Below, in pieces: positions 1 through 64,000 of a stretch of DNA of 64,000 nt. The notes beneath the pieces were generated by a model. The model saw nothing but the letters and a program-made list of their open reading frames with translations. It did no database searches and was not told the DNA's origin. The stretch is taken from the NCBI GenBank assembly GCA_964016885.1, contig OZ024741.1, positions 100,006,001-100,070,000 of the forward strand, given 5' to 3'. Positions within the stretch are counted from its first letter, which is position 1, and each line of letters opens with the position of its first letter. The position numbers were made by a program, and so were the translations under genes. Origin of the DNA: Eledone cirrhosa (lineage: Eukaryota).

Positions 1-59
1 GGTATTTCGTATCATCTCCACTTATAAGCTCACCACTCTTTATAAATATGTATATATAA

Positions 60-131
<72 letters not shown>

Positions 132-213
132 AAATGGGGAGCATATATATATATATATTGTTGCAATATATATACAGATGTGTTGGTATCTGTGTTTCAT
201 CACTTACATGTTA

Positions 214-269
<56 letters not shown>

Positions 270-326
270 GGAGAGAGAGATAGATAGATAAATATACACG
301 GGTGTGTATGATTGTGTATAAAAGAT

Positions 327-559
327 TATATTAATAAAAGGAATTCCAACTTTGTCTGATTTACTCGTTTTATTTACAATCCTTTAAAATTTATAATGGT
401 ATTATAATGAAATAGTATGATAGAATATTAAATGTTAAGTGTTAATTAACACTTAACATTTAATATTCTATCATACCATTTCATTATAATACCATTATAA
501 ATTTTAAAGGATTGTAAATAAAACGAGTAAATCAGACAAAGTTGGAATTCCTTTTATTA

Positions 560-564
<5 letters not shown>
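327..564. repeat. Spacerless 238-bp palindrome (119-bp arms) abutting (TA)n
   Basis: Centre GTTAA|TTAAC at 445/446. Arms are reverse-complementary out to 327/564, with one mismatch seen (aatagtatga vs tcataccatt). Confidence 0.95.
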
Positions 565-599
<35 letters not shown>

Positions 600-721
600 A
601 TGTGTGTGTATGTACATATATATACAAAGTTAGAGAGAGGGGAAGTGGGAGAGAAAGATACACACAAACACACAGACACACAGACACACAGACACACAAA
701 CACACACACATATATATATAT

Positions 722-836
<115 letters not shown>

Positions 837-1122
837 GAATAATCGAAGTCAGTTTTGCAGCATCTGTAAAAATTTATTGCCATATTACAATTGTTCCTAT
901 ATCGATCAACTCAAGGTAAAATCAAAATGTTATTGGTGGGGTTTCGGGCAGTGAGGGAGGGGATGGCGTAACTGTAGTTTTAATTTTAAGGGTAAAGAAT
1001 AAAGAATTAAAGGTAAAAAACATAAATGGTAAAGAAAAGAAAAAGTTAAATAAAGTTAAATAAAGTAGGTAAATGATGTAAAAAGTATAAAATGAGGCGC
1101 TGCTTGTAACTAACTAACTTAC

Positions 1123-1242
<120 letters not shown>

Positions 1243-1533
1243 ATAGTACCATTAGAAAATGCACACAGTTATATAACATGAACAGAGAAATGAATAGTTA
1301 CCTCATCTGCCATGTTGCTGTCAGTTCACTTTCACTCGGGCCGGTGGTACGATGAAATTAGAAAGAAAAGACAGACAAATTTACTGGGCACTTACAAACA
1401 AAGGAGAAATACGTGAAAAACTATACCTAGGATGAAATGGATATGAGACAGTGTATGTAAACGTGCATCGCAAACGTCAGACGCAGGAATGTGTTAGTGT
1501 ATATGTGCGCGTGATTATCTGTTAATGCTTTGT

Positions 1534-1670
1534 TTTACTACATCAGAGATATCAAGGTATTGCAGGATCATCAAATCCCCGCTGGAAATGCATTGTATCA
1601 TTTAATAAAGTTCTTTGGACTGAGATAGAATTCTATTATTTTCGATTTGTATGTACATCTATCCTGAAAT
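1534..1670 (-). mobile_element. Dispersed copy of 5641-5778 (degenerate Penelope-like endonuclease 3' fragment)
   Basis: Near-identical to 5641-5778 (cagagatatca...ttgcaggatcatcaaatccccgctggaaatgc...atcctgaaat). Confidence 0.7.
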
Positions 1671-1779
1671 CGATATCCCTGTCATAATGATCTCGTCCAG
1701 GAAATCATCCATATATATATATATATCCACAGAGATTGCTATTGTTGTAATCATTATTATGATCACTATCACGATCTTC

Positions 1780-2050
1780 ATCATGAACATAATGATGATG
1801 ATGATGATGATGATGATGATCATCATCATCATCATCATAATCATCATCATCAACTCTACTACCATTACCTCAACTACCATCACTACTATGACATCATCAT
1901 CATCATGAGATTGATCATCACCACCATCAATATAATCATCAACAATACCAATCTATATCATCTTCAACATCATCATTATGATGATCGCCATCGTGCACGT
2001 CATCAACATTCTTACTATTATCACAATCACAGCCAATACCGTCATCAACA
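1780..2050. repeat. Degenerate (ATG)n/(ATC)n trinucleotide repeat
   Basis: Direct reading; explains the poly-M and poly-I ORFs. Confidence 0.9.
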
Positions 2051-2619
2051 TACTCTGATGTTCATTTAATGGGTACTCCATTGTAAATTTTCTCTCAGTT
2101 TACTGCGTTCTGCAATCCCTGCATATACAATTTTTAAAAAAAATGGATCGTGTGATGTTATGTATATAGAGAAACAATTCATTGCGAAATATATTGTTTG
2201 TTATATATAATTATGCCAAGAACATCAATTGACTATGCTAATAAAATCCAAAATTTCCAAGTACAATTAATAATTTAATTGGATGTATTGAATTAAATCG
2301 TCATACTGATAATTGTATTTAAAAGAAAAAAATTCTAATTATTTCAACTAAAATATCATTTGGCTTCACTCAGTATATTCATTTCACTTATTACTCGATT
2401 TAAAACAAGCGTTAATTAATATAAATATATTAATTAAATTTTATTCATATAATTATATAAAGAATAGTATTGCAGTTGCTCTACCGGTCAAAACTAAGAG
2501 GTATAATCGTGAATAATGAGCTCCTATACACTTTAATCAGGTAGTTATGCACACACACACATACACACACACACACGCGCGCACACACTCTCACACACAC
2601 ACACACATATATATATATA

Positions 2620-2757
2620 TACCCACTCTGCTTTTTCCCATGCTTAAAATTTATGTATATATAACATTTATATAAATTTTATGCATGGGAAAAAGCAGAG
2701 TGGGTAAGGAGGAAGGTAAAAACCCGACTGACTCATAGCGGTTTCTTCTTGTATTAT
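2620..2757. mobile_element. Hairpin-headed short element within (TA)n
   Basis: tacccactctgctttttcccatgc...gcatgggaaaaagcagagtgggta (2620-2706), followed by a ~50-bp unique tail; TA repeats on both sides. Confidence 0.7.
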
Positions 2758-2869
2758 GTATATATACATATATATACGTATATTTATTTAAATACTTTAA
2801 TATCGATGCGATCATGAATACAAATAAAATTCGGACTAACATCTAGTTTCATATCGGTTTCATATTATG

Positions 2870-3070
2870 TTATAGAGACACTTTATTTCACGTTGCTCCA
2901 GTTTACTCAGCTGAAAATGAGTACCAGCAATAGCTGGTGGTTTAACCCTGCGATGGACTAGCGTTCTGTCCAGGGGGGAGTCTTGTACTCTCAGTCGCCT
3001 CACCCCATGAAACCGGGAAAAGCACCGGCCATATGAGCCTTCTGGCTTAAGACAGACTTTAGACTTTTAG
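2870..3070 (+). mobile_element. SINE 3' portion with short (AGACTTT)n tail
   Basis: actcagctgaaaatgagtacc...ccctgcgatggactagcgttctgtccagggggg resembles conserved SINE central/3' domains; ends agactttagactttt. Confidence 0.55.
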
Positions 3071-3510
3071 ATTATGTTATAGGCGGAGATATATGTCTAT
3101 ACATGCTTTAACATTAAGCCATCAAATATAGAGATATTCAATAATTTCTAATTAAGGCTCGATGGTTAAACTGTGTGAGGTGGGGAAAATCAATTATACC
3201 GACTCAAGTATTTCATTGGTACATTATTTGCTCGATCGCAGATTGTTGAAAGACAACGTTGACACTCGGGCGCTTAAAAAACAGAACGAGAAGGGGAGAA
3301 AAACCATGGCAAATAACCTTACCTAACTTTCAAACGAGTCTACTATTCAACCTCCTTCATCTTAAGATATACTTTTAGAATAAGCATATTGTTACTATAA
3401 AACTGCATAGAGGGTTCTCTCGCCACCTACTGAATAGTAAACTGCATGTATATATATATATATAATAAATAAATAACAAAGAACGCTTATAGCATATGCA
3501 TATCTTTACT

Positions 3511-3556
3511 TGCTAACATTGTTTCATCCACACTATAAGTGGGACTCATCAGAGCA
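3511..3556 (-). ncRNA. Minimal type I hammerhead ribozyme
   Basis: Minus strand: UGCU CUGAUGA GUCC-CACU uau AGUG-u-GGAU GAAA C aau G UU AGCA. Full catalytic core, stem I UGCU/AGCA, GUU triplet. Confidence 0.85.
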
Positions 3557-4123
3557 TAAAGGTTAATTACATACCATACAAGCAATAACAAATCCAAGAC
3601 ATTGAAGAATGAAAGGTAATAATAGACGATAGAGGATAAGAATAAAAATAAAAATAAAAGTAAAAATAAAAATAAAAATAAAAATAAGGGGTGCTATCTG
3701 TCACAGTTGGGCGGTGTGCTGTCAACATATAGTTACATACAAGCATACACATGGATAAGAGAACAGACAAGAGTAGACACATGGATAAGAGAACAGACAA
3801 GAGTAGATAAGATAATGGGATTAGGTAAGAGTAGGTAAAAAATAGGTAAAAAATAGGTAAAAAACAGACTTATAATATATATAAAAAGAAATACAAAGAA
3901 ATACATAACAAACTTACATATAAAATATAAAATATAGGGTAAGGAATGAGATAAAATAATATACAATTAAAAATTAAAAATTATATACATAGAACATAAT
4001 ATAGTATAATCGTAAAATAAGATAAAATAAGGTAAACTAAAATCAAATAACATAGACTAAATTAAAATTAAAATCAAATGTATAATTATAATTATATGTA
4101 TAATTAAATGTAATTAAATATAA

Positions 4124-4155
<32 letters not shown>

Positions 4156-4389
4156 GTAAATAAAGATTAAATAAATAAATAAAATTTAAATTTAAATTTT
4201 AAAATTTTAAAATTAAAATCTAAATTTAAATATAAATATAAATATAAATAAATAAATAAATAAATAGATAAATAAATAAATAAATAAATAAATAAATGGA
4301 GTCAAGTAAGTAAATAAATAAAATTAGATAACATGAAATGAAATAAAATAAAATGAAATAAAGTAAATTGAGATAAGATATATATTTTT

Positions 4390-4770
4390 TTTAAATATAT
4401 CTCTTGAATATATCAGGGGCCCACGAAGGCACTAAATGTCACAGTTATGTGTATCACTTGACCAATTTTTCAAAATATATTTCTTGAAAACATCAGGGGC
4501 ACACGAAGGCACTAAGTGTCACAATCACCAGTATCACTTGACCATTGCAAGGCAATGGAGGCGTCCCATGTTGGGCAGTCTCGAAAGTTCACTCGAAAGT
4601 CATGGGTGTGCATTCACACAGTTGAGCGGTGGGGTAATCACAAACCGGTTCACACACCAATTTTTTTAAAACACATTTCTTGAAAACATCAGGGGCCCAC
4701 GAAGGCACTAAGTGTCACAGTCACCAGTATCACTCGAGCGGTGGGGTAATCACAAACCGGTTCACACACG
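4390..4770. repeat. Three imperfect tandem copies of a ttgaa(a)acatcaggggcccacgaaggcactaagtgtcaca unit
   Basis: Copies begin near 4404, 4483 and 4680; gagcggtggggtaatcacaaaccggttcacac occurs twice. Confidence 0.85.
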
Positions 4771-5976
4771 GGCAGGAGTCAAATGGTCAGAGAGGTGCAT
4801 CAAAGGAGGTAGAAGAATTCACATGCATTAGCAAGCGTGAGGTTAAAGCAAGCATATACAGTTGTAGCGCATACAAAATATAAAAAGATAGCTTCAAGAG
4901 CCATTAAGTCACCGCATTGGGACATCACAAGATTGTACACATCAATATGTTCAGCACGTATATGCACGTATACACACCACATGCATATGCAGAGACGGTA
5001 TACATATATATATATATATATTTTTTTATATATACACACAGACACATATAACCGCCTACACCCATACACATATAAATGTATACACGGGCACACACGCACA
5101 CACACACAGCGTAGGACACCCGGGTCAAAGCCGATATTAAATACGATATTAAATATAATATTAAATATTAAACACCGAAATACCACATTAGATCAGACCC
5201 ACCACCACAGGTAATATATTCAAAACAAATACATACGATGAGATGTATTAAAATAAAGTTGAAATCCTACGGAGATATTCATGTCTGCACGTGCCATTGA
5301 CCGATTCGAGTGTACACAGACCGTTAGTAACTACGGAGGGCCATAGGGGCCAAAACGTTACTTTCGGGATCATAAAAACGACCGTCAATATAAGGAAGGC
5401 CGATCGTGCTAGAAAGACTACAACCCCGGGTAAGAGCTCCCAGAGGTCAGCCTGTAGATCTTGAACCACAGAAAGGCGAAAAGTGTGTGGGAAGATTGTT
5501 CCAAGGGTGTGTAGGAAGTGGGTGGCAGACATTTAGAAAAAAAGAGATGAGAGGAGACGATGGAAGGGGTACAAATGAAAATAAATATGAAAAAATAATA
5601 ATAAAAATATATATGGTAGGGGTTTAAATTTACCCTTAAATTTACTATATCAGAGATATCAGGATATTGCAGGATCATCAAATCCCCGCTGGAAATGCAT
5701 TGTATTATTTAATAAAGTTTCTTGGACTGAGATTGAATTCTATTATTTTCTATTTGTATGTACATCTATCCTGAAATTCCCATGATAGTGTAAAGATCGT
5801 AATCCTTTGCATTTCCTGATTCTGACACATAGCCTTTATACTTCAGTCAATATTTTCCAAATATTTCAAATTTAATATTGGCTATAACACACACGCACTT
5901 TATTCTTCTTTGATATTTGATATTGGCTATAACAAACACGCATTTTATTCTATTTTATTCATTTATTTATTTATTT

Positions 5977-6020
<44 letters not shown>

Positions 6021-6026
<6 letters not shown>

Positions 6027-6085
6027 AAGTACCAGTAATGCACTGGGTTATTGCTGGCCTTGTGCCAAACATAGAAACAATTATT
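6021..6085 (+). mobile_element. 3' fragment of the SINE family seen at 14666 and 21448
   Basis: aaaataaagtaccagtaatgcactggg...ggccttgtgccaaa.atagaaacaatt matches the 3' end of those copies. Confidence 0.8.
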
Positions 6086-6555
6086 TTATTATTTATTTTA
6101 TCTTATTTTTTTATATTTTATTTCTTCATTTTACCTTATCGGATTCCATTATCTGTTTGGCACCCCACCACGTAAAAGGGTGGTAGGATTGATGCCAACC
6201 CACACACACTCATTCTTCTAAAGACGGCCGCAGTAGGACTAAGGGCGACCTGCCAGCTGACCCCCGAACACCAATAAACACAAGGGAGGAGGTCAGCTGT
6301 ACTTAACAAAAGTAACCACAACAGATTGTCTTGCCTCAGAAAAAAATTTCTATAGACTTTTGACTGAGGAATGTTCTCACAACTGACCAATGGGAGGAGA
6401 GAATGTCCTATGACGCCGGAATTCGTTTGTTCGAATTCATATGATTCCAGTTCCTCAGAGAAATAACAACGCAACCAGGAGCTGGACATATCGGAGTATT
6501 GACGGAGTAAAACACTTGAACAACATGTGTATCCGTCTCTACCACACCAATTCGA

Positions 6556-6610
6556 ACTGCCTGAAGAGGTCACAGCCAATGATGCATGACCCCGAAATAT
6601 ATATAGCAGT
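6556..6610 (+). ncRNA. Type I hammerhead ribozyme motif in a probable Penelope pLTR remnant
   Basis: ACUGC CUGAAGA GGUCA-(14 nt)-UGACC cc GAAA UAUAUA UA GCAGU; AATAAA at 6619-6624. Confidence 0.75.
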
Positions 6611-6769
6611 ACATCTTCAATAAACGAAGCCAAATGTAAAATATTTGACTTAATTACTTTATTTTACATTACTCCGGAGTAACCAAACCAACCTACGTAC
6701 TTCGTCGAGTGATCCAACTGCATACTGAGGTGTCGGTAAACAACCAACACATACTCAAAATTTATATAT

Positions 6770-6816
<47 letters not shown>

Positions 6817-6871
6817 GACAGATATATATGATATGAGTGTGTGCGTTCATGTGTATATCTATAAACATAAG

Positions 6872-6924
<53 letters not shown>

Positions 6925-7055
6925 GTGAGGTTTTTTTTACAAAATGAAAAATAACCGAGGTGTCCTACACGAGTGAAAGTATAAAGAAAAAGAGATGAAA
7001 TCGAAAATGCAACTGAAGTCTTATTTTTCTAAAAAATATATATATTTATTTGGTT

Positions 7056-7093
7056 CCATTACCGGTTTCGCAGTTCTTCTGCTTTTCAAAAGG
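7056..7093 (-). ncRNA. Minimal hammerhead motif, U3-A8 variant
   Basis: Minus strand: CCUU UUGAAAA GCAG aagaa CUGC GAAA CCGG UA AUGG, then AAUAAA. Stem I is weak (one mismatch). Confidence 0.55.
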
Positions 7094-7129
7094 GGAGTTG
7101 AGATGGAGGGTCTGTGGTTTTTCTCACAT

Positions 7130-7168
<39 letters not shown>

Positions 7169-7169
<1 letters not shown>

Positions 7170-7391
7170 ATAATAATAAATTTGAAGACTAAAATCCAAA
7201 GAGGGCTTGATAAGGTTAAATATATATCAAATATATAAGAACCGTAGAGCAAAAATTTATTAAAATAACAGATTAAAGTTTAAGCAAAGAATCGCTGCTT
7301 TCACCCTTAACGGGTTCTTCTTTCAGAAGATCCTGTTAAGGGTGAAAGCAGCGATTCTTTGCTTAAACTTTAATCTGTTATTTTAATAAAT
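7169..7391. mobile_element. Hairpin-headed short element in (TA)n (family B, copy 1)
   Basis: Inverted arms 7255-7320 and 7326-7391 plus an ~85-bp tail; an inverted homologue lies at 21245-21440. Confidence 0.8.
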
Positions 7392-7926
7392 ATATATATA
7401 TATATGTGTGTGTGTATGTTCAGACATACACATACGTATGTGTAAATACTCGAAAAAGGCAGAATCTGAATTCCTTGCTAGGGCGAGATCATCTACAAAT
7501 TGACAAATTGCTTTTAATATATTTTTAGTGCACTGTTATGTATATATTACTTAAATAATGATTAGAAACCTGAATTTTATTTTAGAAAATGATGTTATCA
7601 GTCGTACACCCGTAACACTATCTTCTTCTCTAACAATTTTATAACCATTATTTTGGTCTCGAAATAATTTTCCCACCACACGGCGCCAATGAATTGCGTT
7701 TTGAAATTTATTTGCACTGAGTTAATGTCTTATATATCTTCTTTCTCTGTTGGGATTCATTTACATTATATTCTCTTTATGTGTGTGTTCCCTTCAAAGG
7801 AATCGGTATGTATTGTTTATATTGTCTACCAACATAGTAAGCCTATGCAAAAAAACTCGAATGTTTTGGGTTTTGTTGGTATCAAAGCCAATAAGACGAC
7901 CAATTTCACAGCTAAAAATGGACTAT

Positions 7927-7983
<57 letters not shown>

Positions 7984-8001
7984 CATACAGATACTCACCC
8001 C

Positions 8002-8036
<35 letters not shown>

Positions 8037-8483
8037 GAACAAATGGGTTACATATGAATAAATTTAGTCCTTCATCAGTGATCTTCCAGCCTTCATTGCT
8101 ATTTCACCGCTTTAAAGACCATATGCCTCTGGTTGGTGCGAGCAATGGCTAAAGAAAGTCATTGGGACACGTAAATAGGGGGAACGAGCGAGACAGTAAA
8201 CAAACAAAGATGGTAAGGCAACGAAAAGTGAGGAAGAAGGAGTCAAGTCCCTGAAATCGATGAACATAAGTTCTGTGAAATCGTCAAACAATTACAACAG
8301 TGACCTAAACAGGTACTTCAGTTTCGTCGGGTTCTGAACACCAACTCATTCAACCTGTTTATCTCGCTCCGCTCCGGGGCAATGCATTTTCCATCCTGTC
8401 AGCCGGGAACCAGAGGCAGAGTGGACGTTAGTTGGTGTTTGAGGATACTCTTTCGAACGTCACTTCGAACGTCTTTCAATCAT

Positions 8484-8552
8484 CTGACAGGAAGGTATAC
8501 GGTGCTGATGACAGCTAATAAGCTAGAAACTATTTCATCGTTCCTTTGTCAG
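8484..8552 (+). ncRNA. Type I hammerhead motif with extended stem I
   Basis: CUGACA..AAGG uau ACGGUG CUGAUGA c AGCU aaua AGCU a GAAA CUAU UU CAUCGU u CCUU UGUCAG. C.A at the base of stem II and a stem III mismatch are non-canonical. Confidence 0.65.
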
Positions 8553-8707
8553 TGTTGAACAAAAGGGCAACAATGGTTGCCGAACACTGTACGGCTCAAT
8601 TCGGGTTGTTTGTTTAAAAACAAAGCGAATATTATAATAAATTTTCGGTAAACCCATACGTACATATATGTATGTAAATAATGCTAAATACGGGATTGTA
8701 GTGAAAT

Positions 8708-9082
8708 AATTTTATAAAGCCATCTTTACAGGGGGTATAACACCACTGCTATAGTTAGCAGTAATCAGCAAATGCTATGTTACAATGACAGGTTGAGGAC
8801 AAACATACTAAAAAACTAATACGAAATATTAATTCCGAATGTTAATACATAAATACTAATACAAGAATACTAATGCAAAAATACCACTAACAATTTTATA
8901 AGGCCACCTTTACAGGGAGTCTAACAACACTGCTATAGTTAGTAGTAATCAGCCAATGCTATCTTACAATGACAGGTTAATAAGTTGAGGATAAACATAC
9001 TAAAAAATTAATACGAAATATTAATTCAGAATACTAATACATAAATACTAATACAAGAATACTAATGCAAAAATACCACTAA
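8708..9082. repeat. Tandem duplication (~185-bp unit x2) in the Penelope 3' region
   Basis: aattttata..cc..ctttacaggg...ataccactaa at 8708-8890 and 8892-9082; a single copy is present in the right arm (11941-12130). Confidence 0.9.
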
Positions 9083-9381
9083 GAAATTTAGAAATCACGG
9101 AAATGGAGCAGCCAGCAGAAAGAAAGCAATTAGCTGGGGTCTAACACATCTGAGATAAAAAGCGTAATCGGCCAGTTCTATCTTAACATTAGGGGGGTGC
9201 TGAGGCTACAAAGGACCGATGGGCTGCATCGGGGTGGGCGAAAAGGTGAAAACAAAAGACGACAAGGAAGGTGATCTGGGATGGATGGACTAGGAAGAGA
9301 TGGGGGGAAGAAGGAAATATAGAGGAAGCGATAAAAAAAATTAAAAAAGTTACGTCTACCTTTGTAAGCACCGGTTACCCC

Positions 9382-10662
9382 TTACAAAGTCGGCAAGTGG
9401 AGTGTTTCAGCCTTTGTGTACTCCCCCCCCCCACGCGGGTCATGATGGGGTTTGAGGGCGAGGTAAGTCCTACGCAATCTGTGTTTGCATGCAGTTACCA
9501 GTTCGTCTTTCTTGTTTACGAATTTGTCATTCGAAAACAGCATTTGTAATGTTTCCTCCGAGCATAAGTTACACGGACGGTGTTCTCCCGTGTAAGAGTT
9601 AGCTCTGGACAGTAAGCTCCAAGTGAGATTGTAGGTTATATTATTATCTTTGAGGTCCCAGATGTGGCCCGAAAGTGTAGTGGCATCACGCCGGCCCGGG
9701 TTTCGGAAAATATGTCTGTGTAGGTAGAGCCAGGTCTTGAAGTCACAAGCTGTTAATCCTATATAGGCTTTGTTGGATGTCTCCGTCCTCACATTGCACT
9801 GGTAGATCACATTACGATTTCGGCATCTGTTGTTGAGGGGGCAAAGTGATCTATCAGGACAGGTACACCTCCTGGCCGGCTCTCAACACTGCTGTCTAGG
9901 TTATTTATTCCATAGGGATTGAGTTTTTTGTTGTTAGAGGAGACGATGTTTTGTGCAAAGTTAGGTGTGGTACTGTAGGAGAATTTGATGGTGTTTTTGT
10001 TGATTATATTGTAGTAGCGGTGTTGTAGGGGGAAGTGTTTTCCGATGACCCTAAAGAAGATTTTTCCGATAGCAGGTGTTGTCACCTCGGCATTGTGTGT
10101 GTGGGGGGTGGGGGTGGGGTGAGGGGGTGAACCACGTTACGTTACGTAAGCGGCGGTGTCGCCTGCTGGTTCCGCAAATGGAAGCTGGATAATAGGATAT
10201 TTCCTCCCGGAAGCCACTCCGCTTGAGGGCCTGGTTGTAATAAGGCGCATGTTCATCGAATATCTGCTCATTAGCGGACAAACGAGATATGCGGAGGGAA
10301 ATGTTCTTAACCAGGTTATTGATGATGTTTCTAGGATGGTTCGACCGGCGGTGGATGTAATGCAGGTTGTCGTTTGGTTTCCTGTATGGGTAGTAACTAT
10401 CATTATCGAGCTTAAGGGTAATGTCCAGGAAGTTTACTCGGGTTAGGGACGTTTGTAGGGTTATTTTAAATCCCCAGTCGCGGCAGAAGCTGATTAATTG
10501 TTTACGGACCCGGTCTGTACTACTGGGGTTGTACCCTTTGAGGGTAAGGAGCCCATCATCACGGTACAATCTACCGCCGAATGCTGGAAACATTTCGGTG
10601 AGTTTAAAAAGTAGGAATAATCCTATAAGATCTGTGACCTCAGCCGAATCCATCGCGCCCAT
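9382..10662 (-). pseudogene. Penelope-like RT/GIY-YIG pseudo-ORF in three frames
   Basis: ORFs 10051-10662, 9807-10085 and 9382-9810 are consecutive parts of one polyprotein. Confidence 0.88.
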
Positions 10663-10705
10663 ACTGAGTCAGGAGCTCTCTTTATCCATTTGGAGTTGTC
10701 GATAA

Positions 10706-12160
10706 GTAGGACTGTCTTCCAGTTTGACATAGAGAGTTACTATGCTTCAATTACCTTACCGCTCCTTACGGCCGCCTTGGACTTTGCTGAAACACTCACG
10801 CCCATCACCGACCAGGAAAGAAACTTCATCCTCCACGCCAGGAAGACCGTCCTACTTTTCGACAACTCCAAATGGATAAAGAGAGCTCCTAACTCCCCCT
10901 TCAACGTCAGTTTGGGCGCGACGGATTCGGCTGAGGTCACAGATCTTATAGGATTATTCCTACTATTTAAACTCACCGAAATGTTTCCTGTATTCGGCGT
11001 TGGATTGTACCGTGATGATGGGCTCCTTACACTCAAAGGGTACAACCCCAGTAGTACAGACCGTGTCCGTAAACAGTTAATCAGCGTCTTCCGCGACTGG
11101 GTGACCACACCTATCGGGAAGATCTTCTTTAGGCTCATCGAAAAACACTTCTCACTACAACACCGCTACCACAACATAATCAACAAAAACACCATCAAAC
11201 ACTCCTACAGCACCACATCTACCAGTACAACGTGAGGACGGACACCTCCAACAAAGCCTATATAGGATTAACCGCGTTTGACTTCAAGACACGGCTCTAC
11301 CTACACAGACATATTTTCCGAAACCCGTCCCTGCATCACGCCACTACACTTTCGGGCCACATCTGGGACCTCAAAGATAATAATATAACCTACAATCTCA
11401 CTTGGAGCTTACTGTCCAGAGCTAACTCTTACACGGGAGAACACCGTCCGTGTAACTTATGCTCGGAGGAAACATTACAAATGCTGTTTTCGAAGGAACA
11501 ACTCCTAAACAAGAAAGACGAACTGGTAACTGCATGCAAAAACAAATTGCATAGGACTTGCCTCGCCCTCAAACACCATAATGATCCGGGGGGGGGGGTA
11601 GACAAGGGCTGAAACACCCCACTTGCCGACTTTGTAAGGGTTAACCCCTGCTTACAAAGGTAGACGTAACTTTTTTTTATTTTTTATCGCTTCCTCTATA
11701 TTTCCTTCTTCCACCCCATCTCTTTCTAGTCCATTCCACCCTAGATCTCCTTCCTTGTCATCTTTTTTTTTTAACCTTTTTGCCCACCCAGATGCAGCCC
11801 ATCGGTCTTCTGTAGCCTCAGCCCCCCCCCCCCTAATTTAAGATAGAACTGGCCTATTACGCTATTTATAGCAGATGTGTTAAACCCCAGCTAATTGCTT
11901 TCTTTCTGCTGGCTGCTCCATTTCCGTGATTTCTAAATTTCTTAGTGGTATTTTTGCATTAGTATTCTTGTATTAGTATTTATGTATTAGTATTCTGAAT
12001 TAATATTTCGTATTAGTTTTTTAGTATGTTTGTCCTCAACTTATTAACCTGTCATTGTAAGATAGAATTGGCTGATTACTACTAACCATAGCAGTGGTGT
12101 TAGACTCCCTGTAAAGATGGCTTGATAAAATTATTTCACTATAATCCCTTATTTAGCATT
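10706..12160 (+). mobile_element. Penelope-like retroelement, 5'-truncated and internally deleted, right arm
   Basis: FQFDIESYY...LYRDDGL (10690-11235) and KAYIGLT...CNLC (11232-11612). Reverse complement of the left arm, with deletions at ~11100 and ~11216. Confidence 0.9.
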
Positions 12161-12665
12161 TTTCTCCACCTATTAAACTCTTCTATAACTTAGCAATACC
12201 ATTGAGAGATTTGGTGATTGTGGGGATGGAGCAGTAACCAGAAATTGTTTTTTTATATATATATTCTTTTTATTATTTTTTATTTATTTATTTTTTTTAT
12301 ATCATTTTTTTAATATATTTATTTCCTCATTTTTATAATGGCTTTTTTCCTTACTCCCTTTCGATTTACCTATTTTTTCAACTCCATCCCTCCTCTTCTC
12401 CAGTACACTTTTTTCGACCTTCTATACACTATCCTTAGAATCTGCTTTATAGATTTCACTTTCAACACTTCACTGGGTTTCCCACACTCCCTCTTTGTTC
12501 TACCGGCAAGTTCAGCTACTCCTACCTTCCACTAAATGCCATGATAGAATCATCTGTCTTTACAACACATTTTTTACCAATCCTTTTGACAATTACTATC
12601 TTCCCATATATGGAATTATCCTCTGAGAAGTTCGGCTATTTATTTACTAGGCTAAAAATTCTTAT

Positions 12666-12806
12666 TTAGTCCAGAATTAGCCGTCGAAACGGCTTGAGCT
12701 CTGCCGTCGGGGTCATACTTGTTCCTATTACCCAATCTACTACCCTAAGTATTGAGTACTTTGGTGCGTTATGGTCCATCTGGTTCCATACCACATTTCC
12801 TTCGTT
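12666..12806 (+). mobile_element. Family A short element (no inverted head), ending in (TA)n
   Basis: ttagtccagaattagccgtcgaaacggc...taccctaagtattgagtactttggtg...catttccttcgtt, homologous to the copies at 23244 and 36592. Confidence 0.85.
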
Positions 12807-14275
12807 ATATATATATATGTATATATATTCTAGATAAATATAGATAAAGTATTCAAAAATAAGTACGTATACCGATAAATTGGGATTACTACCGCTTCAC
12901 ACTCACGCCGTGAAAATGTAGTGAACCCGAGATTAAATCTTCGTAAATTTGGGCACAGAAATATTTAAGACATACATTTAATAGCATTAAAATGCATACA
13001 CTGTCTAAAGGTGGTGGATCAAGTCTATCTTAAATTATAACCCAAAATACTTTACACAGAATACATTAGATAATTAACCTGTACGACAAATTGAAAAAGA
13101 AAGATAGAACAGATATTGAATTAGGGGATGATTTTTACTAAATAATTCAACAATATATGTCTGTACTCAGGAAAACATATATGCAGAGAAATTCGACAAA
13201 CTAAAATAAAAGTATACGGGTGATCATACATAGAAATACGTACATACAGGCACATAAAGTCATACATATGCACATGTATTCTCAGAGAAGAACATGACAT
13301 TTAAAATATGTGCTACACATGTAAATATGGCAACATTAAAAGGTCTGTTTATTAGCACTAAGTGACTGAAGTACTTCAGTTAAATATACTTTTGGTGAGC
13401 AGACCAGCTGTTACTACACATACACAAGCTCACACTCACAGTTACGCACCCACAATAACATCTACCCCCCCCCCCATACTCATATTTAAACACATACTCC
13501 CCCCACACACACACATACATACATAAACTCACAGACTCACGGAGAGGCACTTACACACAAGTGTATATATACACTATACTATACAATATGTAAATGTGCA
13601 TATATGTACTTATGTATAAGAGATTTTCCCCAATTCAAAAGTAAACATTGTTAAATGTTCAACAGTTGCAAGCTGTTTTATAGCCACATCGAATGAACTG
13701 ATTATTTGTTCGGGATAGAAAAGTCAACAACAAAACGCCACCATGACTTATATTGCTGCTAAAACTACCAACACAACCAATATTGCTCTAATCGAATGTC
13801 ATTAGAAACATTACTACTTATAATATAGTTACCACAACCAACAGGCGAATCTACTTTCTTTCTTTAACCCGACAATAACATTACCACTCTCACCTCAATC
13901 AATATCATACCCTACACCAGCACTACTACTTCTAGGAACGCCATTACCTACGACCCCAATCTATAACCAATATATCCTCCAGCACCAGCTATCACACCAC
14001 CATCCCATCTACCTCCAATAACAGTACCATCATTATCAACACTACCAATGTTATATTTCGATTTGTTAGAAATGGCAGCTAATGCATTTTCAATAACATC
14101 GTCTACCGTCAGAATAAGAAAAAATCTATTGGCAGACAATGTCATCAGATACAAAAATATATACTGGTGACAGTTCTAAAATCTTTGAAAATAGGTAATC
14201 TTGTTACGGCGTAGCTTTAGCTAAAACAGCATAGGAAACAGCGACAATAATGATTTCACCAACAAGGGCGGGCCA

Positions 14276-14645
14276 TCAATGAAGGAGCTTCAAGAATGTT
14301 TGGCTGAAATGTTAGAAATAGCAGCAGAATTTCCTTCAAACAGCACATTCTAATAGAAAGATATGAAATATTTGATACTGAAGACGTACATACACGGCTA
14401 TGACGGTGTAGGTACATCTGCAATATCCTTTGGTCATACGATTGCTCGATAAGCGAGGCGACAATCAATGAGGGAGCTTCATGAAAAGTTGGCTGAAATG
14501 TTAGAAATAGCAGCTGGATTTCCTTCAAACCGCACTTTTTAATAGGATCATAGGAAATATTTTATACTTAAGACGTTCATATAGGACTATGACGGCATAC
14601 GTACGTCTGCAATGTCCTTTGATTAAAATATTGCTCGATCAGCGA
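14276..14645. repeat. Diverged tandem duplication (~189-bp unit x2)
   Basis: tcaatga.ggagcttca...ggctgaaatgttagaaatagcagc...ttgctcgat.agcga occurs twice. Confidence 0.85.
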
Positions 14646-14665
14646 ATATTATATTATGAAAACTG

Positions 14666-14854
14666 CAGTGGATTGACAGTATTGGTAGAGGGTCGGACGT
14701 CATGCTTTGCAGCAAAGAGTTACGTCCCTTTATGGTCTGAGTTCAAATCCCGCCGAGGTTAACGTTGCCTTTCATCCTTACGGGGTCGATAAAATAAAGT
14801 ACCAGTATTACACTGGGATAATTGCTGGCCTTGTGCCAAATGTAGAAACAATTA
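14666..14854 (+). mobile_element. tRNA-derived SINE with 14-bp target-site duplication
   Basis: A-box-like head, B-box gagttcaaatccc, central ctttcatccttacggggtcgataaaataaagtacc. TATTATGAAAACTG at 14652-14665 and 14855-14868. Confidence 0.85.
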
Positions 14855-16789
14855 TATTATGAAAACTGTTAATCACTATGGACTGATGACGTAAACGAGA
14901 GTAGCCTGATCTGCTGTTTTGATGAGAGTAGAAAAACATCGCCAAGTGTAGAGAGATCTACTTCAAGAAAGGCATTAACAATACAAAACGTGACACTAAC
15001 AACAACAGTGGCACTTACAAAAGAAACAGTGACGCAAGTAACAGGGACATTAAAGAGAACATCACTGACACTAATATCACTAACACTAACAATAACAACA
15101 TTCTCACTAACTCTACATGGTTCCTCTCCCTGTGGGATATAACAATCACATTTCCTCAAATCGCACAATAACATCAATAAGGAAGGGAAGAAGAGGGACT
15201 TTTCGCGGGAGAATCATATGCTGAACAATTTGTTACACGTTAGTTGATGCAGTTGTACATAGTCATACAAATACAGGACGGTCCTATTTCAACGTCTTTC
15301 ATAATAAATCTGCTTCAATAGGCTTACCAAGTGCTAAACACATGTGAGCACAATCACTGATCGTAGCAATGTCACCTACACCAAGCCTGTCATTTAACAT
15401 TAGCATAACTGCCACTAACATTAACATCAACACAACTACATCCATCAATAATGCCTCTAATATGTTAATATTCCCTAACAGCATCCCCGCAAGTATCGTC
15501 ACCATATTACCAACGTCATCGTTGCCACTATCAGCAAAAATGCTAGTAACGACTTCAAAAGCTGTTACAAGGGAAAATGATAACAACATGAGATTAACAA
15601 ACAACCCACGGTACTCTAATGCAATTGTTGATTTGGTAAATGGTTGAGAATCTAACATTTCAGATATGCTATATATTTTTTGTCAATACACTTTTAAGAT
15701 ATATGCGGCTAAGTTTGTGCTAAATGTGTGTATTTTCTCAGAAGGTATGTGGGTGTTTATGTATAAACTTGATGTATTTTGGCAGTAGATCACAGCTTCA
15801 ATTTCTGTTTACGTAGAGCAATGTGTGTTTGTGTATTATATGATTAAGGTATGTGGATGTTTTATGCAAAACAGCTGAACCATCGTAGATGTTTAGCTGT
15901 ATTTAGATAATGTGTGTGTTTGTGCCTTTTTATAGAAGTATGCGTTTTTATTTGAGTGATGATGAGTCGTCTGTAGAAGTCTTTGGGTGTGATATGACCT
16001 GTGACGCATAGTATAAGCTTTATATTGCATATGTCATCTGTTTTGTATAAAATTAGATACTGCTACGATGGAATTCGTTATATATATTTTCGAGTAATGC
16101 TATCGCTTGATACTTAAAAATGAGCATCACGGACGTGGCTTTTAAATCCTGATAGGGACTTGCCTATGGCCAGCAATACCATGCATCGACAACAAATGTC
16201 ACATATCATGCGATGCCTGTGCTTGAAGCTTTTTTAAGTGAGGAAAGTCTTTGCTCAGGGCCAATCCTACTCTCTGAACACAATTGATTTGCCCAAAAAG
16301 AAATACTGATCTACATCATTGGATAGAAACGAAGTCACTGGCTTTCAGACTGACCTTCTCCTAGAGAGATGTCTTAATGAAAACAAGGAGTCTCTCCCAC
16401 CACCGAAAAGAAATTATATATATATATATGTATTCGTGAGGGAATACCAATAATATTATTAATATTCGGTTTGTTTACAAGTAAATAGCCTCATAAATCA
16501 CCACGTCGTAGATGACAACGTTGCCCTTTTATTCCTGCGTAGCTAAGAGAAAACAATCGACAATTTAGAATTGCTTCGGAGTGTCTTGCCCCTTTTCAAA
16601 ATTGTGTATTCCGTTCGCTTGCTACCTGCTGGACTGCGGAGAATACATAGTAGATTGAATATTGATAATATATTATATAATAATATATTATCGTTATTCA
16701 TTCACGAATACATTTTGGTGTTCACCACGTTAAGAGCGAAAACAATTTTTTTGTTTTTTAATTTTCGGCAAAGCCGTGTGTAAGTCGCT

Positions 16790-18090
16790 CGCTATTCAAA
16801 TGAGGCTACTATGTATTGTCAACATTTCCAGTGGTTAGCAAGCGAGCAGAATACACAATCTTGGATAGCTAATGTACTATTCATTGCCTGAACAGTTAAA
16901 TGATAGAGCCAGATGAAGAAATAGAGGTATCACAAGAAGTTTTTCAGGAGACAAACTAAGATAGTCAAGCCTTGCGTAAGTTTGTTGATGAAAATGAACC
17001 ACATTTGGCCGGTGATCAGAAATACACCTAACATTATATCATAGAAAACATTAAAAATAAGAGTAGAGGACTTTTCTTCATCTATGCTCCTGTCGGCACA
17101 TGTAAGACATTCCTCATAAACCACCTACTTGAAAAAGTTCTCCAAAAGTAACATATTGTACTTCCCCGAGGGATTCGAGTAGATCAGATCAAGGATTGTC
17201 TGAAAACAGCCTATCTCTGGCCCCACTTTCAGTGACTGGGTTTTACAAACGATATCCGTGTGCACTCGACTGGTGACGAAGGTGTCAGTGCGTATGCTAT
17301 CAAGCCACTTAAATTGGGAAATTAATTTCTTGAAAAGGATTCCAATTACCATATTCAGTTGCCATGACCACATCATTAAAACAAAACAAGAACTGTTTGT
17401 CAGAGTCTTTCGAAACATTCAGATCAGACTGTGAACGAGCAATCATACCACCGAAAAATGTTGCTATGAAAGAAATCAAGACAATGCTGCCAGACATGTT
17501 ACGGGGAAAGAAAAGATGCTACAAATCAGTTGACACAATCTCCTCCCAGGACCAGGTTGTGTAACAGTATTGAACTAGCAGGTATTCGTCAACACAACCA
17601 GATACTCAAGATTGTAGCATCGGTTATGCTGCTTCGTAAAATGGAATCTCGAAACATCTTACAATGTCACAAGACTCATCATCAGAAACATGACGTTCAA
17701 TGTCCCAGAAGTTGCAATCATGCCAGGAACATTTGCTGGTTACAGTTATTTCATTCCCTGAATAAATCCGAAGCAAACTTATTCGCCATTTGTTTTTCAA
17801 AAGCTGCAATTTCCTATCTGGGCAATCATTGAAAGCAATTGGGTTGAACTCAGGAGATCCTGTCTCTTCACATGGCCATGTGGTACTACAAGGGTTGGAA
17901 AACCTGATTGTCACTTCATTGCGGCACCACAAGGGAAATCCAAGAATGCTGTTCATCTAAAGTAATCCCTACATTAATGGCAATACACACATTTCCTTTG
18001 TCATAATTTGTAAGGAATTTTGACGTCCCAATTATATTGCAGAGTGTTACTTTGGGAGAAAATGCACGCATTCCTGGGTAATTGTGCTAT
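16790..18090 (+). mobile_element. Degraded Helitron (PIF1-like helicase relic)
   Basis: GLFFIYAPVGTCKTFLINHLLEKV (~17068, decayed Walker A), NSIELAGI...ILKIVASVMLLRK (17530-17640) and PVSSHGH (~17860) match Helitron helicase motifs in order. Confidence 0.75.
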
Positions 18091-20094
18091 ATAAAGCAAT
18101 ATAAGTGAGATCGTTTTGTGGTTGCTATGTAGATTGGTTAGAAATAGCTGCCATATTTCCTTAAAGTCACACCTAACTATCTCATGTATGTATATATGTA
18201 TGGCACAAAAAGGAAAGTTTCTATATGATACCTCGATCTACTGGAAATATTAGCAAAATTCCCTTCAAATTACAGCACACGCACAAATTACAGCACACGC
18301 ACACACACGTGTGTGTGTATGTAAGTATATCATGGGAGCCACTATAACTGTTGATATGCCAAATAGAAGTTGAAAAACAAATCCCTCTCAAACAAGACAC
18401 TTATCCTTCGAGACAAAGTGGATAAATTATAAAAGGTAGTAAGTAAATGCTTCATAATAGTTCATTCATAAGCCATTTCTGACTTAATTTTTTCGACATG
18501 TGTCTAATACATATCCATTGGTATAATGTGAAACCAACTATATATTTGGTGAGTGTACTATTTTGTGTGTGGAACAATAAAAAAAAATTAATGGATCGAA
18601 ACAGTAGAGATTTCTACAGGTTGACTGACGAGATACGACTGACCGTTTACCGTCATTTTGATTTTAATATATATTTGTCCTGAGTCTGAATATACATATA
18701 TATAGAGAGACACATATATACATATATATAGAGAGACACATATATACATATATATGCATAAATACTATGTACATATAGGCACACGGAAGCTTAGAGTATC
18801 TATATTAAGGTCATAGCATATGTATACATATTCTAGAATATAATTTGTAACGTAACATAAACATGAAACATTTCAAAAAACACATAAAATAGTCATTCAT
18901 TAATTGTTTTTAATCTGTACACGGGCAGTAAACGTGAACTAATTTTGATTAGTTACTGGCATCTTTAAATGATAGTCGCATACCGATTACCCGTCGTTTG
19001 TCCATGGAGTGTGTGGTAACATATATCTATTGATTATGTACTTAAAGCATGACACATGTAAATGGGGCTTTTTAATTTCAGTAACAATTAATGTGCTGAT
19101 GGCCTGACTAAATAATTATTCCCAAGTCTCTACAAACGGATGCTGATATATTCGAGGAATTCCAAAAATCTATTCAAAATTGAAGTGACTTTCATGTACT
19201 AGAACATGTAACCTCTACATGTTTAGATGTAAACACTTGAGAAATATGTCTAGAAAACATGACAAATTTGATAGAAAATTGTATCGTCTTAAATATCAAT
19301 TGTAAAGATATACATTTATATATTAAGAGCAGGAGTTTCAGCTTTTGTGAATGAGTAGAGAAAACGTTGTTTCTTTATTCATGATGATTTATATTGAGAA
19401 ATTGAGAAGTTTTCGTCTTTAATATCTTATCACTGTCATAACAAGATCTGAACAAAAACAACCATGTATGATACGTAGACCAAATATATCTAAAAAGAGT
19501 TACATTAAAATCAATATTGCATAAATATTCAATCAAGAACGACATTATAATCCATCAATTGTCATATAATACGAACGACAACATCAATGGTAACAAAAGC
19601 ATTATTGCTGATGGTAATAGAGATGACGATGCCAAAAATAACAACAACAACAACAACAAAAATAATAATGATAATAATAATATTAAACAAAAATCTATTG
19701 TCGATATATTGAATGGAAAATAGATCCGTTATTTCTCCCCTTTTACATGCTACAGCATGCACAAAACCATACTGAGAAAGACACATACTGAAATAAATAT
19801 AATGGCAAGAATTAATATTATTTTTATATTAGCGGAATAAAGAAATGCCAGTAAATATTAGAAAATATTGAATTGGATTGCTTGCAGATTATAGTTTTTC
19901 TTCTTTTCTTTAGACTCCTCTTTTTAATTTTCTTCTTTAGAAAACTACATAAGAATCAAGTATATTAATTAAAAACATATAAAATCAGGAATAAAAAATG
20001 TAAAACAGTTGAAATAACGATGGAAATAAAAAGATTGAAAATTGAGCAAACTTTGAAACATCAATGGTCTTATATATAGCTTTAGATAAACCAT

Positions 20095-20856
<762 letters not shown>

Positions 20857-21032
20857 CAGGAAAGAAGAGTGACACGGTTTGCTATACAAAAAAGGTTTTT
20901 AATCTCATTGCTGACAATTGTTTCTCTGGACTGGTAGGTCTAGAGATCGCTACCCGCTTGTTTTCACGTTATTCGATCACCATAACTAGACTACACTTAA
21001 GTGGACTACCTATAACAATAATTTGTTACCCC

Positions 21033-21097
<65 letters not shown>

Positions 21098-21244
21098 AAT
21101 ATAAATTAGCGTGAATCGTATTTCGGCTTTGGAATTAGCGAAAAAAAACTTCCGAGATGTGTGGCAAGCGCTCAATAATTCTGACGAACCAGAGCTACAA
21201 CATACGTTATATATATATATATATACATCTATATATATATAACA

Positions 21245-21440
21245 AATAACAGATTAAAGTTAAGCAAATAATCGCTGCTTTCACCCTTAACGTTCAGGGT
21301 GAATGCACCGATTCTTTGCTTAAACTTTACTCTATTATTTTAATAGATATTTGCTCTAGGGTTCCTATATATTTGATATATATTTATCTTTATTGAGCAT
21401 TCTTTGGATTTTAGTCTTCACATTTATTATTATTACTATA
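21245..21440. mobile_element. Hairpin-headed short element (family B, copy 2, inverted relative to copy 1)
   Basis: aataacagattaaag...ttcaccct / agggtgaa...ttaaacttt, then a tail that is the reverse complement of 7169-7254. Confidence 0.8.
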
Positions 21441-21447
21441 AATATAA

Positions 21448-21642
21448 GAGCGGTGGATTGGCCGTATCGGTAGAGCGTCGGACGCCATGCTTTCCAGCAT
21501 AGTTACGTCCCTTTACGATCTGAGTTCAAATCCCGCCGAGGTTCACTTTGCTTTTCATCCTTACGGGGTCGATAAAATAAAGTACCAGTAATGCACTGGG
21601 TAATTGATGGCCTTGCGCCTAAAGTAGAAACAATTATTATTA
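21448..21642 (+). mobile_element. tRNA-derived SINE (same family as 14666)
   Basis: End-to-end similarity to 14666-14854; ttattattactata on both flanks. Confidence 0.85.
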
Positions 21643-21899
21643 CTATATATATAGTCCATAGTAACGAAGCTGTAGGAAATAGTATTCATTATATACTCGG
21701 TTGCTCACATTACTCACTCAATGAGATATGGTTTAAACGTATTAGCGTGCAAACTAGTCTCAGAGTGATAACAAAATCTATAACTTGGTATATTTGCTGA
21801 TGTTATATATAATATACATATGATGCGTGATCGTGTGACATTGTTTTATCGTTAGTTATGTTGTATGGTTCACTGGTTCCAAGTGATTACAGACACACT

Positions 21900-23040
21900 T
21901 ATATTCCCTTCAAAGGAAACGGAGCCAAGCCATTGCCAGTTAAGTTTCAGAGTATTTCCTTGCTAGTAAGTGTAGTGTCGATATTCTCAATATTTTATAA
22001 AATCTACTGCTGATATGCTTATGTCCCATTGTTGCTTTCTATTCTTAATGTTGGTTAAATATATTATATTTGGCTTTAGACAGCAGGAGGAGAAGTTCAC
22101 TAAGCAAGAAGTCCTCCTTATTGAACTAACGAAAACCTTTAATACTGTAAACAGAAATGTTCTTAGAAAAATCTTCGAGAGGTTTGGATGTTCACTTCAT
22201 TTTGTCAGTAGTTGTTGCCATCTTCACACAGATGTGAAGGCCTACCTTCAATTTAACAGTGTACTATCTGAGACAAGCTTTGTCAATGCTCTTTTCAAAC
22301 AGAAGAGCTTACCTGCATCACCCTTGAATTCAATATATATCGCAAATGATTTAATAAATGTGATTTAGGCATCTTTGCACAACAGTTAAACACTTTAACT
22401 TGATGAGATTCATAGCGAAGTGGAAGACACTTATGTTACTGCTCCGAGGTCTGTGATGTTCTCTAGACTTTCATCTTGTGCATTCCTCCCAAGCAGATAT
22501 TAAGAAAGTAAGGGATCTCTTCTCTAGTGCACATACAGCTTTTGAATTTACAATAAGCTTAAAAAGAGCTAAGATTTTGTTTTATTTCAATTACTCCAGT
22601 GGAGACGTATATTTACCTATGAAATATTTGTATCAGGATACCAGATTTGTGTTGTAGCCTCACATACGAAACTTGGCAGACCGTTTTCGGACTTAGGATC
22701 ACTAAACACTAAGATCAAATTGGGAGGTGATAAGATCTATTTTGCGTTTGGGGCACTCGGATAACGAGTTTCTTCAGTGAAAGACTTAAAAAGTTTCACC
22801 AAGCTCTGCATCTATTTTCCATATGACATAAACACTCACTGAGTATGGAAACTACATATCTTCTCAGATATTATGTGCGAAGGCATGGTCTTCTTTTCTG
22901 ACATGATCATTTCAGTTATTCATTTGGTATATGCGCCCCTGCATAAACCCAAACATAGAATTCGTCATGCAGCATCTGTTAGTACTGTATCTGTTCAAAT
23001 TAAATGTCACGTCTACCATAACAAAATAAAACGAATGTAG
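21900..23040 (+). mobile_element. Degraded RTE-clade LINE RT fragment
   Basis: RQQEEK...IELTKTFNTVNR.VL.KI.ERFGC...LH resembles RTE RT (RQLQEK...DLTKAFDTVNR...GCP). Confidence 0.65.
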
Positions 23041-23082
23041 TAGCCCGGATTATTGTCAACGACAACTCTCTCTCTCTCTCTC

Positions 23083-23116
<34 letters not shown>

Positions 23117-23172
23117 CTTTTCTCCCTATCTCTCTCTAAACCCCCCTCTCTCTCCACACACACCTACACACA

Positions 23173-23243
<71 letters not shown>

Positions 23244-23244
<1 letters not shown>

Positions 23245-23430
23245 GGAACGAGTAGGACCCCGACGGCTGAGCTCAAGCCGTTTCGACGGCTAATTCTGGA
23301 CTAACATTTTTAGTCCAGAATTGAGCTCAGCCGTCGGGGTCCTACTCGTTCCTTTACCCACTCTACTACCCTAAGTATTGAGTACTTTGGTGCATTATGG
23401 TCCACCTCGTTCCTTACCACATTTCCTTCG

Positions 23431-23432
<2 letters not shown>
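23244..23432. mobile_element. Hairpin-headed family A element in (TA)n
   Basis: Arms aggaacgagtaggaccccgacggctgagctc...ttctggactaa / ttagtccagaa..gagctcagccgtcggggtcctactcgttcct (23244-23353), plus an ~80-bp tail. Confidence 0.85.
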
Positions 23433-23482
<50 letters not shown>

Positions 23483-23732
23483 TGGCTGCCAACTCGTTTT
23501 CGAGTACGGCCACTACTTTATATCCATGTAGGAGAACTCCTACCGATGCGCTGAACGTGTGTGACTTTTTAGTCTAGCCAGCGACTTGAAAACTCTGGTA
23601 AAAACACTACACTTGTGACAATTATTGACACATAGTGCTTGGTCCATGGTACCATGTGACGACAAGTGCAGAGAGATCTCCAGATATAAAGCAATGCCTG
23701 TGCCGTGAAGCTTTTATATATACATACCTATA

Positions 23733-23820
<88 letters not shown>

Positions 23821-24855
23821 CATACACACGCACGCACACACAAACAAATAAATATATATATATATATACATATTTATATATATATATATATATATATGTA
23901 TATTGTGTGTGATTGTTTATGCATATACAGAGAGATGGATATATATATAGAGATAGATAGGGGTAGAGAGAATGAGGTGGTGATTATAAAAGCTAAGAAC
24001 TACTTTATTTGAGTATGTTTATTTTGTCTGTGTACTAGTTCTATGTTCATATTAATGTAATTATATGTGGGGTTTTTTCTGTAAACATCATTTCAAATAT
24101 CTTATCCCTGAACGTATGAAAAAAGTGATAATGATGTTCCACTTATAAACTACTACTGAAATTATCCAGCGTACTCTTTAATATTTTATATCGCATGAGA
24201 AGACACAGTAGAATTTGCTAGAGATATTAGCAGACGTATAAAGAAACCAATAGCTATAAAGGGACTTTCAGTTATTTGCACAAACGCCCAGGGAATAACA
24301 GGGAACCTAACTTGTTTAATGACATGACGATGGTGATAATGTGATGAGGATGATGTTGATAATGATGAGACGATGATGTTGATTTTGATTCGGTTATTGC
24401 TGATAATGGTGATGATAGTGGATTTACTTATGATGATGCTGTTATTGCTGGTTGTCACGGTGTTGTGGTTGTGGCTGGTGTTGGTGCAATAGCTTCTCGT
24501 AATGGACATTTTAATGATGATGATGATGATGATGATGCTATCACCAACATTTTGACAATGGTGACAACATGTGCTTATGATATACGTGATGTATCAATCT
24601 TTATATATTACCATAAGCAAATCTTTACTAGAACTAATATAGTCAATATTACCTATATGTATTTATGTCGTCTCGTGTGGCAAAGTTTATCAAATATTTA
24701 CATATTTCTTTGAAATATGGCTTTAATATTTATTGAATTTCTCAATTCTGATGATTGCAACGCAGTTCCTTTTATCAAGTTATCTCAGAATATAATACGT
24801 AGCATAGTAAGTAATGTCTCAAATAATGCGTACGTGTAACCAATGCAAACACACA

Positions 24856-24902
<47 letters not shown>

Positions 24903-25829
24903 CTCCTGGTACAGCTTAAAGCGCTCAGCATTTAATGGAACTATATGTTTGATATGTTCGTGTTCGTTAACCGGTAATTGTTTCCCAATAGTAAGTGTCA
25001 ATCAATTAATACTTGCATACGTAGGTTTTAGCAGTGAACGTTGTATAATTATCTAACTGTGAAATAATCGCAGGTTTATGTGAGACGGGTGTTTGTGTAA
25101 GTTTTGAAAAGGTAGGTTTCTGGAATCTCATATACTTTTATTAATTACGTCATTGCTGACATACGCATTCCCACGACGTAATTTATGCAATTGATACAAC
25201 TTCGCCAGACAGCAATTATGTAATAGTTTATTCTGCTATATATATTCCATGCAAATATTTTTGATGTTGTCACCTCAAGCCCGGCAAACATGAATCGTGG
25301 TAAATGACTATATCCAGTACCACTTGGGAGGGTGTCCACTTCAATCATTGGTTGGTTGAATATAGTTCAACTATGATCGATTCTCACCACTTCCATCAAT
25401 CGTTAGAGGAAAATTTTACCTTTTAGGGAATTTCAAGTTTATTAGTAAAAGTCTGTCAGATGGCCTGTGTTGTGTGTTATTGATGCCATGTCAAATAAAC
25501 GACTACCAATTCCTGTACACAGGGCATTTGAAAACACATTTTGTCAGTAGGGCTTATATGCCTGTCATATTATGATTAACCTGATAGCAGAATCACGAAC
25601 GTGCTATAAATCCATGATGCAGGCGTGAGCTGATAATAGATGTTGTCTAAGATAGTATAATATATGCATCGAGAACCACAACAACAACAACCACAACAAT
25701 AACAAAATAGTTTTGATAGATAAGCATGAACAATACGATACGTATTCGATGGGAAAAGAAGTGGAATAATTCTGTTGAGGGTCTGGGTAGCAGGCGAATC
25801 TGAAATGTTATAACGCACTCAACAAGTAA

Positions 25830-27490
25830 GTAACTGGAAGGTACAGGGTCTTGACAAAATACCAATATTCTGGTTGAAATATTTAACAGGAATACAGGGT
25901 TTAAATGCAAAACATTTAATAAAATGCCGACAGATCCAGATATAACATCCGACTGGTTCATTAAAGGGAGAAACAGACTGATTACAAACACCGCCAAAAT
26001 TACAGACCCATAAGTTTTCCTACAACCTATACGACCTTAACTGCAATAATATCGCCAAAAGAGATAAAACACATGAAGAAAAACACCGTGTTTCCAATAA
26101 AGCACGAATGATGCTATAAAGGCTCATATGGTTGTAAAGACCAATTACTACTCAATAAAATCATAACAGACACTTGCAGAAATAGGTTCCTTACCAAAAT
26201 CTTTTGACAGTTTCCCTGTGCAGGGATACTGAACACGGTAGCCACAAAAACGTAGTGCCAAACATAAACAAAATATTTATGAAACATGCCCTGAGTAAAA
26301 GGCCAAATATTCTGATAGATGAATAGATTTATAAAACTATGTGCGCATCCCGAATAACCAAAAGGTTTTCAAGGGTCTCCTTTCACCAAACCTTATTTTC
26401 CCAGCATTGCCACTGTTATCTGAGATAGGAAACATGACTGGGCTTCTATATAAATGCTACGACAATAATATTAACCGGCTACTCTATACAGACGTTCTAC
26501 AGATGGTCTCTGCAGACGGGGGACACTTTTATAAGTGATACAGACAGGACATACATGCAGAAAAGAAATAGAAATCAAACTTGGTCTCAAAAAAATGCAC
26601 CAATGCATTCCTGAAGAGAGGAAGTCTAGAGTAAAACAATAATATCTCGCTAGATATATAAACTGAGATAGAGGAATTAGATGAAACGCAGACACATAAA
26701 CACATGTAAATCATGAACTAGATGTTGTTCAACACAGAGATGAATGGAAGAATTAGGCAGAAATACTCTAGACGGATTAGATTACTATTTAAGTCAGAAC
26801 TAAATGCAAAGAATAAACAAATATGCAGTAATACGTAGTAATATGCTATTGTTTTAATATTCTGAACTGGACACTAAAAGAACCAACATAAAAGTTAGGA
26901 AAATTATGTCTGCATTTAGAATATATCACCCAAAATCTAGAGGGATTATACCTACCACGAACATAAGGCGGTACGGTATGCTAGCAAACAGAAAACTATC
27001 ATAATACAACCAATCTGGGACTATAAACATATCTAATGAAAAATAATGTAAAATTAATTTAACGAGCGACAGAACACAGAAAAATAATTTGTTTTCTGTG
27101 TTCAAGGAAGCTCAAATCTTCAAAATGAAAGCTGAATTGCCATATAATTATGTGAGAAATGAAACTGCAGATAAAACCGAAACAAAAATTGTAAAGAGGC
27201 TAAAACCTAAATTGAAACAGATCTCCAATATATTATGCTGTAACGATAGAATGAAAAACATCCTACATGACCTATACTCGAAAGACTTGATACTGAGATT
27301 GCAGCTTACGACAGTTTCTGGTGAACAATATGAATGGCTGGAAAACTCACTTGACATCATGTAGACAAACATTTGGAGTGTTGAAGATCAAGAGAGGAAT
27401 ATTTCAGGGCGACAAACTATCACCTTTGCTGTTTGTACTCAGTATGATTCAACTTTCATTGGTGTTGAGGAGGTCAACGGCTGGAGAGGT
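25830..27490 (+). mobile_element. Degraded R4/Dong-like non-LTR RT fragments (at least two pieces)
   Basis: GSYGCKDQLLLNKII (~26121) and KIKRGIFQGDKLSPLLF (~27385). Confidence 0.7.
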
Positions 27491-27534
27491 TCAACGGCTG
27501 GAGAGAGTCAACGTCGTGGGAACGAGGCGAGTTT

Positions 27535-29000
27535 AAGGTAAATAAAAAAAATTGAAACAAAACAAAAAATCCCCAACAGAGGTTAGACCAGCGTGGGTTA
27601 ATCGAGGTAAAACCTCACAAAAGCTACGCTCACCCTGATTGCTAAGGTGAAGCTGCCTCACTCAGTTGTCCTTCTTCAGTATTACAGACACACGCTCATA
27701 GCAAGCCAATTGACACGCGCTATTCTGGCCTCTCTCACCCATCTTTCAACAAACGCGCTGGAAACAGCACTTCCTTCTGCACCCTAATATTCCTTTTTAG
27801 CTCAAACCTGAAAAAAGCTAATGAGAGAGTCACCAAAGAGGAAAGTGTACGTGTTCAACATTTTTAGACACGTGCGCCACACGACAACTTTCACCATAGC
27901 CAATCGGCAAATGAAAACTGCCTGCCCTTCCTAGTTAAAAGAGGGTGGCGGGGCAATCTTAATTATAGACTTAGCTGGTGGCCGATCCGTCCTACACGCG
28001 ACAGCAAATGTTCGACGTAAACCGTGCAGGAATGTCTCGTCTCCACACGCGCATCTCAGATAGGCCTGGCTGACGGCAGTCTCATTCCTGTGAAGTTTAT
28101 CTGGAATTGGCAAAGCTCTCCAATAGCACTACCCGGCCAGGAATGTTTGGAAGTTATCTATTTACCTTGGACCGGAAATCCCCCGGAGAATAATAGCTAG
28201 TTGTCTTTCGTCGACACCCAGAGGACGTTGACACTCTTGACATTCACTAACACACTATAAATAGCCAAATCGGAGTTTCCACCGATCACAATGCCCGAGT
28301 GGTAAAAGTAATGAATGCTTGGAAACATTCTAGTATCCAAGCGCTCCTTCTCGGTCATCGCTTGACCCAAGATTGCTGCTCTATCAAGGAGACAAGTTGA
28401 AGAGAAATGTGCTAGTGAAAGGCAACCACATCTGTTCATCGCCTAAGGAAATCTAGGGATGTGGTTGCCACAGTGCATATCTGCGCATCATACGTCATAG
28501 CATGCTCAGTCCACCACGCAGCGGGTGTTGACAGCAGATGGAGCGCCTCACCATCGGAGGACATCCCTTCCGCATTGAGCGAAAGAGCAAACGCTTGACT
28601 GCAGTCGACGGGGCTTAGGAGAAGGTACGAGGGTTAGGGGATGCAGATGACGGACACGGTGTATGCGTTCGCGCCCTCCAGGTGACCTTTCAGTGGTAGC
28701 TTTATCCCGGTCCATTTCTGGTTGAGAGAGGCCACCATGCTCGTCATCTTGTCCCAGTTTTTGTTCGTCTGGAGGTCCAGATCAAACCAAACCAAACCCC
28801 TAGCAATTTAGTTGCTACATCAGTCCAGCACCTGACCACGCTGTTGGATGGTATGGACCTGCCGCTCCAGGTGCCGAGCCGTAGGCCCACCTACTTTTCC
28901 TAGTTAATCTTTGCTCCTGTGTTCGCCACATATTCTCTTAGATTATTGCCGCTCGCCTTGATTTGTTTGGCGCTCGACACCACTCCTGAGATATCCGCAC
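27535..29000 (-). mobile_element. Old 5'-truncated Tx1-like element, ORF2 3' half
   Basis: Minus strand reads WFDLDLQTNKNWDKMTSMVASL..KW...LKG and IIKIAPPPSF, colinear with elements C/D. The 3'-UTR motif cctctgttggggatttttt is at ~27565-27595. Confidence 0.85.
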
Positions 29001-31830
29001 AACTCGATAATATTCAACTGGTACTAACAGTAAAGCCAGCACCTCATGCAGGCTAAAGGAGAAGTAAGAAGTTGAAATGTCTTGCTGGGAAATATTTTAT
29101 GGAAACATACGCTATTTGTTTTCGAAAACAATGTTGTTCAGTTGTATAATGAAATTATGTGAAAATTCATGTAGGTGAGGAACTTACTGCATCGATTTAC
29201 GTTACAAGTATTGTTATTCGGATAACATGCTACTGCCGTTCCTTTAGAGATTTTTAATCTAAACATATCCGCATTATTATGCTGGATCTTATTGCTAGTG
29301 TTTATGTTACTGTTTTGATATTGTCAGACAAAGATATCATATTTTCTATGGGTAAATATAAGATATTCTACAATTAAGATATTCCAAAGTTAAATTAGAT
29401 ATGTTTTATTCATATTAGAAAATGATGTTTGTGTTCTCCAAGTAATTTACATTCTATAAACATGATTGTGTTTTAGATGTATTTGGTACTTGGTAAACAA
29501 GTTTTATCACTGAAATATTCTATATTCTAAAATCTTTTTTATATTTGAAATATGTAGTATTCATAACAACTTGTTACTTGTCGAATGAAAAAGAATATAT
29601 TTATCGAAGTAGCTCTGTAGGCACGTTTAAATTATGGCAGAAAAAAGATAATATACACATCAGCGACGGAAAGAATCTTGGATAATTTGTAATTAAATTA
29701 CGAGAAAATTGCATTAATTAAGCACCATACTGGAAATATGAATCTTTAAAACGATCTAATGAATTTCCGTTAAATATACGAATTTACACAATTACATAGA
29801 TACACACATATGCACACACAAGCAAGCTCGCATGCACGAACACGTATCATAATATAACGTATGTAGCTAGTATTCTGACAGAATGATATTTGATATTTTC
29901 TGACTGTAGGACTTGAATTAATTGACAAGAGTAACCAGTGTGCAATGAGTCTCGTGATATCAACGGTGGTCTGTTTGATTTCTAGGGAAAATACTAAGAA
30001 TTTAATAACGCATTAGCCATTCAATATCACCTCTCGGTGTGTTTTGCAGTTCATTATTGGTGTGATACTTCTTAGGCGGTGATACTTCTCAGCTAAACAG
30101 TGTTTACTCCGATAGAATAATATTATTGTTTATATGTTTATATCCAAAATATACAAGGCATCCTGATAAATGATTGCCAAATACAAAACTGCACACCCGC
30201 AAGCACATTCAGATAGACATTATATTATTACCATCTTCATACATACACACATACAGACATACATAGCTCTCTACATACACTGTTGTAACCAAGCAATGGC
30301 ATCGTACAATAATTAGCCAAATGATTCTTATCATTCCGATGCAATGCTGTCTCTACAATCTGTGATACTGAGAAGGCAATGTAAACCTGAGCTGATCCCT
30401 AATATAAAAAAAAGTATTCACTGATGCACAGCCACATATATCTGTCACCGCTGCATGCTATGTCATATTTCTAACCACAGCCATATTGTTGCCATTCAGA
30501 AGATCGGTATGTCGTTGAATTAGTCATTTGCATATTGGAGCCAAGATGGCGACACGACTAGCGGTGTTGCATCGGGGTTATTAATTTCCTCTCATTTATG
30601 GTCCTTTCTACTGTTATTGTTTTTGTTGTTGTGTTGCTTTCGATGTCATTATTATTATTATTATTGATATTATTATTATTCACATTATTATCATTATTAT
30701 TATTACTATTTCTTTTGTAATAGTCGAGCTTTCTGTTGTTGTTGTCGATGACTGTCTTATTGATGTTTTCGTTATCACTTCTCTTGTCATTTTTTTTTTA
30801 TTGTAGGGATGGTATGTAGATGGGATGCATGCTGATGGATTGCCTTGAAGTGACTAAGGAAGAATGGGGCCATAAACAGACCTCCTTTACAAAGTGGATG
30901 ACATTGTCATTGTTGAAATGCAACAATAGTGACAATCCCCTGTTTAGATGCATTCCCATCACATTATCTCTATTTCTGTCTTTGCAACCCATCTCTCTTT
31001 CTTTTTATCACACATACATAAACATGCTAATATACTCACATACAAATCATTCGAATCATAGACACATAAAATCACAAATACACACACACAAACACACATA
31101 CACACATACACACGTGAATGCACACCCACACACATACATTCACACATACAAACACACACACATACACACAGTCGGAGAGGTTATCCCCACACATAGCCCA
31201 GCAGCAAAGATTACAACTATTAAAATAGAAGCTTCTATCAAATAACAGCAATAAAAACAAACATCCTGATAGCAGTTACAAACATTATCACCACTACCAT
31301 CCTCACATTATGAACAACACCACCACCACCAGCATCATAATGCATCATGGTTTGAATTTCCCCAACTCCAACAATATTCACTACCACCAGCATCACTAAC
31401 TTCATCAGAAATCCTGTTAAGATAAATGGTCTCATGGTGAACATTTTGTCGTCGATTGACGGCAAAGGCCTTGGGGATTAATAAGATGTAGTTGCCCATG
31501 TGATGAGGTAGGAGTTAGGGTTGGTACGGTTGTAAAAAATAAGGGTCCAATATATAACATGGAGCACATGAAAAAGAAGACAACTTTGAAAGGAAGGGAT
31601 ATCAATATAAATGATTGTTGGATTAATTAGCAGGAAGACATAACATACTTTTGAATCATGTATCTAATTTATGTCTGGTCCAGTACATTACACTGCACAC
31701 ACAGAGTCATACAGAGACACACACAGAGACACGCATAAACACTCATATATGTATGTGTGCAACACTGAGTATATATATATATATTTAGAGAGCGAGGGGA
31801 AGAGAGAGAGAGAGAGAAGGAGAGAGAGAG

Positions 31831-31942
<112 letters not shown>

Positions 31943-32534
31943 TGGGGCACATTGACACATAGCTACAGACATAATCTCCCGAATATCCTCTTGTATACGT
32001 ATTAAAGATGTGTATTCTAAGGAGTGGTTAATTTATCTGAACCAAGCGTGATGTTTGGTCAACATTCCAAGTATTTACAGCCATCCACTGAAATTTACCC
32101 ATACAATACTTGAAAAATATTATTTGCTGTTCATTTTTATGACTTAGTAAGAGGAGGAAGGTCAGAGGCCATGAACCTCTGCAGGTTTTACCGAAACTGA
32201 TTAAGAAGAAGGATGAATCATGGTTTGTTGATATTGATACGAATGGTGGAACAGAGTGAAGAACACTACACGCACCAAAAGACCAGGTGGAAGTATTAAA
32301 CAGTATGAGGGTAGGTGTATACATCCTCATTACCACTATATGGACGACCCGAATTTACAATATTGTTGTGTCTGCTTTGACGTACACCAATTATAATTAT
32401 ATCATTTTTCTCCCAAGGGCTGGATTATTCCTAACCTCGTCCCACACCTCATTTTAAAATATAATTGTTATCTTTACACTTTAATTATATGCATACACAT
32501 ATGTGCGCAATATACATACATACATACATATAAA

Positions 32535-33386
32535 AGAGATAGAGATGTAGGCGAAACACCTAGATGTGATAACATGTGCGGACTCTACAGAATTAACATC
32601 GAAGATGTCACCCATGTCATCAGCAGCTGCACAAAGATGTCATTACGGTACTATCTACCTATGAGGCATGATGTAGTGGCCAAAACACTGTACAATGCAA
32701 TCCGTAGAAAAGATACCCCCGATAATAAACACATTAAAAGCTACAGCAATGTGGAAGACATACATAATATGGAAGAGTAGTGATGGAATGTTCCAGTAAA
32801 AACCCCCAATAAAATGCAGGCATAACAGACCAGATATTATGATATGGGACAGGAAAAAGAAAGCATGCACAGTAGTGGAAGTTAGCTGCCCAGCAGATGC
32901 CAATAAAATATCAGAGATTAGCGAAAAGGAGAATATTTATGCAGAACTGATGAGAAATCTGCAGATACTCCACCCTGATTACACCTTTAGATTTATGCCT
33001 GTGATTATTGGGGCACTGGGATATGTTAGTAACTGCCTCAATACAAATCTTGAGAAGCTAGGCTTCACAGGAACAGAAAAAACACAACTAGTTAGGAAAT
33101 TGCAAGTACAATCCATTAATGGAACAGTAAAAACTTTGTAAAATATTCCGAAAATGTTGCATCTAATGTACATATGCAAAGCTTATGCGCATGCACACAT
33201 ACAACTCAAAACATACACATTAACACATACAATAAAATCCATACCTGCATACACACGCATGCATACAAAGATTCATACATAACCTCCAAGTTGATGGTGT
33301 GTAAATTCCAATGAGAGAGAATTGTATCCATCTTAGAAACCGACTCTCTATCGGCAAACATTTGTGAAATTATAAAACCAGAAGAA
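32535..33386 (+). mobile_element. 5'-truncated R4-like element (restriction-like endonuclease end) inserted in (CATA)n
   Basis: Decayed CCHC, MRHDVVAK, RPDIMIWD...VVEVSCPAD, PVIIGALG; (TACA)n/(CATA)n on both sides. Confidence 0.85.
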
Positions 33387-33699
33387 CATACATACATGCA
33401 TACATACACGATTATCCACGCCCCCTCGTTATCGAGTATGGTCATTGCACGATATAGCATTAGTAATAATTATCAATTAATGCTTCTGCGTGAAGATTTT
33501 TGTAAAGTGAGGAAACACCGTGCACTGAGCCAATTCCACTCTTTGAACGATAGTAGCTATAACCCGAAAAGAAGAAAAGATCAGCATCATTGGTAACTAC
33601 TGAGCCGCAGGTTTAACATACATACATACATACATACATACATGCATACATACATACATACATACATACAATCATCCATGACTGCACACACATACATGC

Positions 33700-33813
33700 A
33701 TGCATACATCCATACATATCTACCTAGTTGATGTTGTGTAAATTCCAATGAGAGTCTATCTATGTTAGAAACCGACTCTCTCTCTATTGGCAAACATTTG
33801 TGAAATTATGAAA
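33700..33813 (+). mobile_element. Second 3'-end copy of the (CATA)n R4-like element
   Basis: agttgatg.tgtgtaaattccaatgagag...ttagaaaccgactctct...ggcaaacatttgtgaaattat matches 33289-33375; flanked by (CATA)n. Confidence 0.8.
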
Positions 33814-36394
33814 CATAACATACATACATATCATCTATGTTGTAGTTTTATATGTTTTATTATTGCGTGGGAATATTTGTGTGCACTTTTCTACGGTTTG
33901 GTCAATTATTTTGCTAGAATAACCGATGTTTTTAACTACTTAATCTATTATAGGAATTGCTTTTCTTCTCTTCCATACGTAGAGGAGAAACTAAATTATA
34001 TTTTAATCCGTTTTCCACCATGTCCGTGTCTTGCACTTTCAAATCTCGGTCTGTTTTCTGACAAACAATATGCTTACATTTGGTTCCAGTGTTCCTATGA
34101 CTAGTATTAGTTAACCTCTCTACAACGATTCAGGAAATTATACAATTGTGTGAAGCAAATAATGTATCAGAGGTATCTTGTTGGGTTTGGCACGCTGATC
34201 CGGTTTAAAGCTGACGTCATATGAATTGTCTGGAAGAGTATTTCGATTTTTTTTCATTTGGGTGGGGGTAAAAATAGCATTAATATTCTCCATAATAATC
34301 TTTATTTTTCTACATACTCATTCTAATCTAATGATACTCAAGATCCTATTTATGATACAATTTTTTCTACGTATTTATTTATGATCTGAATAGTATCTTG
34401 CCATCTTTACTAACGAACTTTATTTGTATTATTGTTTGTGGCATACGTCTGATATTTTGTTTGATCGGGTGGAATTAACAAGTCCTCTTGAGCTTGAACA
34501 GCATTCAGTGATGATTAATCAAGTTACTGTGTAGTAAAATCGAATCCGGAAGAACGTTGTTGCGAATCTTAAACTTCTTAAACTCACAGACATATATTCC
34601 CCTATATACATGGGTTCATTTATGCATGTCCTTAGTCACTGATGTATTCGTAGGGGAACCTTTGCGATATTAGCCGGGATTTCACTATTTAAGACGGACC
34701 ATCCCTCAACAGTTTGAACACAGCTTACTTCTTCCAAAGAATTAGAGAAAAAATTGTGCTCGGTGGGATTTGAACTCAGACCATGGGGCGTAAAGCAGTC
34801 TTTCCTACGCTCTAACGATTCAGCAGATTCACCAACTATGCCCCTACACGCAATAGATTGAATAACGAAATTTAAATCTGCCCCCTACTTTTGCCAATTT
34901 TAATTCCTTTGAACTTCATAGAATATTTCAATTTTGTAATATTTACAACATACTATTCTGTTAACTCTGTGTGATGTAACACACTATATCCTGAAACACA
35001 ACTTACAGCCTTATCTCCAAGTATCTTATCACAGCGTGGGGGTGGTAATAAGCGTAAAATCTATCTTCTTTAAGGCAAATTGATCGCACCAGATAATAGT
35101 ATCGTAAGACAGTTCAATGTCATAAACATTGCAACTCATTCGCAATATTGTCACATATTAAAACAGTAAATTTGTGTTTAGAATATCGATTATATATATT
35201 TGTTCCTAACTTCGTAGCATTAAGCATATGTACTGCAAATTACCTTAGGGATGAGACACTAATCTACCGCTGGTACATTTTCCCACAGGATGAATTGAAC
35301 ACGGTACTGTCAGCTTAAGTGTAACACATTATTTAAATCGATAATGTCGATGCTGCATGGAGCAATTGGCTGTCCACTTCTCATGCAGTAAATATATACC
35401 GCTAAATAGACTGGGGCTTTTCATAATTACGTTTCCCAACCAAGGGCGCATTCGGAACGGCTAATTTCTAGATGGTTGTAATCTACCTTATGAAGCCGGT
35501 CGCTCCCTCCTCAATAACATATTATGTTCCTATACAGCGTGAACCAATTGACTACTGGGTGAATTCGGTTAGTAATGTGTATCATAAATACAAACTTAAG
35601 ACTGTAAACAGAAAAAAGAGGTCAACCATTTTAAATGGGATCTCAGTACTCCCACCACAAGACCACTGCAATACTTAAATAGCATATAAAAAGATCGAAT
35701 GCATTTACATGCAATATTTCGATGCAGAGATTATCACAGATTTACTATGGGTGCCATTGACAGATAAGTCATTGACGAAGAAGGGAGTGAAATATGTTTT
35801 GTGCACTTGATGAAAGCTGGCTTTGTGTGTAGAAATAATACATGAGCAATAATGCATAAGTGAATAGGACCATAGACACAGCTTCCGCGGAATGTGTCGA
35901 CGGATATTTTTGCGGAGGAATGATTCTTAATGTGATTCCTGTCTGATACCAAAATGAATGGTTTATGTTGATAAAGAAGGCGGTGTGGCGTAAATGATTT
36001 AAGTGTAATGAGGTCACTAACATTGTGTTGGGCGGGATTTTGTGGCGAAATAAAAGGTTTTAGTGTTATTAAGACATCGCTTGTCAGGAGTGTCGGTTTC
36101 TTTAGAAGCAATTTATGATTCTCATTTACCTACTGCTACCAGACACCAGCAACTAAATAATTTATTATTATTGGATGGCAATAGGTCATTGGATAGCAAC
36201 AGAGTGGAAGAAGACAGAATTGTTTAAACACTTGGCAAAATATCTTGAGATATGCATTTCTTTTCAAGTTCTGTGTTCAAATCCCACTGAAGTTCTCTTT
36301 CGCTTAAATTACTATAATCTACTCATCCTAAAAAGATTCTATTGATATGCGCCTCTAGGACAAAGGCATATTGTGATTTGTGTTATTATTTGTT

Positions 36395-36484
36395 TCTTCT
36401 TCTTCTTCTTCTTCTTCTTCTTCTTCTTCTTCTTCTTCTTCTTCTTCTTCTTCTTCTTCTTCTTCTTCTTCTTCTTCTTCTTCT
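36395..36484. repeat. (CTT)n microsatellite
   Basis: Direct reading. Confidence 0.98.
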
Positions 36485-36561
36485 GCCCCCCTCTCTCTCT
36501 ATATATATGTATGTATGTATGTATTTATGTATGTATGTATGTATGTATGTATGTATGTATG

Positions 36562-36591
<30 letters not shown>

Positions 36592-36594
<3 letters not shown>

Positions 36595-36732
36595 GAACGA
36601 GTAGGATCCCGACGGCTGAACTTAAGCCGTTTCGACGGGGTCCTACTCGTTCCTATTACCCACTCTACTACCTTAAGTATTGAGTACTTTGGTGCGTTAT
36701 GGTCCACCTGGTTCCTTACCACATTTATTTCG

Positions 36733-36734
<2 letters not shown>
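36592..36734. mobile_element. Hairpin-headed family A element with collapsed hairpin, in (TA)n
   Basis: taggaacgagtaggatcccg...cggggtcctactcgttccta, plus the same tail as the 23244 copy. Confidence 0.85.
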
Positions 36735-36816
<82 letters not shown>

Positions 36817-37145
36817 AGTATATATATATATAAATGTATATATAGTTTATTTTAAAATACACTGTATGCTTAATTAAAAGCATTTTGAAACCAAACGCTC
36901 TTGATTTAAAATAGTGACAATGTCACTTATTTAAATTTTCAGCAAACAGGGGAGATAAACTGCAGATTTCTGTTTCGTACTTTTTGGTACTTATCAAAGC
37001 TCACTACTCCTCCTGTTTGCTGCAAATTATGTGTCTTGTATTCTTATAGAATTCCAGTAATAATCAGGAACTGACTATACAGAGCGGTCGCCGGTCCAGC
37101 AGAAATTGAAAATTATAATTGGTGCTCTGAAATAGCGATATATAT

Positions 37146-38006
37146 ATGAGTGAAGGCTTCATCTTAGCTGCTCAAGATCAAAGCTTATTGACTCGTAATT
37201 ACCAGGCGAATGTGATGAGAAACGGAATAAACCCAAAGTGCCGATTCTGCAATGCTGAGGTTGAAACAGTGGATCACTTAGTCTCTGAATGTAAAATTTT
37301 AGCACCAGGAGAATACAAATATAGACATGACAGAGTTGGCCAATATCTACACTGGGTAATGTGTCGGCATTACAAAATCAAAGCTTACGACAAGTGGTAC
37401 AATCATCACCCTGAGGCTGTAAGGAGAAAAAGTAACAATTCTCTGGGACTTTCCTGTACATTCTGACAGGACCATAAAAGCAAATAGACCTGACATCATT
37501 GTAAAAGATCAAGATGACAAGGTCTGTTTATTGATAGATATGAGCATCCTATGTGATCACAATATCGCGGCAAAAGTATTTAACACGCTACAAACATGTA
37601 AAGATCTGCTTATTGAAATTGAGAAAATGTGGCACCTCAAGGCCGTTGCAATACCAGTGATTATGGGAGGACTGGGAATGATCAAGAAAGGAACAGAACA
37701 ATATTTGCGAATGATTCCTGGTTTACCCTCTCTGCACGAGGTGCAAAAAATTGTTTTGACTGGTACAGCATAAGTATTGAGAAGAGCACTATCTCTGTAA
37801 ATTGATATGCCTCCTTGTATTTACATCTGCATATGCACATGTGTATATATGTTTACTGTTTTTTTTTAAATTATAATCAATGTGCTATATTAACTGGCTT
37901 AGCAATGCACACTGTGAATTTATTTGCCCTCGGTGTCAGGAAGACACTCAGCATATATGTCAGAAACAATAATGAAAGAAAATAAAAATGATAATAATAA
38001 TAATAA
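37146..38006 (+). mobile_element. 5'-truncated R4/Dong-like element with (TAA)n 3' end
   Basis: EGFILAAQDQSL.TRNY, CRFC...H....C, RHD, RPDIIV...LIDM, IPVIMGGLG; ends gataataataataataa. Confidence 0.88.
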
Positions 38007-38095
38007 AACTCCCGATGAACAAGAACCCTGGTGTGCTATACACCTGTTAAGAAAAATTCGGCAGATTTTCAATCAACCAACATTCTTCAATTGAA

Positions 38096-38190
<95 letters not shown>
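38096..38190. repeat. (ATCT)n microsatellite, 5' flank of Tx1-like element A
   Basis: Direct reading. Confidence 0.98.
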
Positions 38191-38424
38191 GTAAAATCTA
38201 GCTGTCGTCTGTTCGATAGCGTAGACGTAATTCACTTCGCGCAGAAGTTTTGTTCCAATTTATTGCGGAAATTTTGTAAGTTTAATTTTAATTTTGATAC
38301 TATTGTGTAACTTTACCCCCGTCTGAACTGTTAGGCAGTGGGTCAGCTCATTTTCGCCCCTCCCAGGGGTGAAAAACCTGTTTTTAAAAATGTTGTTGCA
38401 TAAAATTTCAATCCTCTGGGAGAA

Positions 38425-40327
38425 ATGTTAAACGAAGCTAACGAAAATAGTGGTGGGTGGACAGCGGTAAGAGTTGTAAGCTCGCACGCTTTAGTCCCCC
38501 CTTCCTTCCCAACTAACGTCATAGAGAAGGAAAGAAAAAATAAAATAAAAACAGACGAATGTGCGGAGAAAAATGTCGACGAAAACACAAATCTGGAGAT
38601 TGATTCCAACAACAAAAAAAATATGAAAGAATTGCATGACAATATTAATACCACAAACAAAGAAACAACAAACACAAAAATAACATTTGAAAACAACAAC
38701 ATCATAACAGAAAGCAAAACAGACGACAAAGTCAACACCAATAACATCTCATTTGCACAAACAACAAAAAAATCTTTAACATACATACCTCAAAATATTT
38801 CAGATGTGGCACAAAGAATAAAAAACGCCAAACAATTCATAACTCAAGGAGAAAATGGAGCCTTGTCGGTAAAAATGCCCCAAGAACTCACCAAAGATAT
38901 TGAAAGTCGGACGGTCGTTTTCTGCACCATCAACAACATCTCAAAAAAGCCACAACAACCAACACAAGCAGAAATTAAAGCGGTACTTAGAGAAGTAATT
39001 AATGAAGCCACTTTCATAAGAAGAGACAGGCTCTATGGAAGCCTGGCCATATTATGAAGAACGAATCGGCGGCAAAAAAATATGCTTTGTCGCCGATTCG
39101 TACGACAAAGTTTACCTTTTATCCATCTTATATGGGTAAAAGAACTCAGCGCATATGGCTGGATGCGATGATGCAAGATATGGACTACTGCTGGCTCATA
39201 GCTGGCTTCGTCGATCCAGCGAATGACAACGTGATTTCCATTGGGAAAACCACAGGCAATGCGTTCAGTGGAACAGGTATAGAACTTGTAGTGCAAATGA
39301 AGCCTGAACGCATTGCCCAAATACCCGACAGAATCCTATAAGAGGGCCACGGGTATATAAACATTAGCGTGGATGGGAGAAGGCCGTCCTGTCATATCTG
39401 TGCAGGCAGAGGGCACCTGAAGGCGGCTTGTCCCCAACTCAACAAGAATAAAACCCTGCTACCAACACCAGCTCCACCACCACCACAACAGATAAACAAA
39501 CAACAAAACTCAGTCTCACCCAACCTGTCCCTCCGTAAAACTACACCACCACCACAGCACAAACAGACACAACACATTACCCAAAAACAAAACACAGTGC
39601 CACCCAACCCCTCACTCAATAAAACAACACAACCACCGCAGCCACAACTCACAACACAGTCTAACATAGTGACATCCATCTCCCCGACAAAGAAAATTAA
39701 CACGGAAACATTACCAGCAAACATACCTCTTCCCTCCAACACTGAAGATAACCCAACGAATTCGGAGGAAGAAACGGAGTCCTTCAGACAGAGTAAAAGG
39801 AAAAAAACATGTGCAAAACACACAAGGCCAAACAGCCCCTACCCAAATGTCAACACAATCCAACAAAACACAAAACACCCCTCCAGCAACAAACAAAACC
39901 AAACCTGCCCCTCCTCTTTTCGAAACACTCACACCATCTGAAAAAAAGACATTTCACTATACTTACATCAACAGAAACAATAATAAATTAAATGAACTCA
40001 TAAACAATAACACTTCGGTACAAACCGAAGGGGTAAAGTTTGTTTCTTCAGAAATCTACCCACATTTAAAATTAATAAAGATCCCAATGAACCTCTACCA
40101 AAAACTAAAAGAGGATTTTAAGGAGGACGTAGGACCACCCTCTGTCAAACCCATAAACCGCGTCCTCCTAAAAAGCTTCCCCCCTCCCCTTCCCCTCCCC
40201 ACACAACTCCAAACACCCCAACCCCACCACACACTGACGACCCCACACCACCACAAGACACGCCTTCACCCAACACCCCGACCCCATGGAAGTCGTGCGA
40301 CCCGAACCCCGGGAAGCAGAAAGGTAG
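38425..40327 (+). pseudogene. Element A ORF1 (RRM-like region, CCHC knuckle), disrupted
   Basis: Fragments starting at 38425, 39054, 39369 and 39811 are colinear with B ORF1; CHICAGRGHLKAAC. Confidence 0.85.
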
Positions 40328-40360
40328 GTCTCTACACTCTCCTTTGGCTTTGCCGCCCAC

Positions 40361-43300
40361 ATGGATGTGTTAAGAGTAGGATGTTTGAATGCACGTGGCC
40401 TGGGCTCAACTTGGAAGCAAGCAAAGCTTCTAAATGCCCTCAGGTCACGTGGTATAAATGTAATGGTTATCTGTGAGACTCGGATCAGCGTCGTGCGGCA
40501 GCTGGCTCTCACCTTCGATGACTTTGAGGGGCACGTATCTCTCTGTCAACCTGGAGGAGGGGGTGGGATTGTCGTACTGCTGGAAAAACACCTGGGTCTC
40601 GCCGTACATGTTGTTCACTCGGACCCGGAATGTCGTTTGTTGGTGCTAGACGTTGGCAGTAGTGGAGGTGCGGCCTTGAGACTGGTTGCCGTCTTCTCCC
40701 CTTTCGGAGATGAACGACCCGACCTCTTCCACCGTCTGGAGACTTTTCTGGGAACGTCGCGTTCCCTGCTTCTAGATGCACGTTGGGACTATGCAGGAGC
40801 ATGTCCTAATAGAGGGGGGTGTAACAGCCTCAAAGGGTTACTCGACCGTTTTAACTTGGTCGATAGATATCGTCTAGGTTTTCCAACTGTGCCAACCTGG
40901 ATTTGGACGAACCACAGTGGTCAATCTAGATCGTACTTAGATAGATTCTTAGTTAGAAGTAAGGATAGGGACATATTAAGCTGTCCAGAAATGCTCACGG
41001 TTGGCTATACAGATCACAAATTAGTGAGCTGCGTAGTCAACCTCGAGAGAACACATAGACAGGGTCCCGGTTACTGGAAACTTAATTTGTCTTTACTGGC
41101 AAAAGAGGCTTACAGAGACCGGATTAGCAGATTAGTTAAGGAGAGGTTGACGGGTGCATCTCTCAAAAGAGAGATTAGAACAGAATCAATAAGTTATAGC
41201 AAGATGTTAGCTGCCGATAGGAATAGGAACGAGATAGAATTAACAGGTAAATTAGAAGAGGCAATCAAGAGCGAAGATGTGGCCAGAGTGCTGGCATCGA
41301 GGACGGCCTTGAGCCAGTTTTTCGATGCAAAGCACGAAGGCTGCGTCATTCGAAGTAAAATACGTGCTCTAGGTAATGAGGGGGCCAAAGCCGTTGGCTG
41401 GGCCCGCATGACAGAAGCTAAGAGTGGAAATCGATCCACCATCCGGTCTTTGCAAGACGAGGATGGACAGGTGATCCGGAAGCCTAAACAGATGTGCGAG
41501 GCCTTTCAAAGGCACTTTCCCCGATTGTTCGGGGAGACGGGGGTCCCGTCGGGGACGTGGATTTCGGTCCATACATCGACGGGCTGCCGCGTCTCTCAAG
41601 CAAAGAGGCAGAGTCCTTCGAGGGCCCAATCTCGGCTGATGAGATCGGGGATGCGCTGAGCCAATGCAGCAGACGCAAATCTCCAGGTCTTGATGGTATA
41701 CCTTACGAACTTTATTTAGCAATGCCGGTCTTTTCTCCGAACTCCTCGAAGCACTCTACTGCAATTGGCAGCAGAACGGGAGAATTTCTTGTTCTGTAGC
41801 CAGGGGCGTAGTCTCGCTGGTGAGGAAGGACGAGAACAAGGGGGATAGTATAAATAATTTTCGGCCCATATCTCTGCTAAACACAGAGTTAAAGATTTTG
41901 GCCAAGGTGTTAGCAAAGAGGTTGGCGCTTGTCGTGGGTGGCCTGGTGGGAGATGCGCAGACATGTGCTATCCCATCCAGGTCCATTCACGACAACCTCC
42001 ACGTCATGCGATACATCTTAGAGAGGGTTGGCAACAAACCCGGCTTCGGGGGGAGCCCTGATCAACTTGGGTCAGTCTAAGGCCTTCGATAGGGTCGACC
42101 ATGGTTACCTGGATGCGGTGCTAGCGGCGGCTGGGTTCGGTCCTGTTTTCAGAGGCTGGATCACTGCCTTACATAGCAACCACATCTGTTCTAGGATCAA
42201 GGTGAATGGCTACCTTTCGAAGCCGTTCGAAATCACACGATCCATTCGACAGGGGTGAGTGCCCTCTCTCCTCCCTTCTGTACGTATTGACTCTCGAGTC
42301 TTTACTGAGGAAGTTTGAGTTGTTGCAGGGTATCCCCCTAGAACCAGGATTGAGCAAAGCGGTGTCGGGCTACGCCGATGACGTAACAGTATAGTGTCGA
42401 CCGACTCGGAGATCGAGGCGATCGGTACCTTACTGGAGGAATACGAAAGGTTGTCAGGAGCGAAACTGAACCGAGAAAAATCCATCGGGCTGCAACTCGG
42501 AACGTGGAGAGGCAGACCGATGCCTCCCGATGGTGTCGTCGGACACTGGACGGAGGGCCCGGTGAAGTTGCTCGGGGTCTGGTTTGGACCGGACCTCCAG
42601 GTGGAAAGGAACTGGGGCGAGGTTACGAACAAGGTGTTTGCACTGACCCAGAAATGGGCCAAGTGTAAGCTGTCCCTGAAAGGTCGGGCGGAGGTAGCGA
42701 ACATTTACATAGCGTCCGTCACCTACTACCGCCTGACTGTCGTGCCTTGCCCTAAGGATACACTCACCACCATGGAACGCATGCTCTTGCAATTTCTTTG
42801 GAAGAAGCGCCCTCCTATGGTGAGAAGATTCATCTGCTGCCAACAACCTTCGAAAGGAGGGCTGGGGATGCCGTGGTTGATGATGCGTAGGCACGCATTA
42901 AGGCTACGGCACCTACAGGTATTCCTCACTGGTCAACCGGTGTGGGCTCCGTTCGTGAGACGAGCCTTTCCGAGACTCGTCTCGCTCACCGAGCTGCAGT
43001 CCTGGGTCAAGCAAAGATCCGGAAAACTGGGCGACTTGCACACTGAGTGTGCCCAGGCGCTCAGGGCTCTCTGGCAAGCGGGACCGGCCATCGGTGGAGA
43101 ATCCACCTCGTCATTCTTTAGAGGGCTGGTGGCTAGCAGGGGCGATGACACCATTGGAGAGTCGCTGGACATAGAAGAAGACGACCTGGCCAGACTGTTC
43201 GGTAGGACTTTCGGCCCGGGACCAATGGACAACTTCCAGAAGTTACTGGCCTGGCAGTGCTACCGGGGGGCTCTACCCGTTCGAGAAAAGCTCTACAGAC

Positions 43301-43748
43301 ACGGGCGCCAGGGCAGGGATCCCTCGAAAAAGATTTGCCCTAGATGCGTGCGTCACGAAGAAACCGTTGCGCACGCATTGGTGCACTGTCCGGGCGTGGC
43401 TGGTGGGGCTACGCCGAACGACTGCTGTCGCGGGTGGCGCAGATTCGATTGACCGTCGAGTCCGTGATGACAATCAAGTCGCCTCCCCTCTTCACATAGG
43501 AAGCAAAGGCGGTTTTTCTGTGCGTAATAGCCATGTTGAAAGAGGTTGTTTGGTGGACACGATTGAAAGGTCTGAGGTCAGGCAACTTCCTCTCTGGCCA
43601 TAGTCTGGTCTACTTCTTCCGATATCACTTCGGATGAAGGATAAGAATGGAGAGAGAGGTGCTTGGCCACAGGCAGTTTTATGAAAGGTGGGTGATAGTG
43701 GCGAGAATGGCTCGTGTAAATGGTCCTTCTCTGTATACCATCCTGTAG
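40361..43748 (+). pseudogene. Element A ORF2 (APE-RT-CCHC), disrupted
   Basis: Multiple frameshifts; the APE GDWN motif is deleted (SRSLLL|DARWD); YADD present. Confidence 0.92.
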
Positions 43749-43962
43749 GTAAAGAAGTGAAGGAGAGGGGAGCACCTTCTCCATGTGCTCCCCGGGCAAA
43801 GGATTGCACACTTTTTCGGGGGTGTGTGCAACCCCCATCACATCCCCTCGCTTTTGAGGTTGTTTTTGATTATTTTCATTTTATAACCTTTTTACTCGGT
43901 TTTATGTAAACTCCCCCTTTGTATTTGTCCCTTCTTATTATACCTTTATGGTAAATAAAGAA

Positions 43963-43975
43963 ATCTATCTATCTT

Positions 43976-44026
<51 letters not shown>

Positions 44027-44033
44027 CTCTATC
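43963..44033. repeat. (ATCT)n microsatellite between elements A and B
   Basis: Direct reading. Confidence 0.98.
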
Positions 44034-44250
44034 AGTCGTGTGTCACTTCGCGGAGAAGTTTCCGTTAATTTATGTAAGGAAAAAACGTGAGTTTTTAGTT
44101 CAATTTTATATCATTGTGTAACTTGACCACCCGTCTGGACCTTCAGGTGGTGGGTCAACTCATTTTCGCCCCTTCAGGGGCGGAATATCCGTTTAAAAAA
44201 TTTTTCTCCATCGAATCTTGGAAAAAATATTGTAAAATTTTGATTACGTT

Positions 44251-46167
44251 ATGAACGCTGCGTCCAACGATAATGGTGGTGGAGAGGCGGTAAGACTACA
44301 AAGCTCGCAGTCAACAACGTCTTCTTCACTAGATACTATAGAGATGGAAAGACAAAATGAAAATAAAAAAACGAATTCACATCCAAACAACACAAATGAC
44401 ACCAAACAGCTCAATGACAACAAAAATAACAGCAAAACCAATAATGATGATAAAAGCAACAATGATAACAACAACAAAGAAAAAAATAAAGACAACGCCA
44501 ATAACACCAGCATCAAAGACAACAACAACACCAAGGAAAATACGGATGATACCAACATCGGTGACAACAAGAATAACAACAAGAATAACAACAATAATGA
44601 CAACACCACCAATACGGATTCCACAAAGAAACCAAAAATCTCCTTTGCGGAGAAAGTTCAAAAGAAAGAACAATTGATATATCTCGACATAACAAATGCT
44701 GAACACCTTTTAAAGGACGCTAAGAGATATGTCACCTTCGAAAAAAATGGTGCTTTCAGCATCAATTCTCCGGTAGAAATTCGCAAGGAAACTGCTCTCA
44801 AAACGATAGTTTTTAGGACAGTTTCCAATTCTACCCGAAAACCAGTCCAATTGTCACAGAAAGATATTGAACTGGTTTTCAAAGATTCAATGAATGATAT
44901 TGCATTCATTCAAAGAAGCAAACTTTTTGGGAGTATTTCGGTACTGATGAAGGATCAATTGACGGCCCAAAATTACTCTGTGTCGCCAATTGTATCCAAC
45001 CTGTACACCTTTTTCCCTACATACATGGGAAAAAGGACACAAAAGATCAGAATCACAAGTGTCACACCAAAGGTGAACATATGGTGGATACTGTGCGGCT
45101 TCATCAATTTTGATGAAGACAGAATACTGTCAGTAGGCAAGTCCCCCAGAGATGTATTCAATGGGACTAGCATTGAAGTTCTGGTGCAAATGAGCCCAGA
45201 GCGAATAGCTATGATCCCACAGCGTGTACTCCTGGACGGACTTACCTACATAAACCTTTCGGTTGAGGGTAGGCGGCCTTCATGTTACCATTGCTTTAGC
45301 AGGGGTCACCTGAGGGCTTCCTGTCCTAAACTAATGAACCAAAAAAAGGCTCTTCTGCCAACACCCATCAAAACAACACAACCACCAACACCACCACTAC
45401 AACAACAACACCAACACACAAAAATAACCACAACAAACACAGTCCCACCCAACCTCACTCCACCTAAAACCACTGCAAAATCACATACAGACACAACAGC
45501 TCCCCAAGACATACCCCTCCCCAATCACACAGACGATACAACAGATGAGGCTATCTCGCCATCACCCAGTGAAGACGAGGGAGAACCCCATCGCTCGAAA
45601 AGAAAGAAAAGACATCACAAAAGCAAAAAACCAGCAAACACTACCACAAACATACAACCACCAACACAAACAACAAAAATATCACAAACAAAACCCCCAC
45701 CTCCTGAAAACAAAATACCTACAACAAAACGAAAGCACACACAAGAACTACAGACAAAAACAAACACAACACAAGAAAATTACACTTACACTTACATAAA
45801 CACTGAAAACAAAACACTAATGGAGACCATTACGAACGACCCTTCGGTTTTCACCGAAGGGAAAACTTTCGCCCACTCTATAAAAAATAGCAAAAAAATG
45901 AACCTAAAACTGATTAGGGTCCCTATACAAACTTATAGGTCCCTAAAAGAAACATTTGAGAAGGATGTGGGGAATTCCTGCGTGAAACCACTCAACCGCG
46001 TCCTTCTCAAATGCCTCCCCACCCCAGACACCCCCATCCCACCAGACCCCACCCCACCAAACATCTGCGTCCCCACCCCACCGGAAACCACCACCCATCC
46101 AGACAACCCCTCCAACACCCCCATGGAAATCGTGCGGCCTGGTCCCCAGGAGGCGAAGGGTGAGTGA
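44251..46167 (+). CDS. Tx1-like ORF1 nucleic-acid-binding protein, 638 aa
   Basis: Open ORF with N-rich N-terminus, RRM-like region (RSKLFGSISVLM), C-x2-C-x4-H-x4-C (CYHCFSRGHLRASC), P/T-rich linker and a conserved C-terminal block. Confidence 0.9.
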   Translation: MNAASNDNGGGEAVRLQSSQSTTSSSLDTIEMERQNENKKTNSHPNNTNDTKQLNDNKNNSKTNNDDKSNNDNNNKEKNKDNANNTSIKDNNNTKENTDDTNIGDNKNNNKNNNNNDNTTNTDSTKKPKISFAEKVQKKEQLIYLDITNAEHLLKDAKRYVTFEKNGAFSINSPVEIRKETALKTIVFRTVSNSTRKPVQLSQKDIELVFKDSMNDIAFIQRSKLFGSISVLMKDQLTAQNYSVSPIVSNLYTFFPTYMGKRTQKIRITSVTPKVNIWWILCGFINFDEDRILSVGKSPRDVFNGTSIEVLVQMSPERIAMIPQRVLLDGLTYINLSVEGRRPSCYHCFSRGHLRASCPKLMNQKKALLPTPIKTTQPPTPPLQQQHQHTKITTTNTVPPNLTPPKTTAKSHTDTTAPQDIPLPNHTDDTTDEAISPSPSEDEGEPHRSKRKKRHHKSKKPANTTTNIQPPTQTTKISQTKPPPPENKIPTTKRKHTQELQTKTNTTQENYTYTYINTENKTLMETITNDPSVFTEGKTFAHSIKNSKKMNLKLIRVPIQTYRSLKETFEKDVGNSCVKPLNRVLLKCLPTPDTPIPPDPTPPNICVPTPPETTTHPDNPSNTPMEIVRPGPQEAKGE

Positions 46168-46200
46168 TCTCTTTTCCTCTTTTAACTTTTCAGCACCAAC

Positions 46201-49200
46201 ATGGCCAATATAAGAGTTGGATGTGTGAACGTACGCGGCCTGGGGATGCCCTGGAAACAGGGCAAACTCTTAAACGACCTCAGGTCGCACAGTTTGGATG
46301 TGGTAGCCATTTGCGAGTCCAGGATCCACGGCGAGCGACAGCTGGCCCCCATCTTCGATGACTTTGAGATCTACGCATCTCTCTGTCAACCGGGGGGTGG
46401 GGGCGGAGTTGCCGTTTTGCTGCGGAAACACCTGGGCCTCGTAACACAGACGGTACATCTGGACCCGGAGGGTCGACTGGTGGTCCTAGACGTTGACGGT
46501 AGTGAAGGTGGAGCGTTCAGGCTGGTGGCCGCATATGCCCCATCCGGGACACCGCGGCCAGACTTCTTCAAACGTCTAGAGACTTTTCTGGGAACGTCCC
46601 GCTCCTTGCTTTTAGTGGGGGACTGGAATGGAATCCTAGATGCACGTTGGGACTATGTGGGAGCATGTCCCGACAAAGGGGGGTGTAACAGCCTCAAACA
46701 GTTAATCGACCGATTTGACCTGGCCGATAGATATCGACTAGATTTTCCGACTGCGCCAATGTGGACGTGGAGTAATCGTAGCGGAACATCTAGATCGTAC
46801 CTAGATAGGGTTCTAGTTAGAAATAAGGATAGGGACATGTTAAGCTGTCCACAAATGTTCATGGTTGCCTATTCAGATCACAAACTAGTGACCTGCATGG
46901 CCAACCTTGATAGAACCCATAGACAAGGACCCGGCTACTGGAAGCTGAACTTGTCGTTACCGACAAGCAAAGCCTACAGTAGACGGATTAGCACTTTAGT
47001 TAAACAGCACTTGACAGGGGCCATTGTCAACAACAGATGGTGGTACTCTCTCAAGAGGGCAGTTAGATTAGACTCGATAGTTTTTAGTAAAGAATTAGCG
47101 TTAGATAGAAATAGAACCGAGAAGGAACTGGTAGATAAAGTAGAAGAGGCAATTAGAAGTGGCAACGTAGCCAGCGTGCTAGCAACGAGAACGGCCTTGG
47201 ACCAGTTCTTCGACGCAAAGCACGAGGGCTGCGTTGTCAGAAGCAAAATACGTGCTCTGGGAAACGAGGGAGCCAAAGCTGTTAGCTGGGCCCGGGTGAC
47301 GGAGGCAAAAAGTGGCAACAAGTCCACGATTCGGTCTTTGAAGGACCAAAACGGACGCGTGATACGTGAGCCGAAGCAGATGTGTGCGGCTTTTCAGCGG
47401 CACTTTGCTCGGCTGTTCGGGGGGAGCGGCGCGCCGGGAGAGGCTATGGATTTCGGTCCATACCTCGACGGCCTACCGCGACTCTCGGACAGTGGGGCGA
47501 AGTTCTGCGAAAAGCCGATTTCAGCCACTGAGATAGGGGACGCGCTGAGCCAATGCGGCAAACGCAAATCTCCAGGTCTCGACGGTCTACCCTACGAATT
47601 TTACGTAGCAATGCCGGACTTATTCTCCGGTCTCCTGGAAGCGGTCTACTGCAACTGGCAACAGAACGGGAGAATTCCCAGTTCTGTAACCGGGGGCGTG
47701 GTCACACTAATCAGGAAGGACGAGAATAAGGGGGATGACATAGGCAACTTCCGGCCCATAACTCTGCTAAACACAGAGTTACAGATTTTGGCCAAGGTGT
47801 TGGCAAAGAGGCTGGCGCTTGTCGTCGAGAACCTGGTGGGAGAAGCGCAGACATGCGCGATCCCGACCAGGTCCATACACGACAACCTCCACCTCATGCG
47901 ATACATCATAGAGAGGGTAGGGTGTAAACCCGGCTTCGGTGGGGCCCTGATCAACTTGGATCAGTCTAAGGCTTTCGATAGGGTTGACCATCGTTACCTG
48001 GATGCGGTGCTCGAGGCGGCAGGCTTCGGACCCGTGTTCAGGGGCTGGATTGCTGCAATGCACAACAGCAACATCTGCTCAAGGGTCAAGGTGAACGGTT
48101 ACCTCTCGGAGCCGTTCCATATTACGCGATCCATTCGACAGGGATGCCCTCTCTCCTCCCTTCTGTACGTACTGACTCTCGAGCCACTACTGCGGAAGCT
48201 GGAGCTATTGCAGGGCATCCCTCTGGAACCGGGACTGCGGAAAGCGGCGTCGGCCTACGCCGACGACGTGACAGTAATGGTGACGAGCGCCTCGCAAATC
48301 GAGGAAGTCGGCACCTTACTAAAGGAATACGAAAGTCTCACAGGAGCGAAGCTGAACCGGGACAAGTCCATCGGTTTGCAACTCGGATCGTGGAGAGGCA
48401 GACCGATGCCTTCCGATGGCGTCGTCGGACGCTGGACGGAAGGACCGGTAAAGCTGCTCGGGGTCTGGTTTGGTCCGGACCTCCAGGTGGAGAAGAACTG
48501 GAACGAAGTGACGGCCAAGGTGTTTGCACTCACCCAGAAGTGGGCCGAGTGCAAACTATCCTTGAAAGGTCGAGCGGAGGTGGCGAACACTTTTATAGCG
48601 TCCGCCATCTACTACCGCTTGACCGTCGTGCCTTGTCCAGCCAAAACGCTCGCCAAAATGGAGCGCGCCCTCTTCCAATTCCTTTGGAAGAGGCGGGCTC
48701 ATTTGGTAAGAAGATCCATCTGCTGCCAACACCCTTCTAACGGAGGGCTGGGGATGCCGTGGTTGACGATGCGCAAACACGCGCTCAGGCTGCGGCATCT
48801 CTACGTATTCCTCACCGGACAACCGGTGTGGGCCCCGTTCGTGAGGCGAGCCTTCCCACGACTCGTCTCGCTGACCGAGCTGCAGTCCTGGGTCAAGCAG
48901 AGACCGAGGAAAATGGGCGACTGGCACATCGAATGTGCTCAGGCGCTCACAGCCCTCTGGCAGGCGGACCCAGCGGTCAGTGGAGACTCCACTTCGTCAT
49001 TCTATAGAGGGTTGGTCCGCAGCAAGTGCGACGACGCGCTCGGTGAAACTCTGGGCGTGGAGGAAGATGAACTGGCCAGTCTGTTCGGTAGGACCTTCCG
49101 CCCGGGACCGATGGACAACTTCCAAAAGTCCCTGGCCTGGCAGTGCTACCGAGGAGCTCTACCAGTTCGAGACAAGCTCTACAGACATGGGCGCCCGGGC

Positions 49201-49638
49201 AGGGACCCTGCAAAAAAGATCTGTCCGAGGTGCGTGCGAGACGAAGAAACCGTCGCGCACGCATTCATACACTGCCCGGGCGTCACTGACCTGTGGGGCT
49301 ATGTAGAACGACTATTGTCGCGGGTGGGACCAATCCAGTTGACCACCGAGTCCATTGTCATGATCAAACCGCCACCCTCCTTCAAAAACGAAGGAGAGGC
49401 GGTTTTCCTTTGTGTGATAGCTATGGCGAAAGAGGTTGTATGGTGGACAAGGTTGAAAGGGCTGAGGTCAGACACCTTTCTCTCCGGCCAACAACTGATT
49501 CTTTTTTTCAAATACCACTTTGGAAGAAGAATCAGGATGGAGAGAGAGGTGCTGTACCCCAGCAAGTTTTATGAAAGGTGGGTGAAAGTGGCGAGAATGG
49601 CCCGAGTGAATGGGCCTTCTCTCTATATCAGCCTGTAG
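46201..49638 (+). CDS. Tx1-like ORF2 polyprotein (AP-endonuclease, reverse transcriptase, C-terminal CCHC), 1145 aa
   Basis: APE: NVRG, CES, YAP, GDWN, LDR, SDH. GPGYWKLN; KSPGLDG. RT: LDQSKAFDRVDH, RQGCPLS, YADD. CPRC...ETVAHAFIHC. Confidence 0.97.
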   Translation: MANIRVGCVNVRGLGMPWKQGKLLNDLRSHSLDVVAICESRIHGERQLAPIFDDFEIYASLCQPGGGGGVAVLLRKHLGLVTQTVHLDPEGRLVVLDVDGSEGGAFRLVAAYAPSGTPRPDFFKRLETFLGTSRSLLLVGDWNGILDARWDYVGACPDKGGCNSLKQLIDRFDLADRYRLDFPTAPMWTWSNRSGTSRSYLDRVLVRNKDRDMLSCPQMFMVAYSDHKLVTCMANLDRTHRQGPGYWKLNLSLPTSKAYSRRISTLVKQHLTGAIVNNRWWYSLKRAVRLDSIVFSKELALDRNRTEKELVDKVEEAIRSGNVASVLATRTALDQFFDAKHEGCVVRSKIRALGNEGAKAVSWARVTEAKSGNKSTIRSLKDQNGRVIREPKQMCAAFQRHFARLFGGSGAPGEAMDFGPYLDGLPRLSDSGAKFCEKPISATEIGDALSQCGKRKSPGLDGLPYEFYVAMPDLFSGLLEAVYCNWQQNGRIPSSVTGGVVTLIRKDENKGDDIGNFRPITLLNTELQILAKVLAKRLALVVENLVGEAQTCAIPTRSIHDNLHLMRYIIERVGCKPGFGGALINLDQSKAFDRVDHRYLDAVLEAAGFGPVFRGWIAAMHNSNICSRVKVNGYLSEPFHITRSIRQGCPLSSLLYVLTLEPLLRKLELLQGIPLEPGLRKAASAYADDVTVMVTSASQIEEVGTLLKEYESLTGAKLNRDKSIGLQLGSWRGRPMPSDGVVGRWTEGPVKLLGVWFGPDLQVEKNWNEVTAKVFALTQKWAECKLSLKGRAEVANTFIASAIYYRLTVVPCPAKTLAKMERALFQFLWKRRAHLVRRSICCQHPSNGGLGMPWLTMRKHALRLRHLYVFLTGQPVWAPFVRRAFPRLVSLTELQSWVKQRPRKMGDWHIECAQALTALWQADPAVSGDSTSSFYRGLVRSKCDDALGETLGVEEDELASLFGRTFRPGPMDNFQKSLAWQCYRGALPVRDKLYRHGRPGRDPAKKICPRCVRDEETVAHAFIHCPGVTDLWGYVERLLSRVGPIQLTTESIVMIKPPPSFKNEGEAVFLCVIAMAKEVVWWTRLKGLRSDTFLSGQQLILFFKYHFGRRIRMEREVLYPSKFYERWVKVARMARVNGPSLYISL

Positions 49639-49782
49639 GTTGAGGAAAAGGAGGAGGAGAGGAAAGGAGTACAAGCTCTTCGTACTCCTGGAGATGAGGG
49701 TTGCACATTTTTTTCGGGGGTCTGTGTTACCCATATAAACTGTCTCCCTCTATTGGGGAAAATCGACTAACTTTTAAATTCC

Positions 49783-50308
49783 AAAATGGTTTAATTAGGA
49801 ATAAAAGAGTATTAGTGATTGTATGGGTGAGTATTCAGTTGTGGTTTTAAGTTTTTAAGTTTTTACCGGTTGCGCATTTCTAAATGCTTTTCAAAAATAA
49901 TTTTGAGATTGAGTGTCCGTGCTGTTTGCTCTGATCTGATAGTTTTGGGAATTCTACCTGTTTTTATGTTAAAAAAGTGGCTCCAATTTGCAAAAATTCT
50001 TGTGGTCAAAACAATTTTGATTGGTCGGTAGAGGTCATGTGAATGTAAAAAATTGATTTTGCGCCAAGACTGTTTTTATGTTAAAAAAGTGGCTCCAGCA
50101 AAAATTCTTGTGGTCAAAACAATTTTGATTGGTCGGTTGAGGTCATGTGAATGTAAAAAATTGATTTTGCGCCAAGACTGTTTTTATGTTAAAAAAGTGG
50201 CTCCAGCAAAAATTCTTGTGGTCAAAACAATTTTGATTGGTCGGTAGAGGTCATGTGAATAAAAAATTGGTTTTGCGCCAAGATTGAGAAATGACTCTTT
50301 CACAACAA

Positions 50309-50372
<64 letters not shown>

Positions 50373-50447
50373 TAGTAGTAGTAGTAGTAAGGTGTTTGAT
50401 GTTGTGATAATGGTTAGCAGCGATGTGTGTCAAATGGCTATTGAGAT

Positions 50448-50511
<64 letters not shown>

Positions 50512-51025
50512 CAGAGTAATTCGTGGTGGCAGGGATGGTCAGTAAGAATGTGTCTGAAAGCAATGGGGGGTATTTTAGCATGTCAAAAGATATTTTTCAG
50601 CTTTTGTCTTATACGGAGAAGTGCGTGTGTGTGTGTGTGTATATATAAGTCTCTTTGTATATTGATGTACGCGTGTACAAAATTGTTTTGACCACAAGAA
50701 TTTTTGCTGGAGCCACTTTTTTTAACATAAAAACAGTCTTGGCGCAAAATCAATTTTTTACATTCACATGACCTCTACCGACCAATCAAAATTGTTTTGA
50801 CCACAAGAATTTTTGCAAATTGGAGCCACTTTTTTTAACATAAAAACAGGTAGAATTCCCAAAACTAATCAGATCAGAGCAAACAGCACGGACACTCAAT
50901 CTCAAAATTATTTTTGAAAAGCATTTAGAAATGCGCAACCGGTAAAAACTTAAAAACTTAAAACCACAACTGAATACTAACCCATACAATCACTAATACT
51001 CTTTTATTCCTAATTAAACCATTTT
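49783..51025. mobile_element. Non-coding foldback element with ~345-bp inverted arms
   Basis: 49783-50127 is nearly the exact reverse complement of 50678-51025; the interior is (TG)n-rich; no TSD identified. Confidence 0.85.
49958..50283. repeat. Three tandem ~108-bp units in the left foldback arm
   Basis: Units start at 49958, 50070 and 50178 (ctgtttttatgttaaaaaagtggctcc...ttttgcgccaaga). Confidence 0.95.
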
Positions 51026-51104
51026 TCAACTGTGAACAATTTGTCAGCATTTTCTATTCCGTTTACCAATATATAATAACTTGTGTGTTACACCTCTATT
51101 CTTT

Positions 51105-51146
<42 letters not shown>

Positions 51147-52060
51147 TGGTGAAGCCAAGGCAAGTTGTTTTTGTGGAAGGTTGGCAGCCCCCATCCATAA
51201 CTTTCCACGCCACCAATGTTGTCCAAATTTGTGCAACGTACAGTTTGAGGAAGTTATACCCAATTCGGACGACGTTTTCAAACGTTTGAAAATGATTTAC
51301 ACTAAAGTTAGACAAAGACCAGATAGTCGTGGGAAATTGGGTCAGTAATTTGGTCTAAAATTCTGTATCGAAACGACAAAACATTTCATGCGAGCATCGA
51401 ACATTCCACTTATATGTCCCCACTATAAACATAAAATAAAATAAAAATTAATAAAATAAGATAAAAGACGCAGTTGATTACTGTGAATTTAAAGCTTGAA
51501 CCAGAACAAATATTTCGTGATACACTCCAACGACGTTGCCTATTCGCTGCCTAAATATATGAAACTACTTAGTTTTCTTTGACACAGTCTATTTTAACGT
51601 AAAAACTTCTACTTATATATTTTCTTTTTTTTTCTAAGTTATAAAATCTTACGTGTATTTGTATTTGCAAATCATATGATTCTTGTTGATATTGTTGTTG
51701 TTGTTTTCTAATAATATTAAATCACTTTCAGTAAGTTTCGAAATAATATTGTTCAGTAGAAATGTTATGCCTTTGATGTTTGTGATTTCCAGCGTTTATG
51801 TTCTTTTTCAATTATCTTAGAACATGTTTGTTTGAAATACATAGACTTACGTATTAAATGTTACTCCATACGTTGATAGAAGAAGGGAAGTTATTTAGTT
51901 ATTTATTTATTTTTAATCTCAATTATTTACAATTGATCGTGGTTTGAGAGGAAACCATCTAGCATCTCTTACATCATATTTGACGGTTAACACAACGAAA
52001 TATTTCATTGTAGTTTCTTCTATTAATCTGTTTAAAATTAGAACACAAGAAACAGCGAAA

Positions 52061-52075
52061 TTGTTATTGTTGTTG

Positions 52076-52122
<47 letters not shown>

Positions 52123-52125
52123 ATT
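52061..52125. repeat. (TTG)n/(TTA)n microsatellite, 5' flank of element C
   Basis: Direct reading. Confidence 0.97.
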
Positions 52126-52329
52126 GGTCTAATCGGACGTATTTTGCTCACTCCCAGTAAGTCGTTTATTTGTCTGTTAAAATTATTTTTGTTAAATATT
52201 TCTTGTTGTGTAAGGGAAATAAGCCCTTAGACTTTGCCCTGTGAAGGGGAAAGTATAATATTTGGGTCTTTTGGCCCAAATATTTGAACTTTTTTTTACA
52301 TGTTAACACATTTACGCAGAAAAAAAAAC

Positions 52330-54308
52330 ATGGCTGAGCCACGCCCTCCAGCGATATGTCTGCTGTCGTGCGACAACGACGTAATAGTTGAGAGGAGCGC
52401 TACAGCGAAATTAACACAAATTGATAACACAAACACCACCACAAACAATGTAAACAAAGACACCAATGATACCAATGAGAACTCTAATTTTGAAAAAAAT
52501 GACAGTAACAGCAACAACGGAAATACAGATAACAAAAAAAAAATAACAAATGCAACAACTATATCAACACCATTAACATGAAAACAAATAGCGACAACAT
52601 CAACAGCAACAATACCAACTTCATCGAGAACAACGGTGGCAACAAAGACAACAATGATAACAGCGACAGTGATAACAACAACACCAACAGGAACAACGAC
52701 AACAACAAAAACAGCTCCAACGAAAACAAGAAGAACACTTTCGCTGCGGCAGCAGCAAAAAAGAGGCCATGCTTCAACATAGACCTCTCAAACAAAGATG
52801 AAAAGTTGGCCCGGGCATGGAAGCTCATCAAGCAAGAGCAAACCTAGCCCAACTTAACTGTCCCGGTAGAAGTTATTGAGGCAGTGGAGCGCAAAACGGT
52901 GCATTATAGATGCATCTCAGCACAAACCAAAAGGGCAGCTTTAATCCCACAAGAAGATGTCGAAGTCGCGCTGAGGTGCATCAGAGAAGACACCCAATAC
53001 ATAGAGAGGGGCAGACAGTACGGCACCATTTCGGTGTTGTTCAAGTCAGAAGCCCTCGCTATGAAACACGCTATGAGTCCTTGCAAAACCAGCAAGGTCA
53101 TAATGTACCACACCCACATGGGAAAAAGAACGGCCCGTCTCCGCATTCCCAGAATCCCACCAGTACTTGACATGGGGTGGCTTCTGGGATGTGTGATTGT
53201 GGAGGGGACGGATACCGTCCCTATAGAAGTGACCAAAACGGCCAGAGAGGAATGGTCCCGGTTGACCTGGAGATCCTCTCCAGATCAGGCCCGAGAATGT
53301 GAAGACAATCCCGGACCAAATCCGCCTTCAGAATGGGACGGTCATTCGCATTATGACCGAAGGCAAAAGGCCGCAGTGTTTTGTTTGTGGGGGAAAAAAC
53401 CCATCTGCGAGCCTTCTGCCGTCAACTGCTGAAAGAGGCAAGGGCTCGAAAGGCCCCACTGCTGCCGACGCCGGCGCGAGGACCACAACCAACACCAGCA
53501 CCAGCAAAACCACCAACAACAACACCAATAGAAAGACCACCACCAACATTGACGAAACAGAGGGAAGAACCGAGAACAGCTGTCAAATTCCCCCTCCCCG
53601 CAAAATACACACACCAATAAAACCATAAAAATACATACAGACACACTTACAGACCCATCATCTACCAGTAGTGAAGATAAGGGAAAACCAAAATCCCCCA
53701 AAATACAAAAAAGGAAACACAAAAAGAAAAAAAAAACTCAACAAAGCACGAAATCACCCCTAATAAAAAACGCAGACACCAGCCACGCAAACATCTCTCC
53801 AACAACACCAACATCAACACCACTATCACCATCACCAGAATCCCCCAAACGCAAACAACCTAAACAGACGCAAGAACAAATATACACACAAACATCTGAA
53901 ACTACAGACACCGCACTCACAACAAACACAGACACAACCGAAACAACACCACCAAAACCACCACCACCACAGGCACGCAAACAAATAAAATCACACCAAC
54001 AAAACATACAAAACTTCGTGCTCGTCAGGAGGGCCAACAAGGAACTGATGGCCCTCGTAGCACGAAGTGAAAATATACAAAAAGAGGGGGACATTTTTAA
54101 ATCGAGCACATTTCGCGTGCCGGAAGATTTGGTTCTGGTGCGAATGTCGATCGATTTATACAAAGAAATACGAGACAGCTTTCCACTGGATGTGGGAACC
54201 CCGAAAGTAAAACCTACTTCAAGACTTTTAAAGAGGTTCCCAAAACAAACCCCACAAACTATGGAGGTCGATCAACCCGACGTTCACAAGAACCCGGAAG
54301 GTAAGTAA
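52330..54308 (+). pseudogene. Element C ORF1, disrupted
   Basis: RGRQYGTISVLF, EGKRPQCFVCG..THLRAFC and C-terminal FPLDVG across several frames. Confidence 0.85.
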
Positions 54309-54340
54309 ACCTTTCCTCTCTCTCTTTTTAACCTGCCAAC

Positions 54341-57300
54341 ATGGCCGTATTAAGAGTAGGATATTCGAGGCCCGGGATCGTCCTGGAAGCAGGGTCACCT
54401 GCTAAACGACCTCAGGTCTCTAGAAATGGATGTAATTGCCGTCAGTGAGACCAGGATTTCCGACACGCTCGCACTAGCCCCCATTTTCGACGACTATCAG
54501 ATCTTTGCATCTGTTAGCCGGCCGGGAATGGGAGGCGGGGTGGCAGTGCTGTTTAGGAAAGGCCTGGATCTCGAGGTAAGGTCGATCTTCCGTGACCCGG
54601 ACGGGAAGTTGGTGGTCCTGGACGTGAACAATAACGAAGGTGGTGCCTTTAGACTGGTGGCCGTCTATGCTCCTACTGGGGCAGGACGGCCGAACTTCTT
54701 TAGACGCCTGGAAGAGTTTCTGGGCTCGCCTCGCCCTTTACTGTTAGCGGGGGACTGGAACGGCATCTTAGACGCCCGCTGGGACTGTGTGGGAGTATCC
54801 TATAGGAACGGGGGATGCAAAGGCCTCAAGAACCAGATCAGCCAGTTCCAACTGTCTGACAGGTACCGACTAGATTTCCCTAATGCGCCAGTGTGGACCT
54901 GGGCTAACCGCATAGGGTCATCTAGATCGTATATAGACAGGATATTCATTAGGAAAATAGACAGAAATAGTGTAAGCTGTCCACGTTTTGAAACGGTCGA
55001 CTATTCAGATCACAAGTTTGTGATCTGTATGGTCGACCTAGATAAGACGCGTAGGTTAGGACCTGGTTACTGGAAGCTAAACATGTCATTTCCGGCACGT
55101 AACGCGTACAGGGACAAGGTAAACTATTTAGTTAAGAAAAAGTTGACAGGGGGAGTCGTCAACAATAGATGGTGGAGGGCTCTCAAAAGAGAGATTAGAG
55201 GAATGTCGATAGAGTTTAGCAAAGAAGCAGCGTTAGAGAAAAATAGAAAGGAGGAGAGTTGGTAGATAAGTTAGACGATGCTATGGGTAGTGGCATTGCA
55301 ACTGACGTGTTAGCGGCGAGAATGGTATTAGACCATTTCTTCAATGCGAAACACGAAGGCTCCATTGTCAGAGCTAAGGCGCGTGCTCTGAGAAACGAGG
55401 GAACCAAAGCTGTTCGATGCACCCACGCGGCAGAGGCGCGGCGTGGTAATAAATCTACGATTCGGCTTTTGACGGACCGAGACGAACACGAGCTGAGCGA
55501 TTCCAAGAGGATGTGTGAGGCCTTTCGCCAACATTTTGCTCGGTTGTTCGGTGGAAGTGGCGGGTCAGAGATGGTGGCGGACTTCAGTCCCTACCTCGAT
55601 GGCTTGCCGCAACTCTCGACGGCTGACGCTGGGCGCTGCGAAAGGACAATTACTTCAGCCGAGATTCAGGATGCCCTTGTCGGCTGCATGAGGCGCAAGT
55701 CACCCGGTTTGGATGGTCTGCCCTACCACTTTACCTAAATATGCCAGACTTGTTCTCCAATCTCCTCGAAGCCCTCTACTGCAACTGGCAGCAAAACGGG
55801 AGTATTCCCAGTTCTGTGAGCCGGGCGTAGTGACGCTGATAAGGAAAGACGAGAACAAGAGGGACACATTAGACAATTTCAGGCCCATAACTCTGCTCAA
55901 CATATAGTTTAAGATTTTGACCAGGGTGCTAGCGAAGAGGTTGGCGCTTGTCGTCGGGGATTTGGTTGGGGAGGCGAAAACTTGCGCAATCCCAATCAGG
56001 TCCATACACGAAAACCTCCACCTAATGCGATACATCATAGAGAGGGTAGGGTGTAAACCTGGCTTCGGTGGGGCTCTGATCAATTTAGATCAATCGAAAG
56101 AATTCGATAGGGTCGACCATCGGTACCTGGAGGCTGCCCTCAAGGCGGCTGGCTTCGGCTCCGTCTTCAGAAGCTGGATCGCTGCAATGGACAGCGGCAC
56201 CTGCTCGAAGGTAAACATTAATGGCCGCCTCTCGGAACCGTATCAGGTCTCCCGATCGGTACGTCAAGGGTGCCCTCTCTCCTCCCTTCTGTACGTATTG
56301 ACTCTGGAGCCTTTACTGCGGAAGCTGGAGCTGTTGCAGGGCATCCCGTTCGAACCGGGACGCGGAAAGGCTGTGTCGGCTTATGCGGACGACACCACCG
56401 TGATGGTGTCGGACACCTCAGAAATGGAGGTGGTCGGCAACTTATTGGAGGAATATGAAAGGTTGACGGGAGTAAAACTTTACCCGGAAAAGTCGGTGGG
56501 CTTGCAACTCGGCACCTGGAGAGGCAAGTCCGTGCCGTCCAACAGCGTGGTTAGGCGCTGGACGGTCGGACCGGTAAAGTTTCTAGGGGCTTGGTTTGGG
56601 CCAGATCTCCAGGTGGATAAGAATTGGGACGAAGTGACGGGCAGGGTAGCCAGTGTCACCCAGAAATGGGCTGGGATGAAGCTATCACTGAAAGGTCGGG
56701 CGGAGGTGGCGAACGCGTACATCGCGTCCGTCATCTACTACCGTCTGACTGTCGTCCCTTGCCCCCGTTTGCGCCTCGCCATCTTGGAGCGGCTCCTCTT
56801 CAAATTCTTGTGGAGGGGCCAGATTCCGCTGGTGAGGCGGTCCATCTGCAGCCAGCACCCTCTACGTGGAGGGTTGGGCATGCCGTGGCTAATGATGCGC
56901 AGGCACGCGCTGAGGCTGCGGCATCTCCAGATATTCTGCCTAAACGGTGAACAGGTGTGGTCGCCGTTTGTCAGACGGGCCTTCCGCAGCTAGTTTCTTT
57001 GACTGAGCTGCAGTCCTGGGTCAAGAAGAGACCGAGACTTGGTGACTGGCATCTGGAATGTTGCCAGGCACTCACTGCCCTCTACTAGGCGGGCAATGCG
57101 GTCAGTGGATCTTCCACTCTCGAGTTCTATAGAGGATTAGTGGGTGGAAAGTGCGACCACGCACTCGGAGAGGCTCTGGGAGTCAACGAAGTCGAACTAA
57201 CCAGTCTGTACCGGAGGACTTTCGAGCCGGCGACGATGGATAATTTCCAAAAATCCATCGCTTGGCAGTGCTACCGGGGGGCACTGCCAGTTCGAGATAA

Positions 57301-57755
57301 ACTCTACAGGCACGGAAGTGCTGTCAGACGTGCCTGCCCTAGATGAGCGCAGAGCGACGAAACCGTTCTGCACGTACTCGTCCAGTGTCCGTGCATTACT
57401 GGCTTGTGGAGTTATATTAAACAGCTGTTGTCGCGTGTAGAACGGATCCGGCTATCGGCCGAGTCCATAGTGAAGATCGACAAGCCGCCTTCTTTTGGCC
57501 AGGAAGGGCAGGCACTTTTCCTCTCTCTGGTGGCAGTAGCGAAAGAGGATGTATGGTGGACGAGGTTGAAAGGACTGAAGACAGACACTTTTCTCTTCGG
57601 CCAATCCCTCATCAACTTTTTCAAGTTTCACTTGGAAAGGAAGGTGAAGGTGGAGAGAGAAGTGCTTCCCCCTAGTACGTTTGCTGAAAGGTGTGTGAAT
57701 GTGGCGAGAATGGCCCGTGTGAGTCGGCCTACTCTGGTCATGAGGCTGTCGGTAG
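54341..57755 (+). pseudogene. Element C ORF2, disrupted
   Basis: APE (GDWN, SDH) and RT (RQGCPLS, YADD) fragments with stops and frameshifts. Confidence 0.92.
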
Positions 57756-57997
57756 GTAAATTTGTGGAGGAGAGGGTTGCCCTTCCAGGGTGCTCTCGAA
57801 GCGTCGGGTCGTTCAGTATTGAGCGAACCCTGGGTGGTCATACCCCCTATTGGGGAATTTTTTCTTGTAATTTTCTTGTTACTTTATTGTTACTTTGTTA
57901 TTTCATATTGTTTACTCGATTTTTCTGTAAAACCCCACTGTCCCAGTCTTTTGTATTGTCCCCTATATGTCGGCCCTTGTGGCCAATAAATGAAATC

Positions 57998-58018
57998 ATT
58001 ATTATTATTATTATTATT
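57998..58018. repeat. (ATT)7 between elements C and D
   Basis: Direct reading. Confidence 0.97.
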
Positions 58019-58228
58019 GGCGACCTACGTAGGAAATCGTATTATCGTGAGCTCCGCAAAGGTTTGTTATTTCCGTTTGTTTAAAAATTGCCATTTATGG
58101 AACATTTTATTGTTAACTGTTTATAAGCACACATACATTGTTTTCCGAAAAGGACACCTAAAAAGATTGGGGCCTTGTGCCCAAAATTTTAACTTTTATT
58201 ATTATCAAAAAATTTCTTTGAAAAAAAA

Positions 58229-60213
58229 ATGGCTACTTCACCTCTGCACGAAGCAGCTGAAAGCCTTCCTCACAAAATAACACCTCACACCGACACCACC
58301 ATTGTAAATGTTACTACGTTTGCCAACACAAAAAAAAAAATATAAGCAGTAGCAATATTTTAAATTTGTCTCAGGCAGACATTCATTTCCCGCCATTACC
58401 AATGACTGCAGGTGTTAAAGCCTCCACCACCACCACCACCGCGACAACCACCACCACCACCACCACCGCGACAACAGAAACAAAACAAGAAAAAAATAAA
58501 TTAACTCGTGATGTCGAAATGAAATCAAGCAAAATGGTCTCTTCCCCACCAAAGACGACTGACGTCACCACCACAACTGAAACTAAAATTAATATTAACG
58601 ATAGCAACAACAACAACAATGACATTATAAAACCCCCTCTCAGTTTCGCCAGAGTAGCAAAACAATTCGAAGCATTTACCGTAACTCAAGAAGATTTAGA
58701 AAATGCCAAACAAATGGTAAAGAAAGATGGGTACAGGGTCAGCCTCCCCCCCCCCCCCACCTAATAAAATGGAGCATCGGCGCCTATGCACCGTGTCGTA
58801 TAGAACAATAAATGTAAAATCGCGCCGAGTGGAACGGGCATCCGAGTCCCAAATCCAAAAAGCTTTGGGACATGTGTGGGCAAGAAAAACCCACATCAGA
58901 CGTGGGCAAAAGTATGGAACCGTGGATGTGTTCTTTGAAACACCAGAGGAGGCTAGAGAACACTCCATGGCCCCATTAAAAAGTGACGACTTCACACTCG
59001 TCCCAAGCTATTGTGGCCAGAGACTTGTAAAGATCAGGGTGACCCACGTTCCACCGGCCATCGAAATTCCCTGGCTAATAGCGGCTGTCCTCGCCGGCAT
59101 CGAGGCCAGCACGAAAATAATAACAATAGCAAAAGAAAAGCAGGAAAACTGGTCCGGATCTGGGATGGAGCTCCTGATCCAAGCGGACCAAAAAAGCATT
59201 GAGGAGATCCCAGAGGTAATAGACCTCACTGACGGCAGCCACCTCACGGTAATTGTCGAGGGCAGAAGACCTAGGTGTGTCGTTTGTGGTGAAGGAACCC
59301 ACCTAAGGGCCTTCTGCCCTCAGGCTAAAAGGTTGAGGCCACCTCTCCTACCCACCCCAGTGACACAACCATCAACACCACCAGTAGCAGAGATGCCAGC
59401 AACAACTGTAGCAGCAACAACAGAAGCAACTATAACAGCAACAACCCCAGCAACAGTAGCAAAACTAACACCACTACCACCACCAGCAAAACCAACACCA
59501 CCACCACCCGACGCTTCAGAACTAGCACCAGCGCCTACACCATCCACCACACCACAACCAAAACTAACGGCTGTGGAGGATTTTCCACTCCCCGGCCTAT
59601 CACAACTGGAGACAGATTGTGACGACGAGGAGTGGGAAACGATATCCAGAAAAAAAAAAGAAACCAAAAAAGAAAAAATTCTCTTCCTTCCCCCTCCAAA
59701 AACAAAATACAGAGGGAAACAAATAAACTAAGAAACAAAAAAGTTAGGACAGATATGCCACCATCCACACCAGCATCAACAACCCCATCAACCCAAACAC
59801 CAACACCATCACCATCATTAACTCCAACACCACCATCACCTACACCACAAAAGTCACCAAAATGCGAAACAGAAACAAACCCACAACAAACGCAAACAAA
59901 ACAAAACAACCAAAACGATACACACTACACAGCATTAAATTTGAACAAGCAATTATTGCACTACATCCAACACAACACCAGCATCACAGAAAAAGACTAC
60001 ACAACAACCCCAAAATTCACGCCACCTCCACACATACAAATCACTCGCATCACACAGAAAACGTACATGACACTAAAACAAAAATTCCCCAAAGACATCG
60101 GAGACTTCCGACAAGCACTCTCCAGGAGGATTTATAAGGACATCCTTCCTGAGGAGGCCACAAGCAGTGAAAAGGATGGAAAAACCGTCCTTCCCCTACG
60201 AGAAGTAAGGTAA
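58229..60213 (+). pseudogene. Element D ORF1, frameshifted near homopolymer runs
   Basis: RGQKYGTVDVFF, CVVCGEGTHLRAFC and FPKDIG in consecutive frames. Confidence 0.85.
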
Positions 60214-60247
60214 GTGGTCTTTCCCATCTTTTCCACTCCTTTTCAAC

Positions 60248-63200
60248 ATGACCTCACTCAGAATAGGCAGCATAAATGCACGTGGCTTGGGGTCGTCATG
60301 GAAGCAGGGCCACCTGCTCAACGACCTCAGGTCACTAAACATAGATGTAGTGGCCATCAGCGAGACCAGAATCTCCGAAGCACAGGCTTTCGCACCGATC
60401 TTCGGCGGCTACGATGTGTACGCATCTCCCAGCCGTCCGGGATCGGGGGGAGGAGTTGCTGTGCTTTTTCGGAGAGGTTTGGATCTTGCCATACGGGCCA
60501 TCTTCCTGGACCCAGAAGGTAAGTTGGTGGTGCTGGACGTGACCAGCGGAGACGGGCAAGCTTTCAGGTTAGTGGCCGTCTATGCCCCGACAGGAGCAGG
60601 GCGGCCTGATTTCTTCCGGCGTCTGGAGACCTTTCTTGGAACGTCCCGCTCTTTAGTGTTAGTGGGCGACTGTAACGGGATCTTAGATGCACGCTGGGAT
60701 TGTGTGGGATTAGTGGATAGGGAAGGAGGGTGCAAGAGTCTCACCAACCTGCTCAGACGTTTTGAACTGTCTGACAGGTACCGAATGGATTTCCCGAATG
60801 TACCAATGTGGACTTGGACAAATCGCATAGGGTCATCCAGATCATATCTAGATAGAGTATTTTGTAGGGAAATAGATAGGTCTAGCATAGGCTGTCCACA
60901 ATTCAAAATAGTCAGCTACACGGACCACAAAAACCTGATCTGTGTGCTTGACTTAGATAGGCTTCATAGACAAGGACCCGGCTACTGGAAGCTAAACGCG
61001 TCCTTACCAGCGCGCAAGGCCTACAGAGACCGGATTAGCGAACTAGTTAAGCGGGCGTTGACGGGGGCCATCGTCAACAACAAGTGGTGGTTTGCTCTGA
61101 AAAGAGCAATTAGAATAGAGTCCATTAGGTTTAGTAAGACTTTAGCAATAGAGAAAAATAGAGCAGAGGGAGAATTAGTTAGAAAATTAGATGAGGTGCT
61201 TAGCAAAGGCATCGCGACCGACGTACTTGCGGCGAAATTGGCCCTTGACCAATTCTTCAATGCAAAGCACGAAGGCTGCGTTGTCAGAGCTAGGGTGCGT
61301 GCTCTCAGACACGAGGGGACGAAAGCCGTTCAATGGGCCCGAGTGGCGGAGGCGCGTCGTGGCAACAAAGCCACATTCCGGTCTTTGGTGAACCACGACG
61401 GGCGCATGCTACTCGATCCCGGGCAAATGTGTGAAGCTTTTCAGCGACACTTCGCTCAACTGTTCGGGGGCAGTGGCGGGCCGGTTCGAGGGATGGACTT
61501 TAGTGTCTACCTCGACGGACTGCCGCGGCTTTCGGCCACTGAGGCGGAGTGTTGCGAAAAGCCGATAACAACCGCTGAAGTACGGGATGCAATGACTAGT
61601 TGCACAAGGGGTAAATCGCCTGGTTTGGATGGTCTGCCCTATGAATTTTACGTACAAATGCCAAACTTGTTCGGGGGCCTCTTGGCGGACGTCTACTGCA
61701 ACTGGCAATAGAACGGGAGAATTCCCAGCTCTGTGAGCCGAGGAGCGGTGGCGCTGCTGAGAAAGGATCCGAACAAGGGGGATAACATAGATAATTTTAG
61801 GCCCATAACTCTGCTAAACACAGAGTTCAAGATTTTGGCCAAGGTGCTAGCAAAGAGGTTGGCGCTTGTCGTTGGTGGTCTGGTGGGAGAGGCACAGACA
61901 TGCGCCATTCCCGACAGATCCATCCACGACAACCTCCACCTCATGCGATACATCGTAGAGAGGGTAGCTAAGGAACCTGGCACGGGTGGGTCTTTGATCA
62001 ATTTAGATCAGTCGAAAGCCTTCGATAGGGTCGACCATCGTTACCTAGCGGCAGTCCTGAGGGCGGCTGGCTTTGGGCCCGTCTTCAGAGGCTGGATTGC
62101 TGCCATGCACAGCGACATCTGCTCTGTAGTGAGAGTGAACGGTCACCTTTCGGAACCGTTCAACATCATGCGCTCGGTCCGCCAAGGATGTCCCCTCTCG
62201 TCCCTATTGTACGTATTGACTTTCGAGCCATTACTGCACAAACTGGAGACGTTGAGGGGGGGTCCCGCGCGAACTAGGATGCGGAAGATCCGTGTCAGCA
62301 TATGCCGACGATTTCACCGTAGTGGTGTCGAACGCCAAACACATCGAGGCGATCGGCACTACACTAAGAGAATACGAAGCGGTGACAGGAGCAATGATCA
62401 ACCAGGAAAAGTCAGTGGGCCTGCAGCTCGGCACCTGGAGAGGCAGGTCCATGCCGTCCAACAGCGTCGTCGGGCGCTGGACGGACGGACCGGTTAAATT
62501 GCTAGGGGTCTGGTTCGGTCCAGACCTCCAGACGGACAAAAACTAGGACGAGGTGACGAGCAGGGTGGCTTCTCTCACCCAGAAATGGGCCGAGAGAAAG
62601 CTATCCCTGAAAGGTCGAGCGGAGGTGGCGAATGCGTACATCGCATCCGTCATCTACTACCGCCTGACCGTCGTACCTTGTCCTAAGCCCCGCCTGACTG
62701 CGCTGGAGCGTTTGCTCTTTCGCTTCTTGTGGAAGGGACGCGCTCCGATGGTCAGGCGGTCCATCTGCTGTCAACACCCGCTACGTGGAGGGCTGGGCAT
62801 GCCGTGGCTGATGATGCGCAGACACGCGCTCAGGCTACGACATCTCCACCTCTTCCTCGACGGTGATCAGGTGTGGTCGCCGTTTGCAAGACACGTTTTT
62901 CCCCAGCTCGTCTCCTTGACGGAGCTGCAGTCCTGGGTCAAGCGAAGACCGAGAGGGAGCGCTTGGAGACTGGAATGTCTTCAGGCGCTCACAGCCCTCG
63001 ACCAATCGGGCAATGTGATCGGTGGAAACTCCACCTTGGCGTTCTATAGGGGATTAGTGGAGGGGAAGAGCGACGACGTACTTGGAGAAACTCTAGGCGT
63101 CGACGAAAATCAACTAGCCAATCTCTTCGGAAGGACTTTCGGGCCGGGGCCTATGGACAACTTCCAGAAATCCCTGGCCTGGCAGTGCTACCGAGGAGCT

Positions 63201-63668
63201 TTGCCAGTTCGGGATAAACTCTACAGGCATGGAGGTGCCGTCAGCCGGGCATGTCCGAGATGCGCGCAGGGCGACGAAACCGTCCTGCACGCACTCGTCC
63301 AGTGTTTGAGCATTGCTGACTTGTGGGTTTATGTCGAACACCTGCTGTCACGTGTAGGACGGATCCAGCTATCAGCTGAGTCCATCGTGAGGATTGCCCC
63401 GCCCCCTTCCTTTAGCCTGGAAGGGCAGGCAGTTTTTATCTGTCTGGTGGCCATGGCGAAAGAGATAGTATGGTGGACACGTTTGAAAGGGCTGAAGACG
63501 AGCACTTACCTCTTCGGTGATGCCCTGATTAACTTTTTCAAATTTCATTTGAAAAGGAAAATCAGGGTAGAGAGGGAAGTGCTCTCTTCCCAGCATTTTG
63601 TTGAAAGATGGGTGAGAGAAGCAAGTATGGCCCGAATGAATGGGCCTTCTCTGAGTATGTGTCTGTAA
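60248..63668 (+). pseudogene. Element D ORF2, two premature TAG stops and one frameshift
   Basis: Stops at 61709 and 62544, frameshift in the G-run near 62260; otherwise colinear with B ORF2. Confidence 0.93.
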
Positions 63669-64000
63669 ATTAAAGGTGGAAAACTGGGAGAGGGCACTTG
63701 CCCTGGTTGTCAGGGCCACTGTGGTCTTTTAATGGGCTTTCTCCACAAATGTCCCTTGGAAGTCTCCCCCCTATTCGGGAATTTTTCTTTGTTATTTTAT
63801 TTCAACCTCTGTTTTTTTACACGCAGAAATGCCCATTTGTACCGTCCTGTATTGTCCTGTACTGTCCTTAATGTCTACTTTATGTGAACCCTTGTGGTTA
63901 ATAAAGAAAACATTATTATTATTATTACAGTTGCATTTATCTTGCTTTATGTTCATACGAGTTATAACCAAGTCACAACCAGTGACCTCAAGAGACAACA

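Follow-up and report, generated by a model that had tools for sequence, protein, structure and literature searches.

Elements of the Tx1 clade have a separate ORF1 with a CCHC knuckle. Dong, a member of the R4 clade, has a restriction-like endonuclease and no APE, and LINEs of the RTE, L2, and CR1 types carry a self-made repeat at the 3' end only, before the target duplication. In teleosts, Kibi targets (TC)n and Koshi (TTC)n, and crocodilian Tx1 families prefer (TTCC)n or (TTTC)n (PMC4494074, PMC3812793), while Dong targets TAA repeats (PMC3812793). With Kibi, Koshi, and Dong, microsatellite targeting itself is already known; its basis has been called not well understood (PMC3812793). The APE of Xenopus Tx1L is sequence specific, and grafting of loops in L1 has answered the question of APE specificity only in part (PMC1950540). 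For Octopus vulgaris, 13 recently active L1-Tx1 families have been counted (PMC13282606, PMC8967140); the octopus repeat annotation in the available part of PMC8967140 gives no target preference, and the word "target" is absent from PMC13282606. Relatives of the four elements described herein, A to D, are probably present in octopus repeat libraries.

Like Kibi, Koshi, and the crocodilian families, A to D are APE-type elements, resembling the L1/Tx1 group, that are found in microsatellites. The former, however, have pyrimidine-only targets. A to D were flanked by TATC or ATT and target (TATC)n and (ATT)n, not (TC)n, (TTC)n, or the crocodilian (TTCC)n and (TTTC)n, and a fifth family (E) targets a minisatellite. 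The microsatellite of C and D is also that of Dong, from which A to D differ by having an APE. A literature search, with Repbase and Dfam outside its scope, found no report of (TATC)n or (ATT)n as the target of an APE element.

Layout of the locus and identity of the families

The window (the whole 64,000-nucleotide stretch of Eledone cirrhosa DNA analyzed) had been described in the initial annotation as holding two head-to-tail pairs, each in its own microsatellite and all on one strand. The arrays found by TRF and the plus orientation of A, B, C, and D agree with this description:

38096..38190, plus strand: (TATC)n target on the 5' side of A (TRF: 23.8 copies, 100% matches)
38191..43963, plus strand: element A, full length, with stops and frameshifts in both ORFs (ORF list, Pfam, DNA comparison)
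43963..44033, plus strand: (ATCT)17.8 array separating A from B (TRF)
44034..49782, plus strand: element B, without its last ~90 bp and 3' target (normal end visible in other B copies)
44251..46167, plus strand: ORF1 of B, intact, 638 aa, CCHC zinc knuckle (ORF list, motif)
46201..49638, plus strand: ORF2 of B, intact, 1145 aa, with APE, RT, and zf-RVT (Pfam E 1e-12, 7.5e-27, and 3.8e-06)
49783..51025, no strand assigned: inverted-repeat (MITE-like) element outside the Tx1-like system (167-nt arms, 97% complementary)
52060..52125, plus strand: (ATT)n target on the 5' side of C (TRF: 22 copies, 90% matches; start imperfect)
52122..57997, plus strand: element C, full length, ORFs broken (ORF list, sequence reading, Pfam)
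57998..58018, plus strand: (ATT)7 spacer between C and D, 21 nt (TRF; length matches target duplication size)
58019..63911, plus strand: element D, full length, ORFs broken at the locus (sequence reading, Pfam)
63912..63927, plus strand: (ATT)5 remnant of the 3' target of D (sequence reading)
63928..64000, minus strand: probable reversed 3' end of a Dong/R4-like LINE of the RLE type, in the same array as D (flank match to L007, L009, L016, and L024)

The elements end in AATAAAGAAA (A, without poly(A)), AATAAATGAAATC (C), and AATAAAGAAAAC (D). B lacks a 3' array because the inverted-repeat element replaces its last ~90 bp. The final letters of the array between A and B are the variant TCTCTATC, which is common to the heads of four of the five other full-length B copies. 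Only B has an intact ORF pair within the window; no Pfam family matched its ORF1, and no RNA run is listed among the sequencing runs that contain B. The last feature is likely an RLE-type LINE end as judged from the four other loci with the same flank, which leads there into minus-strand RLE matches.

Judged from their sequences, the four elements represent distinct families of two-ORF non-LTR retrotransposons, ~5.8 kb long and with APE, RT, and zinc finger, pieces of which were recognized by Pfam in ORF2 of B and in fragments of the other three. ORF2 DNA identity is 77% for A/B, 75% for C/D, and 68–73% for the remaining pairs. The ORF1 proteins, which carry a CX2CX4HX4C knuckle in family copies of all four, are only 29–38% identical, so that A to D are not tandem duplicates. 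Each family also has its own dispersed copies elsewhere, of ages that differ by family, and the independence proposed for them initially is upheld. B is the youngest (40/40 scored matches 100% identical across 461 bp) and C the oldest (nearest other copies 90–93% identical); A is ~95% identical to its sampled copies, and D copies are mostly 96–99% identical, six of them with an intact ORF2. Intact ORF2 copies were found for A, B, and D.

Junctions and neighbors across the genome

Both ends were read for 162 other copies of A to D in the same genome, the samples being the best 40 of 720–3266 candidates and thus biased towards young copies. As background, 6000 windows of 34 nt, drawn at random from the flanks and the window, were scored for a run of at least 10 nt, which occurred in 0.43% for TATC and 0.5% for ATT. 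Among full-length copies, the family's own repeat stood at the 5' junction in 16/18 (A), 5/5 (B), 36/37 (C), and 37/38 (D). These repeats may be partly carried by the RNA and are therefore weaker evidence than those of truncated copies, where the counts were 4/6 (A), 23/30 (B), 1/9 (C), and 4/10 (D); a further D sample gave 3/4 truncated copies with the repeat at the 5' side, for a D total of 7/14. When duplications were also accepted, the truncated copies reached 6/6 (A), 25/30 (B), and 2/9 (C). Upstream neighbors carried the repeat in 2/3 (D-like) and 0/1 (C) cases. Nine copies, which are full length but differ in ORF1, have a variant head, or contain an inversion, were counted apart; scoring them as truncated without repeat was rejected, as they are full-length variants with an own-class array further upstream in 9/9. 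Neither the repeat of the other class nor a reverse-strand repeat was seen at the 5' junction of any of the 162 copies. The target repeat is therefore present in more than 20% of flanks, the level that denotes a target preference in PMC4494074, and most sampled copies elsewhere in the genome also sit in their own simple repeat.

The repeat on both sides and the class-specific targets noted at this locus thus extend genome-wide. Random 5' flanks, named beforehand as counter-evidence, were not seen for A, B, and D, and the truncated C copies were mostly uninformative (1/9). C is the weakest case for the repeat as target. Of its seven truncated copies with neither repeat nor duplication, two adjoin a reversed RLE LINE, as does one D case.

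Target duplications are 13–21 bp and begin at TAT(C/A)T or ATTA, and 3' ends are fixed, without poly(A) and without an added repeat tail. Exact duplications containing non-repeat letters were found for A (9), B (5), and C (1), and none for D under the rule of the scoring script. At L102, L122, and L084 the duplicated site follows the element end directly or after an intervening TA. Since the duplications adjoin the element end without a tail, the target is the repeat itself. At several sites of A and B, L102, L125, L048, and L117 among them, a short motif or (TA)n stands in place of an array.

A family member lay within 200 nt of 9/24 A, 25/36 B, 13/48 C, and 14/54 D copies and was class-matched in every case, in line with the earlier proposal that each insertion leaves a target for the next. 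Two copies, L093 and L157, are truncated exactly at the start of downstream copies only 86% and 90% like B. Of 45 locus-strand matches to RLE-type LINEs flanking C or D, 43 lie on the opposite strand, and the ends of such LINEs carry the same arrays also without any C or D. A SINE of ~185 bp with a C/D-like 3' end was observed at isolated ATTAT sites; 8/22 copies have a duplication of at least 9 nt, two of those eight pure ATT. ARAGORN found no tRNA gene in four loci of this SINE and so gave no evidence of a tRNA origin. SINEU is known to share its target preference with Tx1-Mar (PMC4494074), and the SINE found here, with its looser target, may have a similar partnership with C/D-type elements.

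Relationships, family E, and the endonuclease

In the RT tree, A to E and relatives of 40% identity form their own clade (100/99), in a tree whose backbone is poorly resolved and which does not include L1 proper. The TATC families are nested among the ATT families as a clade (100/99) that includes E and is joined to C (95/98); C is nearer to A and B than it is to D, and B branches outside A, so the pairs at the locus are not sister pairs. The lineage groups neither with Xenopus Tx1 nor with the Tx1-like proteins of fish, and its Tx1 membership is therefore unproven. The Tx1 label given initially stands as resemblance: ORF2 of B matches Xenopus Tx1L (P0100, P14381) at 30% identity and 313 bits, against 173 bits for human L1, and shares its order of APE, RT, and zinc finger. 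In contrast, Tx1L targets a DNA transposon, falls in a separate supported clade, and has an APE hairpin loop two residues longer. P0117, P0120, and P0284 were discarded as L1 outgroup, with 188–257 bits to human L1, no better than Xenopus Tx1 (263). Among named proteins, one of Argonauta hians is nearest (63%). None of the matches or cluster members was labelled Kibi or Koshi, and a metagenome scan with P0006 for flanks of the 40% relatives found no locus.

E, nested among the TATC families, inserts in a ~35/70-bp minisatellite, and all ten of its full-length copies share ~20 target-like letters at the 5' end. APE domains 58–86% identical thus go with three targets in one genome. The hairpin loops differ between the TATC and ATT classes; E and B, with APE domains 86% identical, have the same loop and different targets, and the loop is therefore not the whole cause. 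One split in this one gene tree would make ATT the older target, with TATC arising once and E then moving to the minisatellite, and the group has likely switched targets twice.

Mechanism, alternatives, and significance

The best explanation, which we hold with considerable confidence, is that A to D are one young group of retrotransposons inserting in one orientation into pre-existing microsatellites, A and B into (TATC)n, C and D into (ATT)n. The APE domain likely nicks the strand reading GATA or AAT, priming reverse transcription. A second nick 13–21 nt downstream would keep the target on both sides and let later copies stack head to tail, and at this locus the younger B and D would have inserted into the arrays that follow the older A and C. 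The 5' end may be joined by pairing of the cut target end with the cDNA, aided by target letters on the RNA 5' end, which would account for the high number of precise full-length copies, the majority among the D and C insertions. The truncation points of L093 and L157, the variant repeat at the heads of B, and the target-like letters of E speak for such pairing.

That the cluster is instead a tandem duplication or an assembly artefact is hardly credible: the head-to-tail layout and the few identical tandem units elsewhere (L119, L097, L112) would fit, but the 68–77% DNA identity, the ORF1 divergence, and the dispersed copies of differing age do not, and tandem duplication was rejected on these grounds. 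It is also very improbable that the repeats are element-made tails, as in RTE, L2, and CR1 LINEs, and the 5' repeats tails of older neighbors. A fixed repeat does follow the 3' end in every family, and a family member's 3' end lies just upstream in 39/162 copies; however, at the unique sites L102, L122, and L084 the duplication begins without a tail, what lies beyond most 5' arrays is unrelated DNA, a SINE end, or an RLE LINE, and the 25/36 adjacent neighbors of B are unexpected from random insertion. The tail-less duplications, with the 5' repeats of truncated copies, largely refute a tail-only origin.

Somewhat less remote, though still unlikely, is an endonuclease that reads only a short AT-rich motif, the arrays being chosen by RNA-end pairing or by ORF1, together with survival in harmless places, and with the 5' repeat of C largely RNA-carried. 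Duplications at non-array sites (L102, L125, L048, L117, and L084), the ATTAT sites of the SINE, the shared loop of E and B, and the single truncated C copy with a repeat all speak for it. Against it are the absence of class crossing in 162 copies, both motifs being AT-rich, the class-specific loops, and the truncated B (23/30) and D (7/14) copies that sit in arrays without the RNA 5' end. This alternative alters the cause of the target preference and leaves the preference itself standing.

We tentatively propose, as a possibility we rate below even, that microsatellite targeting arose in this APE lineage independently of that in the fish elements Kibi and Koshi and that the target changed twice in one genome. 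The first change, from (ATT)n to (TATC)n, would be tracked by an I/M to S replacement at the hairpin-loop tip of the endonuclease and by two further differences in that loop; the second, to the 35/70-bp minisatellite, would have left the loop unchanged and come about via target letters on the RNA ends. If so, the intact, near-identical B and D copies would be a natural series separating protein- from RNA-based target choice. How APE-type retrotransposons gain or change specificity is a wider question for which the known examples are far apart. Because APE domains 58–86% identical go with three targets and ORF2 is intact in A, B, and D, swap tests would be simple, and if the two target switches are true, the group could test what sets a retrotransposon's target. 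The microsatellites of these genomes also appear to be a common niche for a SINE and for two LINE classes, which use opposite strands; this bears on repeat annotation and on microsatellite markers.

Window elements and their flanking repeats

The four window elements, A to D, are related non-LTR retrotransposons of 5.7-5.9 kb on the + strand, each with matches to APE (endonuclease), reverse transcriptase (RT) and zf-RVT domains. Their ORF2 regions share 68-77% DNA identity and their ORF1 proteins 29-38%. The arrangement of arrays and elements described in the initial annotation was confirmed by TRF, the domain matches and the coordinates, with the arrays located as follows:

38096-38190, (TATC)23.8 array, upstream of A
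43963-44033, (ATCT)17.8 array, between A and B
52060-52125, (ATT)22 array, at the 5' end of C
57998-58018, (ATT)7 spacer between C and D
from 63912, (ATT)5 array, directly 3' of D

Only B has both ORF1 and ORF2 intact. It lacks its final ~90 bp, whose place was taken by an inverted-repeat element (49783-51025) that has arms of 167 nt and, internally, (TG)n as well as 108-bp repeats. The TATC pair (A, B) and the ATT pair (C, D) lie only 2.3 kb apart (49782-52122), for which no cause was found beyond chance. The window also holds a 3' fragment of a LINE with a restriction-like endonuclease (RLE-type LINE; 37179-38006, + strand), whose terminal (AAT)n lies 90 bp upstream of the A array, and an old truncated relative, 74% like D, with no recognisable end or flanking array (27656-28995, - strand). 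RT pieces and a GIY-YIG-like frame at 9382-11612, on both strands, are presumably Penelope-like, judging from their motifs. Sampled words of B occur in sequencing runs labelled as other organisms (X4, up to 0.63; X6, 0.37; X7, 0.36), which may reflect close relatives or recent spread.

The repeat as insertion target

Searches of the 3.0-Gb assembly, where the window occupies 100006001-100070000, were made with 3' pieces, and the best 40 of 720 A, 722 B, 3266 C and 2021 D candidates (not copy numbers) were scored; extra C and D copies came from two short-query searches. Both ends were examined in 162 copies, a set that excludes the window's own copies, locus L132 (its flanks are those of L131), five C loci found twice, the 4 A, 3 B, 6 C and 5 D matches without retrieved sequence, and matches without an assigned locus, save 7 of the 10 of B. 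In each family the 3' end is a fixed point a few bases past AATAAA, without poly(A), continuing into TATATCTATC in A and B and ATTATT in C and D. When 243 distinct 3' ends were clustered at 90%, the nine multi-copy groups comprised five of TATC type, three of ATT type and E, a fifth related family; none mixed TATC and ATT ends. A 5' junction was scored as positive where the family's own repeat ran across it for 10 nt or more.

Own repeat at the 5' junction, and family members within 200 nt (in the junction columns, nine copies whose ORF1 is of another kind, whose head is a variant or that carry an inversion are counted apart)
Family; copies; full-length with repeat; truncated with repeat; member within 200 nt
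A; 24; 16/18; 4/6; 9/24
B; 36; 5/5; 23/30; 25/36
C; 48; 36/37; 1/9; 13/48
D; 54; 37/38; 4/10; 14/54

With truncated copies included, the repeat lies far over background (0.43% for TATC, 0.5% for ATT) in A, B and D, and no other-class or reverse-strand repeat was seen at the 5' junction of any of the 162 copies. For C, the proposed 5' repeat holds in full-length copies; the truncated ones give poor support for array targeting. A second sample gave the repeat in 3/4 D copies, 2/3 D-like upstream neighbours (the third with 9 nt) and 0/1 C-like neighbour. The nine copies set apart have no repeat where similarity to the reference stops, and all have an own-class array farther upstream. A reversed RLE-type LINE directly adjoins two of the truncated C copies and one copy of D, and would account for these alone.

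Nine copies of A (13-21 nt), five of B and one of C (18 nt) have exact target duplications, counted where the two flanks match and the match includes four or more non-repeat letters. Chance may account for some of the short ones in compound repeats, and in B three of the five extend into the neighbouring copy. Under this rule none was found in the 54 D copies; by eye, D copy L212 has a 28-nt duplication, followed by an extra piece resembling the C end. Behind the terminal TA of the element, duplications begin with TAT(C/A)T; others begin with ATTA. At three unique sites (L102, L122, L084) no repeat tail separates element from duplication, and therefore the repeat is the insertion target. Together with the 5' repeat, these sites bear out the claim that it is more than a tail. 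ATT arrays also occur at the ends of RLE-type LINEs without C or D, where they serve as paralogous empty sites.

RLE-type LINEs near C or D, which their motifs suggest to be Dong-like, gave 45 locus-strand matches in 155 loci, some overlapping (opposite strand, 43); near A or B they were found once in 100 loci. A SINE of ~185 bp (L245:1662-1850; L343-L367) has a C/D-like 3' end. Its insertion sites are ATTAT, and at 8 of the 22 scored loci (25 in all) it is flanked by duplications of at least 9 nt. It is a likely partner element, with a looser target.

Stacking and a proposed mechanism

Neighbours within 200 nt share target class and strand in every case, in keeping with the earlier proposal of later insertion beside earlier copies in all four families. 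Because mean pairwise identity among the 30 matches compared was 100% in B, 99.97% in D, 98.6% in A and 94.6% in C, B and D are young and C is the oldest family. In the window, younger B follows older A and younger D older C, and the C-D spacer, at 21 nt, is duplication-sized; on family ages, A and C would have inserted before B and D. At six loci (L194, L268, L275, L305, L189, L146) ORF2 of D or B type is fused to a different ORF1 region, which suggests ORF1 exchange between families; in D chimeras the switch point lies near the ORF1 end. One full-length D (L182) carries a 1.2-kb internal inversion of the kind that twin priming gives.

Target-primed reverse transcription is established (PMC3747384). 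Element orientation implies that the first nick would fall on the strand that reads GATA or AAT, although microhomology makes its phase imprecise. The 5' end may be joined through base pairing, to which three findings point. In two copies (L093, L157) the truncation point coincides exactly with base 1 of a downstream copy; these are not simple duplicates, since the downstream copies are only 86% and 90% like B. A variant repeat stands at the head of 4/5 full-length B copies and of window B, and all ten full-length E copies have ~20 target-like letters in common at the head, their arrays differing. In R2, target co-transcription is said to strengthen targeting (cited in PMC4494074). Such co-transcription, or 5' pairing, would account for the full length of 26/30 D copies chosen solely by a perfect 133-bp 3' end (three with another ORF1 included), but co-transcription does not account for the mostly truncated B (30/36).

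Relatives and target history

Family E (L368-L409, e.g. L380, L404) was found by a search with the C-terminus of a distant relative, the matches being mostly E. It is 89% like B and includes a copy with an open frame of 1159 aa. Most of its 3' flanks consist of a CT-rich, degenerate minisatellite with a unit of ~33-37 or 70 bp, into which it inserts at a TATATC core. Twelve copies were retrieved; the minisatellite lies upstream in all 10 full-length ones, and two truncated copies have duplications of 15 nt (L406) and 18 nt (L379). A lone sister copy (L374) has a TGTC-like rather than TATC 3' flank, a possible fourth target.

The best named protein match is from Argonauta hians (63%), which points to an octopod as the likely host. 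The Tx1-like label of the initial annotation agrees with the scores, Xenopus Tx1 giving 313 bits (30%) versus 173 for human L1. In the trees, built without true L1, a separate branch unites A-E with an unnamed clade at ~40% identity and does not group with Xenopus Tx1 and fish Tx1-like proteins. Membership in Tx1 is likely but unproven. The unnamed clade (P0003-P0067), ~40% like B ORF2, is large, and some clusters have hundreds of members.

A-E function like Kibi and Koshi, teleost Tx1-group elements in microsatellites. In the excerpts of PMC4494074, PMC3812793 and PMC4640811, recorded targets are TC, TTC, TTCC and TTTC for Tx1, AC and ACAY for the R1 group, TAA for Dong (PMC3812793) and TG for Togen. 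No report of TATC or ATT as target of an APE element was found in the literature excerpts, a scope outside which lie Repbase, Dfam, and the target list in Fig. 3 and supplements of PMC4494074; nor was an octopus target analysis found in those of PMC13282606, PMC8967140, PMC9115989, PMC10294476 and PMC8869645. Insertion of A-D is real and target-specific, microsatellite targeting as such being already known.

At the tip of the APE hairpin loop, located via the RDGH tip of Tx1L (PMC1950540), the TATC families and E carry S, and C and D carry I or M; two further loops also differ between the classes. This correlation with target is a single evolutionary contrast and no proof of cause. The RT tree (IQ-TREE, 41 rows) unites A, B and E with five sister copies in one clade (100/99); C is the next to join it (95/98), with D, Argonauta P0002 and P0001 outside. 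On this branching, ATT is likely the older target and TATC was probably derived once, with E nested within it.

Follow-up and report, generated by a model that had tools for sequence, protein, structure and literature searches.

A predicted long-range RNA helix flanking ORF2 in an L1/Tx1-type LINE clade and its possible action on a U1-type donor and the ORF2 start codon

In bicistronic LINEs, the excess of ORF1p over ORF2p, the initiation of ORF2 and the passage of an intron-less genomic RNA through nuclear quality control are open questions. HAL1 elements are ORF1-only derivatives of L1, and L1-type RNA can reportedly be spliced, as in the human L1 spliced retrocopies referred to as SpIREs. 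Among LTR elements, the removal of a ~3-kb intron is described as leading to Gag over-production in Drosophila copia, and in the Arabidopsis Ty1/Copia element EVD, U1 is described as both splicing and blocking premature termination (PMC5580714). RNA structure is described as restricting U1 access in MLV, whereby unspliced genomic RNA survives (PMC2794156), and unspliced 5' splice-site motifs as causing U1-70K/ZFC3H1 retention (PMC9074902). The Tx1 group includes the microsatellite-targeting Kibi/Koshi of the L1 clade and crocodilian Tx1 as described members (PMC4494074, PMC5203782).

The window analysed here, a stretch of 64,000 nt from Eledone cirrhosa, carries four elements, A to D (Table 1), whose source clade of L1/Tx1-type LINEs has 11,317 ORF2 starts in the 3.0-Gb genome. 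The clade is large, young, very abundant and active. Its nearest relatives are one at 70% and one protein group at ~40%, and the median identity between its lineages is 67% over the first 500 nt of ORF2. The Pfam domains of ORF2 (PF03372, PF00078, PF13966) correspond to an APE endonuclease, a reverse transcriptase and a C-terminal zinc finger, a combination that fits a LINE of the L1 clade/Tx1 group; the best solved relative of ORF2 is human L1 ORF2p (residues 4-856, E 4.5e-50). ORF1 of element B gave feature matches of 0.89-0.92 to zf-CCHC and ZCCHC3-like clusters of a protein atlas and no match in Pfam, and is read with moderate confidence as carrying an RRM and a CCHC knuckle, as in the L1 clade/Tx1 group. 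With the Tx1 group as described, the clade shares two ORFs, an APE, RT and zinc finger, an ORF1 of RRM/CCHC type, tails made of microsatellite and copies stacked in tandem (PMC4494074, PMC5203782). The tails are TATC-type in the A/B-side lineages and ATT in the C/D-side lineages, and the window copies are stacked on like tails. Three features set the clade apart from 28-36 distant L1/Tx1 relatives from metagenomes: a donor-type motif at the ORF1 end (none above 7/9 in 28 relatives), a helix flanking ORF2 (none in 28, z no lower than -2.3) and a UAG-rich tract (absent from 36). The available sections of the Kibi/Koshi and crocodilian Tx1 descriptions mention no donor, helix or UAG tract (PMC4494074, PMC5203782).

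As in copia and EVD, a conserved U1 site lies at the boundary between the structural and the enzymatic gene; copia and EVD are described as single-ORF LTR elements whose splicing is proven (PMC5580714), whereas the present elements are bicistronic LINEs with putative splicing and a predicted helix over both sites. The MLV structure is described as a local upstream stem-loop (PMC2794156), whereas the predicted duplex of the present elements has a range of 3.4 kb, could not form before the 3'UTR has been transcribed and in addition overlies a start codon and a stop codon. ORF2 translation is likewise affected by RNA structure close to the ORF1/ORF2 junction in SART1 and mammalian L1, but the available text describes a local structure or an unknown looping and no pairing with the 3'UTR (PMC5972666). 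A literature search found no description for LINEs of a control design in which an ORF2-flanking helix hides a donor and a start codon.

Table 1. Positions of the features in the window
Feature	Element	Position	Strand	Remark
5' arm	A	40292..40382	+	-86.9 kcal/mol, 69 pairs with own 3' arm
Donor-type motif	A	40321..40329	+	phase 2
UAG-rich tract	A	40761..41361	+	22 TAG
3' arm	A	43723..43816	+	predicted duplex
AATAAA + (TATC)n tail	A	43954..44030	+	element B starts directly after
ORF1	B	44251..46167	+	intact, 638 aa; RRM/CCHC-type gag-like protein, low-complexity ends
5' arm	B	46128..46222	+	last ~10 ORF1 codons, donor, spacer, ORF2 ATG + 7 codons
Donor-type (U1-complementary) motif over ORF1 end	B	46157..46165	+	phase 1
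ORF2	B	46201..49638	+	intact, 1145 aa; APE endonuclease, reverse transcriptase, zf-RVT
UAG-rich tract	B	46601..47201	+	30 TAG, all out of frame
3' arm	B	49613..49706	+	last 8 ORF2 codons, stop, purine run, first 3'UTR hairpin
5' arm	C	54269..54362	+	-86.9 kcal/mol, 67 pairs
Donor-type motif	C	54298..54306	+	phase 1
UAG-rich tract	C	54741..55341	+	25 TAG
3' arm	C	57726..57819	+	homologous ORF2 stop (57749-57751) mutated in copy
Extra outer helix arm	D	60081..60109	+	complementary to 63758-63786
5' arm	D	60178..60269	+	-78.2 kcal/mol, 68 pairs
Donor-type motif	D	60207..60215	+	phase 2
UAG-rich tract	D	60648..61248	+	30 TAG
3' arm	D	63643..63736	+	ORF2 ends TAA, no AG at stop

The sequence-only reading held that ORF2 is bracketed like an intron in all four elements, by a donor at the ORF1 end and an AG|GT at the ORF2 end. 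The eight splice-like motifs that it named are all in place, and its donor-to-ATG distance of 37-41 nt agrees with the measured 37, 41, 40 and 38 nt in A, B, C and D. The donor also proved to be kept across the clade as a U1-type site. Of the first 30 unselected genomic matches, 28 carry it 25-44 nt upstream of the ORF2 ATG, the two others being a 5'-truncated variant and a point variant, and 37/40 copies picked for diversity score at least 7/9 against the U1-complementary consensus. Among the representatives of 14 lineages, no change occurs at positions -1, +1, +2 and +6, and positions -2 and +5 are kept in 13/14, against 1/14 invariant among the fourfold sites used as control; fourfold identity between 90% clusters has a median of 0.53 (43 pairs). 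The donor occupies three phases relative to the ORF1 stop (Table 1; phase 0 in lineage L179). Since the stop shifts relative to the donor, the stop codon alone does not explain it, and the alignments indicate a 5' splice-site consensus conserved over the ORF1 stop more than by chance.

The proposed AG|GT at the ORF2 end is present in the A, B and C groups, as TAG followed by GT, but is not clade-wide. Its AG belongs to the ORF2 stop codon TAG, which other lineages follow with GC, AC or TT, and the largest family, that of D, ends ORF2 in TAA; AG is found at the stop in 17/19 copies. The AAG|GT taken as the equivalent site of D (63675) lies 7 nt past the stop at a non-homologous position, nor does the site taken for C (57755) coincide with its homologous stop. 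As an acceptor, the stop TAG ranks 3rd to 46th among the 98-134 YAGs per element (13/16 copies having TAG). The surrounding sequence, described as otherwise unalignable, is not quite so, the ORF1 tail peptide and the 3'UTR being alignable across lineages.

ORF2 is instead bracketed by two complementary arms of ~95 nt each. The 5' arm consists of the ORF1 tail, the donor, the spacer and the ORF2 start, and the 3' arm of the ORF2 end, the stop and the 3'UTR. Of the intron-like reading, the bracketing and the U1-type donor stand, but the bracket is that of a covarying long-range helix. This helix alone is enough to explain why a pyrimidine tract follows the donor, why pyrimidines precede the stop and GT follows it, and why there is a purine run. 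The modelling makes the existence of this RNA helix very probable. The predicted duplex has 62-80 pairs and -71 to -100 kcal/mol in 18/18 copies, with segment-shuffled z of -3.9 to -9.3 in 12/12. Own partner arms beat those of other lineages (p=2e-5, 8 clusters), and did so too when the comparison was confined to the ORF2 start/end part (p=2e-4), to the ORF1 tail/distal UTR part (p=3e-5) or to the spacer part (p=0.001). A helix over the whole 3'UTR (p=0.085 in the same test) was rejected except for the extra helix of D. Six column pairs have changes on both sides, some of which alter encoded residues, and one compensatory pair passes through a G-U intermediate (G-C, G-U in L093, A-U in D). In the true register 193/304 cells are paired, against 86-117 in slid registers. 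In 10 of the 15 scorable copies, none of the ~457 element windows pairs better with the spacer than the start of the 3'UTR, lineage L065 being unscorable because of its tandem neighbour. The lineage L180-L190, held out from the derivation of the model, has the donor, the helix (-94.6) and the UAG tract. Compensatory changes and lineage-specific complementarity are thus both found. The sense strand is more stable than the antisense strand in 15/18, as expected for RNA with G-U pairs.

Other folds compete with the helix. The predicted fold of the whole 3,696-nt RNA of element B pairs 46101-46197 with 49638-49745 and is devoid of the inner ORF2 start/end part, and rival folds displace the helix in ~5/13 copies when wider windows are folded. 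The spacer helix is weak in L065, a 304-copy family (-18, p 0.07-0.2). The main arms were not among the five longest pairs of an ungapped repeat search without G-U, and Rfam at gathering score gave 4 weak matches in 44000-50000, none in the helix arms at threshold. Zipping raises the predicted opening cost of the donor in 13/15 copies, of the AUG in 12/15 and of the stop-AG region in 13/15. For the donor the rise is of a few kcal/mol, with drops in L093 and L074, so that the predicted masking is moderate, and its three central bases are unpaired in 7/18 duplexes.

Common to all lineages is also a synonymous UAG-rich tract inside ORF2, with 21-28 TAG against 7.4-9.6 expected in 9/9 intact ORF2s, which exceeds all 500 synonymous shuffles. 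A role as an out-of-frame stop trap was ruled out, TAA and TGA not being enriched.

Sequence and computation show the two arms and how they covary, a donor that is kept, and a UAG tract. From these we infer a switch, about as likely as not, in which the helix would mask both the U1-type donor and the start codon of ORF2. U1 would bind the donor during the transcription of ORF2, and the UAG array, 400-1000 nt downstream, would limit its use by binding what is presumably an hnRNP A1-type silencer. Once transcribed, the 3' arm would pair over the donor, the spacer, the AUG and the stop-AG. The zipped, complete, unspliced RNA would then escape splicing and U1-dependent nuclear retention, and shortened transcripts, their donor still exposed, would be held back. 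In the cytoplasm, the ORF1 ribosome would melt the outer third of the helix on reaching its stop. The remainder would throttle re-initiation at ORF2, so that little ORF2p is made, and the 3' arm, once freed, could refold into a local hairpin. Against a role of U1, ORF2 is nearly free of AATAAA/ATTAAA and leaves little premature polyadenylation to suppress; premature polyadenylation inside ORF2 was rejected as a candidate on the same count. The ORF1 stop, the kept U1 site and both the AUG and the stop of ORF2 lie together under a single predicted, covarying helix, which tolerates amino-acid changes at the two ends of the protein as its price. It offers a precise, rescue-testable cis-element for the ORF ratio, ORF2 initiation and RNA quality control, and the UAG array a second one for finding the host protein involved. 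Other LINE clades appear worth screening for ORF2-flanking complementarity.

A doubtful extension of this switch adds splicing. U1 would be loaded at the ORF1 stop, after which the RNA would either splice ORF2 out or zip its flanks, hiding both splice sites and the ORF2 AUG; some transcripts would be spliced from the donor to the ORF2-stop AG before the arms pair, losing a 3.4-3.5 kb intron to give an ORF1-only mRNA. If so, only full-length RNA would be licensed for export and ORF2 translation would depend on ORF1 ribosomes; the ORF1:ORF2 ratio, the control of transcript completeness and the enforcement of cis preference would all rest on one and the same structure. The strong kept donor and the frequent AG at the stop are consistent with such partial splicing, which we hold rather improbable, as is the purine run after the stop, which resembles an exonic enhancer; however, the stop codon and the helix already account for the TAG, the pyrimidines, the GT and the purine run. 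Joining the donor to the stop-AG ends ORF1 within 2 residues in 10/14 lineages, over three phases, against 5.4 expected by partner swap (p=0.002 before allowing for kinship), but on ORF2 trees no more than ~4-5 of the matches are independent, against 3-4 mismatches. The stop-AG is no leading acceptor and is missing from the largest family, although this family, D, has a strong pyrimidine tract and a CAG at ~63827 that its sister lineages lack. The search for genomic copies precisely without ORF2, a check proposed with the sequence-only reading, went against it, with 0 spliced retrocopies for 5,844 unspliced copies in six families (B 302, D 2,464, L073 group 1,440, L065 304, A 867, C 467), although a spliced RNA would keep the whole 3'UTR; the search covered exon-2 starts other than those of the form G+non-T or non-G+T. 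None of its 18 non-canonical matches was a spliced copy: one was an inversion, and the rest were small indels, point changes or chance matches. Unlike the case of SpIREs and HAL1, no spliced or ORF1-only genomic copy joined at the ORF1-end donor was found; this absence is a weak argument if ORF2p works strictly in cis.

Alternatively, the helix would serve translation or reverse transcription only, the donor-like motif being kept for another reason. It could hold the ORF2 stop beside its AUG for ribosome recycling or re-initiation, or gate the 3' hairpin for ORF2p binding in cis; both variants taken together are unlikely. The AUG and the stop do lie in a fixed register within the helix, with an invariant core, and the distal part of the 3' arm can alternatively fold into a hairpin of its own. 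The coupling of ORF2 to ORF1 in SART1 is described as dependent on RNA structure, and for L1 a looping has been proposed (PMC5972666). Such a role leaves unexplained both the UAG tract and a donor kept across three phases, whether paired or unpaired, with a partner that follows the donor variant.

Chance and shared descent, by which Y-rich and R-rich tracts would pair by composition and motifs be inherited without selection, are very improbable and largely refuted: the lineages are related and their low-complexity Y/R tracts cross-pair well (non-cognate mean -72), but shuffles that preserve composition, the exchange of partners in three separate sub-helices, the six compensatory pairs, the held-out lineage and half-saturated fourfold sites all argue against them.

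Contigs of four runs of unrecorded kind, compared with element B, gave no 46159-49639 joint among the 15 of 225 joints listed, which counts neither way. No clear A>G excess, as an imprint of A-to-I editing, was seen in the arms or the tract of 19 B and 20 D genomic copies. A conserved acceptor inside ORF2 (best candidate 46615, TAG in 16/16) was discarded: it rests on a Leu codon, 22/103 Leu columns are equally invariant, and neither 46615 nor the end of ORF2 showed a synonymous-constraint peak. The variation in donor phase rules out a fusion of ORF1 to ORF2 by splicing. Finally, the 3'UTR is T-rich and contains 23 AG against 60 expected, a weak signal of AG depletion since GA is low too (39).

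ORF2 of the four L1/Tx1-type LINE copies in the window, A to D (table below), is very probably bracketed by a long-range RNA helix, predicted between its two flanks. The spacer, running from a U1-type GTRRGT motif over the ORF1 end (the donor) to the ORF2 ATG, shows lineage-by-lineage complementarity to the purine run past the stop. Co-folding extended this pairing in both directions, the last ~10 codons of ORF1 pairing with 3'UTR positions +35 to +70 and the first 7 ORF2 codons with the last 8. The full arms were defined as donor-32 to ATG+21 and stop-26 to +70; in 18 of 18 copies they gave 62-80 predicted pairs and -71 to -100 kcal/mol (z = -3.9 to -9.3 against shuffles preserving the composition of each segment). 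The arm of each lineage preferred its own partner (p=2e-5, 8 clusters), as did the coding part and the ORF1-tail part taken separately. Six column pairs of the ungapped core changed on both sides, some of these changes altering ORF2 residue 2 in A and D and one forming a series from G-C through G-U to A-U along the D group. The post-stop GT pairs with the AC directly before the ATG and the two change together, while the AUG and the ORF2 stop keep a fixed register in the helix. The sense strand paired better than the antisense in 15/18. Folded whole, the 3,696-nt B region had a minimum-energy structure with the outer and middle helix but without the inner part. A lineage outside model building (L180-L190) has its own spacer with a matching 3' arm (-94.6), a donor and a TAG-rich tract inside ORF2. 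The middle helix is poor in family L065, and with wider windows the long helix lost to rival folds in about 5 of 13 copies. Such ORF2-flank pairing was found in none of 28 distant relatives, and the arms had no Rfam match at threshold.

LINE elements of the array and open reading frames of element B
Feature	Position in window	Strand	Remarks
Element A	about 38.2-44.0 kb	+	LINE, head-to-tail array with B, C and D
Element B	44.0-49.8 kb	+	LINE, intact
Element C	52.1-58.0 kb	+	LINE
Element D	58.0-63.9 kb	+	LINE; array A-D is the end of the window
Element B ORF1	44251-46167	+	intact
Element B ORF2	46201-49638	+	intact

The ORF2 of element B carries APE, RT and zf-RVT domains and has human L1 ORF2p as its best solved relative; ORF1 resembles RRM/CCHC proteins. 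A degenerate ORF2-start pattern has 11,317 matches in the 3.0 Gb genome (reversed control 0). At least 40 near-identical copies of the B junction stand in the genome, which marks the clade as young and active.

The sequence-only reading had likened ORF2 to an intron, with a donor at the ORF1 end and AG/GT at the ORF2 end. Its motifs were all recovered where it had placed them, and donor conservation is real: 28 of the first 30 genomic matches, taken without selection, carry the motif ahead of the ORF2 ATG, and in 37 of 40 diverse copies it scores at least 7/9 against the U1 consensus. These copies form 10 clusters at 90% identity, between which fourfold-site identity has a median of 53%. Over 14 representatives, donor positions -1, +1, +2 and +6 are invariant, against 1 of 14 fourfold sites. 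In the same zone of 28 distant L1/Tx1 relatives that have an intact ORF2, donor scores peaked at 7 in one and at no more than 6 in the others. The three common variants at +2 to +4 are the three stop codons. This could point to a coding cause, but phase-2 lineages alone have the ORF1 stop within the donor; it comes two codons past the donor in B, C, L093 and L180, and in L179 the ORF1 frame runs on through the motif.

The other end of the supposed intron held less well. The AG is that of the ORF2 stop. It is followed by GT in groups A, B and C and by GC, AC or TT in other lineages, and D, the largest family (2,464 exact donors), stops with TAA. Each element has about 100-130 YAGs, among which this stop-AG takes rank 3 to 46, and the 3' site is weaker than had been claimed. 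The observation holds in part and its interpretation finds partial support: linked features do flank ORF2 and the donor is kept, the bracket that emerges being the predicted helix.

Partial splicing yielding an ORF1-only mRNA would be compatible with the helix, yet we consider it unlikely. In its favour, if the donor were joined to the stop-AG, ORF1 would terminate within two residues in 10 of 14 lineages, in three phases, against 5.4 with swapped partners (p=0.002); on trees, however, the phase matches reduce to about 4-5 independent cases versus 3-4 mismatches. At about 63827, D has a good candidate acceptor that its TAG-keeping sisters do not share. Genomic copies precisely lacking ORF2, sought with patterns joining the exon end to letters excluding the intron, numbered 0 in six families, against unspliced counts of 302 (B), 2,464 (D), 1,440 (L073 group), 304 (L065), 867 (A) and 467 (C), which is weak evidence if ORF2p acts only in cis. 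The candidate acceptor of D consists of a strong pyrimidine tract and CAG in its 3'UTR (63800-63830), where sister lineages have CAC or TAC, coinciding with the AG loss at its ORF2 stop.

A sharply bounded TAG excess occupies ORF2 nt 400-1000 on the sense strand, with 21-28 TAG per 500 nt versus 7.4-9.6 expected from synonymous shuffles in 9/9 intact ORF2s; TAA and TGA are flat there. These TAGs are split evenly over the two off-frames and prefer the context (A/U)UAG(A/U). In copies that are not independent, A>G changes affected 1/532 (family B) and 0/537 (family D) TAGs in the tract, and 10/466 and 17/601 outside it. None of 36 relatives has the tract (z at most 2.5). Proteins of the hnRNP A1 and Musashi types bind UAG arrays.

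A masking switch, whose functional steps we infer throughout, is the role favoured, at roughly an even chance, since the modelled zipped state raises the opening cost of the donor (13/15), the AUG (12/15) and the stop-AG region (13/15), competes with hairpins that each arm can form locally, and can arise only once the 3'UTR is made. U1 would occupy the donor early and the UAG array would damp splicing; the helix would then hide the donor, restricting nuclear exit to RNA that is complete and unspliced. ORF2 translation would be rare, following the melting of the outer helix by ORF1 ribosomes. A purely translational or RT-related role of the helix is slightly less probable than partial splicing.

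In the accessible parts of the sources, the closest analogues are Drosophila copia and Arabidopsis EVD (PMC5580714), MLV donor attenuation (PMC2794156), U1-70K/ZFC3H1 retention of RNAs bearing 5'SS motifs (PMC9074902), SART1 and L1 re-initiation (PMC5972666), and Tx1 targeting (PMC4494074, PMC5203782). Active L1-Tx1 families are listed for an octopus in PMC13282606, the accessible text of which contains neither 'splic' nor 'ORF1'. A literature search, with most subscription journals, Repbase Reports and supplements outside its scope, returned no ORF2-flanking helix or ORF1-stop donor in a LINE. The element kind is known and the RNA architecture is new.

The RT region of B holds another pair of complementary segments, ~384 nt from each other (47571-47594 with 47979-48002), which recurs in A (41682/42090), C (55698/56108) and D (61617/62025), with 70-83% complementarity in the four; it may represent a further RNA helix under conservation or a side effect of peptide-motif conservation. 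At the 3' end of the copies an AATAAA precedes a microsatellite, either TATC-type or ATT. At 38100-63950 the elements are stacked head-to-tail, A and B sharing (TATC)n and C and D sharing (ATT)n as the microsatellite they sit on; across the genome, many copies lie ~5.8-5.9 kb from one another. The 3'UTR of B is broken by a non-coding element (49783-51025) whose terminal inverted repeats (~345 nt) are 98.9% identical and enclose tandem units of ~114 nt; the AATAAA and tail of B are missing from the window. Copies of L065 are concentrated near the ends of large contigs (C1 0-31 Mb, 431-434 Mb; C2 0-21 Mb, 395-414 Mb), a clustering that families A, C and D do not show. In the 3' ORF2 tree L076 joins L073, but in the 5' tree the two are apart, which suggests recombination between subfamilies. 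Elsewhere in the window, RT and GIY-YIG-like fragments, rearranged and spread over both strands (9382-11612), are presumably Penelope-like, and fragments with a restriction-like endonuclease motif (32397-33141 and 37131-37773) are taken to be R4/Dong-like LINE ends. Low-complexity frames at 14869-15682 (- strand) resemble the ORF1 start of the A-D clade on the opposite strand.
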